Shown: positions 1 through 64,000 of the stretch, piece after piece | How positions within the stretch are numbered: the first letter of the stretch is position 1 | How the letters are laid out: each line of letters begins with the position of its first letter | Source: Shigella phage SSG23 | Direction: 5' to 3' (one strand) | Sequence record: PQ351811 | Length of the DNA: 64,000 nt | The notes under the pieces: model-generated | Seen by the model: only the letters and a program-made list of their open reading frames with translations | Databases searched by the model: none | What the model was told of the DNA's origin: nothing | Position numbers and translations under genes: made by a program

Positions 1-126
1 GAACTTATCACGAAGCATTGCGAACCAATCGCCGATGAATCAGAATGCCTACAGAACCTAGTTCTAAAAGATTCTGAGAAGTCCGCTATCAAAGAAAAGA
101 TAGAAAGTGCGAAGGATGGTACTGAT

Positions 127-1101
127 ATGATCGATTCTTCGCTTAGAGGGCTTTATGAGGCGTTATTAGAGAAGAAAATCAACGTTATGGTAAAACATAA
201 CGAAGGACACCGGAAGAATGGGTCGAAAATTGTTTTCTTGAACGATAACAAACACGGTACGTGGGGAGACTTTAAAAAGGTTACGATAGCATGTGCAAAT
301 CTCTTTGATACATACAGCGGAAAGTATCTACGATACTATGCAAATTGCGATTTTGTTCCTAGTGCGCTAGAATCGCGGTTGTATTTTAAAGAATACAAAA
401 ATACCGATAGAGTTAATATCGTGCTAATGACCGATTCTGAAAGATGGTCCCGTCATCAATCAGAAACAAATAATACCTTTGAACGTTTGGTTGATATGGT
501 TAAAGATGAATGTGGTGACAATTTCATATATACCGTTAACCGCGACCGAGAGGCGTGCACAAATGGTATTGGTGAGCGGATACCATACGGATCATATGGC
601 CTTAACTCTTACATTCATCATAAAAATGTTGCTGTGATGTTCAGCTTTAACCCTCAACGGTGGGAGATTGACATTTTAAAAGGATTGGCGCATAGTTGCG
701 ATCTCCCGACAAATGAGTTTTTGAAAGCGCGTCATGTTTCTGACTATCTGGAACCAGCATTTCAATTATGTTTGCGTTGCAACCTTAGAGACAACGAGAG
801 CAAAGAGAAGGTTAATTTATATGTTCCTGATTGGGCGTTAGTGGACTATCTAAAAACTTTTCTTCCTAACGCCAATGTTATAACAGACCGCATGATCTCT
901 TTAGAATGTGGTGAGCGCAAAGGTCGAAAATCGTTTAAGAAGATGTTCGATTTTAACGAGAAGGAGAACGCCAGATTTAATGGATTCAAGCACCGCATGA
1001 AGAAAAAAGGAAAAACTCTTGATCCGTCTGATGGTGAATCGGTAGAGATGGTTAGAGTGTGGATAACTAAGCAAAGAAAGTATAATAGTAATGGGGAATA
1101 G
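127..1101 (+). CDS. hypothetical protein, possibly 5-prime truncated by the window edge
   Basis: Reading frame has no stop from position 1 to 126, so the true start may lie upstream of the window; an AAGGA Shine-Dalgarno 11 nt before ATG 127 makes 127 a possible real start. No recognised motif; basic C-terminus. Confidence 0.5.
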   Translation: MIDSSLRGLYEALLEKKINVMVKHNEGHRKNGSKIVFLNDNKHGTWGDFKKVTIACANLFDTYSGKYLRYYANCDFVPSALESRLYFKEYKNTDRVNIVLMTDSERWSRHQSETNNTFERLVDMVKDECGDNFIYTVNRDREACTNGIGERIPYGSYGLNSYIHHKNVAVMFSFNPQRWEIDILKGLAHSCDLPTNEFLKARHVSDYLEPAFQLCLRCNLRDNESKEKVNLYVPDWALVDYLKTFLPNANVITDRMISLECGERKGRKSFKKMFDFNEKENARFNGFKHRMKKKGKTLDPSDGESVEMVRVWITKQRKYNSNGE

Positions 1102-1118
1102 CCCGAAAGGGTTATTTC
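1092..1118 (+). other. GAAA-tetraloop RNA stem-loop
   Basis: GGGAATAGCCC-GAAA-GGGTTATTTCC; about 11 bp including G-U pairs; overlaps the ORF stop. Confidence 0.4.
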
Positions 1119-1141
1119 CTAAATAATAGCGAGGGTGCGAA

Positions 1142-1675
1142 GTGTCTGATTATGTAAACAATAAAGAGCTTTACGAAGAAATTTGTCGTTGGAAACAACG
1201 AATTGCAGCCGAAGGTCGACAAGTGCCAATGAGCAACCAAATCGGCCTAGCAATTATGCAAATCTCTAAAAATCTATCACGGCGTTTTAACTTTTCTGGC
1301 TATAGTCAAACGTGGCGCGAAGAAATGATCGACGATGGAATCGAAGCGGCGGTCAAGGGTTTGATTAATTTTGACGAGACAAAGTATAAAAATCCTCATG
1401 CTTACATTACGCAAGCGTGCTTTAATGCCTTTGTACAGCGCATTAAAAAAGAAAGAACAGCAACCGCCGCAAAATACAAATATTTTGTGCATCATGTGTA
1501 TGACGAACGCGACGCTGATATGTGCCAGATTGCGGATGAGGCATTCATACAGGACATTTACGATAAGATCAACAACTACGAGGAATCGGTCAATAAACCG
1601 AAAGCGCCAAAGGTTGAAGATGTATTGACCGAGGAATTGCCTAGCCTGGACCAATTTTATGAGATTGAAAATTAA
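1142..1675 (+). CDS. 55: late-transcription sigma factor gp55
   Basis: Strong match to T4 gp55 ([50 protein letters not shown]). GTG start at 1142 preceded by GAGGG. Confidence 0.9.
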
Positions 1676-1892
1676 CATTTCCCGTTTGCTGGAAGAAGCA
1701 GAGTTTGAAACTGACCTTGTGCCGTATTTCTCCAAATTATTTTTGAGAGATTGCGGCGTTCCGGTGATTATCGATCCGTGTAATATCAAGTCACCGGATC
1801 TTGAGGTCTTGACGGGTACAATCTCACATAGCTATAATGTATCAGAAGATGAATTTTCTTTAATCATCGACTATATCCCAGAAGGAAAATAA
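1659..1892 (+). CDS. hypothetical small protein
   Basis: ORF fills the gap after gene 55; overlaps the 55 stop by 17 nt; no recognised motif. Confidence 0.3.
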
Positions 1893-1893
1893 T

Positions 1894-2181
1894 ATGACTC
1901 ACAATGAACAACATGAGCAAATTGCTGTGAATGAAGTAGACAAAGTTCAAGCAGACCTAGAGGCGAAAGCCGCTAAAAAGGCTGGAAAGATCCTGCGTAA
2001 GAACGCGCGAGAGATTGAACGCCTTAAATTGTGGGCTGAAAAGGCTATCATCGATGATAACCGTGATGCGTATATCTACGCTATCGGAAAGTTACGTGAT
2101 ATCTACAAACAGCCACACACGCCAGAACTGCTTTCTGCTATGTGGATTAGTACACGGCAAACGGTATTAAGTATGCTGTAA
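1894..2181 (+). CDS. hypothetical protein
   Basis: 95-aa ORF immediately followed by a GAAA-tetraloop terminator hairpin. Confidence 0.45.
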   Translation: MTHNEQHEQIAVNEVDKVQADLEAKAAKKAGKILRKNAREIERLKLWAEKAIIDDNRDAYIYAIGKLRDIYKQPHTPELLSAMWISTRQTVLSML

Positions 2182-2190
2182 TGGCTTTAT

Positions 2191-2225
2191 AAGGGAGACT
2201 CCGAAAGGGGTTTCCCTTTTTATTT
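2191..2225 (+). terminator. rho-independent terminator
   Basis: AAGGGAGACTCC-GAAA-GGGGTTTCCCTT stem followed by TTTTATTTTT. Confidence 0.6.
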
Positions 2226-2271
2226 TTCTATGATATAGTGAGAGCATCGAAAACGAAGAGAGGAAGAGACT

Positions 2272-3297
2272 ATGAAAATTTTGCTTTTGGGTGATCTGCA
2301 TACTGGTATCGGTGGCGATGATCCGTGGGTGCATGAGTATATTTTAGACACGATCAAGAAAGCGGTTGATTATTCTAAAGAAAATGGTATTAAGACATGG
2401 ATTCAAACAGGGGATTGGTTTGATTGCCGCAAGGCGATAACTCATGAAACCATGAAGTTTAACCGTACTAAGGTCATCCCATTACTGGAAGAGGCTGGAA
2501 TTACTTGTTATATCACGGTCGGGAATCATGATATGTTTAAACGAAACAAGATCCAGCCTAACGCACCGCGTGAAGTGTTAAGCCAGTATGATTGCATTAA
2601 GGTCATCGATAAGCCGGAAACAGTTACCTTTGATGGTGTATCGTTTGATCTGTTCCCGTGGTTTTGTGATGATAATAAATCAGAGGTTTTAGAGTTTATT
2701 CAAAATTCATTCAGCGAATATTGTGTAGGCCATTGGGAATTGTCTGGTTACTATTTCTATAAAGGTCTAAAATCCGAAGGTTATAGCGCGGACTTCCTCA
2801 AGAAATACCGTGAAGTGTTTTCCGGTCACTTTCATACTATCAGTGATGGCGGTAACGTAACGTATATTGGCACACCATACACACTAACGGCGGGTGACGA
2901 AAACGATCCGCGTGGTTTTTGGGTATTCGATACCGATACACACAAAAAAGAGTTTATCCAGAATGATAAAACATATCATGTGCGTATCACTTACCCGTCA
3001 GATGATAAAATCGACGTAGAACGCTATAAGGGGCTTAGTGTGCGTCTTATCGCAACGGTCGCTGATAATGGGTTAACTAAGTTAGAAAGCGCGTTAGAAG
3101 CCGTTGTGCATAAGCTAAAAGTGGTCCATAAGCTGGAGAGTAGCGCATCACAGGAAACAGGTGTTATTGAAGTTAAAAGCACTATTCAGATGGTCTATGA
3201 ATATCTGGAAGAACAAAACCTAGAACCGGAAGAACTTGCGGCAGTTAAGCGCATCTCTGATGAACTTTTAGCCGAAGTAAATAGCGCAAAAAGTTAG
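2272..3297 (+). CDS. 47: recombination endonuclease subunit gp47 (Mre11/SbcD-like)
   Basis: Calcineurin-like phosphoesterase motifs (LLLGDLHTG, GDWFD, GNHD); 341 aa versus T4 gp47 339 aa; followed by gene 46. Confidence 0.9.
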   Translation: MKILLLGDLHTGIGGDDPWVHEYILDTIKKAVDYSKENGIKTWIQTGDWFDCRKAITHETMKFNRTKVIPLLEEAGITCYITVGNHDMFKRNKIQPNAPREVLSQYDCIKVIDKPETVTFDGVSFDLFPWFCDDNKSEVLEFIQNSFSEYCVGHWELSGYYFYKGLKSEGYSADFLKKYREVFSGHFHTISDGGNVTYIGTPYTLTAGDENDPRGFWVFDTDTHKKEFIQNDKTYHVRITYPSDDKIDVERYKGLSVRLIATVADNGLTKLESALEAVVHKLKVVHKLESSASQETGVIEVKSTIQMVYEYLEEQNLEPEELAAVKRISDELLAEVNSAKS

Positions 3298-3326
3298 TTG
3301 ACGCGGGGAGAAATCCCCGTTATACT
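3298..3326 (+). promoter_or_regulatory. sigma70-like early promoter with spacer hairpin (PeSL-like)
   Basis: TTGACG, 17-nt spacer containing CGGGGA-GAAA-TCCCCG hairpin, TATACT. Confidence 0.6.
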
Positions 3327-3350
3327 CTCTAAAAATTGATGGAGGTTATT

Positions 3351-3602
3351 ATGATTACTGATGCACTGAAAGAATTTAACGCAAGTTTAGAGAAGTTCAC
3401 TAAGATCCGAGTTTTTGAGGTTGTTCGGAATGGTCAACATATGCTATCCTTCCGTTCTAACTACGGGATGTGGACACATGACGAAATCCCGTTTGATCGT
3501 GATAATATCACTAGACTGGAACTAGCAACCATTGTATCCCGTAAGATTGCTGATATTACCCAGAATGTTATTGCGCGTGGGTCTATGGAGTCTGTACGAT
3601 GA
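3351..3602 (+). CDS. hypothetical protein
   Basis: ORF with GGAGG Shine-Dalgarno before ATG 3351; preceded by promoter-hairpin at 3298. Confidence 0.4.
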   Translation: MITDALKEFNASLEKFTKIRVFEVVRNGQHMLSFRSNYGMWTHDEIPFDRDNITRLELATIVSRKIADITQNVIARGSMESVR

Positions 3603-3916
3603 AAACACTTGCACAAAAAGTAATGGAATTTAATGCAGCGTTGCCTATGTTCGCTCGACGTAAGGGGATCTCCGTTGATGTATGGTATTCCAAAGAGCAT
3701 GAAGAAGTTCGGATGATGCTCGAAAAGCGACTCACTGACACTACCGTTAAGTGTAAGATTCGTTCTATTCCTCGCGAGGAAATAGAATTTGATGAAAGCT
3801 ATTACTTTACGCTGCGTCATGTGCTGAAACAAGCAATGGATGAACTTTTAGAAGACCTGAAACAATATGAGATTGAAGGGGGAACATATTATGAATATGA
3901 CTATGGTCGAGGCTGA
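3599..3916 (+). CDS. hypothetical protein
   Basis: ORF with ATGA overlap to the upstream gene. Confidence 0.4.
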   Translation: MKTLAQKVMEFNAALPMFARRKGISVDVWYSKEHEEVRMMLEKRLTDTTVKCKIRSIPREEIEFDESYYFTLRHVLKQAMDELLEDLKQYEIEGGTYYEYDYGRG

Positions 3917-4463
3917 TTCTGATTCGCTGGTAATGGAACATTTTATTGAATTGGTACACACATACACAATAAAACAATCATATCACAAGAATCCGATCTA
4001 TGGCTATCTGAAAGCGCGTATTGCTAAAATGTGGGGTCAGCCAGTGGTTAAGATGTGGTATGATGACGGTTATCGTCGTTACCTTAAAGTTATTCATCCA
4101 CAGGATTTGATGGTAACTATGGACATTGGCGACTTTGTAAAAGACAAAGTAGAATCCATTATTAAGAGTGTGGTTGGTGAATATAATCCGATTGTATATG
4201 GTGCTTTCGTCCAGTGGATACAATCCAGCAAGTATTATTTTCCGAATACTCCATTGACGCTAACAGGTTGGATCTCTGTCATGCATAGCGGTGTATTCCT
4301 GGAAGCGTCAGAGACAATGTACAAGGGATATATTCTCCCGCATCGACTGGTGAAATGTGATCACCGCTTGACTGTAGGTGAATTTCGCGATATTCTGGAA
4401 CAGCAAGCGGAAGACCTGCAAGGTGAAATTGAAGAATTTTTAGAGGAACATAAACTAAAATGA
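3891..4463 (+). CDS. hypothetical protein
   Basis: ORF; GAAGGGGG Shine-Dalgarno before ATG 3891. Confidence 0.4.
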   Translation: MNMTMVEADSDSLVMEHFIELVHTYTIKQSYHKNPIYGYLKARIAKMWGQPVVKMWYDDGYRRYLKVIHPQDLMVTMDIGDFVKDKVESIIKSVVGEYNPIVYGAFVQWIQSSKYYFPNTPLTLTGWISVMHSGVFLEASETMYKGYILPHRLVKCDHRLTVGEFRDILEQQAEDLQGEIEEFLEEHKLK

Positions 4464-4723
4464 TTCTATCGATGACCTACCTTAGACATAGGGTTATAGA
4501 AGGTCTTCGCGAATATCTGGCATTGAATAAAGGGATTTACATTGATCCCTTTATGACATATGATCCGGCGACACTGGATTATGTGGTCATGTTGCCAGAT
4601 CGCAGAGACACACTAGTTAAAGTGAAGGCGGCAAGTGTTTACAACATTGATGAAGATGTGTTAGCATTTAATATTATGGAATGTGTGATCGCGGAGTGGA
4701 TTAATGGCAAAGTTAAATTTTAA
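4460..4723 (+). CDS. hypothetical protein
   Basis: ORF with ATGA overlap to upstream gene; precedes gene 46. Confidence 0.4.
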   Translation: MILSMTYLRHRVIEGLREYLALNKGIYIDPFMTYDPATLDYVVMLPDRRDTLVKVKAASVYNIDEDVLAFNIMECVIAEWINGKVKF

Positions 4724-6386
4724 AACCTTGCGCTATCAGAATATAATGAGCGTAGGTGCTGAACCTGTAGAGATTCAGCTAGACGGATTCAAAAAGACAC
4801 TAATCACTGGTGTTAACGGTGCTGGTAAATCAACAATGATCGAGGCGCTTTGCTTTGTATTGTTTGGTAAACCGTTTCGTAGTATCAAGAAAGGCCAATT
4901 GATTAACAGCGTCAACAAAAAGAAACTGTTAGTCGAAGTCTGGTTTGAACTGGACGGGAAAGAATTTTATATTAAACGTGGTCAAAAGCCGGAAGTATTC
5001 GAAGTGCATCGCGACGGTCAAAAGATCGACGAGAGCGCGAGCACCAAAGACTTTCAGGAATATTTTGAAGGTATCATAGGCATGAACCTAGCCAGCTTTA
5101 AGCAGATTGTTGTTTTAGGCACTGCTGGTTATGTTCCGTTTATGAGTCTTCCGGCAGCGGGTCGCCGTAAGCTGGTCGAGGATTTGCTTGATATTGCCAC
5201 ATTAGGAGAAATGGACAAGCTGAATAAAGCGTATGTGCGCGAGATTACCCAGAATATCCAAATGCAGGAAATGAAAGCTAATCACGTTCAGCAACAAATC
5301 AACACTCATAAAAAGTACATAGAAGACGCTAGCAAGGCGAGTGCCGAGAATCTCCAGCGTTTACAGAATATGTATGATAAAGAGGTAGAATCGGCTAAAG
5401 CATTTAAAGCCGAAGAAACGCGCTTGACCGATGAGCTATTGGCTGTTGTTATGCCGGAAGATCCCAGCGCGGCATTGGCTAAAATTAATACGGCTATCGC
5501 ACAGATTGGTGCACAGATCCAGAACTTTGACCGTGTTATCCATATGCACGAGAAAGGCGGGGTTTGTCCTACGTGTACACAACCGATCATTCAGGGTAAT
5601 GATCATGCTGTACGCGAACAAAAAGCACAAGCAGAACATAAGCTGTCTCTGATTGACGAGAAACGCGTAGAATACGCAGAGAAAGCCAATTCTTTCCAGA
5701 CAGCACAAACTAAGGTCTTGGAAATTAAACGCGCTATAGAGTCACAGAGAGCGAATTTAACGGCATCTGTAGGTCGGGCTAAACAGATCCAGAAAGCAAT
5801 TCAGGAATTACAAAAAGAAAGGGTTGACAATTCCGAAGAACTTGCTAAACTGGAGCACGAACTGGTAGAGATTACCAATGAAAAATCAAAACTAGTTCTT
5901 GAAAAATATCATCGTGGATTTGTAACAGAAATGTTGAAGGATTCCGGTGTTAAGGCGTCTATCGTCAAGAAATATATTCCATATTTCAATGATCGAATTG
6001 CTTATTATCTGGAGATCATGGAAGCGGATTATATCTTTACGCTAGATGAAGAGTTTAACGAAACAATCAAATCACGGGGGCGTGAATCGTTTTCGTATAC
6101 ATCATTCAGTCAAGGCGAAAAAGCACGTATTGATCTTGCGATGCTCTTTACATGGCGTGATGTTGCTGGTAAAGTATCTGGTACTAATATCTCTTTGTTG
6201 GTACTCGATGAAATTTATGATGGGGCTACTGACGTTCAAGGCGTAAAAGCACTTGATTCCATCATTGACAAGTTAGATGATAACGTGTATATTATCAGCC
6301 ATCGTGACCATAACCCTGATGATTTTAGCCGTCATCTCAAGATGGTTAAACGTGGGCGATTCACTGAAATGAATGTTAACATTTGA
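4704..6386 (+). CDS. 46: recombination endonuclease subunit gp46 (Rad50/SbcC-like ATPase)
   Basis: Walker A GVNGAGKST at N-terminus, central coiled coil with CPTC zinc hook, C-terminal LVLDE Walker B; 560 aa as in T4. Confidence 0.9.
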   Translation: MAKLNFKTLRYQNIMSVGAEPVEIQLDGFKKTLITGVNGAGKSTMIEALCFVLFGKPFRSIKKGQLINSVNKKKLLVEVWFELDGKEFYIKRGQKPEVFEVHRDGQKIDESASTKDFQEYFEGIIGMNLASFKQIVVLGTAGYVPFMSLPAAGRRKLVEDLLDIATLGEMDKLNKAYVREITQNIQMQEMKANHVQQQINTHKKYIEDASKASAENLQRLQNMYDKEVESAKAFKAEETRLTDELLAVVMPEDPSAALAKINTAIAQIGAQIQNFDRVIHMHEKGGVCPTCTQPIIQGNDHAVREQKAQAEHKLSLIDEKRVEYAEKANSFQTAQTKVLEIKRAIESQRANLTASVGRAKQIQKAIQELQKERVDNSEELAKLEHELVEITNEKSKLVLEKYHRGFVTEMLKDSGVKASIVKKYIPYFNDRIAYYLEIMEADYIFTLDEEFNETIKSRGRESFSYTSFSQGEKARIDLAMLFTWRDVAGKVSGTNISLLVLDEIYDGATDVQGVKALDSIIDKLDDNVYIISHRDHNPDDFSRHLKMVKRGRFTEMNVNI

Positions 6387-6603
6387 CAGAGTAACGCAGC
6401 CGGAGTTAGAATTGTATACATTAATCAATCTATATTCCGGTGAAGAATATGTAGTTAGTATGGGGGATATGAAAAACAGCATATACAGCGATGCAGACAT
6501 AACAAAAATGTTGTCTTGTCGTCATCATGAGTTTATGCTGGTCCCCAACTTTGATAAACTTGATTACCCTGATGCTGGGGTTGCAACAAACTTTAGAACG
6601 TGA
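6373..6603 (+). CDS. hypothetical small protein
   Basis: ORF in the 46-rpbA gap; weak RBS. Confidence 0.3.
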   Translation: MLTFDRVTQPELELYTLINLYSGEEYVVSMGDMKNSIYSDADITKMLSCRHHEFMLVPNFDKLDYPDAGVATNFRT

Positions 6604-6633
6604 TATACTGATTTTATTTTGGAGATTAATATT

Positions 6634-7011
6634 ATGACTACTTCCGCAAACCTGGCTAAAATTACCGTAGCAGACATTCAGAACAAGAAAACCAGTCTCG
6701 AATTTGACCGAGCAATGAACAAGATCCGTAAAGCGTGGGTACTTCAAATGCCGGAAAGCGAGAAAGCTAAAATGAAGGTTATCCCACAGCAAGCACGCTT
6801 TGAACTATACGCGCATATTGATGATATGGTGCAAAAAGAATGGATCGCGGCAATGCGCAAGTATTACGATGATTCAATTGCTAAAGGCGCTAAAACTATT
6901 CGAGGTAAAGATATTCTCGAAAAGGGTTATCAGATTGACACTGATGAACTGCTGATTGAAGCCGCTAGCGCAGTAGTAACTCGTCTAATCGCAATTGCTG
7001 ATGGGAAGTGA
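6634..7011 (+). CDS. hypothetical protein at the position of T4 rpbA
   Basis: About 125 aa, GGAG Shine-Dalgarno; position between 46 and 45 matches T4 rpbA, but sequence identity was not verified. Confidence 0.4.
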   Translation: MTTSANLAKITVADIQNKKTSLEFDRAMNKIRKAWVLQMPESEKAKMKVIPQQARFELYAHIDDMVQKEWIAAMRKYYDDSIAKGAKTIRGKDILEKGYQIDTDELLIEAASAVVTRLIAIADGK

Positions 7012-7015
7012 TAGA

Positions 7016-7393
7016 ATGAAACGTATGAGCCTAAAAGAACAATTAATGTTTATCGAACTTGACTATAAACTATTCCCGATACCGTTTGATTATGTCAAAC
7101 GTGGCAGTGTGGTTAATTTTGATATTGGAACCGATAGCAACATTTGGCATTTTGTTGTTGATGAGTTTGTTGATAATGTGATTCGTCGTAAACTTGCTTT
7201 TGAACCTTGCGGTGATCTGGTATATCTCGAAGGCAAGAAGACCGCAAAGAACCCTGTTACTGTCTATGCTCTGCAACAATACTTGACAGCATATATTGGA
7301 TTCAGATATACTCATACTATTGATGAGAAAGCTGCGGAAAACTTCCAAAACAAAATGCTCAAGATTCGTAACGAACACGAAGTAAACCCGTAA
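7016..7393 (+). CDS. hypothetical protein
   Basis: ORF with GGGAAGTGA RBS before ATG 7016. Confidence 0.4.
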   Translation: MKRMSLKEQLMFIELDYKLFPIPFDYVKRGSVVNFDIGTDSNIWHFVVDEFVDNVIRRKLAFEPCGDLVYLEGKKTAKNPVTVYALQQYLTAYIGFRYTHTIDEKAAENFQNKMLKIRNEHEVNP

Positions 7394-7423
7394 TTAATTG
7401 ATTAACATGATAAAGGTGATTTG

Positions 7424-8110
7424 ATGAAACTGACTAAAGAAACTATTGCTACTCTGAAAAACTTTTCCGCTATTAACCCAGGTATCATCCTGAAAAAAGG
7501 AAATGTGCTGATCACCAAAAACATGACAAACGTTGTATATGGTGAAGCGACTCTGAATCAAGAACTGGAACACGAAATTGGGATCTATGATCTTAACTCT
7601 TTCCTGGGTATTCTGAATCTGGTAGGCGATGAAGCAGATATTACGGTTGATAACCGCACTGGAAACATTCGTGTGTCTAACGATCGTCTGAAAATTAACT
7701 ATCCTGGTGCTAGTGCTGCCGCTATCGTATCACCGAAAGGCCGAGTTACTCCACCTGCAAGCGATGTAGATTACGAACTGAGCAACGACGATCTGAAACA
7801 GCTTATGAAAATGAGCAATCAGCTTAAAGTGGACCGCCTTGAATTTCTACCGATTGATGGTCGTCTGATGATCAAAGGCTGGGAAGAGATTGACAAAAAC
7901 AATCCTAATGAGATGTTTTGTCTTGACATGGGCGAATATACCGGAACCGCCGACTTCCATTTCTTTATTCGTAAAGACAACATGAAACTGGTTGCTACTG
8001 ACTTCGGCGATTACAAACTGAGCTTCACTCGCCGTAAGGCTGTATGGCTGGCAAGTGAAACCGTGTCTTACATGATCGCGTGTGACCTTGACTCCAGCTA
8101 CACCGACTAA
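7424..8110 (+). CDS. 45: sliding clamp gp45
   Basis: N-terminus MKLTKETIATLKNFSAINPGI matches T4 gp45 (MKLSKDTTALLKNFATINSGI); 228 aa. Confidence 0.9.
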   Translation: MKLTKETIATLKNFSAINPGIILKKGNVLITKNMTNVVYGEATLNQELEHEIGIYDLNSFLGILNLVGDEADITVDNRTGNIRVSNDRLKINYPGASAAAIVSPKGRVTPPASDVDYELSNDDLKQLMKMSNQLKVDRLEFLPIDGRLMIKGWEEIDKNNPNEMFCLDMGEYTGTADFHFFIRKDNMKLVATDFGDYKLSFTRRKAVWLASETVSYMIACDLDSSYTD

Positions 8111-8122
8111 TATAATGTTTGT

Positions 8123-8147
8123 GGGGAGTGTAAATACTCCCTTTTTA
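8123..8147 (+). terminator. rho-independent terminator after gene 45
   Basis: GGGGAGT-gtaaat-ACTCCC followed by TTTTT. Confidence 0.55.
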
Positions 8148-8174
8148 ATGATGTAATTTGTGAGAGGTGATTAT

Positions 8175-9149
8175 ATGCTGAGTGTTAATGAAAATGAGTT
8201 TCAGTGGGAACAGAAATACCGTCCGAAATCAATTTCTGAATGTATTCTGCCGGAAGCAGATAAAAAGATCTTCGCGCAGATCGTTAAACAAGGCCGAATC
8301 CCTTCAATGATTCTGCATAGCCCATCGCCGGGTACTGGTAAAACAACCGTTGCTAAGGCGCTTTGTGAAGATGTGGGTGTTGATTATCTGTTTGTTAACG
8401 GCGCAGATTGTAAGATTGACTTTATCCGCGATGAGATTACACGCTTTGCGCAGAGTGTATCACTCGATGAAGAAAAACGAGAAAAAGGCAAAGTTGTTAT
8501 TATCGATGAGTATGACCGAGCGGGGCTGGCTGATGCTCAAAGACACTTGCGTAGTTTCTCTGAGGCATACTCAAACAATGTGACATTCATTATCACAGCA
8601 AACGATCTAGAAGGTATTATCCCAGCGTTGAGATCTCGATTTGATCCAATCACGTTTGGATCTCCGACTAAAGATGATCAGCTTCGCATGATGAAAGAAA
8701 TGATCGTCCGGTGTAAAGCAATTCTTGATAAAGAAGGTGTTCCAGTAGAAGAAATGCGCGTATTGGCGGAACTGGTTAAGCAGAACTTCCCAGATTTCCG
8801 GCGCGTAATGAAACTTTTGGACCGTTACGCAAAACACGGTAAAATTGATGCTGGCGTATTGAGCATGGTTATCGAAAGTAGCAATACCGAAGTAACCGAT
8901 GTGGTGGAAGCACTTAAAACTAAACAGTTTGCTAATGTGCGTAAACTTGCGCCACGATATACCAATACATACGCTCAATTTGTCAAGAAACTTTATAATG
9001 AGTTGTATACTCAAGTTAAGCCAGCGTCGATTATTCGTCTCACTGAGATCATCGGTGAAAATAATCAGATGTTTGCACACGCGGCTGATAAAGAGATTCA
9101 CATTGTCTTTTTGTTAATGCAATTAATGGTTGAATTGGAGTTCGTATAA
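8175..9149 (+). CDS. 44: clamp loader large subunit gp44 (AAA+ ATPase)
   Basis: EQKYRP, SPSPGTGKTTVAKALC Walker A and DEYDR match T4 gp44. Confidence 0.9.
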   Translation: MLSVNENEFQWEQKYRPKSISECILPEADKKIFAQIVKQGRIPSMILHSPSPGTGKTTVAKALCEDVGVDYLFVNGADCKIDFIRDEITRFAQSVSLDEEKREKGKVVIIDEYDRAGLADAQRHLRSFSEAYSNNVTFIITANDLEGIIPALRSRFDPITFGSPTKDDQLRMMKEMIVRCKAILDKEGVPVEEMRVLAELVKQNFPDFRRVMKLLDRYAKHGKIDAGVLSMVIESSNTEVTDVVEALKTKQFANVRKLAPRYTNTYAQFVKKLYNELYTQVKPASIIRLTEIIGENNQMFAHAADKEIHIVFLLMQLMVELEFV

Positions 9150-9727
9150 TGTTAGGTCAATTTTTCGGTGAAGATGATACACAATTAAACGAGCATGAAA
9201 TTGCATGGCGCTCTCGTGATTGGGAAAAGGTGTCTGAACTAGCGGACACATTCACCGAGAAAACCGACAATGCATTATTTGCTCTGATGGATCATATCAC
9301 CTTAGATAAACAGCGCGTTAATGTGGGAAACAATTCTGCATATAACCAGAGATGGATTAACACCGCTCTTTCCCAGCACGCAGATTGTCTATATAGCGCG
9401 TATGTGATGAATTTAATCGGTCATGGCCTCCCAGATCAAATGCATTTTGATTATCTCTTACAGAGTATTTCTAAGGGGAAACGATACGGTAAATGGGCTA
9501 AACTAACAGAAGAATTGGACCAAAAATTGGTTTTAATGGCAGTGGCGAAAGCATATTGTGTAAATATGGATGACGCCCGGTTTTATCTCGATTTGGCTAA
9601 TGAAAAGGGATATATGGACAAGTTATTGAAGCACATTAAACCGTATGCGACCGATGAACTTTTGGCGGGTGTTACTAAGAATCAGACAGAAAGGAAACGA
9701 CTTAAAAAGATTATAGAAAGGTGGTAA
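9149..9727 (+). CDS. 62: clamp loader small subunit gp62
   Basis: ATG overlaps the gene 44 stop (TAATG); size and position match T4 gp62. Confidence 0.7.
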   Translation: MLGQFFGEDDTQLNEHEIAWRSRDWEKVSELADTFTEKTDNALFALMDHITLDKQRVNVGNNSAYNQRWINTALSQHADCLYSAYVMNLIGHGLPDQMHFDYLLQSISKGKRYGKWAKLTEELDQKLVLMAVAKAYCVNMDDARFYLDLANEKGYMDKLLKHIKPYATDELLAGVTKNQTERKRLKKIIERW

Positions 9728-9728
9728 A

Positions 9729-10091
9729 ATGATTGAAATTAATTTGATTAATCCTGAAAACTTCCTTAAAATTAAGGAGACTTTAACCCGCTGCGGCATT
9801 GCCAACAATCGAGACAAGACGCTGTATCAGTCTTGTCATATTCTCCAGAAGAAGGGGCGTTATTACATCGTTCATTTCAAGGAGTTGTTGAAATTAGATG
9901 GTCGTAGTGTTAAAATGACGTGGGAAGATGAATTACGCCGTAATAACATTGCAAAACTTCTTGCGCAGTGGAATCTATGCACCCTGATTGATAGTGATTT
10001 TGAAACTACCGAAGTTAATAATTTCCGCGTACTGTCTTTTAAACAGAAAGAAGAGTGGACGCTGATCGAGAAATATCAGATCGGACGCTAA
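9729..10091 (+). CDS. regA: translational repressor RegA
   Basis: Near-identical to T4 RegA over long stretches (LKIKETLTRCGIANNRDK, LYQSCHILQKKG, YIVHFKE, NNFRVLSFKQK). Confidence 0.9.
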   Translation: MIEINLINPENFLKIKETLTRCGIANNRDKTLYQSCHILQKKGRYYIVHFKELLKLDGRSVKMTWEDELRRNNIAKLLAQWNLCTLIDSDFETTEVNNFRVLSFKQKEEWTLIEKYQIGR

Positions 10092-10112
10092 GATACTGAT
10101 GGGATAGGGGTG

Positions 10113-10141
10113 TTGACAAACTAGTTCGACTCCCCTATAAT
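10113..10141 (+). promoter_or_regulatory. sigma70-like early promoter upstream of gene 43
   Basis: TTGACA, 17 nt, TATAAT; GGGG...CCCC arms flank the -35. Confidence 0.6.
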
Positions 10142-10173
10142 GAGTGTCTTTCGTAAGTGAAGGAGTTTATATT

Positions 10174-12852
10174 ATGTATTTTCTGTCATGTGAGCGAGTA
10201 GGTGATAAGATCTACGAGCGTTATATTGATGATGCTGGACAAGAACAAGAGCGTTACGTTGAATATACGCCAACATTATTTCATCATGCCGCGCCTGGTA
10301 TGGTTACTAATTATAAAGATATCTATGGCAAGCCTTGCATTGCTAAAAAATTCCCATCTATGAACGAGGCCAACAAATGGCGTAAAAAGATGGGGGAAAT
10401 GGGGCAAGAGGCACTAGGGATGGATGATTTTATCATCTCCTATCTGTCTGATACATATAAAGGTGAGATTCGATATGACCGAAATAAAATCCGTGTAGCA
10501 TGGGTTGATATTGAGGTCACTGCACCGGAATTTCCTAAACCAGAAGAGGCGAAATATCCTATCGATGCAATTACGCATTATGACTCCGTACATGATCGTT
10601 TCTTTGTATTTGATTTGAAAGGAAAAAACGGTGAAATCTGGGAAGCAAGAAAGTCTATTCTTCGACCTGATATTGTAGAGCGCGTTGTTTATAACGTCTA
10701 TGATACAGAAGATGAATTGCTATTAGAATACATCCGATTCTTTGAGGAAAATCGACCAGTTGGCTTCACTGGCTGGAACACAGAAACATTCGATATCCCG
10801 TATATCATTAAGCGTATCAGTAATAAGTTTGGAAGTCGAACGGCAAACCGTTTAAGCCCGTGCGGTAAGATTAAATCCCGAATCTCACAGGATGATTTTG
10901 GCAACGAGCGTGAAGCATTTACGATCATGGGGATCGAAAGCCTTGATTACATTGACCTGTACAAGAAATTTAGCTTTACGACTCAACCAACATATGCATT
11001 AGATTATGTTGCTGAATATGAGACAGGAATCGGTAAGGTTGATTATGATGGTCCGTTAAAGAAATTGCGTGATGACAACCATCAACTTTACATCGATTAT
11101 AACATCGGCGACGTTGACCGTGTGCTGGCGATTGATAAAAAACGTGGTTTTATTGATCTGGTGTATAGCCTATGTTTCTATGCAAAAATTAAATTTAACC
11201 ATGTTTATAATCCGATGAAAGTATGGGATGCTATTATCTTCGGATCTCTGAAAGCAGAGGGTAAAGTAGTACCGGAAAATAAGATACAGCCTAAGCAGAC
11301 TTATCCCGGCGCATTTGTAAAAGAACCTGTGCCGAATGCTTACCGTTGGATGATGAGCTTTGACTTAACAAGTCTTTATCCATCTATTATTCGACAGGTT
11401 AATATTTCGCCGGAAACTATCGCTGGGTCTTTTGATGCTGCACCGATGCACGAGTATATCAATAAAACTGCCCCGCGTCCGAGTGATGAGTATTCTTGCT
11501 CGCCTAACGGATGGATGTATCGAAAAGATATTCATGGTATCGTACCGATTGAGATTAAAAAGGTATTCGACCAGCGTAAGCAGTACAAAAACATGATGTT
11601 GGCATGTGATCGCAATGCTGAACTCTGTAAAGCGATTCTACACGATGAAAATCATGTTTATGGGGGAACCATTAGCTATAGCGTTGAAGTTCGTCATGAC
11701 TTCGATGAAGCGTTTAAATCTATGCTTTCGGAATTGAGCAAAGATACCCTAGAAAAATTGCTGGAAGAATGTAAAGACGAGTCGATCTTGTGCAACACAA
11801 ACCAGCTTTCTCGAAAAGTTTTGATCAACTCCCTTTATGGTGCGTTGGGGAATCCTAAATTCCGCTTTTATGATCTCCGTAACGCTAGTGCGATCACATT
11901 GTTTGGTCAGCTTGCAATTCAGTGGATTGAGCGTAAGATTAACGAATACTTAAACGAGCTTTGCGGAACAACTGATTTTGCATATGTTCGTTATTGTGAT
12001 ACTGACTCCGTTTATGTGCTGGTTAACAATGTTGTTGATAAGGTTGGCGGGGAAGACCGTTTCGACGATACCGAAAAACTTGTTGACTTCCTTGATAATT
12101 TCGGTAAGCATAGAATGGAACCGATTATCGACAAGGGATATCGCGAGTTATGCGAGTACATGAACAACTATGAGCACTTGATGTTTATGGACCGTGAGGC
12201 AATTGCCGGACCGCCTTTGAAGTCTGCGGGTATCGGTGGATTCTGGACTGGTAAAAAGCGTTATGCTCTTAATGTTTGGGATATGGAAGGAACGCGCTTT
12301 GCTGAACCTAAGCTAAAAATCATGGGCTTGGAAACACAACGTAGTTCTACTCCTAAAGCATGTCAGAAATCACTGAAAGAATGTATTCGTCGTATGTTGC
12401 AGGAAGGTGAAGAGTCATTGCAGGAATACTACGGTATTTTTGAGCAAGAATTTAGAAAACTTGACTATCTTGAGGTTGCTGCGGTATCATCTGCAAACAA
12501 CCTACAGAAATACAGCGATTCAAACGGGTATCCGATTAAGGGTTGTCCGTATGCGGTTAAGAGTGTATTGTGTTATAATCGTAATGCTCGAAAATTCGGA
12601 CTAGATCCGATTCGTGAGGGCGAGAAAGTTATGATCGTACCGCTCAAAGATCGAAATCCGTTTGGAGAAATCTGTTTTGGTTGGTTGTCTGGTACTCGTA
12701 TTCCGCCAGAAATTGAATCAGAAGTGTTAAAGTGGTTAGACTGGCCTTTGTTGTTTAATAAGACTTTCGTCAAACCACTGGAGAACATTACCACGGCTGC
12801 AAAGCTGCAATATGAAAAAGTTGCTTCTCTGACTGACCTGTTTGACATTTAA
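10174..12852 (+). CDS. 43: DNA polymerase gp43 (family B)
   Basis: Exo and pol motifs (DIEV, YNIGDVD, SLYPSII, NSLYGALG, YCDTDS) collinear with T4 gp43; start taken at ATG 10174 after AGGAG, not the upstream GTG. Confidence 0.95.
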   Translation: MYFLSCERVGDKIYERYIDDAGQEQERYVEYTPTLFHHAAPGMVTNYKDIYGKPCIAKKFPSMNEANKWRKKMGEMGQEALGMDDFIISYLSDTYKGEIRYDRNKIRVAWVDIEVTAPEFPKPEEAKYPIDAITHYDSVHDRFFVFDLKGKNGEIWEARKSILRPDIVERVVYNVYDTEDELLLEYIRFFEENRPVGFTGWNTETFDIPYIIKRISNKFGSRTANRLSPCGKIKSRISQDDFGNEREAFTIMGIESLDYIDLYKKFSFTTQPTYALDYVAEYETGIGKVDYDGPLKKLRDDNHQLYIDYNIGDVDRVLAIDKKRGFIDLVYSLCFYAKIKFNHVYNPMKVWDAIIFGSLKAEGKVVPENKIQPKQTYPGAFVKEPVPNAYRWMMSFDLTSLYPSIIRQVNISPETIAGSFDAAPMHEYINKTAPRPSDEYSCSPNGWMYRKDIHGIVPIEIKKVFDQRKQYKNMMLACDRNAELCKAILHDENHVYGGTISYSVEVRHDFDEAFKSMLSELSKDTLEKLLEECKDESILCNTNQLSRKVLINSLYGALGNPKFRFYDLRNASAITLFGQLAIQWIERKINEYLNELCGTTDFAYVRYCDTDSVYVLVNNVVDKVGGEDRFDDTEKLVDFLDNFGKHRMEPIIDKGYRELCEYMNNYEHLMFMDREAIAGPPLKSAGIGGFWTGKKRYALNVWDMEGTRFAEPKLKIMGLETQRSSTPKACQKSLKECIRRMLQEGEESLQEYYGIFEQEFRKLDYLEVAAVSSANNLQKYSDSNGYPIKGCPYAVKSVLCYNRNARKFGLDPIREGEKVMIVPLKDRNPFGEICFGWLSGTRIPPEIESEVLKWLDWPLLFNKTFVKPLENITTAAKLQYEKVASLTDLFDI

Positions 12853-12896
12853 GATAAAGTGTGTATAATGGCGGGTGTTGGGTGACGATACCCGCC
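12842..12896 (+). promoter_or_regulatory. sigma70-like early promoter plus downstream hairpin
   Basis: TTGACA overlapping gene 43 stop, 16 nt, TATAAT, then GGCGGGT...ACCCGCC hairpin. Confidence 0.55.
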
Positions 12897-12913
12897 AATG
12901 TGAGAAATATACT

Positions 12914-13102
12914 ATGAGAGACATTGAAAAGATTAAACGTGAACGAGAGGAAGGTATAGAGCATTTCAAGAAAGTTCACGGAAATCACAGCAACGAAGTA
13001 TTTGTGACGATCGATGTTGATGCGATGAAAAAGTTAATTCAAGAGCACTACAAAGATCGAATAACAATGAAGCAATTAAAGTATTACGGATTAACTGAAT
13101 AG
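12914..13102 (+). CDS. hypothetical small protein
   Basis: ORF downstream of promoter-hairpin at 12842; occupies the T4 beta-gt/42/imm slot but is unrelated to them. Confidence 0.35.
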   Translation: MRDIEKIKREREEGIEHFKKVHGNHSNEVFVTIDVDAMKKLIQEHYKDRITMKQLKYYGLTE

Positions 13103-13113
13103 AGGTATTAATA

Positions 13114-14184
13114 ATGTCTGTACTGGAAAAACTGAAAAAGAACTCTACCCTGAAAACTACTGCGGTACTGTCTAAATCCAGCTTCTTTAACGAAAAAACA
13201 AATACTCGCACTAAGATCCCGATGCTGAATATTGCGTTTTCTGGTGATCTTAAAAAAGGCTTTCAATCTGGTCTGATTTTCTTTGCTGGTCCGTCTAAGC
13301 ACTTTAAATCAAACATGGGATTAACTTGTGTTAGTGCATACATGAAACAGAATCCTGATGCGGCTTGCTTGTTCTTTGATTCTGAGTTTGGTATTACTTC
13401 CGCATATCTGGAATCTATGGGAGTAGATCCTGATCGCGTGGTGCATGTTCCAATCAAGAACATCGAAGAACTTAAATTTGAAATCATGAACCAGCTTGAG
13501 CAAATTACCCGCGAAGATAAAGTGATTATCTTTATTGACTCAATCGGTAACTTAGCAAGTAAAAAAGAAGTTGAAGACGCGATTAATGAGAAATCCGCGC
13601 AGGATATGACGCGAGCTAAAGCACTTAAAGGCTTGTTCCGTATGGTTACGCCATATCTGACTATGAATGATATCCCGTGCATCGCCATTAACCACACTTA
13701 CGAAACGCAAGAAATGTTTAGTAAGACCGTTATGTCCGGCGGTACTGGCGCGATGTATTCAGCCAATGAAGTTTTCATTATCGGTCGTCGTCAGCAGAAA
13801 GAAGGAACCGAAATTACTGGTTATGATTTTATCCTGAATGCGGAAAAATCACGAACCGTTAAAGAAAAATCTAAGTTCCCGATTAGCGTAACCTTTAGCG
13901 GTGGTATCGATCCATATTCTGGCTTGCTGGAATTGGCTGTAGAGTTAGGTTGGGTAGTGAAACCGTCAAACGGCTGGTATTCTCGTTCCATCCTGAATAC
14001 AGAGACCGGAGAGATGGAAACCGAAGAACGCAAGTTCCGTGCTAAAGAAACCAATAGTATTGAGTTCTGGAAACCACTTCTGACAAACGATAAGTTTAAC
14101 GAAGCAATCAACGATCATTATAAGCTGGGACAAGTGATCAGCAATGAAGCAGTTGACAAAGAAATCGAAGATATGTTAGCATAA
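13114..14184 (+). CDS. uvsX: recombinase UvsX (RecA-like)
   Basis: FFNEK, TKIPMLNIAFSG, FAGPSKHFKSN Walker A and INHTYETQEMFSKTVM match T4 UvsX. Confidence 0.95.
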   Translation: MSVLEKLKKNSTLKTTAVLSKSSFFNEKTNTRTKIPMLNIAFSGDLKKGFQSGLIFFAGPSKHFKSNMGLTCVSAYMKQNPDAACLFFDSEFGITSAYLESMGVDPDRVVHVPIKNIEELKFEIMNQLEQITREDKVIIFIDSIGNLASKKEVEDAINEKSAQDMTRAKALKGLFRMVTPYLTMNDIPCIAINHTYETQEMFSKTVMSGGTGAMYSANEVFIIGRRQQKEGTEITGYDFILNAEKSRTVKEKSKFPISVTFSGGIDPYSGLLELAVELGWVVKPSNGWYSRSILNTETGEMETEERKFRAKETNSIEFWKPLLTNDKFNEAINDHYKLGQVISNEAVDKEIEDMLA

Positions 14185-14195
14185 CAATGGTAGTA

Positions 14196-14219
14196 AAGGG
14201 GCTACTTGCCCCTTTTTCA
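14196..14219 (+). terminator. rho-independent terminator after uvsX
   Basis: GGGGC-tactt-GCCCC followed by TTTTT. Confidence 0.6.
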
Positions 14220-14239
14220 TATCTAGAGAGGATTATATT

Positions 14240-14557
14240 ATGGATAAGAAACCAACAAGTTTAGAAGAAGCACACGGCTTGATTCAAGAAGCAATGAAGA
14301 CAGTTATTCAGGAATTGATAATTGTTGATGAAGAGGGAGAGCATCATATTGTCTATATTCATAATGTTGAATACGATCCAGACACTAAAGGTATTGTGGT
14401 CGACTACTCCACGCCGTCAGATCGTGATGTGGTATATCCTCACGTCATTAAGGCGTTAACCGCGCAGATCAAAGAAGCAGAAGAAAAGTTGAAAAAGGAA
14501 ACTTTCTGGTATAAACTCAAGACCTTTGTTATGCGTGTAGTCGGGGGCTATGTATGA
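14240..14557 (+). CDS. hypothetical protein at the T4 gene 40 position
   Basis: ORF between uvsX and 41; identity to gp40 not verified. Confidence 0.4.
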   Translation: MDKKPTSLEEAHGLIQEAMKTVIQELIIVDEEGEHHIVYIHNVEYDPDTKGIVVDYSTPSDRDVVYPHVIKALTAQIKEAEEKLKKETFWYKLKTFVMRVVGGYV

Positions 14558-15966
14558 TTAAAACTATCTTTTCACAGTTGATTTACAATGGCGCATTCTT
14601 TACGAATGTATGGCCTCACCTTAAAGCGGACTACTTCACCGAAGACGAAGAAAAACTGATTTATAAGCTGATTAAAAAGCACGTAGACGAATATTCTAAT
14701 ATTCCTACGCCAACTGCATTACAGATTGCTTTAGACAAGGAGAGAGGCAATCAGACAACATATGAAGGGGCTAAAACTCTTCTCGATTCGCTGGAGAATA
14801 CACCGGAAGACCTTGATTGGTTAATGAAGGAAACCGAAAAATTTATCCGCGACCGCGCTATGTATAATGCAATGTCACGGGCGCTAGAGATTCAGGCGAA
14901 CGCACAACTACCAAAAGAGAAACAGAATAAGAAATTGCCAAGTGAAGGCGCTATTCCTGAGATCATGCAGGAAGCACTATCCATTACGTTTGATTCTGAT
15001 GTAGGTCATGACTGGTTTAATGACTTTGAAAAACGATTCTTGTTATATCAGACTAAAGCGAATAAGATCCCGTTTAAGCTGTCTATTCTGAATAAAATCA
15101 CGAAAGGCGGGGCAGAGAAAAAGACATTGAATGTTTTACTTGCTGGTGTAAACGTTGGTAAATCGTTGGGATTGTGTTCTCTTGCTGCGGATTATATGGA
15201 ATGTGGTTATAATGTTCTGTATATCTCAATGGAGATGGCAGAGCATGTCGTAGCCAAACGTATTGACGCAAATTTGCTTGACATTACCTTAGATGAATTG
15301 GATGATGGCAATGTTTCCTTTGCTGAATATTCCGCACGCATGAAACGCGTCAAGAATAAGAAAGCTGGAGAACGTCCAATCGGCAAGCTGATGATCAAAC
15401 AGTATCCGACTGGTGGCGCGAACTCCAATCACTTTGAGGCGTTAATGAATGAATTGCGACTCAAGAAACAGTTTAAACCTGATGTTGTGATTGTTGACTA
15501 TCTGGGGATTTGCGCATCGTCTCGCTTGCGTGTATACTCTGAAAATAGTTACACACTAGTTAAGGCTATTGCGGAAGAACTTCGCGGATTTTTTGTTAAG
15601 TGGGATGTTGTTGGTTGGACTGCGGCACAGACTACCCGCGCGGGTTGGGATGCTTCCGACCTTAACATGAGTGATACCGCTGAATCAGCAGGTCTTCCGG
15701 CTACAGCCGATTTTATGTTGGGTGTAATTGAGACCGAAGATCTTGCAAAAATGGGTGTTCAATTACTCAAGCAGATTAAATCTCGTTACGGTGATAAGAA
15801 CTATTATTCACGGTTTAACGTTGGTGTGAAAAAAGGCAATCAGCGTTGGTATGAAGTCCCAAACCAGATCGCAGATCAGGAGAATGCACAAGTTAAACCA
15901 CAAAGCGCACAGCAAGCCGAGAAACGAGAAAAACTCGACGAGCTAGCAAATAACATGACTTTCTAA
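14554..15966 (+). CDS. 41: replicative DNA helicase gp41 (DnaB-like)
   Basis: Walker A LAGVNVGKSLGLCSLAADY, YISMEMAE, IKQYPTGGA, VDYLGIC match T4 gp41. Confidence 0.95.
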   Translation: MIKTIFSQLIYNGAFFTNVWPHLKADYFTEDEEKLIYKLIKKHVDEYSNIPTPTALQIALDKERGNQTTYEGAKTLLDSLENTPEDLDWLMKETEKFIRDRAMYNAMSRALEIQANAQLPKEKQNKKLPSEGAIPEIMQEALSITFDSDVGHDWFNDFEKRFLLYQTKANKIPFKLSILNKITKGGAEKKTLNVLLAGVNVGKSLGLCSLAADYMECGYNVLYISMEMAEHVVAKRIDANLLDITLDELDDGNVSFAEYSARMKRVKNKKAGERPIGKLMIKQYPTGGANSNHFEALMNELRLKKQFKPDVVIVDYLGICASSRLRVYSENSYTLVKAIAEELRGFFVKWDVVGWTAAQTTRAGWDASDLNMSDTAESAGLPATADFMLGVIETEDLAKMGVQLLKQIKSRYGDKNYYSRFNVGVKKGNQRWYEVPNQIADQENAQVKPQSAQQAEKREKLDELANNMTF

Positions 15967-16016
15967 TAAAATGCGCCCTACGGGGCGCTGGTGAATGATT
16001 TGATAGGAGATATAAC

Positions 16017-16652
16017 ATGATCGCTAATGCTTTACCGCCAAAATGGATCGTAAGTCGTTTTTATACTCTCAAGGAAGGTAACGCACCTGATGGTCGTCCG
16101 ATCCGAGATCTGTTTCTGGAGATGACTACAGCCGAAGCACAGTTTTATAATGATCTGACAGACGATAAGCCATTTCTCGTAAATTCGGTGGACCTTGATG
16201 GTAATGTTACGTCAATTATCGCACATGGTGGGGAAGTGAAAAATATTACTTCCTTGCGTGATCACGGTTGGGAAATTGCTTGTGTATTTCCTGCGGATGT
16301 ACGCGGATTCTTTGATGAGGTATCTGATATTAAAGTAAATGCACTGGAACCATATGACGAGAACCCACCACTGAAAGAAGAAAAAGAGTTGACACCGGAA
16401 GATGTAGGCAGTATACTACAACCCGACCTGTTTAAAAAGATTAGCGGTTTATGGACTATTACCCTGTATCCAACCGCATTAGGTTTAGAATTGGGTATGC
16501 CAACTTATTCTGATATTGATAATTGGACTAAGCACATTGATAAAGATGTTGAAAAACAGCGAAACAATGCTAAACTACAGTTGAAAGAGAAACGCAAAGA
16601 TCTTGAACGACAACTGAAAGAAACAAAACATTTGCTTTCTACGTTCGCTTGA
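16017..16652 (+). CDS. hypothetical protein
   Basis: 211-aa ORF in the 41-61 interval. Confidence 0.5.
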   Translation: MIANALPPKWIVSRFYTLKEGNAPDGRPIRDLFLEMTTAEAQFYNDLTDDKPFLVNSVDLDGNVTSIIAHGGEVKNITSLRDHGWEIACVFPADVRGFFDEVSDIKVNALEPYDENPPLKEEKELTPEDVGSILQPDLFKKISGLWTITLYPTALGLELGMPTYSDIDNWTKHIDKDVEKQRNNAKLQLKEKRKDLERQLKETKHLLSTFA

Positions 16653-16682
16653 TCTATAATGAAACTCTAAGGAGACTATATT

Positions 16683-17057
16683 ATGAAAAATATGATTACA
16701 CCGGAAGATGTAGCATTTAAAACCGCAAATAACGGAGACATTCTTATCTTTATTAACGGTAAACATGCTGGTATGGTTGAACCGGAAGGACGCTGGGGAG
16801 TCGCCGAACTTTATGATGTGGCTGGTGTAGATCCGAAAACTGCAATTGTTTTTCTGGCTGATAAAGATCAAATGCGTCGAAAAATTGCTGCGCTCTATAA
16901 TGAAGCAGTATATTTCTACGAACCGTTTCATCGTATTAAAACGATCTCCCGCGTGACTCGAAAAGATGTTAACGCTTGTATTATCAAGATTGTAGAGAAT
17001 CAGGATAAACTGACGAAAGACCAGATCGTTGACTTACTGAAAGAGATTATTCTATGA
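16683..17057 (+). CDS. hypothetical protein
   Basis: 124-aa ORF with GGAG RBS. Confidence 0.5.
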   Translation: MKNMITPEDVAFKTANNGDILIFINGKHAGMVEPEGRWGVAELYDVAGVDPKTAIVFLADKDQMRRKIAALYNEAVYFYEPFHRIKTISRVTRKDVNACIIKIVENQDKLTKDQIVDLLKEIIL

Positions 17058-17229
17058 TTGGCTTTAAACAGTTTGTTGAAGAAAATAAACTCAAAGAAGA
17101 TATGACCGCTGGCGATGCTGGCGGCAATCCTGAGAAGATCGCAGCAGGGGAAACGAGCGGATCTATTACCAATCGTGGACCTAGCGTAGTGGGTAAAGAA
17201 AAACGCAAGAAGGAGAAAGACGGTGCTTA
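17054..17229 (+). CDS. hypothetical small protein
   Basis: 58-aa ORF with ATGA overlap to upstream gene; Gly-rich, basic C-terminus. Confidence 0.3.
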
Positions 17230-17237
17230 GTATCATC

Positions 17238-17381
17238 ATGTTTATCGTTGGCTTGCTGTCCGCTATTATCGGTGTTGTTGTTTTCGGATTATCTGGACAC
17301 AAAACAAAAACAGAAAAGTTATCCGAGATCACAATGTATGTTGGTGTAGTTCTCATTCTGTTATCGGTGGCGCTTAAATGA
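17238..17381 (+). CDS. small hydrophobic membrane peptide
   Basis: 47-aa ORF with two hydrophobic stretches (FIVGLLSAIIGVVVFGL, YVGVVLILLSVAL); overlaps next start. Confidence 0.3.
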   Translation: MFIVGLLSAIIGVVVFGLSGHKTKTEKLSEITMYVGVVLILLSVALK

Positions 17382-17581
17382 TTACGATGAAATGTCTTAA
17401 AAGCACATATGCACTTTTTGAAGCCGGAAAAGAATATGAATTTACAGAACTTGATCCGGTAGGCCGTTTTCGTGTATTCTCTTACACATCGCCAGATGGT
17501 AGTGTCTACAAATTTGGCTTAGATGAGAACGGAGAGAATGAAAATGAAAGTGTTGGAACTTTCATGAAATTTGAGCTATAA
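17378..17581 (+). CDS. hypothetical small protein
   Basis: 67-aa ORF just upstream of primase. Confidence 0.4.
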   Translation: MITMKCLKSTYALFEAGKEYEFTELDPVGRFRVFSYTSPDGSVYKFGLDENGENENESVGTFMKFEL

Positions 17582-17590
17582 GAGGTTATT

Positions 17591-18619
17591 ATGATTTACT
17601 ACGCAGATTATGAAATAGCGGAAAAAGCCATATACGGCGAACGAAATTTTAAACGGTTGCATACTAGCTCATTTACGCTGGTCTGTAGTTGTCCGATCTG
17701 CGGTGACTCAAAGAAAAATCATACTCAAGCGCGATTCCGTATCTATACCTATAAGGATAGTTTGCGTTGTGGTTGTTTCAACTGTAACTACAATCAGCCG
17801 TTAGGTGAATTTCTCAAACAGTATAAGCCGGACCTATTCAGGGAATGGCTTATGGAACGACGGAAGGAACAAGGCGACCACAAGAACACCACGTTCAAGC
17901 CACTGAAAAAGGTAGAAAAGCCGGAGATTAAGAAAGTGCAAACATTGCCTTTCTGCGAGAGATTAGATACTCTTCCGGCTAATCATCCTATAATAAAGTA
18001 TGTCAGTGATCGTTGCATTCCCAACGATAAATGGGATCTTCTGTATTTCACGAGAGAATGGCAAAAGGTAGCAAATCACATTAAAGCGGATACCTTCAAG
18101 AATCCGCAACCTGAACCGCGTTTAGTGATTCCTATCTTTAACCGTGAGAACAAGATAGAATCCATTCAGGGGCGAGCATTGAGAAAGGATTACGGAAAGA
18201 CCAAATATATGACGATTAAAACTCATGAGTTAGCGAGTAAGGTCTACGGTCTTGAACGTGCTGATCCGAGCAAACCAGTGTACTTCTTAGAGGGTCCGAT
18301 AGATTCCCTGTTCATTGATAATGGATGTGCTATCACTGGCGGTACTTTGGGATTGGATGAAATTCCTTTCCCTGATCAGCGAGTGTTTGTACTTGACGCC
18401 GAACCACGGTCAGCCGATACAATGCACCGACTGGAAAAGTTTATCAATGCAGGGGAAAAGATTGTATTGTGGGATCGTTGCCCGTGGCATTCTAAAGACG
18501 TTAACGCCATGATTCAGGACGAGGGCGCTACACGCGACCAGATCATGGAATATATCAAAGAGAACACCGTACAAGGTCTGATGGCTAAAATGCGGTTTAT
18601 GAAATATTGTAAATTTTAA
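17591..18619 (+). CDS. 61: DNA primase gp61
   Basis: N-terminal zinc ribbon (CSCPICGD, CGCFNC) plus Toprim-like region; 342 aa as in T4. Confidence 0.9.
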   Translation: MIYYADYEIAEKAIYGERNFKRLHTSSFTLVCSCPICGDSKKNHTQARFRIYTYKDSLRCGCFNCNYNQPLGEFLKQYKPDLFREWLMERRKEQGDHKNTTFKPLKKVEKPEIKKVQTLPFCERLDTLPANHPIIKYVSDRCIPNDKWDLLYFTREWQKVANHIKADTFKNPQPEPRLVIPIFNRENKIESIQGRALRKDYGKTKYMTIKTHELASKVYGLERADPSKPVYFLEGPIDSLFIDNGCAITGGTLGLDEIPFPDQRVFVLDAEPRSADTMHRLEKFINAGEKIVLWDRCPWHSKDVNAMIQDEGATRDQIMEYIKENTVQGLMAKMRFMKYCKF

Positions 18620-18627
18620 TTAATGAG

Positions 18628-19152
18628 GTGAATATGTCAGAATTTAATTCTTGCGCTGGTCTGGTTAGCGACGAAACTATGTCTAAAGCTGGTATTGCGT
18701 ATTCCGAGGCAATCACTAGCGGCAAAGATCCGCTGCAAGTAATGTTAGATATGCAAAAAGGCTTACAGGTCGCACTAGCTGATAAATTTGAGTGGGTGCC
18801 GCATCCTGATAAGCTGGAAACTTGCGGGGAGATCCTTGATTGGATGAAGTTGTGGGATGACGCAATCGACGACGAGACACGAGAACTTTATGTTGCCCTG
18901 GGTGGCATGTCAAATGGCAAAGATGCAAGCGCAATTACTAAAGTGTGGAAGAAGAACCACGGCGAAGCACGAGCGCGTAAATTTGCTGATCTGTCAGATG
19001 ACGATAAAATCGAAATTGCGATGGAATTGATCGATATCTGGCATTTCGTGCTGATTAAAATGCTGGGCTTAGGTTTAACCGCTAAGGATATCTTCAAGCT
19101 GTACTACCTGAAAAATGCTGAAAATTTCGCCCGTCAAGAACGCGGCTACTAA
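18628..19152 (+). CDS. 56: dCTP pyrophosphatase gp56 (MazG-like)
   Basis: DPLQVMLDMQ, RELY, LGGMSNG and C-terminal FKLYYLKNAENFARQ match T4 gp56. Confidence 0.85.
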   Translation: MNMSEFNSCAGLVSDETMSKAGIAYSEAITSGKDPLQVMLDMQKGLQVALADKFEWVPHPDKLETCGEILDWMKLWDDAIDDETRELYVALGGMSNGKDASAITKVWKKNHGEARARKFADLSDDDKIEIAMELIDIWHFVLIKMLGLGLTAKDIFKLYYLKNAENFARQERGY

Positions 19153-19159
19153 AAATTAG

Positions 19160-19188
19160 TTGACACTACTCTATAATGGTTTTATTAT
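19160..19188 (+). promoter_or_regulatory. candidate early promoter
   Basis: TTGACA, 17 nt, TATTAT; a TATAAT also lies only 6 nt after the -35, so assignment is ambiguous. Confidence 0.35.
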
Positions 19189-19217
19189 GCCTCCCGTCGA
19201 AAGATTGGAGGCTTTTT
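19189..19217 (+). terminator. terminator-like hairpin that also contains the next gene's Shine-Dalgarno
   Basis: GCCTCC-cgtcgaaagatt-GGAGGC followed by TTTTTATT, then ATG 19221. Confidence 0.5.
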
Positions 19218-19220
19218 ATT

Positions 19221-19724
19221 ATGCAATTCACACCAGAAGAACTTAACATCATTGATGAAGTGATGAACTCTAAAGAAAATATCGATATGTCGATCCTTAA
19301 TGGATTGATTGAAAAGACTGAACGGTTAGTGCATCACGAAGCCTTGTATCGCGGTGTGAGCAAAAGAGAAGGCCGTAAGCTGGATACCTTAATTGTGGGT
19401 GATTCTTTCGTTGTAGAGCGTCCTATGAGCTTTACGCCACTACAATCAACAGCAGAGGACTTTGCAACCGATGTTTATGCAACAGGAAAGATTATTGCAG
19501 TAAAACCTACCAAGCCTTGCATGAATTATTACGAACATGCTATAGACCGAGTGGTGTCTAAAGAGTATGACAATCCGACTACTCGACTGTCTTTGTATGC
19601 TATGTTGGCTGATGAGCGCGAGTGCATATACAAGACAGGGACGACCATGATCCTTGATGAGATCGAGGAAGTTTACGCGTGCAATGGCGACCTGATAGAG
19701 ATTTACAAATTTTCTTTAATTTAA
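19221..19724 (+). CDS. putative ADP-ribosyltransferase (ModA/ModB-like)
   Basis: R-S-E-type triad candidates: LYRGVS, SFTPLQST, ADEREC; size and position near dda/56 fit T4 modA/modB. Start at ATG 19221 after a hairpin-embedded GGAGG. Confidence 0.45.
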   Translation: MQFTPEELNIIDEVMNSKENIDMSILNGLIEKTERLVHHEALYRGVSKREGRKLDTLIVGDSFVVERPMSFTPLQSTAEDFATDVYATGKIIAVKPTKPCMNYYEHAIDRVVSKEYDNPTTRLSLYAMLADERECIYKTGTTMILDEIEEVYACNGDLIEIYKFSLI

Positions 19725-19727
19725 GTG

Positions 19728-19757
19728 TTGACAGCACAAACCAGATAGACAATAATA
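19728..19757 (+). promoter_or_regulatory. candidate early promoter
   Basis: TTGACA, about 17 nt, AATAAT; conserved leader ...ACCAACTAAGGAGAATCA before ATG. Confidence 0.4.
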
Positions 19758-19785
19758 CACACATACCAACTAAGGAGAATCAATT

Positions 19786-20541
19786 ATGAAACTGTTTGCT
19801 TTTAAATCTAACGAAGAATTGGCGCTGGTTGTTTTCCGTTTGAACTCTATCATGGCTGGCGCTTCTCGTCGTAACAAAGACTTCTCTATGAGCTTAGTCA
19901 CTGTGCGTAACATCTATCGCCAGACTCATTGCGCATATTCAGGTGAGGCGTTCGGTGAAGGTGATGATGGACTCTCCTTAGAGCGCATTGATTGCAATCT
20001 GGGCTATGTTGATGGCAATGTGATTCCGGTTAAACTGAAATACAATTCTTTCCGTGGTAATCACACTATCGAATCTCTTAAAGAGATCCAGGAACTAGGA
20101 ACTAACGGTAAACTTTCTGATGATGAGATCGCCCTACGTGCAAAGTACATCGAGTGGATCGAACTTAACGAGAATCGCATCAAGAATCAGGAAATGGCGA
20201 TTGAAGAAAAGAAATTAGCGGTAGAACGCCACAAAAAGCACAATGAACCGGAGAAAGCAGAGGCAGCAGAGAAAGCAATTAAAAACACTCTCTTCCGTAT
20301 GGAAGAACGTTATCAGAAAATTGCAGATCTCAAGCAAGCCCTTAGCGAAATCAACAAGAAAGAGGAAAAACTTAAGGCTATTGCAAATAATACCGAAATC
20401 GTGCTAAAATATACCAGCGTTTTGATTGAATCTCTTTCTAAGTATGAGAACTTAACGCCAGCACAAAAAGAACGCGTGAAATACGGGCTTCCGATTGATG
20501 CGTCGTGGATTGAATTGATGAAAGCGAAGGTAGGTTTATAA
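19786..20541 (+). CDS. hypothetical protein with coiled-coil C-terminus
   Basis: N-terminal region resembles a degenerate HNH motif (CAYSGE, NVIPV, KYNSFRGNH); long charged helical C-terminus. Confidence 0.5.
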   Translation: MKLFAFKSNEELALVVFRLNSIMAGASRRNKDFSMSLVTVRNIYRQTHCAYSGEAFGEGDDGLSLERIDCNLGYVDGNVIPVKLKYNSFRGNHTIESLKEIQELGTNGKLSDDEIALRAKYIEWIELNENRIKNQEMAIEEKKLAVERHKKHNEPEKAEAAEKAIKNTLFRMEERYQKIADLKQALSEINKKEEKLKAIANNTEIVLKYTSVLIESLSKYENLTPAQKERVKYGLPIDASWIELMKAKVGL

Positions 20542-20855
20542 TGCATGTATTTGCTGTATGTTATCGTGATAAAGACGGATTCTTTCAATACTCAGTGGAC
20601 GCGAAAGGTCGCGTCCTAACTTGCGAAACACATGATGCAGCGTTAGCGTCAATGTGTGATCAGATAGATTATTGTGAGAGTCTATTGGCAGGTGAACCGA
20701 AATACAAGGTTGTGCCTAAACGAAAATTTGGTATAATCCGGTCTTCTGAAATTGTTCGGGATGGTGTAGAATACAAAATTCCAGACTATGAAAAAGAGCG
20801 GGTACGACGAGAACTCAATACTATCTGTGTTCGCAAGGTGAGGATTTTAGGATAA
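20541..20855 (+). CDS. hypothetical protein
   Basis: 104-aa ORF with ATG overlapping the upstream stop. Confidence 0.45.
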   Translation: MHVFAVCYRDKDGFFQYSVDAKGRVLTCETHDAALASMCDQIDYCESLLAGEPKYKVVPKRKFGIIRSSEIVRDGVEYKIPDYEKERVRRELNTICVRKVRILG

Positions 20856-22246
20856 TGAGCAGAGTATTAACTTTCGATATGTTGACAGACGGACAAAAAC
20901 ATGCTTTCGATGTTCTGATGAAACGCATTGAACAAAAGAAACATACAACTGTCCGAGGTGCGGCGGGTACTGGTAAAACCGCAATGATGAAATTCATTGT
21001 TCAGGAAATGGTCCGCCGTGGTGTAACTGGTGTGGTTTTGGCAACGCCTACCCACCAGGCTAAAAAAGTTTTGAGTAAGGCGGTAGGTCGTCAAGCATTT
21101 ACTTTACATGCTTTATTGCGTCTTAATCCGACCAATTATGAAGATACTCAAGTATTTGAACAAAAAGATACTCCTAAGCTAGATGATGTTCAGATCATCA
21201 TTGTTGATGAAGCGAGTATGGTCGATAAGAAGTTATTTGATATTCTCATGAAGAGTATCAACGGGCGAATTGTTATTATTGCCGTGGGTGATCCGCACCA
21301 GTTACGACCAGTTGATCCGAGCGGTGCAACGTCAATTTCTCCTTTCTTCACGGTTGAAGAGTTTCAGAACGTGGAGTTAACAGAAATTAAAAGGTCTAAT
21401 GCACCAATAATTGATGTGGCGACCGCTGTCCGTAACGGTAAATGGGTATTCGAAAAGCAGTGCGGTAACGAGGGTGTATTCCATAGCTCAACTCTACCGG
21501 AGTTTATGACTCGTTATTTTGAAGCAGTGAAAACGCCGGAAGACCTTCTAGAAAACCGTATTCTGGCTTACACTAATAAGAGTGTCGAAAAACTCAATGA
21601 AATTGTGCGTAAGCGCATTTACAATACAGAAGATCCGGTCATTGTAGATGAAATTCTGGTTACTCAGGAACCGTTGATCGAATATCTGCGAGATGAACGC
21701 GGGAAGAAGATTCCTAATGTGATTTTTAACAACGGTGAGATGATCCGAGTTAAAGAGGTTATACCGCGCGAATTTACATTACGTTGCACGGGGGTAGATC
21801 CGCAACCAGTTTTAGGGTATACTCTTAAAGTCGAAAGCGTCGATAATGACGAAGACAAAGAGATCCTGAATCAGAAAGTTGGTTTAGATGCAGTCGGAAT
21901 CACTACCGACAAACCGGATTTAGTAGAAATCAATATTCTGACAGAACAACGACAGAAGAACATTTTCTCTATCTACCTGAATACGGTAGCCGGACAATAT
22001 CGCGAAATGAAGAAAGAGAATCCAAACTTTAAACCAGATTGGGATTCTTTCTGGACGATGAAACGTATGTTCCTTAATGTAAAAGCATTACCAGCTTGCA
22101 CTATTCATAAGTCACAAGGGATCAGCGTAGACCGCGTGTTCCTGTATACTCCTTGCATGTGTACAGATAATGTTGACTTTGAACTGGCAATGCAGTTATT
22201 ATATGTGGGTGTTACCCGTGCACGTTATCGGGTAGACTATATTTGA
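20855..22246 (+). CDS. dda: DNA helicase Dda (SF1)
   Basis: LTDGQKHAFDV, Walker A GAAGTGKT, ATPTHQAKK and C-terminal LLYVGVTRARY match T4 Dda. Confidence 0.9.
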   Translation: MSRVLTFDMLTDGQKHAFDVLMKRIEQKKHTTVRGAAGTGKTAMMKFIVQEMVRRGVTGVVLATPTHQAKKVLSKAVGRQAFTLHALLRLNPTNYEDTQVFEQKDTPKLDDVQIIIVDEASMVDKKLFDILMKSINGRIVIIAVGDPHQLRPVDPSGATSISPFFTVEEFQNVELTEIKRSNAPIIDVATAVRNGKWVFEKQCGNEGVFHSSTLPEFMTRYFEAVKTPEDLLENRILAYTNKSVEKLNEIVRKRIYNTEDPVIVDEILVTQEPLIEYLRDERGKKIPNVIFNNGEMIRVKEVIPREFTLRCTGVDPQPVLGYTLKVESVDNDEDKEILNQKVGLDAVGITTDKPDLVEINILTEQRQKNIFSIYLNTVAGQYREMKKENPNFKPDWDSFWTMKRMFLNVKALPACTIHKSQGISVDRVFLYTPCMCTDNVDFELAMQLLYVGVTRARYRVDYI

Positions 22247-22256
22247 GGAAACTATT

Positions 22257-22424
22257 ATGATTATGCGAAATATCCCCGAATTTGACGAAGTGACGGTACG
22301 CCGTCACAATGGAACTGTTACCATGTGTTTTAGTTGGGGTCATTATGGATGGAACGTGTCCGGCGACAGTGAAGCTGAATGTATCAATAAAATGATCGAA
22401 CATTTCACTAAGCGAGGTTTTTGA
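22257..22424 (+). CDS. hypothetical small protein
   Basis: 55-aa ORF filling the gap after dda; below the ORF-track size cutoff. Confidence 0.3.
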   Translation: MIMRNIPEFDEVTVRRHNGTVTMCFSWGHYGWNVSGDSEAECINKMIEHFTKRGF

Positions 22425-22425
22425 T

Positions 22426-22668
22426 ATGGTTGTTATTAACGATATCTCTAAGGTAATTCATCTTGAATCAATTGTCGCGTGGAACCGTCAAAAGATTCAT
22501 TGTGACTATGCACAACATGTAATGAATTTTAACAACAAGGTACGCGCATACATGGCAACGGACCGACTGTTAACCGATAATTACGGTAAAGGAATTATTG
22601 ATTGTAGCGGTTTCATTCTGGACAAAAACGATCTTGAGTTGTTCCGGCATATAGCGGAGGATATTTAA
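22426..22668 (+). CDS. hypothetical protein
   Basis: 80-aa ORF. Confidence 0.4.
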   Translation: MVVINDISKVIHLESIVAWNRQKIHCDYAQHVMNFNNKVRAYMATDRLLTDNYGKGIIDCSGFILDKNDLELFRHIAEDI

Positions 22669-22669
22669 A

Positions 22670-23338
22670 ATGCTTCCAGTGGATTTAATGATTGACTTTG
22701 AAAGTTTAGGTTATCCGCCTGATGGGGCGGTAATCAATATGGCGGCAATCGGATTTAAAGAAGATCCACACAATCCACCGACATTTAAAGAACTGGTTGA
22801 TAATTCCTTTCTGGTAAAATTTGATATTCCTTCCCAGAAAGGTGTAAGGATCTTTGATCATGGTGTGGTTGAATGGTGGAAGAATACCGCCTCAGAAGGC
22901 ATGAGAAAGCAATTAATCACAAATGGGACGGAAGTATCAACCAAAGAAGGTTTAGCGCGTTTTAACGCATTCTGTGAATCCGTGGGAGTAGATCCGGTTA
23001 AATCCGTAATGTGGTCACGCGGTAATGCGTTTGATATTCCGTTGCTAGTTGATATGATTCGACGCGCTCATAATACCCGTGAGACGTTCACTCTTGAACC
23101 TGTGCGATTCTGGAACATCCGAGATGTTCGCACCGCCATTGAGCGTACATTAATGCATCGTGGTATGTGTGAGTGTCCGCTACCAATGGGTACATTAGAC
23201 GGATTCATCGCACATGATGCAATTCACGATTGCGCTCGCGATATTCTTATGCTAATCTATGCACAACGTTATGCTATGGGTCTGGAAGACCTGCCAGAAA
23301 ATCCAGACCCAAATTCAGTTAAGAAACAAAGGGGATAA
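22670..23338 (+). CDS. dexA: exonuclease A DexA (DnaQ-like 3-prime-5-prime exonuclease)
   Basis: DFESLG near N-terminus and HDAIHDC near C-terminus are DEDDh exonuclease motifs; about 222 aa as T4 DexA. Confidence 0.8.
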   Translation: MLPVDLMIDFESLGYPPDGAVINMAAIGFKEDPHNPPTFKELVDNSFLVKFDIPSQKGVRIFDHGVVEWWKNTASEGMRKQLITNGTEVSTKEGLARFNAFCESVGVDPVKSVMWSRGNAFDIPLLVDMIRRAHNTRETFTLEPVRFWNIRDVRTAIERTLMHRGMCECPLPMGTLDGFIAHDAIHDCARDILMLIYAQRYAMGLEDLPENPDPNSVKKQRG

Positions 23339-23339
23339 T

Positions 23340-23513
23340 ATGCCATTATACGATTATTCTTGTGAAGAACACGGTCAATTTCAGAAAATCCGCAAAATTT
23401 CCGAGCGTGAAAAGGCAGAATGTCCTGAATGTGGGAAAGAATGTAAACAGGGATTAACTGCCCCGCGCGGTATTAATGGCGGGTATTACGATAAAAATGT
23501 GCGCGTGTCATGA
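23340..23513 (+). CDS. zinc-ribbon small protein (FmdB-like)
   Basis: MPLYDYSCEEHG...CPECG: two CxxC-type pairs typical of FmdB-family zinc ribbons. Confidence 0.5.
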   Translation: MPLYDYSCEEHGQFQKIRKISEREKAECPECGKECKQGLTAPRGINGGYYDKNVRVS

Positions 23514-23612
23514 GTCATATACTTGACAATCACTCAATTTTTAATATGATTGTTGCAGCCGTCTTTGTGGCGGTTGCAGTAAGTTATGGTTATGTTATGA
23601 AGAGGTTTAATA

Positions 23613-25436
23613 ATGAGTGAGTTCCGCATTTTATCGGATCGTGAACATGTCCTTAAGCGTGCAGGAATGTACATAGGATCAACTACTTATGAAGAACATC
23701 AACGTTTCCTGTTCGGTAAGTGGACAAAAATTTCATACGTTCCTGGACTGGTTAAAATCATTGATGAGATCATCGACAACTCTGTAGATGAGGCGATCCG
23801 CACTAACTTTGAATTTGCCAATGTGATTAGCGTCGATATCCAAAACAATATTGTTACGGTAACAGACAATGGTCGCGGTATTCCTCAACATATGGTTACT
23901 ACTCCAGAGGGTACGCAGATTCCGCAACCTGTAGCCGCATGGACACGAACAAAAGCCGGGTCTAACTTTGATGATACCAATCGATTAACGCAAGGGATGA
24001 ACGGCGTAGGATCGTCGTTGTCAAATTTCTTTAGCGATTGGTTTACTGGTGTAACCTGTGACGGTGAAACAGAAATGACCGTTCAATGCACAAATGGTGC
24101 TGAAAATATCACATGGTCATCAAAACCATCAAAATTAAAGGGAACAAAGGTTACATTTTGTCCAGACTTCGATCACTTCGAAGGTTATATGATGGACAAC
24201 TCTGTTTTAGATATCGTTCATGATCGTCTGCAATCATTGAGCGTAATATTTCCGAAGATCACGTTTAAGTTTAATGGTAAACGTATTGTTAGTAAGTTCA
24301 AGGAGTATGCTAAACTCTATAATGATGATCCGTTTGTCATTGAAGATAAAAACTTTTCACTTGCCCTAGTTCCTGCGGTTGAGGGTGAAGGTTTTAAATC
24401 TGTATCCTTTGCTAATGGTCTGTTTACCAAAAACGGGGGAACACACGTTGATTATGTGATGGATGATCTTTGTGAAGAGATTGTAAAACGAATCAAGAAA
24501 GAATATAAGGTTGATGTTACTAAAGCTGCGGTTAAGTCTGGTTTGACCTGTATCCTTATTGTTCGTGAATTGCCTAACCTTCGTTTTGATTCACAGACAA
24601 AAGAGCGATTGACTAACCCGACTGGTGATATCAAGCGTCATATTGATCTGGACTTTAAAAAACTGGCTAAGGTCATTGCTAAGAAAGAAAACATTATCAT
24701 GCCTATTATTGCTGTAGTTCTAGCACGCAAAGAGGCAGCAGATAAAGCGGCAGCGACTAAGGCAGCAAAGGCAGCAAAACGGGCTAAGGTTGCAAAACAC
24801 GTTAAAGCTAACCTTATTGGAACTGACGCAGAAACTACCCTGTTTCTGACGGAAGGTGATTCCGCAATCAACTATCTGATTTCTGTACGTGATCAAGATT
24901 TACATGGCGGTTTCCCGTTGCGAGGTAAAACTCTTACAACGTGGGAACAACCGGAGGCAAAGATCGTTAAGAATGCCGAAATTTTTAACATCATGGCGAT
25001 CACTGGCTTGCAATTTGGTGTTGATGCATTGGAAGTTATGCAATACAAAAATATTGCGATTATGACTGACGCGGATACTGACGGGATCGGATCTATTAAG
25101 CCTAGTCTGATCTCTTTCTTTGCACGTTGGCCTGAATTGTTCGAAGATGGACGAATCCGGTTTATCAAAACACCTATTATCATTGCAGAACCAAAGAAAG
25201 GTGATGATGTTCGATGGTATTATGACCTAGAAGATTTCGAGAACGACCGAGATAATATCAAAGGTTATAACATTCGATATATCAAAGGGTTAGCATCGCT
25301 TACAGAATCAGATTATCATCGCGTGATCAATGATCCTGTCATGGAGATCATCACGTTACCGGAAAACTATAAAGAGCTATTCGATTTGCTCTATAGCGAA
25401 GATTCAGACCGCCGTAAAGAGTGGATGTGTAGCTAA
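23613..25436 (+). CDS. 39: DNA topoisomerase II large subunit gp39 (GyrB-like, fused 39+60)
   Basis: GHKL ATPase motifs (DNSVDEA, TDNGRGIP) and Toprim EGDSA; a single 607-aa ORF equivalent to T4 gp39 plus gp60. Confidence 0.9.
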   Translation: MSEFRILSDREHVLKRAGMYIGSTTYEEHQRFLFGKWTKISYVPGLVKIIDEIIDNSVDEAIRTNFEFANVISVDIQNNIVTVTDNGRGIPQHMVTTPEGTQIPQPVAAWTRTKAGSNFDDTNRLTQGMNGVGSSLSNFFSDWFTGVTCDGETEMTVQCTNGAENITWSSKPSKLKGTKVTFCPDFDHFEGYMMDNSVLDIVHDRLQSLSVIFPKITFKFNGKRIVSKFKEYAKLYNDDPFVIEDKNFSLALVPAVEGEGFKSVSFANGLFTKNGGTHVDYVMDDLCEEIVKRIKKEYKVDVTKAAVKSGLTCILIVRELPNLRFDSQTKERLTNPTGDIKRHIDLDFKKLAKVIAKKENIIMPIIAVVLARKEAADKAAATKAAKAAKRAKVAKHVKANLIGTDAETTLFLTEGDSAINYLISVRDQDLHGGFPLRGKTLTTWEQPEAKIVKNAEIFNIMAITGLQFGVDALEVMQYKNIAIMTDADTDGIGSIKPSLISFFARWPELFEDGRIRFIKTPIIIAEPKKGDDVRWYYDLEDFENDRDNIKGYNIRYIKGLASLTESDYHRVINDPVMEIITLPENYKELFDLLYSEDSDRRKEWMCS

Positions 25437-25441
25437 AACAC

Positions 25442-25480
25442 TTGACATACAAGGGAGATTCTCTATAATGGGAGTCTCCC
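25442..25480 (+). promoter_or_regulatory. early promoter with enclosing hairpin (PeSL-like)
   Basis: TTGACA, 16 nt, TATAAT; GGGAGA...TCTCCC arms enclose the -10; T-run follows. Confidence 0.55.
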
Positions 25481-25503
25481 TTTTCTTTTATGAGGATTTA
25501 ATA

Positions 25504-25803
25504 ATGAGCAAAAAGAATAACATGATGATGAGCATGGCAAAGTTCATGGAAGCAGACCTGATCAAAAATACAGTACAGCATGAACGTCAGCGAGAAGCCG
25601 CAGTGATTGCAGAACAAGGTTTTCAGGTTATCCGCAATCCACCTAAAGACACGGTTAAATCGAAATACAGAGACGATTTGAAAGACCATGAAGTACGGGA
25701 ACTGGTTAATGATCTGCGTGACATTGCTATCAAATATCATGGTTATCAGTGCTTAAGAGAACTGATTGCAGAGCGAGTAATGGATGCACTGAAAAAAGAT
25801 TAA
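25504..25803 (+). CDS. hypothetical protein
   Basis: ORF downstream of promoter-hairpin at 25442. Confidence 0.4.
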   Translation: MSKKNNMMMSMAKFMEADLIKNTVQHERQREAAVIAEQGFQVIRNPPKDTVKSKYRDDLKDHEVRELVNDLRDIAIKYHGYQCLRELIAERVMDALKKD

Positions 25804-25810
25804 AAAGTTG

Positions 25811-25845
25811 TTGACGCTGGATCGGGGATATAGCATAATATCCCC
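25811..25845 (+). promoter_or_regulatory. early promoter with hairpin (PeSL-like)
   Basis: TTGACG, 17 nt, CATAAT; GGGGATAT...ATATCCCC arms. Confidence 0.55.
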
Positions 25846-25869
25846 ATCGAAAACAAAAGGTTGACTTAT

Positions 25870-26064
25870 ATGAAACCGTTTAAGAATGAAGAAACTCAAA
25901 AATTTTGTGAAAAAATTGCAGAAATCTACTTGACAGGAGAGAAGGAAAAGGCTAATATTATGTTCAAAGAGGCAGTTTCCTTGATGAAAGTAGCACGCTG
26001 GGAACTGATTGCAATGCAAGACCAAATTCGTTATCTAGTAACAAAGGAGAATCAAAATGCGTAA
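25870..26064 (+). CDS. hypothetical protein
   Basis: ORF downstream of promoter-hairpin at 25811. Confidence 0.35.
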   Translation: MKPFKNEETQKFCEKIAEIYLTGEKEKANIMFKEAVSLMKVARWELIAMQDQIRYLVTKENQNA

Positions 26065-26251
26065 CCATTACATCGAACTGGCAAGCCGTAAAGTTTCCGA
26101 TCTGAAAGGCGTAATTGCTTACTATGAAGAAGTCCTGAAAAACGAAATTGCTGATTGGGAACGTAAAGAATACAGCAAGTGCTTAGAGAAAAGCCGCGCT
26201 GAATTGGTTGACGCAGAAGCCCATCTGCAATGGGTGATTGAAAATGTGTAA
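26057..26251 (+). CDS. hypothetical protein
   Basis: 64-aa ORF with GGAG RBS. Confidence 0.35.
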   Translation: MRNHYIELASRKVSDLKGVIAYYEEVLKNEIADWERKEYSKCLEKSRAELVDAEAHLQWVIENV

Positions 26252-26261
26252 GGAGTAGAAA

Positions 26262-26519
26262 ATGAGTCGAAGTTTTGATTTTATGTTCGCCAAGTATCAT
26301 CGAGACAAGAAATCGATGGACCTGTTTATGGAATGTTTGAGGTATGAATATGCTCACCTTCGGAAGAACAAAATTGATCCGCAAGTTTCCTACGAAAACA
26401 TCAAGAAATATGCGAAAGAAGTGATTGACAATAATTGCACCGTGACATATAATGCGTTTATTGATTTATGGGCGTGGGATGTAATCTACGCAGAGATGGA
26501 CAAAGAAGATTTTAATTAA
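26262..26519 (+). CDS. hypothetical protein
   Basis: 85-aa ORF with GGAG RBS. Confidence 0.4.
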   Translation: MSRSFDFMFAKYHRDKKSMDLFMECLRYEYAHLRKNKIDPQVSYENIKKYAKEVIDNNCTVTYNAFIDLWAWDVIYAEMDKEDFN

Positions 26520-26533
26520 GTGAGGATTATATT

Positions 26534-28642
26534 ATGAAAATGCATATTGATAATGAAGAAGTATTTGGCAGTGACCTGAGCGGTGCGGTTGATTTTTCAC
26601 TGAAAGCAAGTAGCAAGGCTTTTATGGTGCTTTCTAAGAACACATATCAATATTGTGAGCGTGCTTGCGTCCGTGAGTATTCGTGCAATGCTACCGACAC
26701 TCACAAAGAAGCCGGAACCTTAGATCGTCCGTTTGATATTCATTTGCCGACTGCAATCGAACCGTATTTCTCTGTACGTGATTATGGTACTGGTATTCCA
26801 TCTAAGAAAGAATTAGAACAACTGTTTACGGTTTACTTTGAATCAACCAAAGACCAGACTAATGACTATATCGGATCTTTTGGTTTGGGTGCGAAGTCTG
26901 CTTATAGCTACACCGACACCTTTACAATCGTGAACTATTACAATGGTCGCGCTTATGGCTTTACTGCATTCGTGCAAAACTCTATGCCGAAAATGGTGCA
27001 GATTTTCGACGAACCAACCTATGAAGACAATGGTCTGAAAATCACTATTCCGGTGAAAGAGAAAGATATTCAGACATGGCATCGAGAAGCACAATTTGTA
27101 CTGCGTCATTTTGGGGAACATAAACCGAATATCAACGCAATCGAAATTAATTATTTCCCTAGCTTTGATAATTATTATGTGTGTAATGGACGTGATAACG
27201 ATTCCTATGTGGTATATGCAATCATGGGTAAGATCCAGTATCCGATCCCGTATGAATATGTTCGCGGAACATGGTTAGAAGCTGTAAACCGCCAGCACCA
27301 GACCATTTACATTAATTTTGAGTTGGGTGATCTGGACCTGATGCCATCGCGTGAAGAAGTTCACTTGTCAATTGAGACTAAAGCGAACATCGAAAAACGT
27401 ATTGCAGAAATCAATGAAATGATGTTGGAAAAGGTTAAAGAGAAGATCGCCAGCATTGAAACGGAGCGTAAACTCGCGCAATTTATGAGCGAGTATTCAT
27501 CGACTCAACGCAATATTATTAGCAAGATGGGTAAGATCGGACAATGGGACGATCCGGTAGCAATCTATAACAAGTTTGTAAATGCTGGTAAAGATTCGCC
27601 TAATGACGTAGAAGGTCAAGTGTATACTCTGTATCGTACTCGACACACAATCAGCAAATTGCGCCCTGCTTTCGTTAGCAGTCAATACAACATTACGCAC
27701 TTTGTATGGATTCATAAAGAAGATATTCTATGTGTAATTGATGATACGGATAAACCGAAACTGCGTGCACTGACTCTTAACGGCATGGTCCAGGAATACG
27801 GCATCAATAAAAAGGTACTGGTGTTCCGTCAGAGCAACGAAAAACACATGGAGACTTTCGAGTACATCAAACAGTATTATGATGAATCGGAAATGACCGT
27901 GATTAAGGTATCCGAGGCCGATGATCTGCGTGCTAAAGCAGTTAAGCCGGAGAAGACCGAACGTGCACAGCGTGAAGCTACTCCTAAGCTGCCTAACGTG
28001 TATATCATGGAAAAGATTGGTGACAGTTGGCATAAAACCAGCCATCATATGAAAGCGGCAGAGATTCGCGAGTTATCAGGCTTGCACATGTTCCGCGTGG
28101 GTGATGCATTCGAAAGCCGTAGCCGTCAATCGATCTATAGTGAAGATACCTTACACACGGCGCTTGACTACTTCGGGGTAACAAAGTATATTATTACCAG
28201 AAACGAGACACAAAAATATCTCGTTGACGAACAACTGGAATGCGCGCTAGAATTTGTTCGCGGTAAGCTGGCTGGTCTGGCTAAGAAGGTTAAGACCAAT
28301 CATCTGGGGTATGGCGAATATCTGGGTGTGATCACTATGTTGTTTCATGACGATGAATTAGAACGCTGTATTCCAGAATTTATTGACAGACTCTATGGTC
28401 GTCATTATAATAAAGAGGTTTCCAAGTTGCTCCTTCGTACTCGTTGGATTATGGACGAAGAAACTAAGAAGATCTGCGATGAAAAATTCACGGCAGCAAA
28501 CGAACGAATTAAAGCAGTTTGTGCGAAGTTTAAAGAGAATAGCCCGTTACTGTATGATATTGTAGATAACTGGTATCGTATTCTGCATAATGACAAACGC
28601 GCACAAGACTTTATGAAACTGGTTAAGAATGTTAAATTTTAA
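26534..28642 (+). CDS. rIIA: rIIA protein
   Basis: 702 aa with GHKL-type ATPase-like motifs (VRDYGTGIP, GSFGLGAKSA); sits between 39 and rIIB as in T4. Confidence 0.8.
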   Translation: MKMHIDNEEVFGSDLSGAVDFSLKASSKAFMVLSKNTYQYCERACVREYSCNATDTHKEAGTLDRPFDIHLPTAIEPYFSVRDYGTGIPSKKELEQLFTVYFESTKDQTNDYIGSFGLGAKSAYSYTDTFTIVNYYNGRAYGFTAFVQNSMPKMVQIFDEPTYEDNGLKITIPVKEKDIQTWHREAQFVLRHFGEHKPNINAIEINYFPSFDNYYVCNGRDNDSYVVYAIMGKIQYPIPYEYVRGTWLEAVNRQHQTIYINFELGDLDLMPSREEVHLSIETKANIEKRIAEINEMMLEKVKEKIASIETERKLAQFMSEYSSTQRNIISKMGKIGQWDDPVAIYNKFVNAGKDSPNDVEGQVYTLYRTRHTISKLRPAFVSSQYNITHFVWIHKEDILCVIDDTDKPKLRALTLNGMVQEYGINKKVLVFRQSNEKHMETFEYIKQYYDESEMTVIKVSEADDLRAKAVKPEKTERAQREATPKLPNVYIMEKIGDSWHKTSHHMKAAEIRELSGLHMFRVGDAFESRSRQSIYSEDTLHTALDYFGVTKYIITRNETQKYLVDEQLECALEFVRGKLAGLAKKVKTNHLGYGEYLGVITMLFHDDELERCIPEFIDRLYGRHYNKEVSKLLLRTRWIMDEETKKICDEKFTAANERIKAVCAKFKENSPLLYDIVDNWYRILHNDKRAQDFMKLVKNVKF

Positions 28643-28653
28643 GAGGTGATATT

Positions 28654-28785
28654 ATGACTAAACTGACCGCTATCCAGAAAGAAACTATTCGTAAACAATA
28701 CGCTCGCGGCTTGACTAAAGGCGAACTGGCACGAATCTATAATGTATCAGACCGCACAATCCGCAAGGTTGTCGAAGCAAAATAA
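28654..28785 (+). CDS. small HTH protein resembling the rIIB N-terminal domain
   Basis: 43-aa ORF MTKLTAIQKETIRKQYARGLTKGELARIYNVSDRTIRKVVEAK aligns with the N-terminus of T4 rIIB (LTKNEQAEIVKLY...ELADWQGVSVDTIRRVLKNAEEAK). Confidence 0.4.
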   Translation: MTKLTAIQKETIRKQYARGLTKGELARIYNVSDRTIRKVVEAK

Positions 28786-28846
28786 TTCTGGTATAATGAT
28801 GTGAATCGGGCGGCGATAGTCGCCCACTAATAGAGGAATGAATACT

Positions 28847-29839
28847 ATGACTAAAGCAAAAATCACCGTCTCTGACCGTAACGTTCAATGCCTGGACTCT
28901 GCGAAACAAATCAAACTGGCTAAACAGTGGGGCGAAGGTAAGTTTACTACCCGCGAAGCACTTGCGGCAGCATTTGGTGTATCTCGTCGCACTGCCTCCC
29001 GTGTATTACTGATTCAGAAAGACGCAGTAGCGGAAGGTCGCAAGGCACTGGAAAACCGTAAAGCACGCCGTAAAACCAGTAAAGGAAAAGGCGGTGAACG
29101 CGCAAAAAAGCCCGTGACTACTTCCTCAAAAATCGTAGCAATAGCCTCATCTAAATTCATTACTATTACATGTGGTGACATTGTTTATACTGCTGACCCA
29201 TCACATGTTAACTTTAATGAAGCACTGGAAGCGATTAAACAAAATGATTTCATCAAAGCTATTACGCTGATTGACATTAAGAAAGCGGTTGAAGTATATT
29301 ATCACGGCGCTTTCCGTATCGAAAATGGCATTGTGTATTATCATAATATTGTTCTTGATAATAATCTGACTCGTCGAGTTGTTGAGTCGATTAAAGAGAA
29401 TAAGCCATATACGCACTATCTGAACTTCTTTGAGAAGTGCAAGAAAAACCCTAGCCGTAAGGCGGTAGATCGTCTGTTTGACTTCTTAGAGCACAACGAC
29501 ATTGAGATCGGGGAAGATGGTTGTTTCTATGCATGGAAACGTGTTGATGTTGATTATAAAGATTTCTTTACGCATACGTTTGATAATAGCCCAGGGCGCA
29601 CGGTTAAAATGAAGCGTAAAGACGTGGACCCAGATGATGACCGCACTTGCTCTAATGGCCTCCATGTTGCAGCGAAACACTACATTCCGCACTATGGCGG
29701 TGGACGAGGCCGAATCATTAAATGCAAAGTTGATCCGCGTCACGTTGTAAGTATTCCGAAAGATTATGCGAATGCCAAAATGCGCTGTCATCGTTACTAT
29801 GTGGTTGAAGATGTAACCGAAGGTTTTAGCCATTACTAA
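28847..29839 (+). CDS. rIIB: rIIB protein
   Basis: NPSRKAVDRLFDFL, TFDNSPGRTVKM, CSNGLHVAAK, YYVVEDVTEGF match T4 rIIB; start at second ATG, properly spaced from GAGG. Confidence 0.85.
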   Translation: MTKAKITVSDRNVQCLDSAKQIKLAKQWGEGKFTTREALAAAFGVSRRTASRVLLIQKDAVAEGRKALENRKARRKTSKGKGGERAKKPVTTSSKIVAIASSKFITITCGDIVYTADPSHVNFNEALEAIKQNDFIKAITLIDIKKAVEVYYHGAFRIENGIVYYHNIVLDNNLTRRVVESIKENKPYTHYLNFFEKCKKNPSRKAVDRLFDFLEHNDIEIGEDGCFYAWKRVDVDYKDFFTHTFDNSPGRTVKMKRKDVDPDDDRTCSNGLHVAAKHYIPHYGGGRGRIIKCKVDPRHVVSIPKDYANAKMRCHRYYVVEDVTEGFSHY

Positions 29840-29847
29840 CAGAGGAA

Positions 29848-30171
29848 TTGATTATGATTGATATGAAGGTTACTTGCGAAAGTGCACATGTTGAAGTAGA
29901 ACAGGTATTATATCCATCTCAACGCGTTACGGTGACTTTAGACGAGGTGGATCTGGCTAATAGTGTTACCGTTGAAGATATTGCTAACGAGTATGACCAT
30001 GATGAACTGTTAGATGCAATCCCTGAACATGTTGTCATTCAGCATGTAGTAAGCAATAATGATCCATCGACTTTCATTAAAGAATATGGCGCTGATGAAA
30101 TGCTCGATGAAATTGGCGAAAAGATTGTTATTGCATGGCTTGAAAACAACGGTTATACTGTAGAACAATAA
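29848..30171 (+). CDS. hypothetical acidic protein
   Basis: 107-aa ORF followed by terminator hairpin. Confidence 0.45.
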   Translation: MIMIDMKVTCESAHVEVEQVLYPSQRVTVTLDEVDLANSVTVEDIANEYDHDELLDAIPEHVVIQHVVSNNDPSTFIKEYGADEMLDEIGEKIVIAWLENNGYTVEQ

Positions 30172-30179
30172 TCAACATA

Positions 30180-30204
30180 GGCCGCTTTGCGCGGCCTTTC
30201 TTAG
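30180..30204 (+). terminator. rho-independent terminator
   Basis: GGCCGC-tttgc-GCGGCC followed by TTTCTT. Confidence 0.5.
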
Positions 30205-30216
30205 AGGGAATATATT

Positions 30217-30510
30217 ATGACGGTCACGATTATTACCAAATACGACGACGAAAATGTGATTTACGGTGATGTGGTTGTTGTTCACGGTCGTAGCATGAAA
30301 GTTACTGGTAATTGTAAAGATGGTGCTATTATTTGCGGTGAACTTGTGCGAACCGTCAATCCTATCACCGACGAACAAAAGCGAGACATTATCAGAAAAT
30401 TTAAAGACAGCGGATATTGTAACGTTGTGGTGATTCAAGAAAAATTTGAAGTAGGACACCTATACACAAACCAGAAAACAATTCCAGTATCAATGATGAA
30501 AGGCGGTTAA
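30217..30510 (+). CDS. hypothetical protein
   Basis: 97-aa ORF with GAGGGA RBS. Confidence 0.45.
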   Translation: MTVTIITKYDDENVIYGDVVVVHGRSMKVTGNCKDGAIICGELVRTVNPITDEQKRDIIRKFKDSGYCNVVVIQEKFEVGHLYTNQKTIPVSMMKGG

Positions 30511-30512
30511 TA

Positions 30513-30875
30513 ATGCTAGGTCATTCTAAAATAGAAGATTGCTCATTCAGAGCAATGAAAGATGATTTTTCTGTCCTGTATGCGTCTATCCGAGAATTGT
30601 TTGTAGATTTTAAGCAATTCAGGGAATACAAAGGCGTTAAGATGCGGGAGTGGGTATTCTGGCCTTTCTATATCATTACTCTGTTTTCTATGGTATTTTG
30701 TTTTGTCGGGATCACTATCGCTAGCTTTGTCACTTGCGTTTTCCTGATTATCCGGTGTATCATGTTTGCTTTGATTGCTGCCCCGTTTATTGTTTCAATC
30801 CTTCCGTTAAAATGGCTATTGGATTGGGCTGATAAATCTGATAAAGTAAAGAATGTGATTTGTAAGCGTGTATGA
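30513..30875 (+). CDS. putative integral membrane protein
   Basis: Two or three hydrophobic helices (WVFWPFYIITLFSMVFCFVGITIASFV, IMFALIAAPFIVSIL). Confidence 0.5.
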   Translation: MLGHSKIEDCSFRAMKDDFSVLYASIRELFVDFKQFREYKGVKMREWVFWPFYIITLFSMVFCFVGITIASFVTCVFLIIRCIMFALIAAPFIVSILPLKWLLDWADKSDKVKNVICKRV

Positions 30876-30882
30876 GGTGAAG

Positions 30883-32247
30883 ATGGATAAAATTAGTCAA
30901 ATTATAAACACAATTACTTACCGTAGCCTTGAAAGCATTGTACACAATGAAGCTAAGGAATATGCGATCTATTCTGCCGAGGAACGCGGGATTCCTCAAT
31001 TAGTAGATGGGCTTAAACCAGTGCAACGCTTTGTTATGGAATGTGCTTTGCAAAAGAGTAAAGGCGACCGTAAGAAATTCCGTAAGATGGCAGATATTGG
31101 ATCTGGTGTTGCTGAGTTGGGGTATCACCACGGGGAAACTAATGCCGTAGAAGCTGGATCACTCATGGCGAATACATGGAGCAATAATACTCCACTGCTT
31201 GACGGTCAAGGTAACTTTGGATCGCGTTTAGTCCAGAAAGCGGGGGCAGCACGTTATATCTTTGCTCGTGTGCATGAAAACTTCTTTAAAATCTATAAAG
31301 ATATGAATTGCGCACCTAAGCACGAAGATCTGGAACACATCCCGCCAGCATTCTACTTGCCAGTCGTGCCAATGGTATTAGCTAATGGTATTAGTGGTAT
31401 TGCTACAGGGTACAAAACTGACATTTTACCGCATTCACTGGAAAGCCTCATTGAATGCACAGAGCTAGCACTTGCCGGAAAACTGGATAAAGAACCTACT
31501 GTTCAATTCCCGAAATTCACGGGTAAAGTTATCCCGCGAGATGATCGCGATGGTGTGATTCTTGAGGGTACATATGAACTAAACGGCAAGACTAAGCTGA
31601 CAATAACGGAAGTTCCTTATAAGTTCGACCGTGAAGAATATGTAGCGGTACTGGATGCGCTGGAAGAAAAAGATCTGATTGTATCGTATAATGACCGTTG
31701 CTCTAAGGACGGATTCAGATTTGAAGTAACCCTGAAACGCGATTATTTCAAAAGTGAAGATGAATCCGCTCGACATGAGCAGATCATGAAGGATTTTAAG
31801 TTAACGCAGCTAGTAGCACAGAATATCGTAGTAGTTAACGAACGTGGTTTAGTTGAAGTATTCGAGAAAGCGAGCGATCTGATCCGTCGATTCGTCGAAA
31901 TCAGATTAGGCTATGTAGATAAACGCATTGAATTGATGCAAGCCGAAACACTGGAAGCATACAATTATGCAATGGCTAAAGCAGAATTTATCGACCGCGT
32001 AATTAAGGGCGAAATCGAGCTACAGGGCAAGAAAAAGGCCGAGGTGATGCAATCCATCAATGGACATGAAAAACTGCGTCCATATGCCGATAAGCTCGTT
32101 TCTATGCCATTGTATAGCGTTACTCAAGAAGAGTATGATCGACTGGTCAAAGATGCCGATAAACATCATAGTGAATATGAGTATTGGACAAAGACGACCG
32201 CAATGAAGGAATATAAGAAAGATCTTAAAGAACTTAAGAAGGGTTGA
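30883..32247 (+). CDS. 52: DNA topoisomerase II medium subunit gp52 (GyrA-like)
   Basis: DGLKPVQRFV, YHHGE, LLDGQGNFGS and RYIFARV match T4 gp52 and GyrA N-terminal motifs. Confidence 0.9.
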   Translation: MDKISQIINTITYRSLESIVHNEAKEYAIYSAEERGIPQLVDGLKPVQRFVMECALQKSKGDRKKFRKMADIGSGVAELGYHHGETNAVEAGSLMANTWSNNTPLLDGQGNFGSRLVQKAGAARYIFARVHENFFKIYKDMNCAPKHEDLEHIPPAFYLPVVPMVLANGISGIATGYKTDILPHSLESLIECTELALAGKLDKEPTVQFPKFTGKVIPRDDRDGVILEGTYELNGKTKLTITEVPYKFDREEYVAVLDALEEKDLIVSYNDRCSKDGFRFEVTLKRDYFKSEDESARHEQIMKDFKLTQLVAQNIVVVNERGLVEVFEKASDLIRRFVEIRLGYVDKRIELMQAETLEAYNYAMAKAEFIDRVIKGEIELQGKKKAEVMQSINGHEKLRPYADKLVSMPLYSVTQEEYDRLVKDADKHHSEYEYWTKTTAMKEYKKDLKELKKG

Positions 32248-32249
32248 TT

Positions 32250-32453
32250 ATGAAAGATTATCCCGTAGGTGGTTATGTGGCTTTCGTGTTCAACAATGAA
32301 AAGATTGCACCAATGGTCGTTGAGACTATGGAAGAAGCCAACCGGATCACTATTGAATCTCTGAACAAGTTAGCAGAGATAACAAACACACCAAAACACA
32401 GAGCAACGATAGATTATTTGATGAAAGAATTTTTGGAGGGAAAGTATGACTGA
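32250..32453 (+). CDS. hypothetical protein
   Basis: ORF immediately after gene 52. Confidence 0.4.
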   Translation: MKDYPVGGYVAFVFNNEKIAPMVVETMEEANRITIESLNKLAEITNTPKHRATIDYLMKEFLEGKYD

Positions 32454-32841
32454 ACGACGCATCACTGCAACTGGTTTGGGTAATCATCATGCATGGATGG
32501 TTAATCCAGACAAAAATCCTTATAAACTGTACGATACAACGATTAAACCGTGGGATAATGGCGTGTGGAAAACATCACCGACAACAGCACCTATTATGAC
32601 CGATCCGAAACCGATTAGCCCGATGGCGGAACCAGTACAGATTAAGCCGTTACCATACCAGATAACGACGAATAGCATCGCCAACAAGCAAGAAAATGAT
32701 ATTGATATGATCTACGAGATGATTAAACTTTGGCGTGATGTTTATCTGGGTGTTCTTTGCAACACAGATAAAAGTGCACATGCGGCAGCGGTACTTGCAT
32801 CTCATGCGGTAGACGAAGCCAAAAAGAAATTTAGCAAGTAA
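32446..32841 (+). CDS. hypothetical protein
   Basis: 131-aa ORF followed by strong terminator at 32852. Confidence 0.45.
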   Translation: MTERRITATGLGNHHAWMVNPDKNPYKLYDTTIKPWDNGVWKTSPTTAPIMTDPKPISPMAEPVQIKPLPYQITTNSIANKQENDIDMIYEMIKLWRDVYLGVLCNTDKSAHAAAVLASHAVDEAKKKFSK

Positions 32842-32851
32842 CTGATTATTA

Positions 32852-32880
32852 AGCCGATCCTTGTGGTCGGCTTTTTTTTA
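32852..32880 (+). terminator. rho-independent terminator
   Basis: AGCCGA-tccttgtgg-TCGGCT followed by T8. Confidence 0.7.
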
Positions 32881-32892
32881 TTTTAAAAGTTG

Positions 32893-32921
32893 TTGACTTC
32901 CATAATCCAACATTGCATAAT
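32893..32921 (+). promoter_or_regulatory. candidate early promoter
   Basis: TTGACT, 17 nt, CATAAT; follows terminator at 32852. Confidence 0.45.
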
Positions 32922-32952
32922 ACACCCATACCAAACAAAAGGAGATTCAAAA

Positions 32953-33159
32953 ATGAAAGTACGTTGCATTGAAACCGATCACATCAATTATAGCTTTAGT
33001 GTCGGGTGTGATTATGATGTTGATATATTCACGGACAATAGCGGAAACACATTTGATGTAGTTCACGGTGACTATATTTGGTTTTACTTTGACAAACAAC
33101 AACTTACTGCAACCAAACGAAATGGTGATCCGGTAGCAAAATTTGAAATAATCGAATAA
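32953..33159 (+). CDS. hypothetical small protein (paralog of 61313..61531)
   Basis: 68 aa, MK..C start and C-terminal DPVAKFEIIE; flanked by promoter-hairpin cassettes. Confidence 0.45.
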   Translation: MKVRCIETDHINYSFSVGCDYDVDIFTDNSGNTFDVVHGDYIWFYFDKQQLTATKRNGDPVAKFEIIE

Positions 33160-33165
33160 AGTCTA

Positions 33166-33200
33166 TTGACACCAGAACAAGGGAGTAGTAACATACTCCC
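33166..33200 (+). promoter_or_regulatory. PeSL-like promoter-hairpin cassette
   Basis: TTGACA, 17 nt, TAACAT; GGGAGTAGTAACATACTCCC hairpin; conserved leader CCATACCAAACAAAAGGAGAATCA. Confidence 0.6.
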
Positions 33201-33225
33201 ATACCAAACAAAAGGAGAATCAAAG

Positions 33226-33498
33226 ATGAGCAACAAAAACAGCAAAGTGTTAGCAATTGCAGATAAAGTAGGCTACTGGAAATGTTGGGATGATATGGAG
33301 AAATTAGGCGGTCGCTATCTCGATAACTTAGAGTTGCATTATTGCCAAGCGCGTAATGCAGAAGTTGCGGGAGTAGCAATCGAAGATATTCCGTCTAAAG
33401 TCTTCGGATTCTCTAAAGATGATACCTTAGAGTATGTTTTTAAGGCTGTAATGGATCAAGCATGGGAAGACGCAGAGACACGCGCTCTTGATTGGTGA
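33226..33498 (+). CDS. hypothetical protein
   Basis: ORF with AAAGGAGAATCA leader shared by neighbouring cassettes. Confidence 0.45.
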   Translation: MSNKNSKVLAIADKVGYWKCWDDMEKLGGRYLDNLELHYCQARNAEVAGVAIEDIPSKVFGFSKDDTLEYVFKAVMDQAWEDAETRALDW

Positions 33499-33502
33499 TA
33501 AT

Positions 33503-33673
33503 ATGAACTGGTATAAAATTTGGAAAAATCAGGTGGAGGCTTATCTAGGGTATAAGCCCACCGACGAAGAATTACTCGATGCAATGTACGAAGACGGACT
33601 AAATCCGAAAGTAGCCGCGCAAGAATACGCGGAATGGATGAAGGTCGAAGATAACCTAAAGGGGAAACTATGA
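33503..33673 (+). CDS. hypothetical small protein
   Basis: 56-aa ORF. Confidence 0.35.
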   Translation: MNWYKIWKNQVEAYLGYKPTDEELLDAMYEDGLNPKVAAQEYAEWMKVEDNLKGKL

Positions 33674-33894
33674 AGAAAATGATTGCAATTGCTTTGCTGG
33701 CTAGTGCATGTACTGTAAATGCTAATACCGCAGCGATGGTCGCGGCTGTAACTGCTGCAAATGCTTCCGTTATGGCTTCACAAGAGGCAGCACGCCAGCA
33801 AGCACAACAAGAAGCCCAGCGAAAAGCACATGAGGCGACGAAAAATTTTCACGAAAATAATAAAAAAGAAGTTGACGCCAAAGGTCGTCGGTAG
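33670..33894 (+). CDS. small secreted protein (signal peptide)
   Basis: N-terminus MKKMIAIALLASACTVNA is a typical Sec signal peptide; Ala/Gln-rich mature part. Confidence 0.45.
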   Translation: MKKMIAIALLASACTVNANTAAMVAAVTAANASVMASQEAARQQAQQEAQRKAHEATKNFHENNKKEVDAKGRR

Positions 33895-33907
33895 TATTAT
33901 ACTCCCA
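33872..33907 (+). promoter_or_regulatory. PeSL-like cassette (degenerate hairpin) overlapping the end of a coding region
   Basis: TTGACG, 17 nt, TATTAT; GGTAGTA...TACTCCC; inside the 3-prime end of ORF 33670..33894. Confidence 0.5.
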
Positions 33908-33934
33908 TACCGAAACGAACTGGAGGAAATAAAA

Positions 33935-34177
33935 ATGGTTAAAGTTAATGTTATCGAAGTTGCACTGTACGACGCTGGGATCTTCCTGAATGAAAAAGAA
34001 GCTGCCGTCCTCGACGAACTGAAAACTGTTTTTGTTCCTGTAGTAGAAGACGTAGAAGCAATCAAAATCGCTTCTCGTAAACTGTCCCATGAAGCATTTG
34101 ACATGATTGATCCGGTTTTCAAAGTTATGCACGAATGCGCGGTTATGATGACCGAAGAAGAAGCGAAAAATTTCTAA
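33935..34177 (+). CDS. hypothetical protein
   Basis: ORF with GGAGG RBS. Confidence 0.45.
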   Translation: MVKVNVIEVALYDAGIFLNEKEAAVLDELKTVFVPVVEDVEAIKIASRKLSHEAFDMIDPVFKVMHECAVMMTEEEAKNF

Positions 34178-34183
34178 AATTAG

Positions 34184-34218
34184 TTGACGTAAAGAAACGG
34201 GAGTAGTAAGATACTCCC
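34184..34218 (+). promoter_or_regulatory. PeSL-like promoter-hairpin cassette
   Basis: TTGACG, 17 nt, TAAGAT; GGGAGTAGTAAGATACTCCC hairpin. Confidence 0.6.
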
Positions 34219-34241
34219 ATACCAAACGAAAGGAGAATCAC

Positions 34242-34454
34242 ATGAAATCTATCGAGCAAGTAGTAACCGAGTTTATGAGCTACGAAGGAAACCGCATCTT
34301 TGGACGTTCTCAAGTTCGCGAGATCGTAGAAGAAGTTGCGAGAGAGTTTGCGGAATCTGGTCACATTATCACGAAAGACCGTAAAGAAGAAGCAGTAAAC
34401 CAGATCATGGCTATACAGAAAATGCGTATTAATTTACGCGTGGGTAAACATTAA
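34242..34454 (+). CDS. hypothetical protein
   Basis: ORF with conserved AAAGGAGAATCA leader. Confidence 0.45.
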   Translation: MKSIEQVVTEFMSYEGNRIFGRSQVREIVEEVAREFAESGHIITKDRKEEAVNQIMAIQKMRINLRVGKH

Positions 34455-34464
34455 AAATAGTTGT

Positions 34465-34493
34465 TGACAGGGGATCGGTGATCCCCTATAATG
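34465..34493 (+). promoter_or_regulatory. PeSL-like promoter-hairpin cassette
   Basis: TTGACA, 17-nt spacer made of GGGGATC-GGT-GATCCCC hairpin, TATAAT. Confidence 0.65.
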
Positions 34494-34523
34494 AACTCAT
34501 CAAGACAACGAAGGAGAATCAAA

Positions 34524-34679
34524 ATGAAACATACTCACAAATTAATGGTTAAATTTGAAGGTGCTAAGGGATATGAACGTTACGGTGTATTCTTCTCTGA
34601 GGATGATGCATGGGATGCTGGTTTGGCAACGTTCGCCGAACACAACAACATTGAAGACTTTACTGTAGAAGAAATTTAA
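34524..34679 (+). CDS. hypothetical small protein
   Basis: ORF with conserved GAAGGAGAATCA leader. Confidence 0.4.
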   Translation: MKHTHKLMVKFEGAKGYERYGVFFSEDDAWDAGLATFAEHNNIEDFTVEEI

Positions 34680-34687
34680 AAAAGTAG

Positions 34688-34722
34688 TTGACACCGGATT
34701 ATGGGAGTAGTAAGATACTCCC
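34688..34722 (+). promoter_or_regulatory. PeSL-like promoter-hairpin cassette
   Basis: TTGACA, 17 nt, TAAGAT; GGGAGTAGTAAGATACTCCC hairpin identical to the copy at 34199. Confidence 0.6.
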
Positions 34723-34749
34723 ATCAAGAAAAACATTGAGGAATATATT

Positions 34750-35508
34750 ATGAAAAACATTATCGCTGCTATCGTTCTTTCTGCTACTGCTTTCGGTGCT
34801 AATGCTGCGTCCTTTGATTGCACTAAGGCTACTACCAAATCAGAGAAGTTTATTTGTGCTAATGAGTCAATCTCCGCACTGGATTCTAAACTTCATGAAG
34901 TATATGTTAAGGCCGTTAAGATTGATCCGTCTCTGAAACAAGAGCAACGTAACTGGAATAAAACTGTTCGTGATACTATGATCAATATCGGGCAGATTCA
35001 GCCACTGGAGGCTGTATATAACGCTCAAATCCAAAACTTGATGAATGTATTACCTAAAGAAGAAACAGCGTCAGAAAGCGATTCAGAGACTTCTGCGAAG
35101 GTTGAAAAAGAACAACCGAAACAGGAAGCAAAAGTGGTAGAAGAACCGAAGGTTGAAACTTTTACTTATCAATGCAACATTCGCTATGAGTGGAGTATTA
35201 AAGATGGAATTTCCACCAAAATTAAAGAAGCGCCACTGTATGCCAAATATGGAAATCAACCAGGAGATCTTCAAGTAACAATTAAAAATGGGGAAATGGT
35301 CGATTTTGTATACATTGATGAATACAACGTACACAAAGCAAACGTACAAGAAACCGTTATGACTAAAGGCGGGTTTTATAAAAATGTTGGCAAGAAAGAT
35401 CTATATGAATACTCCGTTTTCGAACCAAACGACGGAACTATTCGATTTGAAAAACGTCATCCTACATTCGGTGGCGCAATTGATGTAGATCAATACGTTT
35501 GCAAGTAA
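34750..35508 (+). CDS. secreted protein with DUF1311/LprI-like N-terminal domain
   Basis: Signal peptide MKNIIAAIVLSATAFGANA followed by SFDCTKATTKSEKFICANESISALDSKLHEVY, resembling the lysozyme-inhibitor LprI N-terminal signature. Confidence 0.55.
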   Translation: MKNIIAAIVLSATAFGANAASFDCTKATTKSEKFICANESISALDSKLHEVYVKAVKIDPSLKQEQRNWNKTVRDTMINIGQIQPLEAVYNAQIQNLMNVLPKEETASESDSETSAKVEKEQPKQEAKVVEEPKVETFTYQCNIRYEWSIKDGISTKIKEAPLYAKYGNQPGDLQVTIKNGEMVDFVYIDEYNVHKANVQETVMTKGGFYKNVGKKDLYEYSVFEPNDGTIRFEKRHPTFGGAIDVDQYVCK

Positions 35509-35519
35509 GAGGTTAAATT

Positions 35520-35798
35520 ATGCAATTCAATAACATGAAGATCACAAAAGATTGGTGGGATGCTATGAGAGCTAACGACCGGATCGGAATTGGAAAGGCA
35601 GAAAAGACAGTTGTTATTGTCGAGTATAAAGCGACGCAAGATCTTTTAATTAAGGAACTTATTCGAGCGGGGAGCTATCAAACACCGGAGGGTCTTATTG
35701 ACATGATGGTTGATAACATGTATAGTGACGAACCGCCAAACATTAAACAACATTACAAGCAGTATTACCGAAAGTGGCAGAAGTATAACCGAAAATAG
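35520..35798 (+). CDS. hypothetical protein
   Basis: 92-aa ORF. Confidence 0.45.
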   Translation: MQFNNMKITKDWWDAMRANDRIGIGKAEKTVVIVEYKATQDLLIKELIRAGSYQTPEGLIDMMVDNMYSDEPPNIKQHYKQYYRKWQKYNRK

Positions 35799-35821
35799 TT
35801 TGTTGACGTGAGGATTATATT

Positions 35822-36013
35822 ATGGTAATTTTTAATCGCGATGGTATCATAGTTCGGCAACACCCATTCCTTGAATACTATCAGGTTGAACAATGGGGAT
35901 ACGGGGATTGCTCGCGCTCATACGGTCAAAGCTGGAGATACCGTACAGTTTTTGAATCAACTAATATTGACAAAGTACGACAGAAAGTTTTAGAACTTCT
36001 TAACGATAAGTGA
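35822..36013 (+). CDS. hypothetical protein
   Basis: 63-aa ORF. Confidence 0.4.
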   Translation: MVIFNRDGIIVRQHPFLEYYQVEQWGYGDCSRSYGQSWRYRTVFESTNIDKVRQKVLELLNDK

Positions 36014-36023
36014 GGATTACATC

Positions 36024-36392
36024 ATGGAAATTCAAAACAATTACGAAAAATGTGTTATTATCAATGATCTGCAACGTCAATTGCACCACTACGAAACCGA
36101 TTATAAGACAGCAACCAAAACCGGAAAACTGAAAGTGTGGGAAGTTTGGTATAACCGAAACTATCTAGGCAGTATCCACAAACTTGATCGCAGTGATGTT
36201 TATACAATGCATGTAGGCGCTTGCGGTGAATCGGATGTAGCATTTAATTTCATGGAAGCACTTGCATTCTATGTAGAATATCTGGTAGACTATATCGAGT
36301 TGGAAGAGGAAGTGGTAGAATTGCTTCCTCCACCGGAAGAAGCGCCGGAAGCAACTATCCTTAAAGCATTAAAGAAAATCTTTGTTAAGTGA
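36024..36392 (+). CDS. hypothetical protein
   Basis: 122-aa ORF. Confidence 0.45.
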   Translation: MEIQNNYEKCVIINDLQRQLHHYETDYKTATKTGKLKVWEVWYNRNYLGSIHKLDRSDVYTMHVGACGESDVAFNFMEALAFYVEYLVDYIELEEEVVELLPPPEEAPEATILKALKKIFVK

Positions 36393-36400
36393 GGTGAACT

Positions 36401-36733
36401 ATGAAAAATGTACTGATTGTATGGGAACTGATTCCAGAAACTACCGAATTGTACATGGTACAGGTTGACGATAAAGAATTTGAAATTCTGAAACGCGTCA
36501 ACTGCAAATATATTAACATTGATGACATGACCCCAGAAATGGACTATGTAAACTATGCTCTCATGCAGCCTAGCTGGATTATGGATGAAACTAAAGCAGA
36601 TGCCGAATCGCTGGGTGTACCGGAAGAAGTATTAGCGAAATGGCATCAATTCAAAGTTGAGATAAAAGAGGGTGAACCGTTTATCCCTAGCGGTATGATC
36701 GACGCGGTGATCGTAACAGGTTTTCATCTGTAA
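36401..36733 (+). CDS. hypothetical protein
   Basis: 110-aa ORF. Confidence 0.45.
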   Translation: MKNVLIVWELIPETTELYMVQVDDKEFEILKRVNCKYINIDDMTPEMDYVNYALMQPSWIMDETKADAESLGVPEEVLAKWHQFKVEIKEGEPFIPSGMIDAVIVTGFHL

Positions 36734-36745
36734 GGGTATTCTATA

Positions 36746-37078
36746 ATGTTTAATTATGACAAATATGAATCATGGAAAGCATCCGAACTGAAAGAGGCAG
36801 CGCGGTTAATCACACCGCGTCTTTATCCGGTACTGTTTAGCGCCGATAAAGTAACAAGGGAAGTAAACGAGGCGCTATCGGTTTTAGGTTATCTAATCGA
36901 TAAAGTAGAGAAAACATCGGTATTCACAAATAGTGTAGAATATACCCGTTATCGAGTGTTTTTAGATTCCCTGCTCGTTGTCATTAAGGCGCTAAATGAT
37001 CATAACTACACCATGAACATGACGAAAATAATCGACGAAGCAAGAATTATGACAGAGAATATTTTCGGAAGATTTTGA
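36746..37078 (+). CDS. hypothetical protein (tandem paralog A)
   Basis: 110 aa; C-terminus IIDEARIMTENIFGRF parallels the next gene. Confidence 0.45.
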   Translation: MFNYDKYESWKASELKEAARLITPRLYPVLFSADKVTREVNEALSVLGYLIDKVEKTSVFTNSVEYTRYRVFLDSLLVVIKALNDHNYTMNMTKIIDEARIMTENIFGRF

Positions 37079-37080
37079 TT

Positions 37081-37191
37081 ATGAAAGATGATGAATCATT
37101 GAAAATTGCACTGGTTATTCTATTACAAGGTATAGAATTAGCAAACCACGAAAAAATGTTGATACAACAACGTGAAATTATGAGAGGTTGA
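37081..37191 (+). CDS. hypothetical micro-ORF
   Basis: 36-aa ORF between the two paralogs. Confidence 0.25.
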   Translation: MKDDESLKIALVILLQGIELANHEKMLIQQREIMRG

Positions 37192-37193
37192 TT

Positions 37194-37508
37194 ATGAGTG
37201 ATATTAAAACCGATGAAGAAATGCAGGATATTGCAAAGGAATTAACCACCATCATGATCCGTCGCGGATCGTATAATGCAAAAACCATTATCGATGAAGT
37301 CAATACAGCGATTAAGGCAATCGAGAAAGTAAAGTCAGACGTTGCATTTGAAAGATACACATGGGAAGATATTCGCAATCGAAGCCGCTATAATTTCTTT
37401 GTTGATTGTATTATGTCAATGGTTGAACATTACGGGCATAGCATGAATGACATTATCATCGATGCACGTAAGCTGGCAGAGAATGTTTACGGGAAGTTTC
37501 CAGAATGA
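37194..37508 (+). CDS. hypothetical protein (tandem paralog B)
   Basis: 104 aa; C-terminus IIIDARKLAENVYGKF parallels 36746..37078. Confidence 0.45.
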   Translation: MSDIKTDEEMQDIAKELTTIMIRRGSYNAKTIIDEVNTAIKAIEKVKSDVAFERYTWEDIRNRSRYNFFVDCIMSMVEHYGHSMNDIIIDARKLAENVYGKFPE

Positions 37509-37753
37509 AATTAGAGCAAGCGATTGTTTATTTTGAGATGGGCTATGATATTGCTCGTGTAGAATGGGAAGATGGTGATTTTGTTCGATTGATTGATCTT
37601 CCAGAAACAGCTATTGCACTGGTCAAAGTAGAAAACGGCGTACAACGAAATTACGCGTTTTCTGACGAAGACAAACAAGCCGATGACTGGTACGCTACCT
37701 GTTTTCATCATACAGCGTCAAAATTCGATTCAGGCGCGTCTATGCGTCAATAA
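37505..37753 (+). CDS. hypothetical protein
   Basis: 82-aa ORF; last + gene before the convergent late block. Confidence 0.4.
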   Translation: MKLEQAIVYFEMGYDIARVEWEDGDFVRLIDLPETAIALVKVENGVQRNYAFSDEDKQADDWYATCFHHTASKFDSGASMRQ

Positions 37754-37760
37754 AAAAGAA

Positions 37761-37782
37761 GGGGAGGCCGAAAGGCTTCCCC
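37761..37782. terminator. bidirectional terminator between convergent early (+) and holin t (-) genes
   Basis: GGGGAGGCC-GAAA-GGCTTCCCC; T-rich on both flanks (TTT on +, TTCTTTTTT on -). Confidence 0.6.
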
Positions 37783-37788
37783 TTTAAG

Positions 37789-38445
37789 TTATCTAATCCT
37801 TCCGAGGATTCTGGCAGATTGATTACAAAGAGTATCTAAATTCTCGATATCAATATCTGGTTTATTCTTCCATGCAATGGCAATACTACCAGAATAGACA
37901 TTATCGAGATTGAATATAGGACAAGAATACATGAATCCTATATCGATATTCTCTAATTTTTTCTCCCTCGATGGAATATACTGGAAATCTTTATCGGTAA
38001 AATAGGATTTACCTAAAAGATGCCTACGATATTCTTCACTCGTTTTATTGATAGGGAATCCGCCTAAATTCTTTTCATCGATTGTATGCGGTAGCTTTCC
38101 TTCATATGCCACCAAATCAACAAAATAGTTTAGGTTTTTCGGACGAAAACTAAAAACAGCAGAAAAATCGGCATCAGCCGACACATGAACTATCTGTAAC
38201 TGCTCCTGTGCTGCATTATCAAAATTGCGGTCTTTCTCTACCTGGAGAACGTGAGCATAAGTCTCATAACGAGTCTCTTTATACAAAGCAAACAACTCGT
38301 TTTTGCTATAAACGACAAATGCTAATATGGACAACACGACGGCAGCAAAAACACGAAGTACGAGCAACTCCGTGCTTTTAGTTGTGAAAATAGCGCGCAG
38401 GACATTTGAGATAGCAAAGTCTTTCTCTTTTTCAGAAACTTGCAT
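37789..38445 (-). CDS. t: holin T
   Basis: 218 aa; LQIVHVSADADFSAVFSFRPKNLNYFVDLVAYEGKLP, MYSCPIFNLDNVY and C-terminal ARILGR match T4 holin T. Confidence 0.9.
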   Translation of the reverse strand: MQVSEKEKDFAISNVLRAIFTTKSTELLVLRVFAAVVLSILAFVVYSKNELFALYKETRYETYAHVLQVEKDRNFDNAAQEQLQIVHVSADADFSAVFSFRPKNLNYFVDLVAYEGKLPHTIDEKNLGGFPINKTSEEYRRHLLGKSYFTDKDFQYIPSREKKLENIDIGFMYSCPIFNLDNVYSGSIAIAWKNKPDIDIENLDTLCNQSARILGRIR

Positions 38446-38478
38446 ATAATGCCCTAAGATAACTATGACAGTGTACTC

Positions 38479-38718
38479 TTATTTAGGTACTTGACTATCA
38501 CTAGGTTTATCTTGCTCGTTGCTATCTTCCGACTGATCTTTATTAAACTCCTTATAAAGTTCTTCCACAAAACGGTCATCAATTGGCGTATTGGTATAAG
38601 CCGCAAGACGACGAGCGCAATAGAAGAAAATTTTAGTGAGCATCTTTTCACTAATTAACTTTGATAATAGTTTCATTCCGAAACTAGACAAAGCACCAAT
38701 GACGATATTATAGACCAT
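38479..38718 (-). CDS. hypothetical small protein
   Basis: 79-aa ORF between gene 37 and t, with hydrophobic N-terminus; not gp38-like. Confidence 0.35.
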   Translation of the reverse strand: MVYNIVIGALSSFGMKLLSKLISEKMLTKIFFYCARRLAAYTNTPIDDRFVEELYKEFNKDQSEDSNEQDKPSDSQVPK

Positions 38719-38760
38719 AGCCGTTTCTCCTTAGTAGTTTCCCTTCCCTGGGAGTTTTCC

Positions 38761-41703
38761 TTAATTCTTTTTAAGTTCCGCTAGTTCAGCTTTAACGGCT
38801 TTCAATTCTTCGCTCATTTCCTGAAACGCCTTAATTAAAAGAGCGTTGACAGCAGAGTTAGAAATTGTTAATATCTCTTCTGGTTTATCTGGATCGCCGA
38901 CCTTAGAAGTTGTTACGGCTTCCGGCAATTCTTTTTCAAGATCCTGTGCAATAATACCAACTTCATGAGCAATGACAGTACGGTCAGTTAAAGATTTAAC
39001 CTTATCGTAGGTGTATACAGTCAAGCGATTAACTTTATCGGTGGCATTCTCTTTATACTCTTCCTTGTTGATTTTAAGGCGAGCATCAGAACGAATATAC
39101 ACATCGTTAAACGAACCGTTACGACCTACCGACATATCACCGGAGGCGTTAAAGTCAAAGTTGGCGTCATGAACGTTTAGGCGAGCTAAAGCATTGGTAA
39201 TAGTACCACTAGGAACATGTACACCCATTGCTGCGATATGATATTTACCCCAATGCGTCGCTTTCCATACGTTATGTGCCGAGTCAACGGATTGAGGACA
39301 CCCAACCATAAGGCCAGCAGCACGGTCACGCCAGCTAGCCCAACTACCGCCAGCAACTTCACCACGAATCAGGCCATTACCGCCACCAGTTACAGTACCA
39401 GCTTCCAATTGGATCATTTTATCTGCAAATTTCCACGTCTGGGCTTGTTTCTGACCACGGAAGCGAATAACACCAGCATCATCGGAATACATCAAACCTA
39501 GTTCTAAACCGTCTGGATCTCTAAACCAGATATGCTTATTACCAGTGCGACGAAATTCAATATCAGCACCGTTCAAAAGAATATTGCCGCCAGTGTGAAT
39601 TGCTTGAGGCTTAACAGTACCGTTGATGGCAAACTCAATTGCAGAAGTACCCGGACCGCCAGGCCGTTGAGTATACCAATGCCAACCACTTTCATCTACA
39701 CACTCGAAAACCTGTTTACGGGAACCACTATTACCCCATGCACGAATGTTAAAGCCAGATGTGGCTGTACCCTTGCCCCACGTTAATTTCCCTTCTGTGG
39801 TTAAATCCCCTCGGAAGTGAGCAAGCAATCCACCATCAGCATTACGTTCGGTTGTAAAATGTGTTCCTTTCGTGTCTTCAAATTGTAAAACATTATATCG
39901 TCCAGCGTTACTATTCCCCCAATGGTTAATAGTGAAAGAATCCATCGACTGATTCCCACCCGCAGAGAAAGTAAGCAATCCTTTTTCTAAGAATACATTG
40001 TTGCTAAAACGAGCAGCACGGCTATCTCTTTCGAGAACTAATGCGCCTTCGTTACCATCACCACCTAAAGTAACTTTACCATTTGTCAAATCGTAGATGA
40101 ATGGTCGGTTGCCGTTCCATCCACCAAAACGGTCATTTTCTTCTGTGGAAAGAAGATAAATTTTCGTACCGTCATTACGCCAGAATGCACCGTAATTACC
40201 AAAGATCATGCGATATGCATCTGAGTTAGCGGAATAGTATTGTCCGTTGGTATATACAATTTTTGTTTTTCCTGTAGTCAAATTTACTTGTCCACTACCT
40301 TCCAAATCAAATGAGTTAGCACCAACATCATTACGCCACACAAAACCATCACTAGTACCATCCGCATGACCGATATAACCACTACGTTGGTTTTTACCAT
40401 CACGACGATCCCACCACGCCATATAGGCAGCTTGATCAGTCTGGCGATGTAAAGTCATCGCATTACCACTACCGTGCAATTCCATTTTACCAGTAATTAC
40501 ATATCCTTTATAGCTACCAGGTATAGCACTATTAGAATCAACTCTAAGAACTTCCGTAGAATCTGTAACACCAGTAGCAAGACGATATACAGCACCCTGA
40601 ACGGTTTCATGCCAAACCATTTCATTATAGTTACTACGGAATTTACGAATATATTTCCTACCAGTACCTCTATCATTACTCAAGTGAACAATATCATAGC
40701 TATTTTGTGTGTTGTCGTCAAAACTCAACACACCTCGTTTGTTTTCGGTGTTGAAAAGAGTTACAGCGCGACCGCCAATAACATTATCGCCAGCAGGACG
40801 TTCAGCAACAAAATCTGGAACGTCATGCACTGTTAAATTAACATCAACACTTTTACCAAATTCAACAATAACGTTATCAGTATAACGCTGATATTTCACA
40901 TAGATATCATAGTTATCGCCAGAAGTGTTAACAGCCAAAACATCAAATGATTTGTTTGTATTTCGGCGATATGCAATAACGTTAACACCTTTAGGGCGAT
41001 TATTTCCACTACGAATAACAATTTCTACAATATCAACTTGATCGTATGCAGTAACGTTATATCCGTTGCCGCCATGAATACGGAAAAATACGCTACGCCC
41101 ATTTTGTGGAATCATTGCAGTTGCTAATTTAAAATAGCCTTCAACGGTATCAACAGGAACTGTAGCAAGTTTAACGTTCTTAACAAACATTCTATCTACT
41201 TCTTGTTTGCTATAAACGTTCAATTCTCCTGGAGTTGGCTTATCACCTTCGTGATACATGCGGTAACTGAATCTCTTGTTGCCATCCTTATCAAAACCAT
41301 AGGTTTTAACCTGAGAGGAACTAGAACCATATTGAAATTCAAACCCGCGACCGTGTGCTTTACCGTTAGAATGAGGAATGTTCAGAATCAAGTTAGACCA
41401 ACCATCAGCATTATTCGTTCGAAACGCACCAAATTTGTCAAGGTCGCGAGCGGTTGAATCGTCCATATAGTTAGCGGTTTTACCTAAAATATAGTTGTCG
41501 CCGTCAACCTTACCAGCGAATCTAACTTGTCGGTCATAAACCGGAGGACAACTTAAATTGATAATAGCACCGGAATCATTTTTAGTAAGAAGATATTGAT
41601 CCGCAAGGTTGATTGCCAATTCCCCCGGATTCATCGTACCAGCATCAGGTCGACGACCTTTAGTGCTAGTGCGTTTAAATTGGATTCTGCTTAAATCTGC
41701 CAT
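38761..41703 (-). CDS. 37: long tail fibre distal subunit gp37 with C-terminal intramolecular chaperone domain
   Basis: N-terminus MADLSRIQFKRTSTKGRRPDAGTMNPGELAINL matches T4 gp37; C-terminus has SDARLKINKEEY-type autoproteolytic chaperone motif and a coiled coil. Confidence 0.9.
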   Translation of the reverse strand: MADLSRIQFKRTSTKGRRPDAGTMNPGELAINLADQYLLTKNDSGAIINLSCPPVYDRQVRFAGKVDGDNYILGKTANYMDDSTARDLDKFGAFRTNNADGWSNLILNIPHSNGKAHGRGFEFQYGSSSSQVKTYGFDKDGNKRFSYRMYHEGDKPTPGELNVYSKQEVDRMFVKNVKLATVPVDTVEGYFKLATAMIPQNGRSVFFRIHGGNGYNVTAYDQVDIVEIVIRSGNNRPKGVNVIAYRRNTNKSFDVLAVNTSGDNYDIYVKYQRYTDNVIVEFGKSVDVNLTVHDVPDFVAERPAGDNVIGGRAVTLFNTENKRGVLSFDDNTQNSYDIVHLSNDRGTGRKYIRKFRSNYNEMVWHETVQGAVYRLATGVTDSTEVLRVDSNSAIPGSYKGYVITGKMELHGSGNAMTLHRQTDQAAYMAWWDRRDGKNQRSGYIGHADGTSDGFVWRNDVGANSFDLEGSGQVNLTTGKTKIVYTNGQYYSANSDAYRMIFGNYGAFWRNDGTKIYLLSTEENDRFGGWNGNRPFIYDLTNGKVTLGGDGNEGALVLERDSRAARFSNNVFLEKGLLTFSAGGNQSMDSFTINHWGNSNAGRYNVLQFEDTKGTHFTTERNADGGLLAHFRGDLTTEGKLTWGKGTATSGFNIRAWGNSGSRKQVFECVDESGWHWYTQRPGGPGTSAIEFAINGTVKPQAIHTGGNILLNGADIEFRRTGNKHIWFRDPDGLELGLMYSDDAGVIRFRGQKQAQTWKFADKMIQLEAGTVTGGGNGLIRGEVAGGSWASWRDRAAGLMVGCPQSVDSAHNVWKATHWGKYHIAAMGVHVPSGTITNALARLNVHDANFDFNASGDMSVGRNGSFNDVYIRSDARLKINKEEYKENATDKVNRLTVYTYDKVKSLTDRTVIAHEVGIIAQDLEKELPEAVTTSKVGDPDKPEEILTISNSAVNALLIKAFQEMSEELKAVKAELAELKKN

Positions 41704-41746
41704 TTGATAAAATCCTTAAACGGTTATTAGAATAATATTATTTAGA

Positions 41747-41765
41747 AAAGCGGGGAGATAATCCC
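41747..41765 (-). other. intergenic stem-loop between genes 36 and 37
   Basis: GCGGGGA-gataa-TCCCCGC. Confidence 0.4.
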
Positions 41766-41773
41766 CGCTAAAA

Positions 41774-43264
41774 TTAGAAAGTACCAAAATCAATCACCGC
41801 ATTAAGTGGAACCGCGCCAACCTCTGCGGGTGTCGGTTTATGGCCTTCGTGGTAAAGTTCATAGCGATCTGTGTCTTGAGTATTTCCACGCGCTTTAATG
41901 AAAACAGCTTTAGAATCGTGTGTAATACCCAATTTTTCGGTGGCTTTGATATCGCTGATACGGTGAATCATAGCCGTGCCATCGGCACTATTTAACCCAG
42001 CATAGTAGTTATCACCGTTATATGCACCTCTAGCCGTTTTAACGCCATTTGCAGCCGGAACAGTTAACGGTCCTGTCATGGTGTCGCCAGTTACGTTAAC
42101 ATAGCGAATATCGGCTAATTTACGGTGATCTACATAGTTCCATGCAGTCCACGATTCATTAGAACAGGAACGCCAGCACATCGGATGGTCAATAGATTCA
42201 GGATAATACACCTGAACAATTCGACGAGTACCGACCGCATCTTCTGGGCGGTATACCATCAAAACGCCGTTATAATAGCTATCAGACGGTTTATTAGTAC
42301 CTGATCCAGCATTTTCCACACGATAGATACCGCGATTAATAAGAGTGTTCCAATCAACGTTTCCAATGATGGTTGGATTTGCTACCATTGATTTTTTCTC
42401 AAAGTAGCTCAAACGAACCAATTCATTAGGACCAGCAGGATCGTTTGTCGCCAACATTCTAGGCGCTTGCAAGTTACCTTCCATAATATCACCAGCACGT
42501 TTAACCTGTGCATCATTGGTGACATTACCTAGACCAACATCGGCTTTAGTTGGTTTATTGTTGGTGTGATAAAAACGACCTTCTTTGCCATTAACAAAAA
42601 TGGTAGGCTCATCTTTACTTCGGAATACCAACGTATCAAGAACGTTACCATAATAGATTTTAGTGGCATCAAAATTAATTAAATCACGTCCCCTTGCAAT
42701 TAATTTCGAATCAACCGATAATTTAACTGTGACAGTGTTTAAATTATATGTTCCTGAGAGAGTATCACCGCGACGGGAGACTAAATCCAAATCATTATTC
42801 GTCGGTTTATTGACAGGGCTATAGACGCGCTGACCTGTGTCTTTAATGGTTGTCCCTTCGATAGTCCCTTTAGACTTAAATTCGCCCGTTGTGGTGTCAA
42901 TATAAGCCATGATAACACCATCACGGGCATTAACAAAGCCGATTGACTTCCATGAATGCAAACCCCAGCTTACACCGTCAAAATTAGCGGCATCGCTCTG
43001 TCCTTTAAAAATACCGTTCTTTTTGGTTTCCCCAGCCGATGCACTACCTACGCTTAAACCTTCCTCAAAATGAACTTGCTTTTGAAATGTACCACCCTCG
43101 GATGCACTAACAGCATCAAAATCGGTAGCCGAAGGTCTATCAAAAGCGGTATAGATTTTATGACCTTTGTAGAAAAGCTGATCTCCCGCTGGCTGGATCG
43201 TCAAGTTTCCTTGCGTCCAAATGGGAGATCCGCCTACAGTAGATCCATGTTTCAAATCTGCCAT
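41774..43264 (-). CDS. 36: long tail fibre distal connector gp36
   Basis: N-terminus MADLKHGSTVGGSPIWTQGN matches T4 gp36 (MADLKVGSTTGGSVIWHQGN); longer than the T4 protein. Confidence 0.8.
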   Translation of the reverse strand: MADLKHGSTVGGSPIWTQGNLTIQPAGDQLFYKGHKIYTAFDRPSATDFDAVSASEGGTFQKQVHFEEGLSVGSASAGETKKNGIFKGQSDAANFDGVSWGLHSWKSIGFVNARDGVIMAYIDTTTGEFKSKGTIEGTTIKDTGQRVYSPVNKPTNNDLDLVSRRGDTLSGTYNLNTVTVKLSVDSKLIARGRDLINFDATKIYYGNVLDTLVFRSKDEPTIFVNGKEGRFYHTNNKPTKADVGLGNVTNDAQVKRAGDIMEGNLQAPRMLATNDPAGPNELVRLSYFEKKSMVANPTIIGNVDWNTLINRGIYRVENAGSGTNKPSDSYYNGVLMVYRPEDAVGTRRIVQVYYPESIDHPMCWRSCSNESWTAWNYVDHRKLADIRYVNVTGDTMTGPLTVPAANGVKTARGAYNGDNYYAGLNSADGTAMIHRISDIKATEKLGITHDSKAVFIKARGNTQDTDRYELYHEGHKPTPAEVGAVPLNAVIDFGTF

Positions 43265-43297
43265 AAAGTAACCTCAAAAATTAGTTATAGTTCCGAG

Positions 43298-43305
43298 TAT
43301 TTATA
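43298..43305 (-). promoter_or_regulatory. T4-type late promoter (TATAAATA) upstream of gene 36
   Basis: + strand reads TATTTATA, i.e. TATAAATA on the - strand, about 35 nt upstream of the gene 36 start. Confidence 0.5.
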
Positions 43306-43419
43306 GAATGTTAACAAAATATCGCTTCGCGACGTGCCGTAGGCACTGACTATTTTTTAACCGAAACAAACTTTTCTATATTCTAAAGATCTTTCTTCGT
43401 TTTGGCTACGTTTTAACCA

Positions 43420-43455
43420 ACTGTATAAAAATAAAGCCGACCACATGGATCGGCT
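43420..43455 (-). terminator. rho-independent terminator after gene 35
   Basis: On the - strand: AGCCGA-TCCATGTGG-TCGGCT followed by TTTATTTTTATAC; nearly identical to the + strand terminator at 32852. Confidence 0.6.
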
Positions 43456-43466
43456 TGTTAAAAATG

Positions 43467-44606
43467 TTAATCAACATCGAACTCTTTAAAGTTGTTGGAT
43501 GTGATATGTTTATTATCTCTAGGCAGCTTAAGAAGACTCATTACAGGGTTAGTAAAATCACCGTTATCCTGAATATGAGTTGTTCTAACACCATTAACAC
43601 CAAAGGAAGTAGGACCAGTCGTTTTGACAACCCCACTGATCGGCGTTATTAGTATGTTTCTAACTTTAACAATACCTTCATTGGAGTTGGTTGGATATCT
43701 AACGCAACCAGTTACTACACTATCAACTCCTTCCGGTACAGTATAAACAGCTTCAAACTTTTCCCATTGATCTTTTTTGCTGGCATTGTATCGAACACCA
43801 GTTTTGTATTGTCCATCAGTAAAATAGTTGTGATAGAAACGCGCTGTTACGTTAGCTGCGGCTGCGGCACTATCACGGAACAATTCAAAAGATATTGATA
43901 GTTTGTCACCCGCCTTTATGTTAAAATCTTCAAGTGGTGCGCTGATCTCATCATGAGGCCATTGTATTAGCTCGAAATGTTCGGCATCTTCGCTAACATA
44001 CTCAACCGGATAATCTAAAAATCTCTGTGGTGTTCCTGTGATCGCAAGATCATCTATAGTATCATAAACCTTCTCAATTTGTATAGACGAATCTTGTCCT
44101 TCCCCGTGGGTCGCTTGCATACCCTCACAAACAATTTTACCCATTTTCGTAGAATAAATTGCTGCATATGATACACGAGGCATTTGCTGTAACAAAATAT
44201 GGTTAGGGAATGATACAGCCCCCAGCTTAGAGAATACATCATCGCTTACCGGGTCTGCAAACAATTCTCCATGCGTTGCCATCGCAATGATATAGTCACC
44301 TTTCAGCAAAGAAAGATAATCACGCATTGCCAAAACAGCACCCCGACCATAGAATACCTTTTCTTCGTGTAGTTGTCCAGTTTGGGTAAGAACTTTAAAA
44401 TTTAGGCCAGTTTCATAGCCAGTCCCGACGATCTCCACTCCATTAAATCTAATCCTTGCTGGTTTGGTAGAATCCGCATTAGATCCGCGTACTTCCAGCT
44501 TATACATCACAGAGTTGTTTTCTGAAATGCTTGTAAATGTCGCGGAGTCCTCATCGAAATGCGCAAATTTAATTCCAGTGTTGCGTAATTCTATCTCTTG
44601 TGTCAT
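43467..44606 (-). CDS. 35: long tail fibre hinge connector gp35
   Basis: 379 aa versus T4 gp35 372 aa; conserved position between 34 and 36. Confidence 0.7.
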   Translation of the reverse strand: MTQEIELRNTGIKFAHFDEDSATFTSISENNSVMYKLEVRGSNADSTKPARIRFNGVEIVGTGYETGLNFKVLTQTGQLHEEKVFYGRGAVLAMRDYLSLLKGDYIIAMATHGELFADPVSDDVFSKLGAVSFPNHILLQQMPRVSYAAIYSTKMGKIVCEGMQATHGEGQDSSIQIEKVYDTIDDLAITGTPQRFLDYPVEYVSEDAEHFELIQWPHDEISAPLEDFNIKAGDKLSISFELFRDSAAAAANVTARFYHNYFTDGQYKTGVRYNASKKDQWEKFEAVYTVPEGVDSVVTGCVRYPTNSNEGIVKVRNILITPISGVVKTTGPTSFGVNGVRTTHIQDNGDFTNPVMSLLKLPRDNKHITSNNFKEFDVD

Positions 44607-44618
44607 AATAACCCCATA

Positions 44619-44634
44619 GGGGGCTTTCGCCCCC
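44619..44634 (-). other. intergenic stem-loop between genes 34 and 35
   Basis: GGGGGC-tttc-GCCCCC. Confidence 0.4.
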
Positions 44635-44639
44635 TTTAA

Positions 44640-47600
44640 TTAGTCTTCCCAGATAAAGTCTACGGTACGAGTCAGATTATTGGCGATGATTTTAACATTA
44701 CCAACTTTGATCCAATCACGAACCGTCATAGAGTTCATTAAACCACCTTCCGCAACCACTGCCCCGATTTCCTGAGCGGTAGGCTTATTCTGTTTGGTGT
44801 AAATTTCACCCCAGGCGGTCCATTGACCACCAGTACCGGAACGGATATAATGTTTATGAGTACCATCAGGGGACCAAAGCTGGGTAAGCCCGTCCTCGTC
44901 AGTGCCCCATTGCATCAGAGTACCGTTTTTCTTCTCTGGATAAGTATCTTTGATGTTCTTGGTAGTAACGCGCATATTCCAGAAACCGATATTACCGATT
45001 GCCGGAGCGGTTGCCGCGCTAGCTTCATGCTTAACAGAAACAATAGGCGCATTATCCATAATCAGCTTACCGACCATTGTATCGCCAGCATTCTTAACAA
45101 ACTGACGGTTAAGAACTTCGTCAGCGTTTCCTGCGTGTACGATCTGATATTTCTGTCCGGCGATCTCTGTAGTTAACGTTTGATAACCTGCCTTGATGTT
45201 AACACTTCCACCGTGACCGATATTCAACATACCATCAGGGGAACGAGTCATTGCCGGATTAGACTGGTCAACAATGTATAAACCGCCTTGTTTCGCATAC
45301 AGGTTACGACCTGCAATAAAGTCTCGATATGCTGCCGCGTCGCCATTATGTTCCATAGCAAAGGCGTAATGCTCGACAAATCCAGAATCGTTAATCTTAC
45401 CAAAAGCGATAGCATCACTATCAACAACTTGCGCTGTTCCAGTACCACCAACGATAATAGACCATGAGTTTTCCATACCTTCCGATGCGGTTGTGCCGTG
45501 CAGAGTAATTCCGGTGTGACCGTCAACTCCACGCTCACCCAATACCAGATGACCATTACTCGGATCATCAGTCGAGTTCTTAGTCACAAACAGAGTTTCA
45601 AAGGAACCAGATTTTAAGCACTCTAAATCGCCCTTCACGTTAACGTTTTTATTAAACGTGTAATTGCTCTCAATGGTCTGGTCAATGTCTCTACGCGCCC
45701 ATTTAGCGGCCTCTACGTTACCCAATTTCAAACTATTCTGAGCGGTTGCCATCTTAGGTAAGAAATTAGCAAGTGCGTAGTTTAATCCTTTAGGGGTAAC
45801 AGCTATTCCGTCATGCTGGTAATTTCCTAGTTCTTGAGTAGAACCTTGCAGATTATCACCAACAAAACAGTTTTCCTGAGTAGCAACTTTCAAGAAACCA
45901 CGACGCGCTTCGGTTGCTTTCCATGTATCCTCTGTCTGAACAACATATTTGAAGTTCTTCGGAGAAATTGCTACATTGTCCAGTGTACCAGCGACGGTTT
46001 CGGCTTGAGTACCAACTCGGATAATACCTTCTTTAACTTCGGTGGCCTTTTTGCCTTGCAGCTTTTTAGGGGTAATGATCGTGGCGTCATCTTTTCCCGC
46101 ATCGGTAAGCTGAGTAGTAGCAACTTTAGCGACACCTTTTGTATCTTCGGTTGCATCAAGACCGCTGATCATGATACCTTGCCACAAATCACCAGTAAGG
46201 TTAAGCCCCTGAGTCGGATCTACTTTCAAACGCTGTGCATTCTCAAAGAAGGTTTTAATCTTCAATGGGGTAGAAATGCGAGCGTCGTCACGACCTGCGT
46301 CAAATTCCGGCTGAGTTGCAATTTCTGCTAAACCGTGTAGAGTTTCCGTCGCACGGCGAGTATGCAGCTTTTTAGGCGTGATGATATGGTTATCACTCTG
46401 ACCTAAGTTTGTTTCTTCCTGAGTTGCAATTTCAGCGATACCAGTACGCGATTCGGTAGCAGTACGTTTCGTTAGCGTGCGAGTAGTGATCAGCAATGCA
46501 TCTTGCGGGGTTGATTCTGTAGCCCCTTGCACTTCCGCGTCAGTTGCCAGATAGCCAACACCACGGGAAGTTTCGGTCGCCTTGACCTCGTTGATGTTTT
46601 GTGGTGTAACAATTTTAGCATGGTCATTGATGTTATAGATCCCTGTACCAGCTTCGCCACGTCGAGCGGCAGCACGACCGCCTACCTGAACAATTTCAGC
46701 AATACCAGCGAGGTCTTCGGAAGCGCGACGTTCTTCTAATTTCTTAGGAGTAATAGCGCGGGTATCGTCTAAACCTTCATTGGTTTCGTGCTGGGTTGCA
46801 ATTTCCATCACACCACGACGGGCTTCGGTAGCAACACAGTCATTTAACTTTTTAGGTGTAACGATAACATCATCCAGGAAGCTGGAACCAGTATCTTGAT
46901 GCGTTTCCGCCTGAGTAGCAATACGAGCAATACCGCGTCGAGTTTCGTTGGCGGTTTTATTAGCCAGCATTTTTGGCGTTACTGCAACTTCGTCGCTAGG
47001 ATTCTCTTCATGGTTTTTATTCGTTTCATTCTGGGTAGCCAGTGCAATTACACCAACACGCTCTTTGCGAGTCGGATCTACTCGTTCTACGATCGGGTGA
47101 GCGTGTGCTACCAACCAGTGTTTCTTACCATCATCACCTTCTGAATAAGAGAACTCCAGATAAGGTACATAATCATTTGCAGCGTTGAACGACAATTCAG
47201 ACACTTCCTTCCACGTCTCGGTCCCGTTGAATGGGTACTCGCTACGTTTCGGAAACTGAACCATGTTTTTCTGCATAAGGATTTTTGTATCCTCTGCGGC
47301 GGTGATAATACGGCAATTCTGGTTTCCGTGCATATACTGCATAGAAACTTGGATACGATCACCAGGCTCGACGTTGGTCGGTAGCGTCAGAGTAACATCA
47401 TGATCACCAAATACAGCAACATAGCTATTAGGTTGCAAGCGAGTGTCATCGATGATCGGTTTAAGACGAACAGACTGATCACCATCCCACACACGCCATA
47501 AGTTTTCCGGCTTATCAAAGATGAATACACCATGACCGCTACGCTTACCGATAATCTCTTTTAGACCGAACGTGCCGATTGATTGTTCTTCTGCGTGCTC

Positions 47601-48380
47601 ATGGACTTTAACCGTAACGTGGTTGGTTGCGGTTAATCCGTCAAGGTCTGTAGTCTGGATCATGTCGCCATTGTTGGCAAACTTAGGAAGCACTAAGGTA
47701 ATATTACCCAATGAACTACGACGAAATACTTGATCACCATTCTGCATTTGAATAGCATCAATTGCTGGCTGTGCGTACACACCGCGCGGCTCTGTTCCCG
47801 TCTGATAAACGTGCCAACGATTGCGAACAAAGATGAAATAGTTCATTGCATAAGGGGTAGTGCAATGCCATTTTCGGTTATACACATTACCGTTATGATA
47901 GAACTCATGCCCTGAACTCAAGAACGATAATTCGTTAACACCACACTTGCCACCGATATCTTTTACTGTTATAGTGTCTCCCTCTGCTGGTTTATTTGGC
48001 ATAGAGAAAGTCAAGTTTGCAAATTGACCATCTGCTGCGATATAATCACCAGACTTTAAAGGAGTATCACCGGAAGTTGCTGCAACATAGTCCCAACGTG
48101 GGTCCGTGCGCAGTGCTTGCCATTTAGTCGGGTCAAAATCACCTGCTGGCTTTGTGATATCTTCTTTTGCATAATACGGGCGGTTTTGATAGATTGTAGT
48201 TCCGTATTGATCATAACCGCGAGTTGTGTCATACTGAGTAATACCATTATGGTAATTGAAAAATTCAACGTTGACCGCATCGGTGTTGACATTCTTATCA
48301 GCCAATGCTACATTGACGACCTTTTCATTACCAGCGTCAAAGCCAAATGTGGCCTTGAAATGTTGAGAAAAATCTGCCAT
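44640..48380 (-). CDS. 34: long tail fibre proximal subunit gp34
   Basis: 1246 aa with repeated TRRGIARIATQ / ITPKKL motifs as in T4 gp34; preceded by a TATAAATA late promoter. Confidence 0.9.
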   Translation of the reverse strand: MADFSQHFKATFGFDAGNEKVVNVALADKNVNTDAVNVEFFNYHNGITQYDTTRGYDQYGTTIYQNRPYYAKEDITKPAGDFDPTKWQALRTDPRWDYVAATSGDTPLKSGDYIAADGQFANLTFSMPNKPAEGDTITVKDIGGKCGVNELSFLSSGHEFYHNGNVYNRKWHCTTPYAMNYFIFVRNRWHVYQTGTEPRGVYAQPAIDAIQMQNGDQVFRRSSLGNITLVLPKFANNGDMIQTTDLDGLTATNHVTVKVHEHAEEQSIGTFGLKEIIGKRSGHGVFIFDKPENLWRVWDGDQSVRLKPIIDDTRLQPNSYVAVFGDHDVTLTLPTNVEPGDRIQVSMQYMHGNQNCRIITAAEDTKILMQKNMVQFPKRSEYPFNGTETWKEVSELSFNAANDYVPYLEFSYSEGDDGKKHWLVAHAHPIVERVDPTRKERVGVIALATQNETNKNHEENPSDEVAVTPKMLANKTANETRRGIARIATQAETHQDTGSSFLDDVIVTPKKLNDCVATEARRGVMEIATQHETNEGLDDTRAITPKKLEERRASEDLAGIAEIVQVGGRAAARRGEAGTGIYNINDHAKIVTPQNINEVKATETSRGVGYLATDAEVQGATESTPQDALLITTRTLTKRTATESRTGIAEIATQEETNLGQSDNHIITPKKLHTRRATETLHGLAEIATQPEFDAGRDDARISTPLKIKTFFENAQRLKVDPTQGLNLTGDLWQGIMISGLDATEDTKGVAKVATTQLTDAGKDDATIITPKKLQGKKATEVKEGIIRVGTQAETVAGTLDNVAISPKNFKYVVQTEDTWKATEARRGFLKVATQENCFVGDNLQGSTQELGNYQHDGIAVTPKGLNYALANFLPKMATAQNSLKLGNVEAAKWARRDIDQTIESNYTFNKNVNVKGDLECLKSGSFETLFVTKNSTDDPSNGHLVLGERGVDGHTGITLHGTTASEGMENSWSIIVGGTGTAQVVDSDAIAFGKINDSGFVEHYAFAMEHNGDAAAYRDFIAGRNLYAKQGGLYIVDQSNPAMTRSPDGMLNIGHGGSVNIKAGYQTLTTEIAGQKYQIVHAGNADEVLNRQFVKNAGDTMVGKLIMDNAPIVSVKHEASAATAPAIGNIGFWNMRVTTKNIKDTYPEKKNGTLMQWGTDEDGLTQLWSPDGTHKHYIRSGTGGQWTAWGEIYTKQNKPTAQEIGAVVAEGGLMNSMTVRDWIKVGNVKIIANNLTRTVDFIWED

Positions 48381-48408
48381 TATTGGGTCTCCTTTTATAG
48401 TATGTTCA

Positions 48409-48416
48409 TATTTATA
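48409..48416 (-). promoter_or_regulatory. T4-type late promoter (TATAAATA) upstream of gene 34
   Basis: + strand reads TATTTATA; about 30 nt upstream of the gene 34 start on the - strand. Confidence 0.5.
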
Positions 48417-48454
48417 AAATGAGGCTTGATAGAAACAAAAGAGGATGATATACT

Positions 48455-48640
48455 ATGGTTAAAGTTGATTTGTCAGACGGCGCAAAATGGATAGTTGACA
48501 GAATCCCAGATAAGGATTACAATTATTTCCGTGCCGAATTAAACAATGCAATTCTGCGAGTTATGGAGAAATACGGGTATGATCGTGAAGTATCTAACTC
48601 GTTTGGCGAATATGTTGTTGTGAGAGTGGAGAGAACTTAA
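48455..48640 (+). CDS. hypothetical protein
   Basis: 61-aa ORF with GAGGATGA RBS. Confidence 0.4.
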   Translation: MVKVDLSDGAKWIVDRIPDKDYNYFRAELNNAILRVMEKYGYDREVSNSFGEYVVVRVERT

Positions 48641-48642
48641 TT

Positions 48643-49590
48643 ATGACGTATAACCCGTTTACAAAAACTACCGCTACACTTAATGATTTCTTCGATGATC
48701 CAGAAGATAAACTGCCGGAAGGTGTGCATTTGATTGATATGTCGCAGCTTATGATTGCTACTATCTCTCATACATTTAAGCCGGAAGATCCGATTAATGA
48801 AGGTATGATTCGTCATCTTATCCTTGACACCATGCGTTATAATATGACAAAATTCAAAGAGCAATACCCGATTACGGTACTTGCCTTTGACTCTAGCAAA
48901 GGTTACTGGCGACGTGATATCGCACCATATTACAAACGTAACCGCAAGGAAAAGCGAGACGCAGATCCGCGTGATTGGGATATGATCTTTGCGGCGATCA
49001 ATAAGATCACCGAAGAGTTTAAAGAGAACATGCCTTATCACGTTATTAAGGTTGACAAAATTGAAGCAGATGATATAATCGCTGTGTTAACTAAAAAGTT
49101 TTCTGTAGAAGGTCGCCAGGTGCTAATCAACTCCGGCGATGGTGACTACACACAGTTGCACAAATACAAAAACGTGAAACAGTGGGCACCAGTACAGAAA
49201 GCATGGAAGAAGTGCAAATATGGTAGCCCATACAAAGACCTTATGGTAAAATGTGTTAAGGGCGACGCAAAAGACGGTGTAGCCTCTGTCAAATGTCGTA
49301 GTGATTTTATTATCTCTCGACTGGAAGGGGAGCGAGCTAAACCAATTGCAACCAAATGGTTAGAGCAAATTTTCGATGTCGAAGATCCAAAGTCTTTGAT
49401 GACAGAGGAAGAAGCACGACGCTTTGACGAAAACCGCGAACTTATTGATTTTGAATTTATTCCTGATAACATCGAATATGAAATTTTGTTAGCCTGGGAG
49501 AAATCTAAACCAGCACCACGCGGTAAAATTTATAACTATTTTGTAACAAATGCGTTAGTTAAAATGTTGCAGAAAATTGGTGAGTTCTAA
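48643..49590 (+). CDS. rnh: RNase H (5-prime-3-prime exonuclease, FEN family)
   Basis: 315 aa with FEN-type acidic clusters (DMSQL, AFDSSKGYWRRD, EADDIIA, NSGDGDY); adjacent to gene 34 as in T4. Confidence 0.85.
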   Translation: MTYNPFTKTTATLNDFFDDPEDKLPEGVHLIDMSQLMIATISHTFKPEDPINEGMIRHLILDTMRYNMTKFKEQYPITVLAFDSSKGYWRRDIAPYYKRNRKEKRDADPRDWDMIFAAINKITEEFKENMPYHVIKVDKIEADDIIAVLTKKFSVEGRQVLINSGDGDYTQLHKYKNVKQWAPVQKAWKKCKYGSPYKDLMVKCVKGDAKDGVASVKCRSDFIISRLEGERAKPIATKWLEQIFDVEDPKSLMTEEEARRFDENRELIDFEFIPDNIEYEILLAWEKSKPAPRGKIYNYFVTNALVKMLQKIGEF

Positions 49591-49600
49591 GGGTTGACAC

Positions 49601-50197
49601 ATGAAAGAACTTGAATTAAAATACTATGCTCATTCACAGGAAGGTGTAGAAACAATCTGTGATTTGTGGGTGGCAATGTATGACGGGTACAATCTCATAG
49701 ACCGAGATAACATATTAAAACACGAATTTTATTATGATACCGAAGATCATGCACTGCGTCGAAAAGGAATTTATGCTCGACTTGACGTTAACAGATCATT
49801 GATCATGGTCAAAATAGGTGATAGTGAATCTGGACTATTCAACCGAGAAGAAATTACTTTTTCAACAATGGATGATTTCTATCACTATGTTGATAGTCTA
49901 GGCGTAAACTCCGACCTTATCGTCCCTTTACTGCAAGTTATGACATATCGCAAGTCATTGACACTTGACCTTGAGGGTGCTATAGTGGAAATGTGCAAAG
50001 ACACTTTCTATTATTGCAAAGTAGGCGAAGGAATGGGCGACGCTCACTATGAACTTGAGTTCGAGTTAAAATCAGGTGATGAAAAAGCACTTGACATTAT
50101 CCGAGAAATGATGCTAGAATATGTCGGCGATGATTTAAGTCCTAGCGAAATCTCAAAAGCTGAACGTGGTTTTCAATTAATGATTAAAGAGGGTTAA
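49601..50197 (+). CDS. CYTH-like (triphosphate tunnel metalloenzyme) domain protein
   Basis: N-terminal ELELK (ExExK signature) and C-terminal YELEFELK acidic strand; about 198 aa, typical CYTH size. Confidence 0.5.
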   Translation: MKELELKYYAHSQEGVETICDLWVAMYDGYNLIDRDNILKHEFYYDTEDHALRRKGIYARLDVNRSLIMVKIGDSESGLFNREEITFSTMDDFYHYVDSLGVNSDLIVPLLQVMTYRKSLTLDLEGAIVEMCKDTFYYCKVGEGMGDAHYELEFELKSGDEKALDIIREMMLEYVGDDLSPSEISKAERGFQLMIKEG

Positions 50198-50201
50198 TAT
50201 T

Positions 50202-50477
50202 ATGACTGAACAGAAAAAAGAAAAAGTAGTATTTGACGAAGCAGTACACGGAAATACCCTGGCACAACTGATTAAAGAAGCCAGCGATCAGAAAACCATT
50301 CAAGAAGCATACGGCGATAAGATCAAAGAGATCAAACAGCGTGCTAAAGAAGAATTAGGAGTAGATGGTAAAATGTGGGGCATTCTGTTTAAACTGTATC
50401 ACCAGCAACAGCGCGAAACCTTCGAAGCGGAACGCGATGAAGCGGTAGAACTCTATGATCGGGTGTTCAATGCTTAA
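50202..50477 (+). CDS. hypothetical protein at the T4 dsbA position
   Basis: 91-aa ORF between rnh and 33; position and size fit T4 DsbA, but sequence identity could not be confirmed from memory. Confidence 0.4.
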   Translation: MTEQKKEKVVFDEAVHGNTLAQLIKEASDQKTIQEAYGDKIKEIKQRAKEELGVDGKMWGILFKLYHQQQRETFEAERDEAVELYDRVFNA

Positions 50478-50724
50478 TGAACATGCGGTAAAGGCCGCGA
50501 ACAAAACAGCAAACGGTCTTGCAATCGAAAAACTGGTCGTTGAAGAGGGATTGACTTATCTTGAAGCGACAACGCAGTTTGTAGAGGAAAACTCTATCGA
50601 ATATGGTCACTATCAGAAATATATTCCGGTGTCCATTATTGACAAGATCACACAAGAATGTATAGTAAATAGAACGCTCAGGAAGGGAGTGATCGACGAA
50701 CCGACCAACACTCTCGATATTTAA
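50470..50724 (+). CDS. 33: late transcription co-activator gp33
   Basis: IEKLVVEEGLTYLEATTQFVEENSI and C-terminal NTLD match T4 gp33. Confidence 0.8.
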   Translation: MLNEHAVKAANKTANGLAIEKLVVEEGLTYLEATTQFVEENSIEYGHYQKYIPVSIIDKITQECIVNRTLRKGVIDEPTNTLDI

Positions 50725-50733
50725 GGGGTATGT

Positions 50734-51414
50734 ATGATCAGAAACCGTCTTCCTCCAGATCCAGATATGCGAATTAATGCTAAATCTGTGTATATGTTAT
50801 ATTGCATGATGAAAGCTCATATGAACGGGCGTTATGATTGTGTAAAATATAATTGGAGGATGCGGTTATCTGATGCCGCATTCAATAAACGCAGAGATAA
50901 GTATTATTTCGCGAAATTAGCGGAAAAGTACAATCTAAGAGAATTATACTTCCTATTCCTAAGCAATCTGGTAGCTAATACCGATGCATGGGTAGGTGAA
51001 ATCACTGATGTTGACGCATACGGATTTTACATGGAGTATATCGGTAAGATCACTGATGCGGCAACACGATTTGACGATGACATTAAAAGTCTTGTATACT
51101 TCTCCGAGAAACGCGGGGTTACTCTTAAAGAGCTAATTACATACAATCCCGCAACCGAAACTAGCGGTATCTTTAAGCTACTGCAAAATCGGATTATATC
51201 GTTTGAGTCGTTTATGTTGTTAGATAGCTTTCTAAATATAATCGACGAACACGACAAGGTAGCCAAAGACTTGATTTGGCAAACTTATAGTGTTAAAATG
51301 AAGGCGTACAAGAAACTACTTGTTATTGACGCCACAAAAGCAAGAGCATTATTTGTTAAAGTAGTTAAAGAGTGTAAAGAAATATCTCAATTAAAAGCCG
51401 AAACAAATAGTTGA
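50734..51414 (+). CDS. 59: helicase loader gp59
   Basis: KSVYMLYCMMKAHMNGRYDCVKYNWRMRLSDAAFNKRRDKYYF and LSNLVANTDAW match T4 gp59. Confidence 0.9.
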   Translation: MIRNRLPPDPDMRINAKSVYMLYCMMKAHMNGRYDCVKYNWRMRLSDAAFNKRRDKYYFAKLAEKYNLRELYFLFLSNLVANTDAWVGEITDVDAYGFYMEYIGKITDAATRFDDDIKSLVYFSEKRGVTLKELITYNPATETSGIFKLLQNRIISFESFMLLDSFLNIIDEHDKVAKDLIWQTYSVKMKAYKKLLVIDATKARALFVKVVKECKEISQLKAETNS

Positions 51415-51438
51415 CAAGTAAATCTAAATCTGTATAAT
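51411..51438 (+). promoter_or_regulatory. strong sigma70 promoter upstream of gene 32
   Basis: TTGACA (overlaps gene 59 stop), 16 nt, TATAAT. Confidence 0.6.
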
Positions 51439-51468
51439 AGTCTAGTAAATTAATCAAAAGAAGGAATA

Positions 51469-52416
51469 GTGAATATGTTTAAACGCCAAGATTCTTCCAA
51501 ACTGCAAGCTCAACTGGCCGCACTGAAAGGTGGCAACGGTTTCTCTAAAGAAGATCCGAAAGAGTGGAAGATTAAGACTGATGCAGCAGGTAACGGTGAA
51601 GCCCTGATTCGCTTCCTGCCGTCTAAGACAGAAGACGGTCTGCCGATTGTGAAACTGGTAAACCATTCCTTCAAAGTTAATGGAAAATGGTATTGGGAAA
51701 ACTGCTCCAGCACCCACGGTGATTTTGATTCTTGCCCTGTGTGCAAATATATTAACGAAAAAGATTTGTACAATACCGATAAAACCGAATGGCAACTGAT
51801 CAAGCGTAAAGCGTCTTACTACGCAAATATTCTGGTACTGAAAGATCCTCAAGCACCGGAAAACGAAGGCAAGGTATTTAAATTCCGCTTCGGTCAGAAA
51901 ATTTATGATAAGATCGTTGCAATGGTGAACGTGAATACCGATATGGGCGAAGTTCCGGTCGATGTAACTTGTGTGTTCTCCGGTGCTAACTTCCTCCTGA
52001 AAGCTAAGAAGGTTGATAAACACCAGAACTATGATGATTCTCGTTTCATGCAGCAATCACAGCTTCCGAAAATTGAAGACGAAGCATACCAGAAATATCT
52101 GATGGAAAACATGGTTGATCTGGGTGAGATTGTAGCACCTAGCCAGTTTAAACCGTTTGACGAACTGGAAACCAAATTTAAGAAAACTATGGGTGTGTCT
52201 ATGGTAGCGGGTGCTGCGGCTTCCAGTGCTGCGGCGGCGATTAACAGCCAGCTTGATGATTTTGATGCTCAGATGAATGCATTCGATTCTGGTATTACCG
52301 CAGCTAGCACGGCGTCAGATTCTTCCGCTGATGACCTGATGGCATCTCTGGACCTGGGTGGCGGTACTTCCTCCGCTTCTGATCTGGATGACCTGGATTC
52401 TCTGTTAGCGATGTAA
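51469..52416 (+). CDS. 32: single-stranded DNA-binding protein gp32
   Basis: [52 protein letters not shown] match T4 gp32; acidic C-terminal tail. Confidence 0.95.
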
Positions 52417-52427
52417 TGAATTTTTAT

Positions 52428-52453
52428 AGCCTCCCTTCGGGGAGGCTTTTTTA
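52428..52453 (+). terminator. rho-independent terminator after gene 32
   Basis: AGCCTCCC-ttcg-GGGAGGCT followed by TTTTTTATT. Confidence 0.75.
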
Positions 52454-52478
52454 TTACCTAAAAATTTATGAAAAGGTG

Positions 52479-52506
52479 TTGACATGTTGGTGAGGTAATG
52501 TATAAT
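52479..52506 (+). promoter_or_regulatory. sigma70-like early promoter
   Basis: TTGACA, 16 nt, TATAAT; directly after the gene 32 terminator. Confidence 0.55.
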
Positions 52507-52535
52507 GAACTCATCGAAACAATGGAGGATTAACA

Positions 52536-52865
52536 ATGTTTTTGAATGCTACCCTTTCCCAGAAAAGTGATAAAATCGAACTTCTGTATGTCATTGCTGA
52601 TGTGGACGTACAACGAAGAAATATAGATTTAAAAATTCACAAATATTATACTATGAGTGAATATCATGAAATCGAGATCCCACATAGTGTGTATCCTGCA
52701 TTATTGTTAGGAAAAGGAAATCTAAGTGAATATTCTTTGAAAGTCATCAAAGATTCTAAATCAATGCTTGCTCATATGGAAAAAGATTTTCTTGATGAAA
52801 TTTCCGCGCTAGTTATTAAACTGAAAGAAGAAACAGCACCGCTTTTCATGGAACAAAAAGGTTGA
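52536..52865 (+). CDS. hypothetical protein
   Basis: 109-aa ORF downstream of terminator and promoter at 52428-52506. Confidence 0.45.
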   Translation: MFLNATLSQKSDKIELLYVIADVDVQRRNIDLKIHKYYTMSEYHEIEIPHSVYPALLLGKGNLSEYSLKVIKDSKSMLAHMEKDFLDEISALVIKLKEETAPLFMEQKG

Positions 52866-52889
52866 CTCCGAACACAGATGATGTATAAT
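52862..52889 (+). promoter_or_regulatory. sigma70-like early promoter
   Basis: TTGACT (overlaps upstream stop), 16 nt, TATAAT. Confidence 0.55.
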
Positions 52890-52920
52890 ACAAACATCAA
52901 AACAAAGAGAGGATTATATT

Positions 52921-53250
52921 ATGTGGACAGTAGAACAAATCGTAGATGAAACAGTAAGTATTATCGCATGTGGCACTATTGAAGAATGCCTTAAAGCCGC
53001 TAACCGTGAATGTATTATGGTTTATGAAGCCCGTCGCGGTGATGGTACTGTGTTAACCAGCGACTATCGATATGAACCAAAAATGATTACCTTTCGTTTT
53101 TGGGAAAATGGTGTTAATGTTGGGGTATCTCACTTAAAACGTTTTCGTGATTATTCTGACCGTTATTTCATCACACCGGATAATGGTCAAGAATTTAAGA
53201 CAGCAATCACCGAAGAAAATGTAAACGAAAACTTCTTTAAACTGATTTGA
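52921..53250 (+). CDS. hypothetical protein
   Basis: 109-aa ORF downstream of promoter at 52862. Confidence 0.45.
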   Translation: MWTVEQIVDETVSIIACGTIEECLKAANRECIMVYEARRGDGTVLTSDYRYEPKMITFRFWENGVNVGVSHLKRFRDYSDRYFITPDNGQEFKTAITEENVNENFFKLI

Positions 53251-53264
53251 TAGGAGATTATATT

Positions 53265-53834
53265 ATGATTCAATGTGTATTTGCGATTGGTGACACTAAA
53301 ATGTCAGATGAAAATTGGGCGTTTGGTTTTAAAGGTGGCTTACCGTGGGGTCGTCCAATCAAAAAGGATATGGAAAACTTCCAAATGCGCACTATGACGC
53401 GGTTTAGCGATGCTGCGGTAGTAATGGGGCGTAATACCTTTGAAAGTCTTCCTAAAGCTCTTGCAGGACGTCTTAATGTGGTTATTAGCACCGATGCCAG
53501 TAAGCCGACACCAAAAGCTAAAAACGGCGACCAGCCAGATGTGTATACTGGAATTGAATTAAAGGATCTGTTAAAAGCCCTTGAGAAAACGCAAGGTTTG
53601 GTAAGCGTTATCGGTGGACCTTCCCTGATTGAAAAAGCAGTTGAGTTTGCGGACCGTATTGTGTTAACGTATGTTCAACGTTCAGGAATCAACGATCCGT
53701 TTGAATATGATGTTGGTATCTCTAAGGAAATGATTCAGGAATTGTATTTTGACTTTGCAACAAAAGAAGAACATAATTACTTCCTTGATGATTACCTGAT
53801 CAGTGAGCAAATTTTAGAACGTAAGAAGGCGTAA
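53265..53834 (+). CDS. frd: dihydrofolate reductase
   Basis: DHFR motifs (FAIGD, GLPWGRPIKKD, VVMGRNTFESLP, VIGGPSL); position upstream of td as in T4. Confidence 0.8.
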   Translation: MIQCVFAIGDTKMSDENWAFGFKGGLPWGRPIKKDMENFQMRTMTRFSDAAVVMGRNTFESLPKALAGRLNVVISTDASKPTPKAKNGDQPDVYTGIELKDLLKALEKTQGLVSVIGGPSLIEKAVEFADRIVLTYVQRSGINDPFEYDVGISKEMIQELYFDFATKEEHNYFLDDYLISEQILERKKA

Positions 53835-53835
53835 C

Positions 53836-53928
53836 ATGAAAATTCTGACAGATTATGAGTGTAAACATTGCGGTGAATCTTTGATGTTTGCTGGTAGTCG
53901 GTGTTTACATTGTGGGAGGGAACAATAA
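53836..53928 (+). CDS. zinc-ribbon micro-protein
   Basis: 30-aa ORF MKILTDYECKHCGESLMFAGSRCLHCGREQ with two CxxC pairs; tightly packed (TAATG junction). Confidence 0.3.
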   Translation: MKILTDYECKHCGESLMFAGSRCLHCGREQ

Positions 53929-54197
53929 TGAAAATAACCATTATTCAATTATGGTCGGCTACCAGTGAAAACTACGCAGTAGCCGTAGATTATTACGGTT
54001 TACAATATCTCTATGATGAAGCGAGCGCATCATGGCTTCCGGTGCAAGAAAATAGCGATATCTCAAGACCTGCTACTGTATTCGATCCGGGCGTTGTCTT
54101 TATCAATATTGACGAGACAGTAGCAAAACTGCGTAAGAAAGCAATCAATAAGAAAAAGGTGATGTGGGATGAAAGAATATTTGAAACTATTGCGTGA
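53928..54197 (+). CDS. hypothetical protein
   Basis: 89-aa ORF between frd and td. Confidence 0.4.
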   Translation: MKITIIQLWSATSENYAVAVDYYGLQYLYDEASASWLPVQENSDISRPATVFDPGVVFINIDETVAKLRKKAINKKKVMWDERIFETIA

Positions 54198-55401
54198 TGT
54201 TCTTGATAATGGCTGGCCTCGTGAAGACCGAACGGGGGTAGGTACGCTCTCTAAATTCGGCGCAGAGATGCGAATTGACTTAAGCAAGGGTTTCCCCTTA
54301 CTGACAACTAAAAAGATGGCTACAGCCTCTGTAATTGGCGAGTTGCTATGGTTTATGGAAGGGTCGCTGGACCGCCGTCGCTTACAGGAAATTACACGCG
54401 GTAAATTCGATGACGAAGCCTTTGATATTTGGCGCGGTAACTGTCTTGATATGAAAGAAAAGAATCCTTTGCGATTCAACGGCTATAATGTTGGCAATAT
54501 GTATGGTATGGCGTGGCGACGCAAGCCGATTCATCCACACGGTGAAATCAAAATTAAGCGCGTTAAGAGCAAATATACACATACATTTAAGCACCCGTGG
54601 GTAGAAGACTTTACGCCAACCAACGACACAGAAGACCGTTTATGTGCTATCTGGCGTGGTATGCGTTATGAAGAGTTTGATTCTGAATATAATCAATTCT
54701 TAGTAGCAGACCACTGGAAGACTCAATCCAATTTTGTTAATGATGCATACTGCTTGTGGGGATTCCAGGAATGGGTAGATGATGGTTATTTCGGTTATCT
54801 GCTTGATAGTGATTATCTGGGTGGGGATATGTTCGCACCGGATACCACAATCTTTGTTAATATGGACGTAGACACATCAAGCCCTAAAGACGATGAAGAA
54901 TATATCTATCGCCCGAAGATTTGGGAAGACCAGTTACAAAACGTGATTGAACAAATTAAAAATAATCCAACGGATCGCCGGATCATTATTGACTCATGGA
55001 ACGTACAAGGAACACATAATGCTGTATTAGGTGTATGTCATCCTTTCGTGCAATTCTACGTCAATGAAGGTAAACTGTCCTGTATGTGGTTTCAGCGAAG
55101 CGTAGACAGCTTTTTGGGCTTGCCCTTTAACGTCGCCAGCTATGCGCTGTTAACTCACATCATAGCGAAAATGTGCGACCTTGAGGTTGGCGAACTGATT
55201 TTCTCCGGCGGAGATACTCACATTTACAAAAACCACTTTGACCAAGTTATGGAGCAATTAAACCGTGTTCCGTTTGATAAACCAACAATTGAGTTGCCGG
55301 AATTTAAATCTTTAGATGAGGTATTGACAAAAACTCCGAAAGACTTTAAAATTCACAACTATCAAAGCCACCCGGCAATCACCGCTCAAATGGCAGTATA
55401 A
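54169..55401 (+). CDS. td: thymidylate synthase with a large internal insertion
   Basis: ThyA motifs (DRTGVGT, GELLWF, DSWNV, GVCHPFVQFYV, FQRSVDSFLGLPFNVASYALL, GGDTHIY); 410 aa versus about 264-286 for E. coli and T4. Confidence 0.85.
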   Translation: MKEYLKLLRDVLDNGWPREDRTGVGTLSKFGAEMRIDLSKGFPLLTTKKMATASVIGELLWFMEGSLDRRRLQEITRGKFDDEAFDIWRGNCLDMKEKNPLRFNGYNVGNMYGMAWRRKPIHPHGEIKIKRVKSKYTHTFKHPWVEDFTPTNDTEDRLCAIWRGMRYEEFDSEYNQFLVADHWKTQSNFVNDAYCLWGFQEWVDDGYFGYLLDSDYLGGDMFAPDTTIFVNMDVDTSSPKDDEEYIYRPKIWEDQLQNVIEQIKNNPTDRRIIIDSWNVQGTHNAVLGVCHPFVQFYVNEGKLSCMWFQRSVDSFLGLPFNVASYALLTHIIAKMCDLEVGELIFSGGDTHIYKNHFDQVMEQLNRVPFDKPTIELPEFKSLDEVLTKTPKDFKIHNYQSHPAITAQMAV

Positions 55402-55407
55402 ACAAAT

Positions 55408-55425
55408 GCGGGGAGAAATCCCCGC
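55408..55425 (+). other. GAAA-tetraloop stem-loop after td
   Basis: GCGGGGA-GAAA-TCCCCGC; same hairpin as in the promoter spacers at 3304 and 58010, here without a -35 element. Confidence 0.5.
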
Positions 55426-55437
55426 AAGGAGTATCAA

Positions 55438-55740
55438 ATGAAAATATGCCGCGTTGTAAACAAGTACAATAGCGATTTTGATGTTAATATTCAGCGTGGT
55501 ACTATGTGGGGAAATCCATACACCGCCAAAGAATACGGACGAGAGAAAGCTATTGCATTATACAAAGAGTGGTTGTATAATAAGATTCGAAATGGTGAGA
55601 TAACACGAGCGCATTTAGAAGTATTAAGACATATGCGCTTAGGTTGTACTTGCTACCCTAAGAAATGCCACGGTGAAGTATTGGCGGATCTCGTTAATAG
55701 AGTTTTCGGCGATACTCCAGAAAATACGCTTGATATATGA
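55438..55740 (+). CDS. DUF4326-like protein
   Basis: WGNPY and LGCTCYPKKCHGEVL resemble the DUF4326 signature; family assignment is from memory. Confidence 0.4.
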   Translation: MKICRVVNKYNSDFDVNIQRGTMWGNPYTAKEYGREKAIALYKEWLYNKIRNGEITRAHLEVLRHMRLGCTCYPKKCHGEVLADLVNRVFGDTPENTLDI

Positions 55741-55751
55741 AGTGAGGTAAT

Positions 55752-57995
55752 ATGATTAAAAATGTTGTTAAGTCTTCCGGTCTGACTGTTCCGTTTGAAA
55801 AAGAAAAAGTAATGAAAATTCTGGAAGCGGCAGCCGAAGGTCATAACGTTGATCCATATGAATTGTTTGATATGGTTGAACCGCTTCTGACAGAAGGTAT
55901 GTCTACCAACGATATCCAGAAAGTATTGATTAAGGTCGCCGCAGATAACATTACTGTAGAAACACCTGATTATCAATATGTAGCAAGTAACCTTGCAATG
56001 TTCGCGCTTCGTAAATCAGTATATGGTCAATTCCAACCGATTGATTTTTACAGCCATATTGAGCGTAATATTGCAACCGGAAAATATGATCGCGAAATTC
56101 TGCAAAAGTATTCCCGTGAAGAAGTGGAATATCTGGAGAAATTCATCGATCATAAACTTGATTTTAAAATGACCTATGCTGGTGCGATGCAGTTAAAAGA
56201 GAAATATCTTGTTCAGGATCGCAGCACTAAGAAAATCATTGAAACACCGCAATTTGCGTATATGCTGATCGGTATGTGCTTACATCAAGAAGAGACAGAA
56301 AATCGACTTGAACATGTGATTGATTTTTATAATGCTGTTGCGAATAAGCAAATTTCTCTGCCTACTCCGATTATGGCGGGTGTGCGTACCCCGACACGAC
56401 AATTTAGTTCGTGTGTGGTGATTGAAAGTGATGACTCATTGCAGGGCATCAATGAAACAGCAAATGCAATCATCAAGTATATTAGTAAGCGTGCTGGTAT
56501 CGGCATCAATGCTGGTATGATTCGCGCGGAAGGATCTAAGATCGGGCATGGTGAAGTTCGTCATACTGGCGTTATCCCGTTCTGGAAACATTTTCAGACT
56601 GCCGTTAAGTCATGTTCACAAGGCGGTATTCGTGGCGGGGCAGCGACTCTCTATTACCCAATGTGGCATTTAGAGTTTGAAAGTCTTATTGTGTTGAAGA
56701 ACAACAAAGGGGTAGAAGATAACCGCATCCGTCATCTTGATTACGGCGTACAGATTAATAACCTGATGGTAGAGCGATTCCTTAAACGCGATTACATTAC
56801 TCTGTTTAGTCCAGATGTTGCGGGTGGCTTGTTGTGGGATCTGTACTTCCGAGATGAGGAAGGATTCCGCCAGCTTTACGAAAAACTGGAAAAAGATCCG
56901 AGTGTGCGTAAAACTCGTGTTAAAGCCGAAGACCTGTTTTTAGCGGTGGCAATTGAACGTTTTAACACTGGTCGAATCTATCCAGCGTTCACAGACAACA
57001 TGAACAATCACGGGGCGTTTATTCGTAATGTAGCACCGATTAAACAATCTAACCTGTGTTGTGAAATTGCTCTGCCGACAAAACCGATGGGTCGTGATGA
57101 TTCAGAGATCAGCCTATGCACTTTGGCAGCATATGTTTTAGGTAATTTCGATATCGAAAACATGGAAGAAGTAGAACGCATTGCTATGGTTATGGTGCGT
57201 GCGCTTGACAACTTGTTAGATTATCAGGATTATCCTGTAAAACAAGCACTGACAGCCAAAAAACGTCGCTCTCTGGGTGTTGGCGTGACTAACTTTGCAT
57301 CATATCTGGCGGATAATTTCTTCACATATGAAGACGCTAACGAGTTTACGCATAAAACGTTTGAACGCTTGCAATATGCTCTGATTAAGGCTAGTGTGCA
57401 ACTGGCTAAAGAGAAGGGTGCTTGCGAACTGATGCACGAAACACGTTATGGTCGCGGTGAACTTCCTATTGACTGGTACAAAAAGACAGTAGATGAACTG
57501 GTTGATCCGGTGTATGAGATGGATTGGGAAGAACTGCGCGAAGACCTGAAAAAATATGGCATTCGTAACAGTACGCTTTCGGCGCTGATGCCTTGTGAGT
57601 CGTCTTCTCAGGTGTCTAACAGCACAAACGGTATTGAACCGCCTCGCGGGATTGTATCGGTTAAAGGATCAAAGGAAGGACAATTTAATCAGGTTATTCC
57701 GAACGTAGAGAATAATGCTGATGTTATTGACCTGCTTTGGACACTGATCAAGAAAGGTAACAAGCCTTATCTGACACTGGCAGCGATCATGCAGAAGTTT
57801 GTAGATCAGGCGATTAGTTCCAATACATCCTACGATCCAAGCACTTATAAGACTGGTAAAGTCGATATTGCTGATGTATTAGATGATATGTTGTTTGCTC
57901 AATATTACGGCCTCAAGACACTGTATTACGCTAACGTGCGTGATGGTGCTGATGGTACGGAAGACGCTAGCGAATGTTCATCTTGCAAACTGTAA
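55752..57995 (+). CDS. nrdA: ribonucleotide reductase large subunit NrdA (class Ia)
   Basis: N-terminal ATP-cone, catalytic NLCCEI and C-terminal CSSCKL tail; 747 aa. Confidence 0.95.
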   Translation: MIKNVVKSSGLTVPFEKEKVMKILEAAAEGHNVDPYELFDMVEPLLTEGMSTNDIQKVLIKVAADNITVETPDYQYVASNLAMFALRKSVYGQFQPIDFYSHIERNIATGKYDREILQKYSREEVEYLEKFIDHKLDFKMTYAGAMQLKEKYLVQDRSTKKIIETPQFAYMLIGMCLHQEETENRLEHVIDFYNAVANKQISLPTPIMAGVRTPTRQFSSCVVIESDDSLQGINETANAIIKYISKRAGIGINAGMIRAEGSKIGHGEVRHTGVIPFWKHFQTAVKSCSQGGIRGGAATLYYPMWHLEFESLIVLKNNKGVEDNRIRHLDYGVQINNLMVERFLKRDYITLFSPDVAGGLLWDLYFRDEEGFRQLYEKLEKDPSVRKTRVKAEDLFLAVAIERFNTGRIYPAFTDNMNNHGAFIRNVAPIKQSNLCCEIALPTKPMGRDDSEISLCTLAAYVLGNFDIENMEEVERIAMVMVRALDNLLDYQDYPVKQALTAKKRRSLGVGVTNFASYLADNFFTYEDANEFTHKTFERLQYALIKASVQLAKEKGACELMHETRYGRGELPIDWYKKTVDELVDPVYEMDWEELREDLKKYGIRNSTLSALMPCESSSQVSNSTNGIEPPRGIVSVKGSKEGQFNQVIPNVENNADVIDLLWTLIKKGNKPYLTLAAIMQKFVDQAISSNTSYDPSTYKTGKVDIADVLDDMLFAQYYGLKTLYYANVRDGADGTEDASECSSCKL

Positions 57996-58003
57996 AATAA
58001 GTG

Positions 58004-58032
58004 TTGACGCGGGGAGAAATCCCCGCTATAAT
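58004..58032 (+). promoter_or_regulatory. PeSL-like promoter-hairpin cassette
   Basis: TTGACG, 17-nt spacer with CGGGGA-GAAA-TCCCCG hairpin, TATAAT; near-identical to the 3298 copy. Confidence 0.65.
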
Positions 58033-58063
58033 ACAACCATCAAAAACAAATGAGGATTTTATT

Positions 58064-58231
58064 ATGACCAAATTAAAATGTGTTGCTGTAGATTTTGAGC
58101 TAGCTGATAGCTTTGTTGTCGGTGATGAATATGATGCTCGACATGATGGGACTTGCTACTACGTTAAGGATGAATACGGCGTAGAATGGGCTATTCTTCC
58201 TGATGATAAATGTTTTGAGGTTGTCGGATAA
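58064..58231 (+). CDS. hypothetical small protein
   Basis: ORF downstream of promoter-hairpin at 58004. Confidence 0.4.
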   Translation: MTKLKCVAVDFELADSFVVGDEYDARHDGTCYYVKDEYGVEWAILPDDKCFEVVG

Positions 58232-58404
58232 TGGCTACTGTATGGTTATTGATTGCAATAAGCAATTCAATGTATAATTACGGAAATATGTCAAGCATTG
58301 AATTTGCCACAAAGCAGGATTGCGTTAAAGCTCGCGAGATTATCCGCGAAGACAATAAACGCTTTATGAATCTGTATTGCATTGAAAAGCAGAAGGTGAA
58401 CTAA
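58231..58404 (+). CDS. hypothetical small protein (tandem paralog 1)
   Basis: 57 aa starting MATVWLLIAIS; TAATG junctions on both sides. Confidence 0.3.
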   Translation: MATVWLLIAISNSMYNYGNMSSIEFATKQDCVKAREIIREDNKRFMNLYCIEKQKVN

Positions 58405-58571
58405 TGGCTACATTATGGTTATTGCTTTCCGTTAGTGTCGGCGTATATAATAAAGGAACTGTTACCAGCGTAGAGTTTTCATCACATCAAAGTTGTTTTG
58501 AAGCCATGCAGGAATTGCAACAGGATAGCGAAATAAACAGAAATACTAAGTTCTTTTGTGTTAAAAAGTGA
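58404..58571 (+). CDS. hypothetical small protein (tandem paralog 2)
   Basis: 55 aa starting MATLWLLLSVS; similar layout to 58231..58404 (hydrophobic N-terminus, SIEF/SVEF, C-terminal Cys). Confidence 0.3.
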   Translation: MATLWLLLSVSVGVYNKGTVTSVEFSSHQSCFEAMQELQQDSEINRNTKFFCVKK

Positions 58572-58640
58572 TAGTGAGGTGAATTAATCCTTCTTCTGGA
58601 TACCTGATAAATAATGGTATACAGAAAAGAGGATTTATTC

Positions 58641-59288
58641 ATGAACTTACAAAAACTACACGACGCAATCATAGAAAAAGCGAAGATAAGAGGAACCGTT
58701 GAAGGATATAAGGAAACACATCATATTTTACCGCGATCTATGGGTGGCGGTGATGAAGTCGATAACCTGATTGATTTGACAGCCAAAGAACATTTTGTGA
58801 TTCATCACCTGCTAGCAAAAATTCATGGTGGACCTATGGCGCAAGCATTTGGTATGATGTGTTTGGCAAAAAATGCTAAGACCAATAAAAGAGATTATGT
58901 TGTTTCGTCTAGGGTATATGAACAAGCTAGGGTACTGATATCTGAACAAAGAAAGGGTAAGCCTATGAAAGAAGAAACGCGAAGAAAGATTAGCGAATCT
59001 TCGAAAGGTGTATTGAAATCAGAAGAGACAAAAGCTAAAATGCGTAAACCAAAAACAAAGGAGCACGCGTTAAACATTTCAAAAGCTAGAATGGGAAGTA
59101 AAAATCCTATGTTTGGGAAACCATCGCCAACTAAAGGAATACCACATAGCGAGGAAATGAGAAAGCTGATTGCACAAAGGACAAAGGAAGCAACAATGGC
59201 AGATCCTTGTCCGCATTGCGGTAAAATTACCAATAAAGGCAATGCTCTACGATGGCACTTTGATAACTGCAAAATGAGGAATATGTGA
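58641..59288 (+). CDS. HNH homing endonuclease (MobE-like, free-standing)
   Basis: HNH core (ETHHILPRSMGGGDEVDNLIDLTAKEH), NUMOD3-like repeats (ETRRKISESSKG, EHALNISKARMG), C-terminal CPHCG; sits between nrdA and nrdB like T4 mobE. Confidence 0.75.
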   Translation: MNLQKLHDAIIEKAKIRGTVEGYKETHHILPRSMGGGDEVDNLIDLTAKEHFVIHHLLAKIHGGPMAQAFGMMCLAKNAKTNKRDYVVSSRVYEQARVLISEQRKGKPMKEETRRKISESSKGVLKSEETKAKMRKPKTKEHALNISKARMGSKNPMFGKPSPTKGIPHSEEMRKLIAQRTKEATMADPCPHCGKITNKGNALRWHFDNCKMRNM

Positions 59289-60455
59289 ATGGGAAATACG
59301 GTATTTAATCGTGAACATGTTGATATTATGAATGAACCGATGTTTCTGGGTAGCGGTTTAGGTATCGCTCGTTATGACATTCAGCGTCATCAAGTATTTG
59401 AAGAACTAATTGAAAAATCTCTGTCATTTTTCTGGCGTCCAGAAGAGATTTCACTTGCAACTGACCGCATTCAATATCTGAATATGGGCGATGTTGAAAA
59501 ACGTTTCTTTACAGAAAACTTGAAGTATCAGACATTACTTGATTCTATTCAAGGTCGCGCACCATCCGCAGCATTTGGTCCAATTGTATCTGATCCGACT
59601 CTCGATACATGGTTGCAAACATGGACATTCAGCGAGACAATTCATAGCCGCAGTTATACTCACATTATGCGTAACTGTTTCATTGATCCGGCTAGTGAGT
59701 TTGACCAGATCATCGATAACCCTGCTATCATGAAGCGAGCGGAATCTATCGGGCAATATTATGATGATGTTCTTTATTGGATTCGTAAGTATGAGAATGC
59801 AAAAGAAGATCTCCGCTATTGGGAAGAACGAGACGACCAGACAGCATTAGATGATGCAAGAAGAGTTTTTGAAGATACAAAACGAGATCTGATGGCGTCG
59901 ATTTATCTGTGTGCACACTGCGTTAATGCACTGGAAGCAATCCGTTTTTATGTATCCTTTGCATGTACTTTCAGCTTTGCCGAACGTGGTTTACTGGAAG
60001 GTAACGCGAAGATCATGAAATTTATTGCGCGTGATGAACAACTTCACTTAAAAGGTACACAATACATTATTCGTCAATGGCAAACGGGGGCTGACGGTGA
60101 TGAGTGGAAACAGATTGCGGAAGAACTTGAAGACGAAGCAACGAAAATCTTTCTGGATGTTGTCGAGCAAGAAAAAGAATGGGTAGACCACCTATTCGCA
60201 ATGGGGGCAATTCCTAACCTGTCACCGGAAATTCTGAAAACCTATGTAGAATACCTGGCAGATTCCCGTATGCGTGCTGCCGGACTGAAAAGCCCGTTTA
60301 GTGTTCGTCGTCATCCTTTACCGTGGATGCGTAAGTGGTTAAACTCTGACGAAGTTCAAAACGCGGCGCAAGAAGTAGAGATCATGTATCTGGTATCTCA
60401 GGTTAATACCGATTTAACAGACGACGACTACAACCGATTCGGGAAATATCTATGA
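59289..60455 (+). CDS. nrdB: ribonucleotide reductase small subunit NrdB (class Ia)
   Basis: Di-iron/tyrosyl radical motifs (FSETIHSRSYTHI, ASIYLCAHCVNALEAIRFYVSFA, ARDEQLH); uninterrupted 388-aa ORF. Confidence 0.95.
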   Translation: MGNTVFNREHVDIMNEPMFLGSGLGIARYDIQRHQVFEELIEKSLSFFWRPEEISLATDRIQYLNMGDVEKRFFTENLKYQTLLDSIQGRAPSAAFGPIVSDPTLDTWLQTWTFSETIHSRSYTHIMRNCFIDPASEFDQIIDNPAIMKRAESIGQYYDDVLYWIRKYENAKEDLRYWEERDDQTALDDARRVFEDTKRDLMASIYLCAHCVNALEAIRFYVSFACTFSFAERGLLEGNAKIMKFIARDEQLHLKGTQYIIRQWQTGADGDEWKQIAEELEDEATKIFLDVVEQEKEWVDHLFAMGAIPNLSPEILKTYVEYLADSRMRAAGLKSPFSVRRHPLPWMRKWLNSDEVQNAAQEVEIMYLVSQVNTDLTDDDYNRFGKYL

Positions 60456-60928
60456 TATATTTTGTCGATTTAGATTTTACGATCACAGATCCAACGCATC
60501 GACTAGCTAAGATGCCAACCGAAAATCTTGATAAAGTCGAGTCATGGATCGAATATAACAAGGCATGTGGGGGAGATTCCCCCATTTACGATGTAATTCG
60601 TGTTATCAATGCTCTTTCTGACAACGGTCATTTGATTTACATCCTCACCGGACGAAGTTCACATGCTTACATAGAAACGGTGGAATGGCTGATCGCTAAT
60701 GATGTGTGTTTCGATAAAATCTTTATGAGAGGTCGCAATGATTCCCGTAAAGACTATCACATCAAATTAGAGGTAATTAAATCCTTTGATAAAGATGAAG
60801 TTGTCGGAGTCTTTGAGGATAACCCGGAAGTGATTAAAGTTCTCAGAGAAAACGGCTATCGTGTCTTTGACGTAGGAAATCACAAAGACAAGACACGAGC
60901 GGATATTGCAAATCACGGTCATGATTAA
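60452..60928 (+). CDS. HAD-superfamily phosphatase-like protein
   Basis: N-terminal FVDLDFTIT (HAD motif I, DxDxT), ILTGR (motif II-like) and FEDN near C-terminus. Confidence 0.5.
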   Translation: MIYFVDLDFTITDPTHRLAKMPTENLDKVESWIEYNKACGGDSPIYDVIRVINALSDNGHLIYILTGRSSHAYIETVEWLIANDVCFDKIFMRGRNDSRKDYHIKLEVIKSFDKDEVVGVFEDNPEVIKVLRENGYRVFDVGNHKDKTRADIANHGHD

Positions 60929-60940
60929 TGTTTGTTCAAA

Positions 60941-60964
60941 GTCGCCCATAGTGGCGACTTTTTT
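60941..60964 (+). terminator. rho-independent terminator
   Basis: GTCGCC-catagt-GGCGAC followed by TTTTTTGTT. Confidence 0.65.
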
Positions 60965-60975
60965 GTTATTGGGTG

Positions 60976-61004
60976 TTGACAATCGGATCTTGCCATAGCA
61001 TAAT
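60976..61004 (+). promoter_or_regulatory. sigma70-like early promoter
   Basis: TTGACA, 17 nt, CATAAT; follows terminator at 60941. Confidence 0.5.
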
Positions 61005-61028
61005 ACGCACATCGAAACGGAGGAACAT

Positions 61029-61247
61029 ATGGAAACAGAAGAACAAGTCATTGCATATTTTCATCGTAAAAAGATGAAACTTAGAATCGAAAAACAGTAC
61101 ATCAATCACTATATTGACCGAGTCCACTTAACAAGTACACCTTACCTATTCCGGTTGATAAACCCTCGAAAACGGTGGGATAAGTTGGATAGAAACACAA
61201 AAATAATTGATAAACTCACCCAATGGTGGAATGAATACAACAAGTAA
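61029..61247 (+). CDS. hypothetical protein
   Basis: 72-aa ORF downstream of promoter at 60976. Confidence 0.4.
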   Translation: METEEQVIAYFHRKKMKLRIEKQYINHYIDRVHLTSTPYLFRLINPRKRWDKLDRNTKIIDKLTQWWNEYNK

Positions 61248-61297
61248 AAAAGTAGTTGACACTGAATAACGGGGGTAGTAATATACCCCCATCGAAA
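61246..61297 (+). repeat. 52-bp direct repeat, copy 1
   Basis: aaaaagtagttgacactgaataacgggggtagtaatatacccccatcgaaac, identical to 61523..61574. Confidence 0.85.
61255..61289 (+). promoter_or_regulatory. PeSL-like promoter-hairpin cassette (duplicate copy 1)
   Basis: TTGACA, 17 nt, TAATAT; GGGGGTAGTAATATACCCCC hairpin. Confidence 0.6.
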
Positions 61298-61312
61298 CAA
61301 AGGAGAATCAAA

Positions 61313-61531
61313 ATGAAATTTATCTGCACCGACTCTATCAGCAAACACTTTGTAGTAGGCGAAGTATACGAATCTACTACCATTCGTCAGCGTGACCTGA
61401 TGGGTCGCCTTTACAATCAGCCAGTATTCATTATTGGTGAAGAATTGTTCTACATTGAAAACCGTCCGTGGGTTGCTTTCAATAAACGAGGACGCAAGGT
61501 AGCAAAATTCGAACTTGTCATTAAAAAGTAG
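61313..61531 (+). CDS. hypothetical small protein (paralog of 32953..33159)
   Basis: 72 aa ending KVAKFELVIKK; flanked by an exact 52-bp promoter-hairpin duplicate. Confidence 0.45.
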   Translation: MKFICTDSISKHFVVGEVYESTTIRQRDLMGRLYNQPVFIIGEELFYIENRPWVAFNKRGRKVAKFELVIKK

Positions 61532-61574
61532 TTGACACTGAATAACGGGGGTAGTAATATACCCCCATCGAAAC
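61523..61574 (+). repeat. 52-bp direct repeat, copy 2
   Basis: Exact copy of 61246..61297; the two copies bracket ORF 61313..61531. Confidence 0.85.
61532..61566 (+). promoter_or_regulatory. PeSL-like promoter-hairpin cassette (duplicate copy 2)
   Basis: Same sequence as copy 1. Confidence 0.6.
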
Positions 61575-61601
61575 GAAACTAACTTACTAAGGAGTATCAA
61601 G

Positions 61602-62000
61602 ATGATTAAATTTCAAACTCGCAAAGACGTTCTGGACTTCGTTAAAGTTTTCGGTTACGCTGCATTGCAACATGCAATGGACAAAATGACCATCACCCCA
61701 GATCAGACTATGCTGATCCGTATGGTTAAAGCAACCGCCTACAAAAACGACATTACCCTCTCAGAAATCAACGACGGTAATACTGTCCGCGAGGTGATTG
61801 TTTCTTTCGAATCACCGAAAATTGGCGGTTTTCATACCACGATGTTAGGCGAAATCACTGTCACTGTATACGGGCAAGGTGGCGGAGTGTTCACCGTAAA
61901 AGAAGCGATGGAAAACGGGACACTGAACAAAGAAAAACTGGAATTTGTCCTGAAAATCATCAAGGAGCGTAACGAAGCTCGCGATATTCTGGAAAGTTAA
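61602..62000 (+). CDS. hypothetical protein
   Basis: 132-aa ORF followed by terminator hairpin at 62008. Confidence 0.45.
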   Translation: MIKFQTRKDVLDFVKVFGYAALQHAMDKMTITPDQTMLIRMVKATAYKNDITLSEINDGNTVREVIVSFESPKIGGFHTTMLGEITVTVYGQGGGVFTVKEAMENGTLNKEKLEFVLKIIKERNEARDILES

Positions 62001-62007
62001 TAAGGTG

Positions 62008-62030
62008 GGCGGGAGAAATCCCGCCTTTGT
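62008..62030 (+). terminator. terminator-like GAAA-tetraloop hairpin
   Basis: GGCGGGA-GAAA-TCCCGCC followed by TTTGTTGT. Confidence 0.5.
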
Positions 62031-62050
62031 TGTGACGTGAGGAAAGGATA

Positions 62051-62512
62051 ATGATTAATGAGCTAATAGAAAACTATGGATTCGTTAAATATTCATGTTT
62101 AGAGTGTAAAGATGGTGATGTGATTCTACCGCCTCAGAAGAACCGTTTAAATGTTCTTTACGCTATTGTGGTTGATGATGAACTGGTATATATTGGTCAG
62201 ACTGTTAATCTAAGAAAGCGGATCAATTATTACCGGACTAGCATTAACAGACAGACACCAACGGCGGATACTCGCAAGAGTAAGAATATTCATAAGGCGC
62301 TAGAGGAAGGGAAGACAGTAACATTCTATTACCGCCAGTGCTTTGAGTTGTACATCGAGAATCCAACGGGTAAGGATATTATAAGCACTGCCGATATCGA
62401 AGAACCTGTTTTGATCACCAAATTTAAACCAGAATGGAACACAAATTATGTCAACAAAAGAAAACAACAAAAAAGTTTTAGCATTGTTCAAAAATCTGAT
62501 GACACTATGTGA
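62051..62512 (+). CDS. GIY-YIG nuclease domain protein
   Basis: LYAIVVDDELVYIGQTVNLRKRINYYR is a GIY-YIG motif; only 153 aa; 3-prime end overlaps the gene 63 start by 65 nt. Confidence 0.55.
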   Translation: MINELIENYGFVKYSCLECKDGDVILPPQKNRLNVLYAIVVDDELVYIGQTVNLRKRINYYRTSINRQTPTADTRKSKNIHKALEEGKTVTFYYRQCFELYIENPTGKDIISTADIEEPVLITKFKPEWNTNYVNKRKQQKSFSIVQKSDDTM

Positions 62513-63617
62513 CGGATCTGATACGTTCTATTACAAAGATGAAATTACGGCAATGCAAACCCGTATGCGCATTTTTAGTTATCTGTACTTGAGCAAACCT
62601 GAAATGTGGAATAAACCAGATGCGTTAGAGTGTCGCGGGATCATGTTTGAAATCGATGATAAAGACCGACCAGTCCGCATTGCATCTCGTCCTATGGAGA
62701 AGTTTTTTAATTTAGGCGAGAATGACCGCGCTCGCTTTAAGCCGGAAGAGGTGGAAATGGTCATGGACAAAATGGACGGTAGTCTAGTAAGCACATACAT
62801 TGATAACGGCTATGTTCAGTTGAAGTCTAAAGCGGCCTTGTACTCAAGCCAGGCAGAGAGAGCAAACGGTCTTCTGTATTCAGAGAAGTATGCGGAACTA
62901 CGTGCTAAGATCGCCGATATTGGATCTGATTATACTTTCAACTTTGAATATACAGCACCAAGCAACCGAATTGTTGTAGAATACAACGAACCGTCGCTAA
63001 CACTTCTGAATGTACGCCATAACGTCACAGGAGAGTATGTACCGCATCAAATTCTATTCGCCGATGCAATCCTGCGTCCTCATCTGGTAAATGCGTTACA
63101 GGTTGATTCAGCGCGGTTTAGCAATATTCTTGATGAAGTTCGGACCGCAGAAGGTATCGAGGGAATTGTTGCACGAACCAAAGACGGTCAGATGTTCAAG
63201 GTGAAAAGTGAATGGTATATTGGTGTGCATAACATTAAAAACACATCGATGTTTCCTAATAACCTGATCTACTATGTCGTAGAAAGCGAAACCGATGATT
63301 TGCGTGCTGCATATGAAGGTGAACCGGAAGCACTGGAACGAATCGAGCTATTCGAGGAAGCATTCAGGTCTATTCTTCGCAATGCCTTCACGACAGCAAC
63401 AGAATTTTATAACGCACACGCGGGAGAAGACAGAAAGACATATGCATCCAATGCGACTATCGAATCACGTAAACATGGTGATGCACAAGCATATATTTTC
63501 ATGTGTCTGATGATTGCATTTGATGGTCTTGATTATGACCGTATTCTGGCTTCAATGAAAACTTACTATCTACGGAATTATAAGAAACTGATTCCGGCTG
63601 ATAAGATTGATTGGTAA
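62448..63617 (+). CDS. 63: RNA ligase 1 gp63 (tail fibre attachment)
   Basis: PDALECRGIMFEID, PVRIASRPMEKFFNL, KMDGSLVSTY (ligase lysine motif) and FLRNYKKLIP match T4 Rnl1. Confidence 0.85.
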   Translation: MSTKENNKKVLALFKNLMTLCDGSDTFYYKDEITAMQTRMRIFSYLYLSKPEMWNKPDALECRGIMFEIDDKDRPVRIASRPMEKFFNLGENDRARFKPEEVEMVMDKMDGSLVSTYIDNGYVQLKSKAALYSSQAERANGLLYSEKYAELRAKIADIGSDYTFNFEYTAPSNRIVVEYNEPSLTLLNVRHNVTGEYVPHQILFADAILRPHLVNALQVDSARFSNILDEVRTAEGIEGIVARTKDGQMFKVKSEWYIGVHNIKNTSMFPNNLIYYVVESETDDLRAAYEGEPEALERIELFEEAFRSILRNAFTTATEFYNAHAGEDRKTYASNATIESRKHGDAQAYIFMCLMIAFDGLDYDRILASMKTYYLRNYKKLIPADKIDW

Positions 63618-63623
63618 TAATAA

Positions 63624-63639
63624 GCGGGGCTTGCCCCGC
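63624..63639 (+). other. stem-loop after gene 63
   Basis: GCGGGGC-ttg-CCCCGC. Confidence 0.4.
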
Positions 63640-63659
63640 CTATTGTCGTTGGGGGTAAT

Positions 63660-63983
63660 ATGTCAAAGCTGATATACGTTGTTATCATATCTGTGTTGCT
63701 GGGGGTAGGCGGCAATATGTGGTGGGAAAATAAGAAGGAGGTGGACCGATTAAATCAGGAATTTACAGAGTATAAGAAAAAGACAGATGAAAAGATGAAG
63801 GTCGTAGACTCACTACAAAAGGAGATGTACGGGATAAGAACTAAGTTCGCGGAAGAACAAAACAAAGCAATGAAAGACGCTACGCGAGGCTATGTAGTAG
63901 CACAAAAACCTAAGTTGGTAGAGAAACAGCTTAATGATTCATTTAAGGAGTTTACCGAAGAATTAAAGGAGGCGACTAAATGA
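63660..63983 (+). CDS. putative i-spanin (PseT.3/Rz-like)
   Basis: N-terminal transmembrane helix (LIYVVIISVLLGVGG) followed by charged coiled coil; next ORF starts with ATGA overlap at 63980 and runs off the window. Confidence 0.4.
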   Translation: MSKLIYVVIISVLLGVGGNMWWENKKEVDRLNQEFTEYKKKTDEKMKVVDSLQKEMYGIRTKFAEEQNKAMKDATRGYVVAQKPKLVEKQLNDSFKEFTEELKEATK

Positions 63984-64000
63984 GCATAGAAATATTGCCT

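Follow-up and report, generated by a model that had tools for sequence, protein, structure and literature searches.

The stretch of DNA analyzed here, referred to below as the window, comprises 64,000 nucleotides of Shigella phage SSG23 (PQ351811). At 100% identity it matches SFHK24 (PQ351812.1), a Shigella phage and an RB49-like member of the genus Krischvirus, and its sequence assigns it to this genus; the genome is 168.8 kb with about 41% G+C. Three parts of the window, 55 to 47, 43 to uvsX and 61 to 56, follow a backbone order common to T4, with which the phage also shares orthologs of gp56, Td, Frd, Cd, gene 1, DenA and Dam (Table 1). A first-pass annotation, whose coordinates and content agree with the ORF list and the annotation of PQ351812.1, had reported cytosine-modification genes missing from the first two of these junctions and gene 56 retained.

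Table 1. Positions of the genes and features discussed, numbered from the first letter of the window unless marked as record positions.
Feature	Position	Strand	Basis and remarks
Gene 55 (late sigma factor)	1142..1675	+	Annotation of PQ351812.1, ORF list; left border of T4 alpha-gt slot
77-aa ORF, T4 a-gt.5 homolog	1659..1892	+	phmmer E=3.1e-7; phrog_1169 E=1.4e-28
95-aa ORF, T4 a-gt.4 homolog (conserved hypothetical)	1894..2181	+	phmmer E=2.5e-15; phrog_951 E=7e-33
Terminator-like stem-loop, 12 pairs and T-run	2191..2218	+	Terminator scan; between a-gt.4 homolog and gene 47
Gene 47 (SbcD-like recombination nuclease subunit)	2272..3297	+	Annotation; right border of slot
Gene 43 (DNA polymerase)	10174..12852	+	Annotation; left border of T4 imm-42-beta-gt slot
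62-aa ORF, hydrophilic, charged	12914..13102	+	Translation; phrog_12120 (unknown function)
uvsX (RecA-like recombinase)	13114..14184	+	Annotation; right border of slot
Gene 61 (primase)	17591..18619	+	Annotation; abuts 56
Gene 56, all-alpha NTP pyrophosphatase, ortholog of T4 dCTPase/dUTPase	18634..19152	+	ORF reaches GTG at 18628
Divergent patch in gene 56 (allele A)	18668..19107	+	Alignment, sliding identity, allele groups
frd (dihydrofolate reductase), dTMP pathway	53265..53834	+	T4 Frd phmmer E=4.8e-21; annotation
td, dUMP-type thymidylate synthase	54169..55401	+	TIGR03284; Pfam PF00303 in two stretches; E. coli ThyA alignment
denA (endonuclease II) homolog	62051..62512	+	T4 DenA phmmer E=1.1e-41; annotation
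Dam ortholog	record 55762..56580 (outside window)		T4 Dam phmmer E=5.5e-67
C5-methyltransferase-like protein, 238 aa	record 141951..142667 (outside window)		Motifs, family, model

The T4 gene orders on which that report relied are accurate: 55, a-gt.5 to a-gt.2, mobB, a-gt, 47.1, 47 at one junction and 43, imm.1, imm, 42, b-gt, segA, uvsX at the other. Between 55 and 47 it had placed a single 95-aa ORF resembling none of the T4 proteins of the slot. The junction in fact holds two ORFs, since a 77-aa ORF had been missed, and both match T4 proteins of this slot, a-gt.5 and a-gt.4, the names under which they are annotated in the RB49, Phi1 and JSE records; phmmer finds no alpha-gt match here. The stem-loop downstream occupies the T4 position of a-gt.3, a-gt.2, mobB, a-gt and 47.1, and a terminator is annotated somewhere in the a-gt.4-to-47 stretch in several related records. 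Junction length is invariant in 52 of 58 Krischvirus records, with an HNH endonuclease inserted in the other six.

The 62-aa ORF is the sole gene between 43 and uvsX, and the length of this junction is invariant across the 58 Krischvirus records. It had been described as unlike imm, 42 and beta-gt, and phmmer gave no match at E≤10 to any of these, nor one to imm.1. Unlike the hydrophilic 62-aa ORF, T4 Imm carries a membrane-protein annotation.

T4 builds its hypermodified DNA with the gp56 dCTPase, the gp42 dCMP hydroxymethylase, the gp1 kinase and alpha- and beta-glucosyltransferases, while its DenA, DenB and Alc act on cytosine DNA. A phmmer search of the window's six-frame ORFs, down to a length of 30 aa, gave no match at E≤10 for T4 gp42, a-gt, b-gt, imm or imm.1, or for alc, denB, ndd and arn. 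The larger T4 queries were equally without a match at this threshold among 86 ORFs outside the window, which included every ORF there of at least 150 aa and few shorter ones, a length range that suits enzymes of this size. Pfam revealed no glycosyltransferase, second ThyA fold or TET/JBP domain in 30 ORFs, nearly all annotated as hypothetical. The complete-genome search, by phmmer with T4 queries and by Pfam on these 30 ORFs, therefore yielded no ThyA-fold hydroxymethylase, TET/JBP-type oxygenase or glycosyltransferase, and the phage differs from T4 in having no homologs of gp42, a-gt, b-gt, imm, denB, alc, ndd and arn. Krischvirus is a genus without gp42, both glucosyltransferases, and denB, alc, ndd and arn. 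The last four are genes that make sense only with modified DNA.

Gene 56 was correctly recognized as a clear homolog, its product being 52% identical to T4 gp56 (phmmer E=4e-53; alignment). T4 has dam between 61 and 56, whereas here 61 abuts 56 and Dam is encoded elsewhere. All 11 of 11 conserved acidic residues are kept, and the structure model of gp56 shows the all-alpha NTP-pyrophosphatase fold of MazG, HisE, dimeric dUTPase and DCTPP1/RS21-C6, although gp56 has no sequence-level match to solved structures and its Foldseek E-values are not significant. A tblastn search matched 1,396 phage records, with at least 46% identity in the rows sampled. Relative to RB49 (AY343333), 146 of 519 nt differ, nearly all of them inside the divergent patch, whose bounds are sharp and whose flanks are ~100% identical; at the protein level the SFHK24 allele A is 69% identical to that of RB49. 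The two alleles of the genus are 28% divergent in DNA, with a dN/dS of 0.20 at a saturated dS of 1.15, and two of the 53 differences between their proteins fall in conserved columns. Gene 56 is thus under purifying selection, with omega about 0.2.

A homing endonuclease separates 61 from 56 in 11 Krischvirus records, and it is found only with allele-A gene 56; in TB34 and SAP, the two records inspected, it is a 188-aa HNH-type protein. SFHK24 carries allele A without an adjoining endonuclease. The arrangement resembles that of T4 SegF, a free-standing endonuclease that adjoins and targets gene 56 and causes localized marker exclusion (PMC2988022 Table 1). SegF, however, is a GIY-YIG enzyme and lies on the opposite side of gene 56.

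The description of td as a true dUMP-specific thymidylate synthase is borne out by a score of 282 bits against the equivalog TIGR03284 (cut-off 108) and by alignment to E. coli ThyA, in which the catalytic Cys and the Asn of PFNVASY (PFNIASY in E. coli) are in place. An in-frame insertion, kept across the genus, replaces ThyA residues 76-109 with residues 76-253, a net gain of ~145 aa. The dCMP deaminase gene cd is present outside the window. denA is retained although T4 DenA attacks cytosine DNA, a retention discussed in PMC8056088.

Published DNA chemistry and the composition of the window both bear on the state of the cytosines. HpaII and NheI, both sensitive to C methylation, cut DNA of the type phage RB49 (PMC4041780), and HPLC/MS showed the cytosines of Krischvirus TB34 to be canonical (PMC13390438). 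Of 63 palindromic hexamers, 25 are absent from the window. Among words expected at least five times, 16 of 52 palindromes are absent, compared to 4 of 1,821 non-palindromes (Mann-Whitney p = 7.5e-24), and G/C-containing palindromes number 436 where 762 are expected. T4 shows no such avoidance, as no palindrome is absent from the T4 segment and its G/C-containing palindromes number 365 against 383 expected. For GATC the situation is reversed, with avoidance in T4 (44 observed, 142 expected) and none in the window (343 observed, 350 expected). The palindrome avoidance is consistent with DNA exposed to restriction. Together with the genome-wide lack of modification genes and the RB49 and TB34 data, it supports the first of the possibilities raised in the first-pass annotation, that the phage uses unmodified cytosine.

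We consider it highly probable that this Krischvirus, without a modification module, packages ordinary cytosine and has kept gene 56 as a nucleotide-pool enzyme. On this reading DNA replication, too, would use ordinary cytosine, and the pool function of gp56 would by itself be the reason why the gene persists. By hydrolyzing dUTP and dUDP, gp56 would keep uracil out of DNA and supply dUMP to Td. It probably also hydrolyzes some dCTP and dCDP and, with the phage Cd, would convert an excess of dC nucleotides to dTMP, as suits a genome of this G+C content. We infer this substrate preference and flux. Against the reading, a strong dCTPase would be a handicap to a phage dependent on dCTP, and T4 multiple mutants lacking gp56 grow with cytosine DNA, so that a phage dUTPase is not strictly essential if the host has Dut. 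Hydrolysis of dUTP/dUDP is part of the known activity of T4 gp56 (PMC2993671; also the T4 annotation), and T4 relatives without gene 56 have a host-like dUTPase instead (PMC2993671), which points to dUTPase as the conserved role. Nucleotide-pool housekeeping is the most likely function of gp56. The suggestion that gp56 serves another role holds in that a role beyond dCTP exclusion is supported, but slightly overstates the novelty of an activity that T4 gp56 already has. "Unmodified" may here mean not hypermodified, as opposed to free of all methylation, because the genome encodes a C5-methyltransferase-like protein, Dam and another amino-methyltransferase-like protein.

Sparse, site-specific cytosine methylation by the 238-aa C5-methyltransferase-like protein, in DNA that is not hypermodified, is compatible with ordinary cytosine as the packaged base, and we regard it as possible but unlikely. 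It is the weak form, at most, in which the earlier suggestion of modification of a different type survives. FDGSG, FPPC and ENP motifs can be recognized in the protein by eye, and it is conserved across Krischvirus (P0001: 98% identity, 243 member sequences). Its family numbers >7,000 hits, the named members being mostly phage; certain sources name it C-5 cytosine methylase, and PF00145 is found in a few members. Its model (pLDDT 91) has DNMT3A/3B catalytic domains as top Foldseek matches (E about 2e-7), and a DNA-cytosine methyltransferase is listed for the group in PMC8056088. Against this, it has no significant Pfam or NCBIfam match of its own, neither its sequence nor its family profile matches any PDB chain, and its short length leaves little room for a target-recognition domain; the RB43 methylase, in contrast, has a strong Pfam C-5 methylase match (E=1e-117). 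Its target could also be other than phage DNA. RB49 DNA is cut at CCGG by HpaII, and no modified nucleoside was detected in TB34 (PMC13390438), yet ~30 sites per genome could escape HPLC. If TB34 was sequenced by nanopore, the motif-specific C>T differences that separate it from SAP at CCSGG would be consistent with miscalling of a modified motif.

The same two phages bear on the possibility that 5-hydroxymethyl- and glucosyl- or gentiobiosyl-methyl-cytosine are made by a cryptic, non-homologous pathway with no ThyA-fold hydroxymethylase or recognizable glycosyltransferase, gp56 excluding dCTP as in T4. For Krischvirus SAP, 95-97% identical in DNA to the window over the segments compared, 5-hmdC together with glucosyl- and gentiobiosyl-methyl-dC was reported in 2026, along with sensitivity to the type IV enzyme BrxU (PMC13390438). 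If that profile is real, a genome of Krischvirus type can make hypermodified cytosine, and retained gp56 and denA, as well as several early proteins of 160-490 aa without known function, would agree with it. However, seven T6-like Tequatroviruses of that collection show an identical profile, and TB34, a SAP sibling at 99.96% identity, is unmodified (PMC13390438). Most of the published differences between SAP and TB34 are 1-bp indels, located in homopolymer runs in the cases checked, which would frameshift DNA polymerase, sliding clamp, UvsX, gp47, NrdB and topoisomerase; the TB34 record has its gp47 and uvsX genes split. The rest, 14 in number, are C>T or G>A changes of a single base, and the 8 that were checked all fall on the central base of CCSGG. 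These differences look like sequencing artefacts, which leaves no genetic difference to explain the differing DNA chemistry, and we infer that the SAP DNA preparation may have been mixed or mislabelled. With no candidate enzyme found by phmmer or Pfam, RB49 DNA open to both enzymes, and strong restriction-site avoidance that hypermodified DNA would not need, such a pathway is very improbable. Least probable of all is that gene 56 is a decaying, non-functional relic of an hmC-using ancestor. The phage has lost the partners of gp56, namely gp42 and the glucosyltransferases, and in T4 cytosine-DNA mutants the absence of gp56 is tolerated. Yet every record inspected has an intact ORF, the selection analysis across the divergent alleles contradicts decay, and the preserved acidic residues, the sparing of conserved columns and the breadth of tblastn matches all argue for a working enzyme.

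The absence of modification genes beside a retained gene 56 is correctly observed but already known, having been published for the genus by Petrov 2010 (PMC2993671 Table 4) and in papers of 2021 and 2025 (PMC8056088; PMC12115623 Table 4). What is added here is the avoidance of palindromic hexamers and, for gene 56, purifying selection and the predicted fold. RB49, Phi1 and JSE, the "pseudo-T-even" Krischviruses, are ~95% identical in DNA across the first 20 kb and have identical 55/a-gt.5/a-gt.4/47 and 43/62-aa ORF/uvsX junctions, apart from an HNH endonuclease in the 55-47 junction of RB49 that SFHK24 lacks. They too are without 42, a-gt, b-gt, denB, alc and ndd and keep 56 and denA (PMC2993671, PMC12115623). 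RB43-type phages, of the genus Pseudotevenvirus, are also without gp42 and denB, retain gp56 and denA, and encode a cytosine methyltransferase; they transduce, which has been read as indicating cytosine DNA (PMC8056088, PMC12115623, PMC1524935). Pseudotevenvirus differs from Krischvirus in retaining ndd (PMC12115623).

The first 20 kb of the window are 100% identical to the Shigella phage SFHK24 (PQ351812.1, positions 67342 onward), whose record is classified as Straboviridae; Krischvirus, and about 95% identical to RB49, Phi1, JSE and other Krischvirus phages (~57 records besides RB49). Near-identical sequence and gene order to RB49-type phages place this phage in the genus Krischvirus. The G+C content of the window is 40.9%. 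The T4 record reads 55, a-gt.5, a-gt.4, a-gt.3, a-gt.2, mobB, a-gt, 47.1, 47 across the first slot and 43, imm.1, imm, 42, b-gt, segA, uvsX across the second, in agreement with the T4 gene order cited in the first-pass annotation, and the positions it gave for slots and genes match the annotated layout of the phage.

Features of the two junctions and of the 61–56 region (window positions)
Feature	Position	Assignment or source
gene 55	1142..1675	annotated layout
ORF, first of 55–47 junction	1659..1892	homolog of T4 a-gt.5 (phmmer E=3e-7)
ORF, second of 55–47 junction	1894..2181	homolog of T4 a-gt.4 (phmmer E=2.5e-15)
gene 47	2272..3297	annotated layout
gene 43	10174..12852	annotated layout
62-aa ORF	12914..13102	phrog_12120, function not assigned; hydrophilic, charged
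uvsX	13114..14184	annotated layout
gene 61	17591..18619	annotated layout
gene 56	18634..19152	annotated layout

The 55–47 junction had been described as holding only a 95-aa ORF unlike the T4 cytosine-modification proteins. The absence of a-gt itself stands (phmmer), but the junction carries two ORFs, both of them homologs of T4 genes and already named a-gt.5 and a-gt.4 in the RB49, Phi1 and JSE records. The slot therefore keeps T4's small genes, without a-gt.3, a-gt.2, mobB, a-gt and 47.1. Of 58 Krischvirus records, 52 have this slot at a constant length and six have an additional HNH homing endonuclease in it; the 43–uvsX junction is unchanged in all 58. The 62-aa ORF within the latter, judged unlike imm, 42 and b-gt in the first-pass annotation, has a hydrophilic, charged product, and T4 Imm, annotated as a membrane protein, has no match to it. 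Upstream of the same ORF, at 12842..12912, a near-consensus sigma-70-type promoter (TTGACA, 17 nt, TATAAT) precedes a short inverted repeat that was spotted by eye, and a strong terminator-like hairpin lies 3' of the a-gt.4 homolog (2191..2218). Both resemble the promoter/stem-loop cassettes reported from RB49 and Phi1 (PMC2839356, PMC4122927). Directly upstream of gene 55 is a 489-aa early protein (window 1..1101 with 16973..17341 of L003, an SFHK24 segment outside the window), the largest uncharacterised gene adjoining the region studied. It belongs to phrog_2467, of unassigned function, and had no match in Pfam, PDB or PADLOC.

T4 protein queries were run with phmmer (E<=10) against the six-frame ORFs of the window of at least 30 aa and against 86 ORFs elsewhere in the genome. 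The outside ORFs are nearly all at least 150 aa long, and for proteins as small as imm and arn the search was confined to the window. Across these targets, gp42, a-gt, b-gt, imm, imm.1, alc, denB, ndd and arn found no match; gp56 (4e-53), Cd (7e-61), DenA (1e-41), Frd (5e-21) and Dam (6e-67) did. Pfam scans of 30 ORFs, nearly all annotated as hypothetical, returned no glycosyltransferase, second thymidylate-synthase fold or TET/JBP-type domain. The genome-wide search for ThyA-fold hydroxymethylases and glycosyltransferases suggested by the first-pass annotation thus came back empty with these queries and scans. In terms of T4-type hypermodification, there was no dCMP hydroxymethylase (gp42, ThyA fold) among the targets, the sole PF00303 protein found being td, and no DNA glucosyltransferase (alpha-gt, beta-gt, beta-alpha-gt/TAGT), both slots being compact in the 58 records. 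The anti-cytosine-DNA functions denB and alc and the anti-Mcr protein Arn were likewise missing, with DenA alone present, which agrees with PMC12115623 (Table 4). The gp56 dCTPase/dUTPase is there, at 52% identity to T4 gp56, bearing out the clear homolog claimed at 18628..19152. The denA (endonuclease II) homolog is kept at window 62051..62512 though the phage's own DNA has cytosine, a self-cutting puzzle also raised in PMC8056088.

This pattern is already known for the genus Krischvirus. Petrov et al. 2010 (PMC2993671, Table 4) list RB49-type phages without gene 42, glucosyltransferases, denB and alc, and it is stated explicitly for the RB49 group that modification genes are missing while DenA and dCTPase-dUTPase homologs are kept (PMC8056088, PMC12115623). 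HpaII and NheI cut RB49 DNA, unlike T4 DNA (PMC4041780), and the cytosines of the Krischvirus TB34 are canonical by HPLC/MS (PMC13390438). Because both the gene pattern and the state of RB49 and TB34 DNA are published, the finding is correct but known. The contrast that it draws between T-even and pseudo-T-even phages is of textbook level, and hence it changes little for this window. It matters in that Krischviruses are in phage therapy use and cytosine DNA has been linked to generalized transduction (PMC12115623). The restriction and CRISPR sensitivity of these phages also hinges on unmodified DNA.

Work on restriction-site avoidance leads to the expectation that type II sites are counter-selected in phage DNA unprotected by bulk base modification. 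The 64-kb window lacks 25 of the 63 palindromic hexamers, among them the EcoRI, HindIII, BamHI, KpnI, NcoI, PvuII, SacII, ScaI, StuI, AgeI, SphI and PstI sites. Hexamer expectations were taken from a maximal-order Markov model for the window (64 kb) and a T4 segment (43 kb), with words expected at least 5 times as test words.

Hexamer avoidance in the window and in a T4 segment
Measure	Window	T4 segment
Absent palindromic hexamers (expected >=5)	16/52	0/39
Absent non-palindromic hexamers (expected >=5)	4/1,821	0/1,362
Palindromes vs non-palindromes, Mann-Whitney p	7.5e-24	0.006
G/C-containing palindromes, observed / expected	436 / 762	365 / 383

Palindrome avoidance of this kind argues, at the level of sequence composition, for a lineage that evolved with restrictable DNA. 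Being present here and absent in T4, it offers an inexpensive readout, from sequence alone, of whether DNA is modified. Together with the absent genes and the published RB49 and TB34 DNA, it supports the first branch of the first-pass annotation, in which cytosine is unmodified and gp56 serves another role; the underlying observation of missing modification genes is confirmed. The non-palindromic CTGAAG, the Eco57I/AcuI site, is also absent from the window (15 expected). GATC is strongly avoided by T4 (44 observed, 142 expected), whereas it is not in the window (343 observed, 350 expected; 5.4 per kb), even though each phage has a Dam ortholog. Fewer CCWGG and CCSGG words occur in the window than expected, with observed/expected ratios of ~0.46 and ~0.33.

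Modified cytosines have been reported in one Krischvirus, SAP, which was found to contain 5-hmdC as well as glucosyl- and gentiobiosyl-methyl-dC; its sibling TB34, 99.96% identical, lacks them, and no pathway was found (PMC13390438). Taken at face value, the SAP report would point to an unrecognised Krischvirus route to hydroxymethyl-, glucosyl-/gentiobiosyl-cytosine that draws on no known enzyme families, with gp56 and denA as the visible remnant of a working dCTP exclusion that operates in some isolates but not in others. We regard such a route as very improbable. SAP shares its modification profile with seven T6-like phages from its own collection (PMC13390438), and the differences between SAP and TB34 (PMC13390438, Table S5) are mostly 1-bp indels, along with 14 single-base C>T or G>A changes. 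All six indels checked fall in homopolymers. By their annotation, the listed indels would shift the reading frames of DNA polymerase, the sliding clamp, UvsX, gp47, NrdB, topoisomerase and others, and the TB34 record has split gp47 and uvsX genes. Eight of the 14 base changes were checked. None is at a Dcm (CCWGG) site; each affects the middle base of CCSGG, within ACCSGG or CCSGGT (SAP record), and they hit 8/14 such sites in SAP record 2800..32900. SFHK24 shares SAP's reading at the sole homologous site in the window (position 8328), and the 61–56 region is identical between SAP and TB34.

The SAP–TB34 differences therefore look like sequencing errors, so that both genomes are effectively the same, and we infer that a mixed or mislabelled SAP DNA preparation is likelier than a cryptic pathway. 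If TB34 was nanopore-sequenced, the CCSGG-specific miscalls could mark a methylated motif. These points give a concrete reason to re-examine the sole published claim of a modified Krischvirus before any hunt for a new pathway.

Unmodified cytosine remains the preferred reading, and sparse site-specific methylation, a different type of modification in weaker form, is possible without contradicting it, since methyltransferase-like genes are present. Three lie outside the window and encode a Dam ortholog, an amino-methyltransferase-like protein and a compact 238-aa C5-methyltransferase-like protein (SFHK24 record 141951..142667). Motifs I (FxGxG), IV (PC) and VI (ENV) were looked for in the last, and C5-methyltransferase motifs were seen by eye. 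Its family has >7,000 matches, and a few homologs carry PF00145; the protein itself had no Pfam or NCBIfam match and no PDB match by sequence or profile. The top Foldseek matches of its model are the DNMT3A/3B catalytic domains (E ~2e-7, TM 0.43-0.54). The gene is adjacent to a 109-aa unassigned ORF and a gene for a GmrSD_N/DUF262 protein that matches PADLOC NsnA and PD-T4-2_A (10610..12175 of L005, an SFHK24 segment outside the window; record 141951..143516). Judging from sequence, this three-gene set may be a small restriction-modification-like or anti-competitor cassette.

The description of td as a true dUMP-specific thymidylate synthase proved sound. The protein passes the TIGR03284 equivalog model with 282 bits against a cut-off of 108, and its CHPFVQFY and PFNVASY segments align with CHAFFQFY and PFNIASY of E. 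coli ThyA, with the catalytic Cys and the uracil-reading Asn in place. It is this Asn that confers specificity for dUMP; gp42 has Asp in its place. An in-frame insertion in td, residues 76-253 (window 54394..54927), replaces E. coli ThyA residues 76-109. It is conserved across Krischvirus at 90-100% identity and is also found in thyA of the Klebsiella jumbo phage KP13-7 (39% identical) and in a gene of Vibrio phage D69 that carries the annotation HNH endonuclease (35% identical). Searched alone in Pfam, the insertion had no match.

The gp56 protein is barely above the Pfam dUTPase_2 threshold (23.3 bits, cut-off 22.9) and belongs to phrog_173, annotated as nucleoside triphosphate pyrophosphohydrolase. 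Its predicted fold is the all-alpha helical bundle shared with MazG, HisE, dimeric dUTPase and DCTPP1. The acidic residues D32, D76, D80, E81, E84, E111, D124, E127, E131, D134 and E163 are shared by at least 90% of 37 gp56 homologs and by both Krischvirus alleles; that they bind metal is presumed by analogy with the superfamily. Only T4 gp56 is known to hydrolyse dCTP/dCDP and dUTP/dUDP (T4 annotation; PMC2993671), and Nolan 2006 does not mention gene 56. Among T4 relatives, the gene is missing only from four giant phages, which have a host-like dUTPase instead (PMC2993671), a substitution that supports dUTPase activity as the probable conserved role of gp56. The phage encodes gp56, Cd, Td, Frd, NrdAB, thymidine kinase and dNMP kinase as nucleotide-pool enzymes. 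In such a pool gp56 would hydrolyse dUTP/dUDP, and perhaps also some dCTP/dCDP, and with Cd would supply dUMP to Td. Its activity would keep uracil from DNA and the pool would be shifted towards dT, suiting a ~41% G+C genome.

Two versions of gene 56 circulate among Krischviruses. Allele A is carried by SFHK24, the Makalu phages, MIZ2/3/6, TB34 and SAP, and allele B, with 69% protein identity to A, by RB49 (AY343333), Phi1 and GEC-3S. Their divergence (28% in DNA) is confined to ~18668..19107 within the gene, with sharp edges and flanks that are ~100% identical. Between the alleles dN/dS is 0.20, with dS saturated (1.15), and only 2 of 53 differences touch conserved columns. Gene 56 thus works, and is selected, in a lineage with cytosine DNA. 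The space between genes 61 and 56 is occupied by a homing endonuclease in 11 records, all of allele A, and in 0 of ~40 allele-B records; the TB34 and SAP versions are HNH-type proteins of 188 aa (1047..1610 of L009/L010, the 61–56 segments of these two phages). This arrangement resembles that of T4 SegF, which adjoins and targets gene 56 (PMC2988022). The sequence OZ035808.1, named 'Krischvirus RB49' (162,105 bp), has allele A and matches the window at 97.7% identity over 61-56-modB; the original RB49, AY343333.1, has allele B and matches at 91.3%, so these two 'RB49' sequences come from different phages.

Follow-up and report, generated by a model that had tools for sequence, protein, structure and literature searches.

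Early promoters of the window

The DNA analysed here (the window) comprises 64,000 nucleotides of Shigella phage SSG23 (PQ351811) and is 100% identical to Shigella phage SFHK24, a T4-type phage of the genus Krischvirus (RB49/phi1 group). It contains 20 sigma70-type cassette promoters, each with TTGACN, a 16-17 nt spacer and a -10 hexamer, preceded by an A/T-rich stretch. All 20 lie on the early-gene (+) strand, 24-44 nt 5' of a start codon. The promoters and hairpins are listed below, PeSL being promoter-early stem-loop, the type of module to which we assign them.

3278..3350, +: PeSL, spacer class; -35 TTGACG 3298-3303, -10 TATACT 3321-3326, ATG 3351; spacer hairpin CGGGGA-GAAA-TCCCCG at 3304-3319 (-13.2 kcal/mol, z -3.5)
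10093..10173, +: PeSL 5' of DNA polymerase gene 43; -35 10113-10118, -10 TATAAT 10136-10141; imperfect hairpin overlapping the -35 at 10104-10138
12822..12913, +: PeSL 3' of gene 43; -35 12842-12847 within the gene end, -10 TATAAT 12864-12869; hairpin beginning at the last -10 base, 12869-12897 (-21.4 kcal/mol)
19140..19220, +: promoter; -35 19160-19165, -10 TATTAT 19183-19188, ATG 19221; hairpin between -10 and ATG at 19189-19212, with the Shine-Dalgarno (SD) GGAGG in its 3' arm, then a T-rich tail (7 T in 8 nt)
19708..19785, +: cassette promoter without hairpin (0 kcal/mol); -35 19728-19733, -10 AATAAT 19751-19756, ATG 19786
25422..25503, +: PeSL; -35 25442-25447, -10 TATAAT 25464-25469; hairpin enclosing the -10 at 25451-25482 (-21.3 kcal/mol, z -5.4), then TTCTTTT, a canonical terminator shape
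25791..25869, +: PeSL, -10-overlap class; -35 25811-25816, -10 CATAAT 25834-25839, hairpin 25824-25845, predicted start A 25846
32851..32952, +: PeSL, upstream-hairpin class; terminator hairpin plus T8 at 32851-32873, -35 32893-32898, -10 CATAAT 32916-32921, leader CCATACCAAACAAAAGGAGATTCA, ATG 32953; left partner of cassette indel 32956/33193
33146..33225, +: PeSL, -10-overlap class; -35 33166-33171, -10 TAACAT 33189-33194, hairpin 33181-33200, leader as quoted in the preliminary description of this DNA, ATG 33226; right partner of indel 32956/33193
33852..33934, +: PeSL (35.3 bits) with decayed hairpin GGTAGTA..TACTCCC (one U.C mismatch); -35 33872-33877, -10 TATTAT 33895-33900, likely ATG 33935
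34164..34241, +: PeSL, -10-overlap class; -35 34184-34189, -10 TAAGAT 34207-34212, hairpin 34199-34218, ATG 34242; right edge of 505-bp indel 33660/34166
34444..34523, +: PeSL, spacer class, near-identical to phi1 PeSL211/210; -35 34464-34469, -10 TATAAT 34487-34492, ATG 34524; spacer hairpin GGGGATC-GGT-GATCCCC at 34470-34486
34668..34749, +: PeSL, -10-overlap class; -35 34688-34693, -10 TAAGAT 34711-34716, hairpin 34701-34724, ATG 34750
51391..51474, +: hairpin-less early promoter of gene 32; -35 51411-51416, -10 TATAAT 51433-51438; the AY343333 record labels the orthologous site 'early RB49 promoter', that of GEC-3S 'promoter'
52428..52535, +: PeSL, upstream-hairpin class; terminator (UUCG loop) plus T-rich tail (7 T in 8 nt) at 52428-52447, -35 52479-52484, -10 TATAAT 52501-52506, ATG 52536; left edge of cassette replacement 52533/52855
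52842..52920, +: hairpin-less cassette promoter; -35 52862-52867, -10 TATAAT 52884-52889, ATG 52921; right edge of replacement 52533/52855
55409..55426, +: hairpin GCGGGGAGAAATCCCCGC, a copy of the PeSL stem-loop lacking a promoter, immediately 5' of an SD; left edge of a 311-bp ORF indel
57984..58063, +: PeSL, spacer class, 3' of nrdA; -35 58004-58009, -10 TATAAT 58027-58032, ATG 58064; spacer hairpin GCGGGGA-GAAA-TCCCCGC at 58009-58026 (-15.3 kcal/mol, z -4.1); promoter annotation in GEC-3S
60938..61028, +: PeSL, upstream-hairpin class; hairpin plus T-rich tail 60938-60961, -35 60976-60981, -10 CATAAT 60999-61004, ATG 61029
61236..61312, +: PeSL (39.4 bits), -10-overlap class; -35 61256-61261, -10 TAATAT 61279-61284, hairpin 61271-61290, ATG 61313; shares a 55-nt repeat, 98% identical, with the next copy
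61512..61601, +: PeSL, -10-overlap class; -35 61532-61537, -10 TAATAT 61555-61560, hairpin 61547-61566, ATG 61602; aligns to two PeSLs bordering an extra ORF in phi1, GEC-3S and KFS-EC

The preliminary description had reported a recurring module in about 20 copies, and the sequences it quoted were all found in place; its figure holds for the promoters, but not for hairpins in or at the spacer (three in the spacer, seven overlapping the -10, one degenerate, three promoters with none). The -35 form it gave, TAGTTGAC, occurs eight times, always on the + strand, against 1.7 expected, while the remaining copies carry GTTGTTGAC, GTGTTGAC or similar. Its 24-nt leader, CCATACCAAACAAAAGGAGAATCA, is specific to three copies (at most one mismatch; 0 occurrences expected), most other leaders starting with CATCGAAAC or CATCAAAAC. 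It had also suggested a genome scan with a motif model and a comparison with chance. The pattern TTGAC-N16-18 followed by at least 4/6 matches to TATAAT, with A2 and T6 required, has 57 matches on the + strand against 7.2 +/- 2.6 expected from dinucleotide shuffles, and 6 on the - strand against 6.4. Model R1, built from the 20 window copies and scanned genome-wide, gave 52 sites, 51 of them on the + strand and 28 outside the training window; the single - strand match falls within a - strand gene block.

Hairpins within and beside the promoters

A strong GC hairpin lies between the -35 and +1 of 10 of the 20 promoters, within the spacer in three and enclosing or overlapping the -10 in seven. 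One further promoter has a decayed copy of the -10-overlap hairpin, six others carry one over the -35 or else immediately downstream or upstream, and three (19728, 51411, 52862) have none. A hairpin strictly between -35 and -10 is found in 3/20 copies and is a minority arrangement. The quoted hairpins are CGGGGAGAAATCCCCG (3304-3319 and 58010-58025), GGGAGTAGTAAGATACTCCC (34199-34218 and 34703-34722), GGGGATCGGTGATCCCC (34470-34486) and GGGGGTAGTAATATACCCCC (61271-61290 and 61547-61566). Counting folds of at most -11.5 kcal/mol across the -35..+12 core, a hairpin is present in 10/20 cassette promoters, compared with 2/37 of the remaining + strand sites (Fisher p = 2e-4) and 4% of randomly drawn 43-nt windows (binomial p = 2e-9). 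A folding tool returned -11.9 to -21.3 kcal/mol (z -1.7 to -5.4) for nine of the ten core hairpins, and 0 to -5.5 kcal/mol for the three hairpin-less promoters.

It is possible, but in our view unlikely, that the promoter (an early promoter) and the hairpin (an RNA terminator or 3' stabiliser) are unrelated signals of the ordinary kind, brought side by side by the tiny intergenic space without forming a functional cassette, and that the copies recombine simply because promoters are repeated. The three promoters lacking a hairpin fit this account, as do identical or similar hairpins without a promoter at 55409-55426 and 62009-62026 and many stand-alone terminator hairpins in other intergenic gaps; the hairpin-less promoters and the promoter-less copy at 55409 indeed mean that the two parts are separable. 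However, hairpins are enriched 12-fold in the promoter core and are phased to the promoter, the 3' arm stopping at the predicted -1 in 7/7 -10-overlap copies and the stem filling the 17-nt spacer exactly in three, and crossovers occur within the composite unit.

Between orthologues, stems diverge by 1.0%, flanks by 5.1% (p = 3e-5) and the rest of the spacer by 5.0%, a roughly 5-fold greater conservation of stems, in which independent events are overcounted since the relatives are closely related. Paralogues carry compensatory variants at one stem position (GGGAGTA/TACTCCC, GGGGGTA/TACCCCC, GGGTGTA/TACACCC), and interior non-Watson-Crick pairs are G.U in six independent cases and A.C in none (a small count; p about 0.02-0.03). 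Among the loops are the stable RNA tetraloops GAAA and UUCG. That stems vary only through G.U pairs or compensatory changes suggests, at the level of sequence, that they act in sense-strand RNA. An inverted repeat acting in DNA, as a cruciform or protein-binding site within the promoter that tunes initiation or nucleates recombination, for instance through cleavage by endonuclease VII or the gp46/47 nuclease, appears improbable. The stems include perfect palindromes, GGGG..CCCC is recurrent, the GGGGATC-NNN-GATCCCC loop occurs in both orientations (GGT/ACC, GGC/GCC), and Arbiol et al. 2010 speculated on a specific DNA-binding protein (PMC2839356); yet the absence of A.C changes and the RNA-type tetraloops point elsewhere, at least five unrelated stem sequences argue against one sequence-specific protein, and both resolved crossovers lie outside the hairpin.

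The hairpins share a GC-rich stem and short loop in RNA with intrinsic (Rho-independent) terminators, and the full shape with a T tract is present at 25451-25482, 32851-32873, 52428-52447, 60938-60961 and 19189-19212. In contrast, a U-tract is missing from nine of the ten core hairpins, which are followed by TATAAT or AUACCAAAC / AUCGAAAC (0-4 T within 8 nt) and are therefore not canonical intrinsic terminators. Termination of antisense (- strand) transcription entering the early region is very improbable: two copies are terminator-like on the - strand, followed by T-rich runs (34220-34197, 33200-33181), but the other -10-overlap copies have no - strand T run and sense-strand G.U pairs would be C.A mismatches in antisense RNA. 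Chance occurrence of TTGAC-N17-TATAAT in an AT-rich genome is refuted, for although a loose 9-of-12 scan is barely above shuffles (64 against 52.6), the excess is 8-fold and confined to one strand, the model R1 matches lie almost entirely on the early-gene strand, and the sites have a fixed placement 5' of start codons and are conserved in relatives.

Correspondence with published PeSL cassettes

The modules are best explained as a whole, with a probability of roughly 0.88, as the PeSLs of a Krischvirus. They are thus already known, as cassettes described in 2010 for RB49-like phages, and the identification is correct but ordinary. PeSLs were originally defined in the RB49/phi1 group (Arbiol et al. 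2010, Genome Biol Evol 2:140, PMC2839356) as a near-consensus sigma70 promoter with an AT-rich stretch upstream and a G..C stem-loop that takes one of five positions with respect to the -35/-10, after which come the SD and the beginning of the following gene. The window elements fit all of these traits, including the five positional subclasses; genus, promoter consensus and upstream stretch are identical, and the modules occupy the same sites, 5' of small ORFs with no known function and around gene 43, which has PeSLs on either side (PMC2839356). Copy number is similar, about 50 per genome, with 52 published for phi1 and 51 for RB49 (PMC2839356) alongside the 52 sites of model R1. Individual copies are orthologous or near-identical: apart from an additional T 5' of the -10 and changes in the leader, element 34464 matches phi1 PeSL211/210, an experimentally tested copy whose stem-loop terminates transcription (Arbiol et al. 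2010), and phi1 PeSL206/205 has the same stem with the loop inverted. Orthologous sites carry promoter annotation in the RB49 and GEC-3S records, and 5'-end mapping is reported to bear out the early-promoter consensus of RB49. The earlier proposal that the modules match the PeSL cassettes of RB49/RB43-type phages is therefore borne out for RB49, whereas RB43 is merely mentioned in the published work for PeSL-like sequences near gene 43 (PMC2839356). SFHK24 shows no difference of kind from RB49 and phi1; it is a separate isolate with its own cassette set, including ORFs 32953-33159, 34524-34679 and 55438-55740, which are absent from both.

The PeSLs of T4/PST and KVP40/nt-1 (Comeau et al. 2014, PMC4122927) are likewise composites of early promoter and stem-loop bordering variable ORFs, but have promoters TTTACW..TAYWAT or TTGYVH..TAWWAT and stems AGNA..TCNT or A3-4G3..C3T3-4, compared with near-perfect TTGACA..TATAAT and Gn..Cn in the window. 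Early promoters of T4 resemble those of the window in being read by unmodified host sigma70 RNA polymerase and in their extended conservation, A-rich upstream tracts and conserved start region; their -35 is GTTTAC, whereas that of the window is GTTGAC, with G at -33, and they generally lack GC hairpins.

Cassette exchange and a proposed mode of action

Comparison with eight relatives revealed gains and losses of ORF cassettes whose junctions fall within the modules, the same link to ORF indels as in RB49/phi1. Seven of the 14 ORF-level indels in the early region have an edge inside a PeSL, against 19% expected for indels placed randomly among gene junctions (p = 0.009); the other half are not PeSL-bounded, three being homing-endonuclease insertions. 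Relatives have one chimeric module in place of the window's two modules around a small ORF, and two events resolve to chimeric single PeSLs, one with its crossover in the shared leader and the other with it in the A-rich stretch. Tandem copies have as much as 55 nt in common, at 98% identity. The suggestion that the module is a recombination substrate is supported by these junctions and chimeras. As in integron gene cassettes and lambdoid 'morons', single ORFs travel with their own expression signals; unlike these, PeSL cassettes have no integrase or attC-type site, and exchange apparently proceeds via homology between regulatory modules, as argued by Arbiol et al. 2010 (PMC2839356).

Each cassette is compact and intergenic and runs from the upstream gene's stop codon, within the A/T-rich stretch, through a near-consensus host sigma70 promoter and a short, A-rich, unstructured leader, whose first base is probably the A of a conserved CAT, to a strong Shine-Dalgarno and the start codon of the gene that follows, which is usually small and has no known function. 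Early transcription by host RNA polymerase is predicted from the sequence to begin at each cassette; such starts are experimental for phi1 PeSLs, and 5' ends have been mapped in RB49. The hairpin appears placed so as to be missing from the cassette's own transcript, its 3' arm ending at -1 in the -10-overlap class, and would be present in read-through RNA from upstream, where it may serve as a terminator, attenuator or 3'-end protector insulating neighbouring cassettes. Such a role has been demonstrated for a single spacer-class stem-loop of phi1; the others may act likewise. Because copies share 30-70 nt of near-identical sequence, phage homologous recombination would cross over between them, and such crossovers would delete, insert or swap the ORFs that they flank.

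Early promoters and their cassettes

The window corresponds to positions 67342-131341 of the genome of Shigella phage SFHK24, a member of the family Straboviridae, genus Krischvirus; its bases 30000-40000 match SFHK24 (PQ351812.1) at 100% and more than 60 RB49-like phages at 85-96%. The early and replication genes are encoded on the + strand, and the late tail-fibre and holin genes form a - strand block at 37.8-48.4 kb. Where the early (+) and late (-) blocks converge, a GC hairpin between A and T runs (37754-37788; GGGGAGGCCGAAAGGCTTCCCC) looks like a bidirectional terminator.

A strict scan for TTGAC, a spacer of 16-18 nt and a -10 hexamer with at least 4/6 matches, A2 and T6 included, identified 57 sites on the + strand of the window, compared with 7.2 +/- 2.6 in dinucleotide shuffles, and 6 on the - strand, where 6.4 were expected. 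A generic 9-of-12 promoter scan of the window was barely above the shuffles (64 vs 52.6); only the TTGAC-anchored pattern and R1, a sequence-only model built on 20 window copies, part signal from noise. Twenty of the + strand sites have an A/T-rich stretch 5' of the -35 and, past the -10, a Shine-Dalgarno (SD) sequence and a start codon 24-44 nt downstream. All 20 carry TTGAC, a spacer of 16-17 nt and a -10 matching TATAAT at 4/6 positions or more with A2 and T6 invariant, and are thus near-consensus sigma70 promoters. The A+T fraction over the 20 upstream nt is 0.6-0.9 in 18 of them (consensus AAAAAAGTnGTTGAC), and alignment of all copies gives the consensus AAAAAAGTnGTTGACAC-N-GTATAATACnCCCATCnAAAA. 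Stem-loops, usually of the form Gn..Cn, occupy five positions relative to these promoters.

Cassette promoters of the window by position of the hairpin (first base of each -35)
3298, 34464, 58004; + strand; hairpin within the spacer (3)
25442, 25811, 33166, 34184, 34688, 61256, 61532; + strand; hairpin enclosing or overlapping the -10 (7)
33872; + strand; decayed copy of the -10-overlap type (1)
10113; + strand; hairpin over the -35 (1)
12842, 19160; + strand; hairpin just downstream (2)
32893, 52479, 60976; + strand; upstream terminator hairpin with T tract (3)
19728, 51411, 52862; + strand; promoter without hairpin (3)

The preliminary description had counted about 20 early promoters with a GC-rich hairpin in or next to the spacer; this number is correct for the promoters, but a hairpin so placed is present in only about half of them. 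All sequences that it quoted are present in the window, and the limits that it gave are 3298, the first -35, and 61574, where the last copy ends. The 24-nt leader that it described as conserved occurs in three copies, but most others begin CATCGAAAC or CATCAAAAC.

The hairpin classes stand in different registers relative to the -10. Applied to the complete SFHK24 genome with a cut-off of E <= 1, R1 returned 52 matches, 28 of them outside the window; 51 lie on the + strand, which carries the early genes, and the single - strand match lies within a block of - strand genes. These totals stand alongside the published 52 PeSLs (promoter-early stem-loops) of phi1 and 51 of RB49 (PMC2839356). The motif cannot be said to be no more frequent than chance, and chance occurrence is excluded by this strand bias together with the excess of + strand sites over shuffles. 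A regex scan of the same genome gave 118 + strand and 19 - strand sites. An SD and ATG follow 51 of them at 18-48 nt, and a strong core hairpin is present in 28 of these 51. In IMG/VR, a pattern scan with the outer stem unspecified returned 43 stretches, only three of them Krischvirus contigs; the others were unrelated promoters lacking complementary N4/N4, useful as a negative control but adding no further data. Between orthologues, the -10 diverges by 1.0% and the -35 by 2.7%, compared with 5.1% for the flanks. From the near-consensus hexamers, their conservation, and the strict strand and position of the copies, we infer that they function as promoters.

Sigma70-like promoters are also in strong excess in sense orientation inside + strand coding sequences (31 vs 4.2 +/- 2.1 after codon shuffling; 23 vs 0.9 for those with at least 5/6 -10 matches), about 14 sites being 54-98 nt upstream of the next gene and about 20 deeper. 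These sites may serve as early promoters internal to genes, in a group of phages that reportedly lacks MotA-type middle promoters.

Examples of sigma70-like sites inside coding sequences
26425-26453; + strand; sigma70-like site
28383-28411; + strand; sigma70-like site in rIIA
49052-49079; + strand; sigma70-like site in rnh
16389-16417; + strand; sigma70-like site

The site at 16389 is the only intragenic site scoring well with R1 (23.4 bits). Its position coincides with an internal repeat of the next gene's start (16381-16413, 16687-16719), which suggests that a former cassette was absorbed into CDS 16017-16652.

Relationship to the PeSLs of RB49 and phi1

Arbiol and colleagues (2010; PMC2839356) described about 50 PeSLs per genome in RB49 and phi1, each composed of a sigma70-consensus promoter, an AT-rich upstream stretch, a polyG..polyC stem-loop in one of five positions, and the SD and start of the next gene. 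PeSLs cluster in front of ORFans in the hyperplastic regions, and gene 43 has them on either side (Arbiol 2010, PMC2839356). In core regions PeSLs of the RB49/phi1 type are few, bordering gene 43 and genes like it; mini-circle formation is also listed among the traits of this type. The window cassettes are of the same kind, and SFHK24 belongs to the genus in which PeSLs were first defined. Two clusters, of six copies within 32.9-34.7 kb and of three within 61.0-61.5 kb, stand entirely before hypothetical ORFs, gene 43 is flanked by copies 10113 and 12842, and tandem copies are 273-280 bp apart (32893/33166, 34184/34464, 61256/61532). At the sequence level, copy 34464 shares stem and loop with phi1 PeSL211/210 (EF437941; GTTGACAGGGGATCGGTGATCCCCTTATAAT), and the stem also with phi1 PeSL206/205 (EF437941; GTTGACAGGGGATCACCGATCCCCTATACT). 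The orthologue of 51411 is annotated as "early RB49 promoter" in the RB49 GenBank record, and in the RefSeq record of GEC-3S many window copies have orthologues annotated as promoters. The window modules are therefore PeSLs, exactly the modules described in RB49 and phi1; the match proposed in the preliminary description was a correct rediscovery of something already known.

Experimental evidence of promoter function belongs to the phi1 and RB49 copies, and the window copies are assigned by sequence. PeSL206/205 of phi1 showed strong promoter activity in vivo (about 13,000 Miller units), and the stem-loop of PeSL211/210 acted as a terminator in vivo (Arbiol 2010, PMC2839356). According to Nolan and colleagues (2006), the early consensus predicted for RB49 (G at -33, C at -3 to -1) agrees with the 5'-end mapping of Desplats 2002. 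A literature search on Krischvirus transcriptomes found nothing relevant.

Position and pairing of the hairpins

Ten of the 20 cassette promoters fold to -11.5 kcal/mol or lower within the core (-35 to +12), as do 2/37 other + strand sites and 4% of random 43-nt windows. With a folding tool, nine core hairpins gave -11.9 to -21.3 kcal/mol (z -1.7 to -5.4) and three promoters without hairpins 0 to -5.5 kcal/mol. That promoter and hairpin are independent signals has some support from the three bare promoters and from the occurrence of the same hairpin in promoter-less copies at 55409-55426 (GCGGGGAGAAATCCCCGC) and 62009-62026 (GGCGGGAGAAATCCCGCC), but would leave the enrichment and phasing of the hairpins unexplained.

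The stems diverge by 1.0% between orthologues (4/392), compared with 5.0% for the remaining spacer and 5.1% for the flanks, and paralogues keep the pairing with other sequences (GGGAGTA/TACTCCC, GGGGGTA/TACCCCC, GGGTGTA/TACACCC, GGGGATC/GATCCCC, CGGGGA/TCCCCG). Under a strict stem rule, the six independent cases of interior non-Watson-Crick pairs are all G.U, and no A.C pair occurs. A relaxed mismatch rule yielded 13 'C.A' pairs, which were artefacts of stems extended through the fixed TTGACA/TATAAT flanks, and the strict rule was therefore retained. The occurrence of G.U but never A.C, together with GAAA and UUCG loops, points to pairing in the sense-strand RNA and hints that the PeSL hairpins are constrained at the RNA level. 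Loops that "flip" between GGT and ACC and between GGC and GCC suggest instead that the inverted repeat works in DNA, as a cruciform or protein site; however, the restriction of stem variation to G.U, the variety of stem sequences and the location of crossovers outside the hairpin all argue against such a site. GGGGATC-NNN-GATCCCC loops occur in reverse-complement pairs among copies (window 34470-34486; L003 2032-2101 and 3578-3664; SFHK24 genome copies), and it looks as if a palindromic module was inverted or inserted in either orientation. An antisense-terminator reading was rejected, as it fits two copies only.

The published role, in which the hairpin is a terminator or attenuator insulating the cassette, fits these features. 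However, the one stem-loop tested is of the spacer class, and 9/10 promoter-core hairpins (0-4 T) lack the U tract (5 or more U in 8 nt) that starts no more than 2 nt after the GC-rich stem-loop of an intrinsic terminator. Such a tract is present at 25451-25482 and at the upstream or downstream hairpins of 32893, 52479, 60976 and 19160. No Rfam family matched the window at the gathering threshold. The hairpin at 19189-19212 is followed by a T-rich tail (T at 7 of 8 nt) and lies between the -10 and the start of a ModA-like ADP-ribosylase gene (19183-19221), whose SD is part of the hairpin's 3' arm; transcription is predicted to start at about 19195, inside the 5' arm, so that only read-through RNA would be terminated or masked.

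The seven -10-overlap hairpins of the window have no U tract, hold the -10 hexamer in the loop, and in 7/7 the 3' arm ends exactly at -1, one base before the predicted start. The cassette's own transcript would thus be without the hairpin and read-through RNA from upstream would contain it. These hairpins might form a distinct functional class, selected in the sense RNA and acting only on upstream-derived transcripts, unlike ordinary intrinsic terminators; we put this forward tentatively, as the less probable side of an uneven bet. Their strict phasing, stems conserved like the -10, and variation confined to G.U and compensatory changes are compatible with such a class but are no proof of it. 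The hairpin might release polymerase colliding with an occupied promoter or, alternatively, might cap the 3' end of the upstream message following cleavage in the GGAG leader. GGAG, the target motif of RegB in T4, is found in the SD of most PeSL leaders, and an endoribonuclease annotated at SFHK24 42792-43214, outside the window, is probably a RegB homologue.

Recombination and ORF turnover at the cassettes

Comparison of the early regions with eight relatives (phi1, RB49, Ec_Makalu_001, PTE-Eco09, PHB13, GEC-3S, Skers and KFS-EC) revealed 14 ORF-level indels, 7 of which have an edge inside a PeSL (p = 0.009 relative to gene junctions taken at random, of which 19% carry a PeSL). The other indels are homing-endonuclease insertions or lack a PeSL.

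ORF-level differences with edges at PeSLs
32953-33159; ORF between PeSLs 32893 and 33166; missing in four relatives
34524-34679; ORF between 34464 and 34688; missing in two relatives
52479-52862; slot with different ORFs, both ORFs or none, varying by phage
61532; extra ORF between duplicate copies in three relatives
34444-34451; extra ORF inserted in phi1
33660/34166 and 33662/33832; indels with right edges at PeSLs

Stretches of up to 55 nt are 98% identical between tandem copies, and nucleotide alignments show that relatives hold single chimeric modules. The two chimeric junctions resolved place one crossover in the shared leader CATACCAAACAAAAGGAGA and the other in the A-rich stretch 5' of the -35; with the indel edges, they support the earlier suggestion that the module may be a recombination substrate.

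The promoter-less hairpin copy at 55409-55426 marks the left edge of an ORF indel of 311 bp that SFHK24 and Makalu_001 carry and seven relatives lack. A homing endonuclease gene (58589-59300) between the ORFs after nrdA and nrdB is missing in five relatives; other such insertions are present in relatives upstream of ORF 48455 (48415-48437) and between genes 59 and 32 (51403-51470). The real start of annotated CDS 33761-34177 is probably ATG 33935, behind PeSL 33872 and its SD; an unannotated ORF of 74 aa at 33670-33894 has a signal-peptide-like start (MKKMIAIALLASAC...).

A published regulatory and recombination module can thus be recognised from raw sequence alone. The gain for biology is small, namely one more Krischvirus genome with roughly 50 such cassettes, together with fresh comparative evidence of ORF gain and loss via crossovers within cassettes, one located in the A-rich stretch and the other in the leader.

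Follow-up and report, generated by a model that had tools for sequence, protein, structure and literature searches.

A promoter-embedded hairpin upstream of the modB-like gene of a Krischvirus may tie its translation to transcripts from its own early promoter

RESULTS

Gene context of the modB leader

We analyzed a window of 64,000 nucleotides (the whole stretch of DNA considered here, from Shigella phage SSG23), which belongs to the Krischvirus group of RB49-like T4-type phages. The stretch under test is 100% identical to that of Shigella phage SFHK24, and 57 further Krischvirus records are 88 to 99% identical to the window over the same stretch. On the + strand, the genes follow one another in the order gp43, uvsX, gp40, gp41, gp61, gp56, ModB-like, Srd, Y01A and Dda. 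Gene 56 is the final gene of the 40-41-61-56 run of replication genes, and the transcripts of this run reach the hairpin described below. The gene 56 homologue has weak Pfam matches to dUTPase_2 and PRA-PH; in the SFHK24 record, its start is annotated at window position 18634. The ModB-like protein is 28 to 33% identical to the ModB and ModA proteins of T4-type phages in tblastn comparisons. The initial annotation had placed a gene 56 homologue upstream and a Mod-like gene downstream of the hairpin, and both identities were borne out, the former as a gp56 dCTPase homologue and the latter as a gene annotated modB in RB49. A 182-aa open reading frame starting from an ATG at 19176 was discarded as an artefact, because an indel in the T run breaks its frame in relatives.

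The gap between the two genes contains, in this order, the stop codon, AAAAATTAG, TTGACA, CTACTC-TATAAT-GGTTT, TATTAT, GCCTCC, C-GTC-GAAA-GAT-T, GGAGGC, TTTTTATT and the ATG (Table 1).

TABLE 1 Features of the gene 56-modB region and their positions in the window
Feature	Position	Strand	Basis or remark
gp61 primase	17591-18619	+	Upstream of gene 56
Gene 56 homologue (dCTPase/MazG-like)	18628..19152	+	ORF list; annotated gp56 dCTPase in RB49 and relatives
Gap from gene 56 to the ModB-like gene, 68 nt		+	Stop codon at 19150-19152, ATG at 19221
A/T-rich stretch AAAAATTAG, UP-element-like position	19151..19159	+	Aligns with the A-rich region of other window cassettes; location typical for PeSL (promoter-early stem-loop) promoters
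-35 hexamer TTGACA	19160..19165	+	Promoter scan; unchanged in all relatives examined
TATAAT, decoy -10-like hexamer within the promoter spacer, probably unused	19172..19177	+	6 nt from the -35
-10 hexamer TATTAT	19183..19188	+	17-nt spacing, annotation, cassette alignment
RNA hairpin	19189..19212	+	6-bp outer stem, C/U mismatch, 3-bp inner stem, GAAA tetraloop
GCCTCC, 5' arm (anti-SD in read-through RNA) and promoter discriminator (about -6 to -1)	19189..19194	+	Sequence, fold
Predicted transcription start, C19195 or G19196	19195..19196	+	7-8 nt past the -10; cassette alignment; end of the RB49 model
Spacer CGTCGAAAGATT, 12 nt	19195-19206	+	Forms the GUC-GAAA-GAU inner stem-loop
GGAGGC, 3' arm	19207-19212	+	Sequence, fold
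Shine-Dalgarno (SD) GGAGG of the ModB-like gene, within the 3' arm	19207..19211	+	Sequence
U-tract TTTTTATT, putative terminator tail and SD-AUG spacer	19213..19220	+	Directly 3' of the stem
ModB-like ADP-ribosyltransferase gene, 167 aa	19221..19724	+	ORF list; annotated modB in RB49

A stable hairpin carries the SD of the ModB-like gene

The motif that had drawn attention to this site, GCCTCC-N12-GGAGGC followed by the T-rich tract and the ATG, is correct in every sequence detail. The segment folds as ((((((.(((....))).)))))), with nine base pairs in total (seven G-C, one A-U and one G-U) and then U5AUU. Its folding energy is -15 kcal/mol in a 51-nt context and -13.8 kcal/mol for the hairpin alone. 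Shuffled sequences average -6.5 kcal/mol compared with -15 kcal/mol (z = -3.96), and none of 200 shuffles folded as well. The 3' arm had also been said to carry the SD, which is the case: GGAGG is the only SD of the ModB-like gene, 9 nt from its ATG.

GCCTCC-N12-GGAGGCTTTTT is found as a single copy in the 64-kb window with up to two mismatches allowed, with 0 copies expected from 100 shuffles. A simple terminator scan misses 19189-19212 because of its loop and mismatch rules, and a separate census, with shuffles as control, was made of hairpins that have folding energies of -10 kcal/mol or below and lie directly against a T-tract. It counted three distinct sites on the + strand and four on the - strand of the window, against 0.7 per strand in the shuffles. 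Rfam 15 covariance models run over 18900-19500 gave only a chance-level match to rne5, away from the hairpin (10.9 bits versus a gathering score of 180 bits).

Promoter register and predicted start site

TTGACA and TATAAT are 6 nt apart, as the initial annotation had stated, and on that ground it had considered promoter assignment uncertain. A second hexamer, TATTAT, located 17 nt from TTGACA, had been overlooked. TTGACA-N17-TATTAT matches the consensus at 11 of 12 positions in a promoter scan, and its register is backed by four independent lines. The GenBank record of GEC-3S marks the same -35 and -10 hexamers, with TTGACA given as minus_35_signal. The RB49 early-promoter model Pe:9496 (RB49 9446-9496; Nolan et al. 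2006, PMC1524935 supplement) maps to window positions 19146-19196 and ends 8 nt past TATTAT, an offset equal to that of the srd promoter. Ten further cassettes in the window align gaplessly with the element, their -10 hexamers falling on TATTAT and their C-rich discriminators (ACCCCC, ACTCCC) on GCCTCC. Finally, in phage JSE, ATCAAT replaces TATAAT, and TTGACA-N17-TATTAT, the hairpin and the T-tract are all kept unchanged. On these comparisons, the early sigma-70 promoter is assigned to TTGACA-N17-TATTAT, and TATAAT at 19172 was rejected as its -10 element, given that JSE does without it.

It is very improbable that TATAAT is nevertheless the functional -10 hexamer, with a start near 19184, such that the gene's own mRNA would carry the hairpin as an attenuator or throttle on a toxic ADP-ribosyltransferase. 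The hexamer is perfect, but it is too close to TTGACA, and the CTAAAA located 17 nt upstream of it is a poor -35. Its conservation in the relative L006, where three of the six bases just upstream differ, would speak for its use, but its loss from JSE, which keeps the other pair, and the agreement of the GEC-3S annotation, the RB49 model and the cassette alignment on TATTAT argue against it. The lethality reported for ModB over-expression (PMC3014915) would suit a throttle, yet a promoter would defeat its own purpose if all of its transcripts ran into a terminator once they were about 30 nt long.

In the TTGACA-N17-TATTAT register, the cassette alignment sets C19195-G19196-T19197 on the conserved C-A-T start motif. 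The -10 hexamer ends at 19188 and directly abuts the 5' arm, which occupies 19189-19194, and the start predicted from spacing and alignment lies just past the arm. RNA from the gene's own promoter should therefore be devoid of the hairpin. Searches of the accessible literature for Krischvirus transcriptomes or transcript-end maps, and for T4 start-site maps, turned up none of use.

Terminator prediction and earlier annotation

The sequence shows the attributes of an intrinsic terminator, namely a GC-rich stem-loop with an adjoining U-tract located 3' of gene 56 on the same strand. The orthologous site of RB49 was already predicted in 2006 to be both a terminator and an early promoter. The TransTerm terminator 'modB<--56' of RB49 (9430-9453, confidence 100, 10-bp stem; Nolan et al. 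2006, PMC1524935 supplement) maps exactly to window positions 19189-19212 and overlaps the RB49 early-promoter model by 8 nt. The hairpin is also marked as a terminator in the GenBank records of Makalu_003 and TB34, the former placing the ribosome-binding site inside the terminator. Both the element and its interpretation as promoter and terminator can thus already be found in the literature and databases. Comments on masking of the SD or on a start site inside the hairpin were not found in the accessible literature, beyond the reach of which lie several older T4 and RB49 papers.

Several features of the hairpin are those of typical intrinsic terminators: the GC-rich stem, the GNRA tetraloop, the adjoining U-tract and a position that begins 37 nt past the stop codon. 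It differs from them in that it overlaps a promoter, that its 3' arm is the SD of the next gene and that its stem has a 1x1 mismatch.

Predicted accessibility of the SD depends on transcript origin

We computed the accessibility of the SD in modelled RNAs with 3' ends up to 19300. In read-through RNA from gene 56, the probability that the SD is unpaired is about 0.000 to 0.002 and the cost of opening it about 11 kcal/mol, whereas in RNA starting at 19195-19197 the corresponding values are 0.39 to 0.41 and 2 to 3.5 kcal/mol. Moving the 3' end of the model out to 19350 allows 19337-19344 to pair with the SD of the short RNA, which reduces the computed advantage. This long-range pairing was not retained, as it is no better than in shuffles (z = -1.3). 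Such a fold would also compete with ribosomes loading during transcription. Among the 21 promoter cassettes of the window, a strongly masked SD was found only upstream of the ModB-like gene, with an opening cost of 11.2 kcal/mol versus 0.3 to 4.8 kcal/mol in the rest.

The initial annotation had proposed that the hairpin might both terminate read-through from gene 56 and gate translation of the ModB-like gene. Both functions are plausible, the former in light of the TransTerm and GenBank calls and the latter in light of the nearly 100% pairing of the SD in read-through RNA and of the covarying hairpins in homologous modB leaders described below. The idea that does not hold is that of a switch on the gene's own mRNA, since the RNA from its own promoter is predicted to begin past the 5' arm; discrimination would be by transcript origin instead.

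Conservation within Krischvirus

The element is present in 58 of 58 Krischvirus records. Among the variants examined, there were no substitutions at the 18 stem positions and none in GCCTCC. Changes were limited to the promoter spacer (19166-19174), one -10 position (TATTGT in L005), the bulged U (C in L006) and the length of the T run, which varies from 5 to 7 among relatives, giving SD-AUG spacings of 9 to 11 nt. As the stem is invariant, no covariation was found within the genus.

The invariance of the stem must be read together with its surroundings. The region 19100-19276 (about 170 nt) is a near-identical island between mosaic segments: the RB49 group matches gp56 at 72 to 73% identity as far as about 19100 and at about 100% beyond that point, and the modB gene of L006 is 71% identical from 19277 onward. 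Stem invariance reflects in part this near-identical island, whose causes may include recombination, and it is not strong independent evidence. In JSE and G37-3, the stretch upstream of the -35 hexamer is replaced by an HNH gene insertion, and homology resumes at about 19157-19160; TB34 likewise has an HNH endonuclease gene inserted beside the element. One phage, L008, has no cassette after gene 56.

Searches for orthologues of intermediate divergence, among viral contigs, with a degenerate DNA pattern for the gp56 C terminus, in metagenome contigs and by ModB alignment, yielded almost none. They returned mostly relatives of about 99% protein identity, a single 75% relative (L006) and distant T4-type ModB loci (about 32 to 34%). 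As the close orthologues were near identical, covariation had to be sought in other genera.

The modB leaders of other T4-like genera fold into covarying hairpins

We examined 11 modB leaders from outside Krischvirus, those of T4, RB69, S16, JS98, Q7622, pzk-kv8, Potts1, PM2, Vettismorki, phiC120 and an IMG/VR contig. In 10 of them, a hairpin of 13 to 19 bp, with folding energies of -17 to -26 kcal/mol, joins the -10 hexamer and discriminator of an early promoter to the SD and AUG of modB. These leaders come from Tequatrovirus, Mosigvirus, Gelderlandvirus, Dhakavirus, Kanagawavirus, Marfavirus, Mosugukvirus, Winklervirus and the IMG/VR contig; the exception, phiC120, is a Mosigvirus whose leader has no such hairpin. 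In T4, the -10 hexamer TATGAT, the discriminator and a few upstream bases form 18 to 19 bp with a segment that runs from the SD through the spacer and the AUG into the first modB codons (-20.7 kcal/mol, z = -7.0). The RB69 leader forms an equivalent pairing from a different sequence (-22.3 kcal/mol). The Krischvirus hairpin is shorter than that of T4, and it pairs the SD and leaves the AUG unpaired. In all 10 hairpin leaders, the predicted start site falls at the top of the 5' arm or in the loop.

The -10 hexamers of these leaders vary (TATGAT, TATAAT, TAGTAT, TACTAT, TATAGT), and their SD-AUG spacers vary complementarily. Covariation was assessed on a structure-anchored alignment, using as controls the same alignment with partners slid by 1 to 3 columns and 500 shuffles. 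Paired cells amounted to 83.8%, compared with 37 to 59% with the partners slid, although the percentage paired is inflated by the fitting of the alignment to each sequence's own fold. Double changes were found at 10 of 16 pairs versus 2 to 5 with the partners slid. The covariation score was 0.514, against at most 0.14 in the slid controls, and none of the 500 shuffles attained it. The double substitutions beside the -10 hexamer and beside the SD are real.

The helix contains many G-U pairs across genera, indicating a constraint on the sense-strand RNA and not a DNA palindrome. This bears on the possibility that the cassette acts as DNA, as a recombination linker whose inverted repeat would be a recombination or protein-binding site with no role as an RNA structure. 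Mosaic junctions do flank the element, in gp56 at about 19100 and in the L006 modB gene from 19277, the HNH genes of TB34, JSE and G37-3 are inserted beside it, and mini-circle data have been reported for related cassettes (PMC2839356). G-U pairs, however, are A-C mismatches on the other strand, and the sequence covaries and the loop varies in length, unlike a protein operator, which disfavors a DNA cruciform or operator; a role as a recombination linker would moreover be compatible with an RNA role. We regard an exclusively DNA-level function as improbable.

In these leaders, opening the start region would cost 11 to 21 kcal/mol in read-through RNA and 1 to 5 kcal/mol in RNA from the modB promoter, with a median of 5.4 kcal/mol for neighboring genes. 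Within the first 50 kb of T4, modB has the second most sequestered start site of 85 genes, at 16.1 kcal/mol (median, 4.2 kcal/mol). Gene 49 ranks first (16.9 kcal/mol), and soc lies below modB (8.7 kcal/mol).

No U-tract follows the T4-type hairpins, whose 3' arm continues into the coding sequence. As the hairpins of the other genera do without it, predicted masking of the SD in upstream-initiated RNA is the conserved property, and the U5-7 tract, with the termination that it would bring, looks like an addition specific to the Krischvirus lineage. It could be argued that the Krischvirus hairpin is only a terminator for the 61-56 unit, that the use of the SD as its 3' arm is an accident of packing within 68 nt and that masking has no regulatory consequence, there being almost no read-through. 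Such a view would account for the canonical stem and U-tract, the TransTerm confidence of 100 in RB49 and the stretching of the SD-AUG spacing to 9 to 11 nt by the U-tract, and G/C-rich stems are common among the cassettes of this phage. It would not account for the 10 other T4-like modB leaders that bury both SD and AUG in covarying hairpins lacking a U-tract, nor for the masking of the SD in this one cassette among the 21 of the window, and we consider it unlikely.

DISCUSSION

The region between gene 56 and the ModB-like gene belongs by its features to the PeSL (promoter-early stem-loop) cassettes, about 51 of which were described in RB49 and phi1 (Arbiol et al. 2010, PMC2839356). A PeSL combines a sigma-70 promoter of consensus type, preceded by AT-rich DNA, with a stable stem-loop that can occupy any of five positions, and ends in an SD and an ATG (PMC2839356). 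The modB element comes from the same genus and has the same components: it is intergenic from stop codon to ATG, A-rich upstream, with sigma-70 -35 and -10 hexamers, a stem-loop in one of the described positions and a 3' SD and ATG, and it is collinear with the other cassettes. Nevertheless, PeSL stems usually comprise a 5' G run and a 3' C run, located between the -35 and -10 hexamers or over the -10, and leave the SD free. The modB element instead uses the C-rich discriminator as its 5' arm and the SD as its 3' arm, followed by a true U-tract, and the gene that comes after it is conserved and has a known function, unlike an orphan open reading frame. Reporter assays have been performed on PeSLs 193/192, 206/205 and 211/210; a wild-type promoter of this type proved very strong, at about 13,000 Miller units, and one PeSL stem-loop lowered lacZ expression to about the same extent as rrnB T1 did (PMC2839356). 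The authors proposed that PeSLs mediate modular shuffling, and masking of the SD is not discussed in that paper (PMC2839356). The near-identical island and the pattern of mosaic junctions around the modB element fit the idea of recombination between linkers.

We propose that the modB leader of Krischvirus is a compact PeSL-type cassette in which an RNA hairpin, overlapped by a strong sigma-70 early promoter, would affect only those transcripts that are born upstream. Drawing on sequence, thermodynamics, conservation, cross-genus covariation and the collinearity of the cassettes, we give this reading a probability of roughly 0.7. In RNA coming from genes 61 and 56, as part of the 40-41-61-56 run, the GCCUCC discriminator would fold onto the SD GGAGGC. 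The stem and the U5-7 tract would then constitute a canonical intrinsic terminator, and most upstream transcripts would end at about 19213-19220. Those that read through would keep the SD buried, and ribosomes would be unable to load on the ModB-like gene. The promoter of the cassette, for its part, would fire from within the hairpin, with a start at about 19195/19196, giving a leader of 25 to 26 nt with a free SD. Such RNA would lack the hairpin and would be neither terminated nor masked. We infer that the ModB-like protein may thus depend for its synthesis on its own early promoter, be shielded from the transcription unit of the replication genes and be made only as long as that promoter is active.

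ModB is a toxic host-takeover enzyme and is of current interest for attaching RNA chains to host proteins. Synthesis from the early promoter only would fit an enzyme of this kind, whose over-expression is reported to be lethal to the cell (PMC3014915).

Control by transcript origin has precedents in T4, where the start sites of e, soc, 49 and I-TevI are masked in long upstream-initiated RNA and freed by an internal promoter (Uzan & Miller 2010, PMC3014915). As in those genes, the SD is predicted to be paired in read-through RNA, together with the AUG in the T4-type modB leaders but not in Krischvirus, and, with the start site predicted here, RNA born at the modB promoter would be without the 5' arm. 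The internal promoters of e, soc, 49 and I-TevI are late (gp55), which makes their translation late only, whereas that of modB is an early sigma-70 promoter, with no match to the late-promoter motif TATAAATA in 19150-19220. Furthermore, the -10 hexamer and discriminator of the early promoter of modB themselves form the 5' arm, and the Krischvirus hairpin has a terminator U-tract in addition. The modB gene is absent from the list of masked T4 genes given in the review (PMC3014915). If the proposed mechanism is true, it would mirror, for an early promoter, the way in which e, soc, 49 and I-TevI are confined to late translation, and its confirmation would bring a further class, 'early-promoter-only', to the translational controls by transcript of origin known from T4.

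The comparison between genera raises the broader possibility that Straboviridae have conserved the modB leader hairpin as a device in which the -10 hexamer and discriminator of the promoter double as anti-SD and anti-AUG sequences. ModB would then be translated only from transcripts of that promoter and fall silent after early-promoter shut-off even though transcription from upstream continues, and in Krischvirus an intrinsic terminator would have been joined to the device. We put this forward tentatively, at somewhat less than even odds. What appears to be new here is the comparative part, a covarying promoter-embedded mask of the start site upstream of modB across T4-like genera. Within the accessible literature, older T4 and RB49 papers aside, we found no earlier description of the modB leader hairpin as a conserved T4-like device; priority for the T4-like modB mask is uncertain, as the older literature may mention the T4 modB hairpin.

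For the window itself, the analysis fixes the promoter, offers an explanation for the terminator marked in GenBank and accounts for the ribosome-binding site placed inside it. More generally, the modB leader appears to be under the constraint of a conserved, covarying RNA structure in ten genera or more, and the start site of T4 modB is, with that of gene 49, among the most sequestered. If the mechanism is confirmed, mutations in the SD-AUG spacer would offer a simple handle on the timing of ModB synthesis. Other early genes may possibly use the device as well, for example those of T4 that start at positions 8147 and 15218 of L040.

The promoter-hairpin cassette lies in a near-identical island between exchanged modules

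The early promoter and hairpin between gene 56 and the ModB-like gene lie within an island some 170 nt long (19100-19276) that is nearly identical among the relatives and is flanked by exchanged modules on both sides (18628-19100 and 19277-19724). On the gene 56 side, the RB49 group shares 72-73% identity in gp56 with the window as far as approximately 19098-19107, and identity is close to 100% beyond that point. On the other side, modB of an IMG/VR relative (L006; 71% identity overall) is nearly identical through 19276 and diverges from 19277 onward. This arrangement fits modular shuffling mediated by PeSLs, the promoter-early stem-loop cassettes known from RB49 and phi1.

In some relatives, namely TB34, JSE and G37-3, HNH homing-endonuclease genes adjoin the element. 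Beyond the insertion in JSE and G37-3, homology to the window restarts at about 19157-19160. In another T4-like phage (L008, IMG/VR 2706795719; 11300-11470), the gp56 stop codon overlaps the ATG of the next gene (TAATG) and there is no cassette; not every T4-like phage, therefore, has a promoter-hairpin following gene 56.

Similar cassettes and terminators in the window

The window contains about 18 early-promoter cassettes of the PeSL type. Most have a stem formed by a G-run and a C-run, which either sits between the -35 and -10 hexamers or loops over the -10 to end at -1. In nearly all of the cassettes, a start is predicted downstream of the 5' arm of the stem. A few cassettes (19728, 32893 and 51411) are stemless. 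Canonical terminators, with a hairpin and a T-tract, were also found; the hairpin/T-tract census was length-quantised, and the terminator near 14210 escaped it.

Positions of cassettes, terminators and HNH genes (window coordinates unless a relative is named)
Feature	Position	Strand	Remark
PeSL-type cassettes (-35 hexamers)	3298, 10113, 25442, 25811, 32893, 33166, 33872, 34464, 34688, 52479, 52862, 58004, 60976, 61256, 61532, among others	+	
Terminator	2193-2216	+	
Terminator	14200-14230	+	3' of uvsX
Terminator	25453-25480	+	wraps around -10 of a promoter cassette
Terminator	37758-37785	-	
Terminator	43432-43459	-	
HNH gene, TB34	L002 921-1484		between primase gene and gene 56
HNH gene, JSE	L015 224-1144	opposite	between gene 56 and -35
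HNH gene, G37-3	L016 215-1144	opposite	between gene 56 and -35

Start codons of the ModB-like gene and of other early genes

Among the listed ORFs is one of 182 aa (19176-19724) whose ATG falls within TATAAT. We rejected this start, as its being in frame with ATG 19221 is accidental: the T-run varies between 5, 6 and 7 nt, and this polymorphism disrupts the frame in relatives.

In T4 (L040), two more early genes, which start at 8147 and 15218 on the minus strand, have early promoters of the GTTTAC type. The spacer or -10 region of these promoters supplies the 5' arm of a hairpin in which the Shine-Dalgarno sequence is buried. Opening these starts costs 13.9 and 11.1 kcal/mol, respectively, compared with a median of 4.2 in the T4 genome segment, suggesting that a mask embedded in an early promoter is not specific to modB. 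phiC120 (L034, positions 163 and 355) is the sole phage among those compared with an unmasked mod-gene leader (3.6 kcal/mol), and the start of the small ORF immediately upstream of its mod gene is strongly masked (14.6 kcal/mol).
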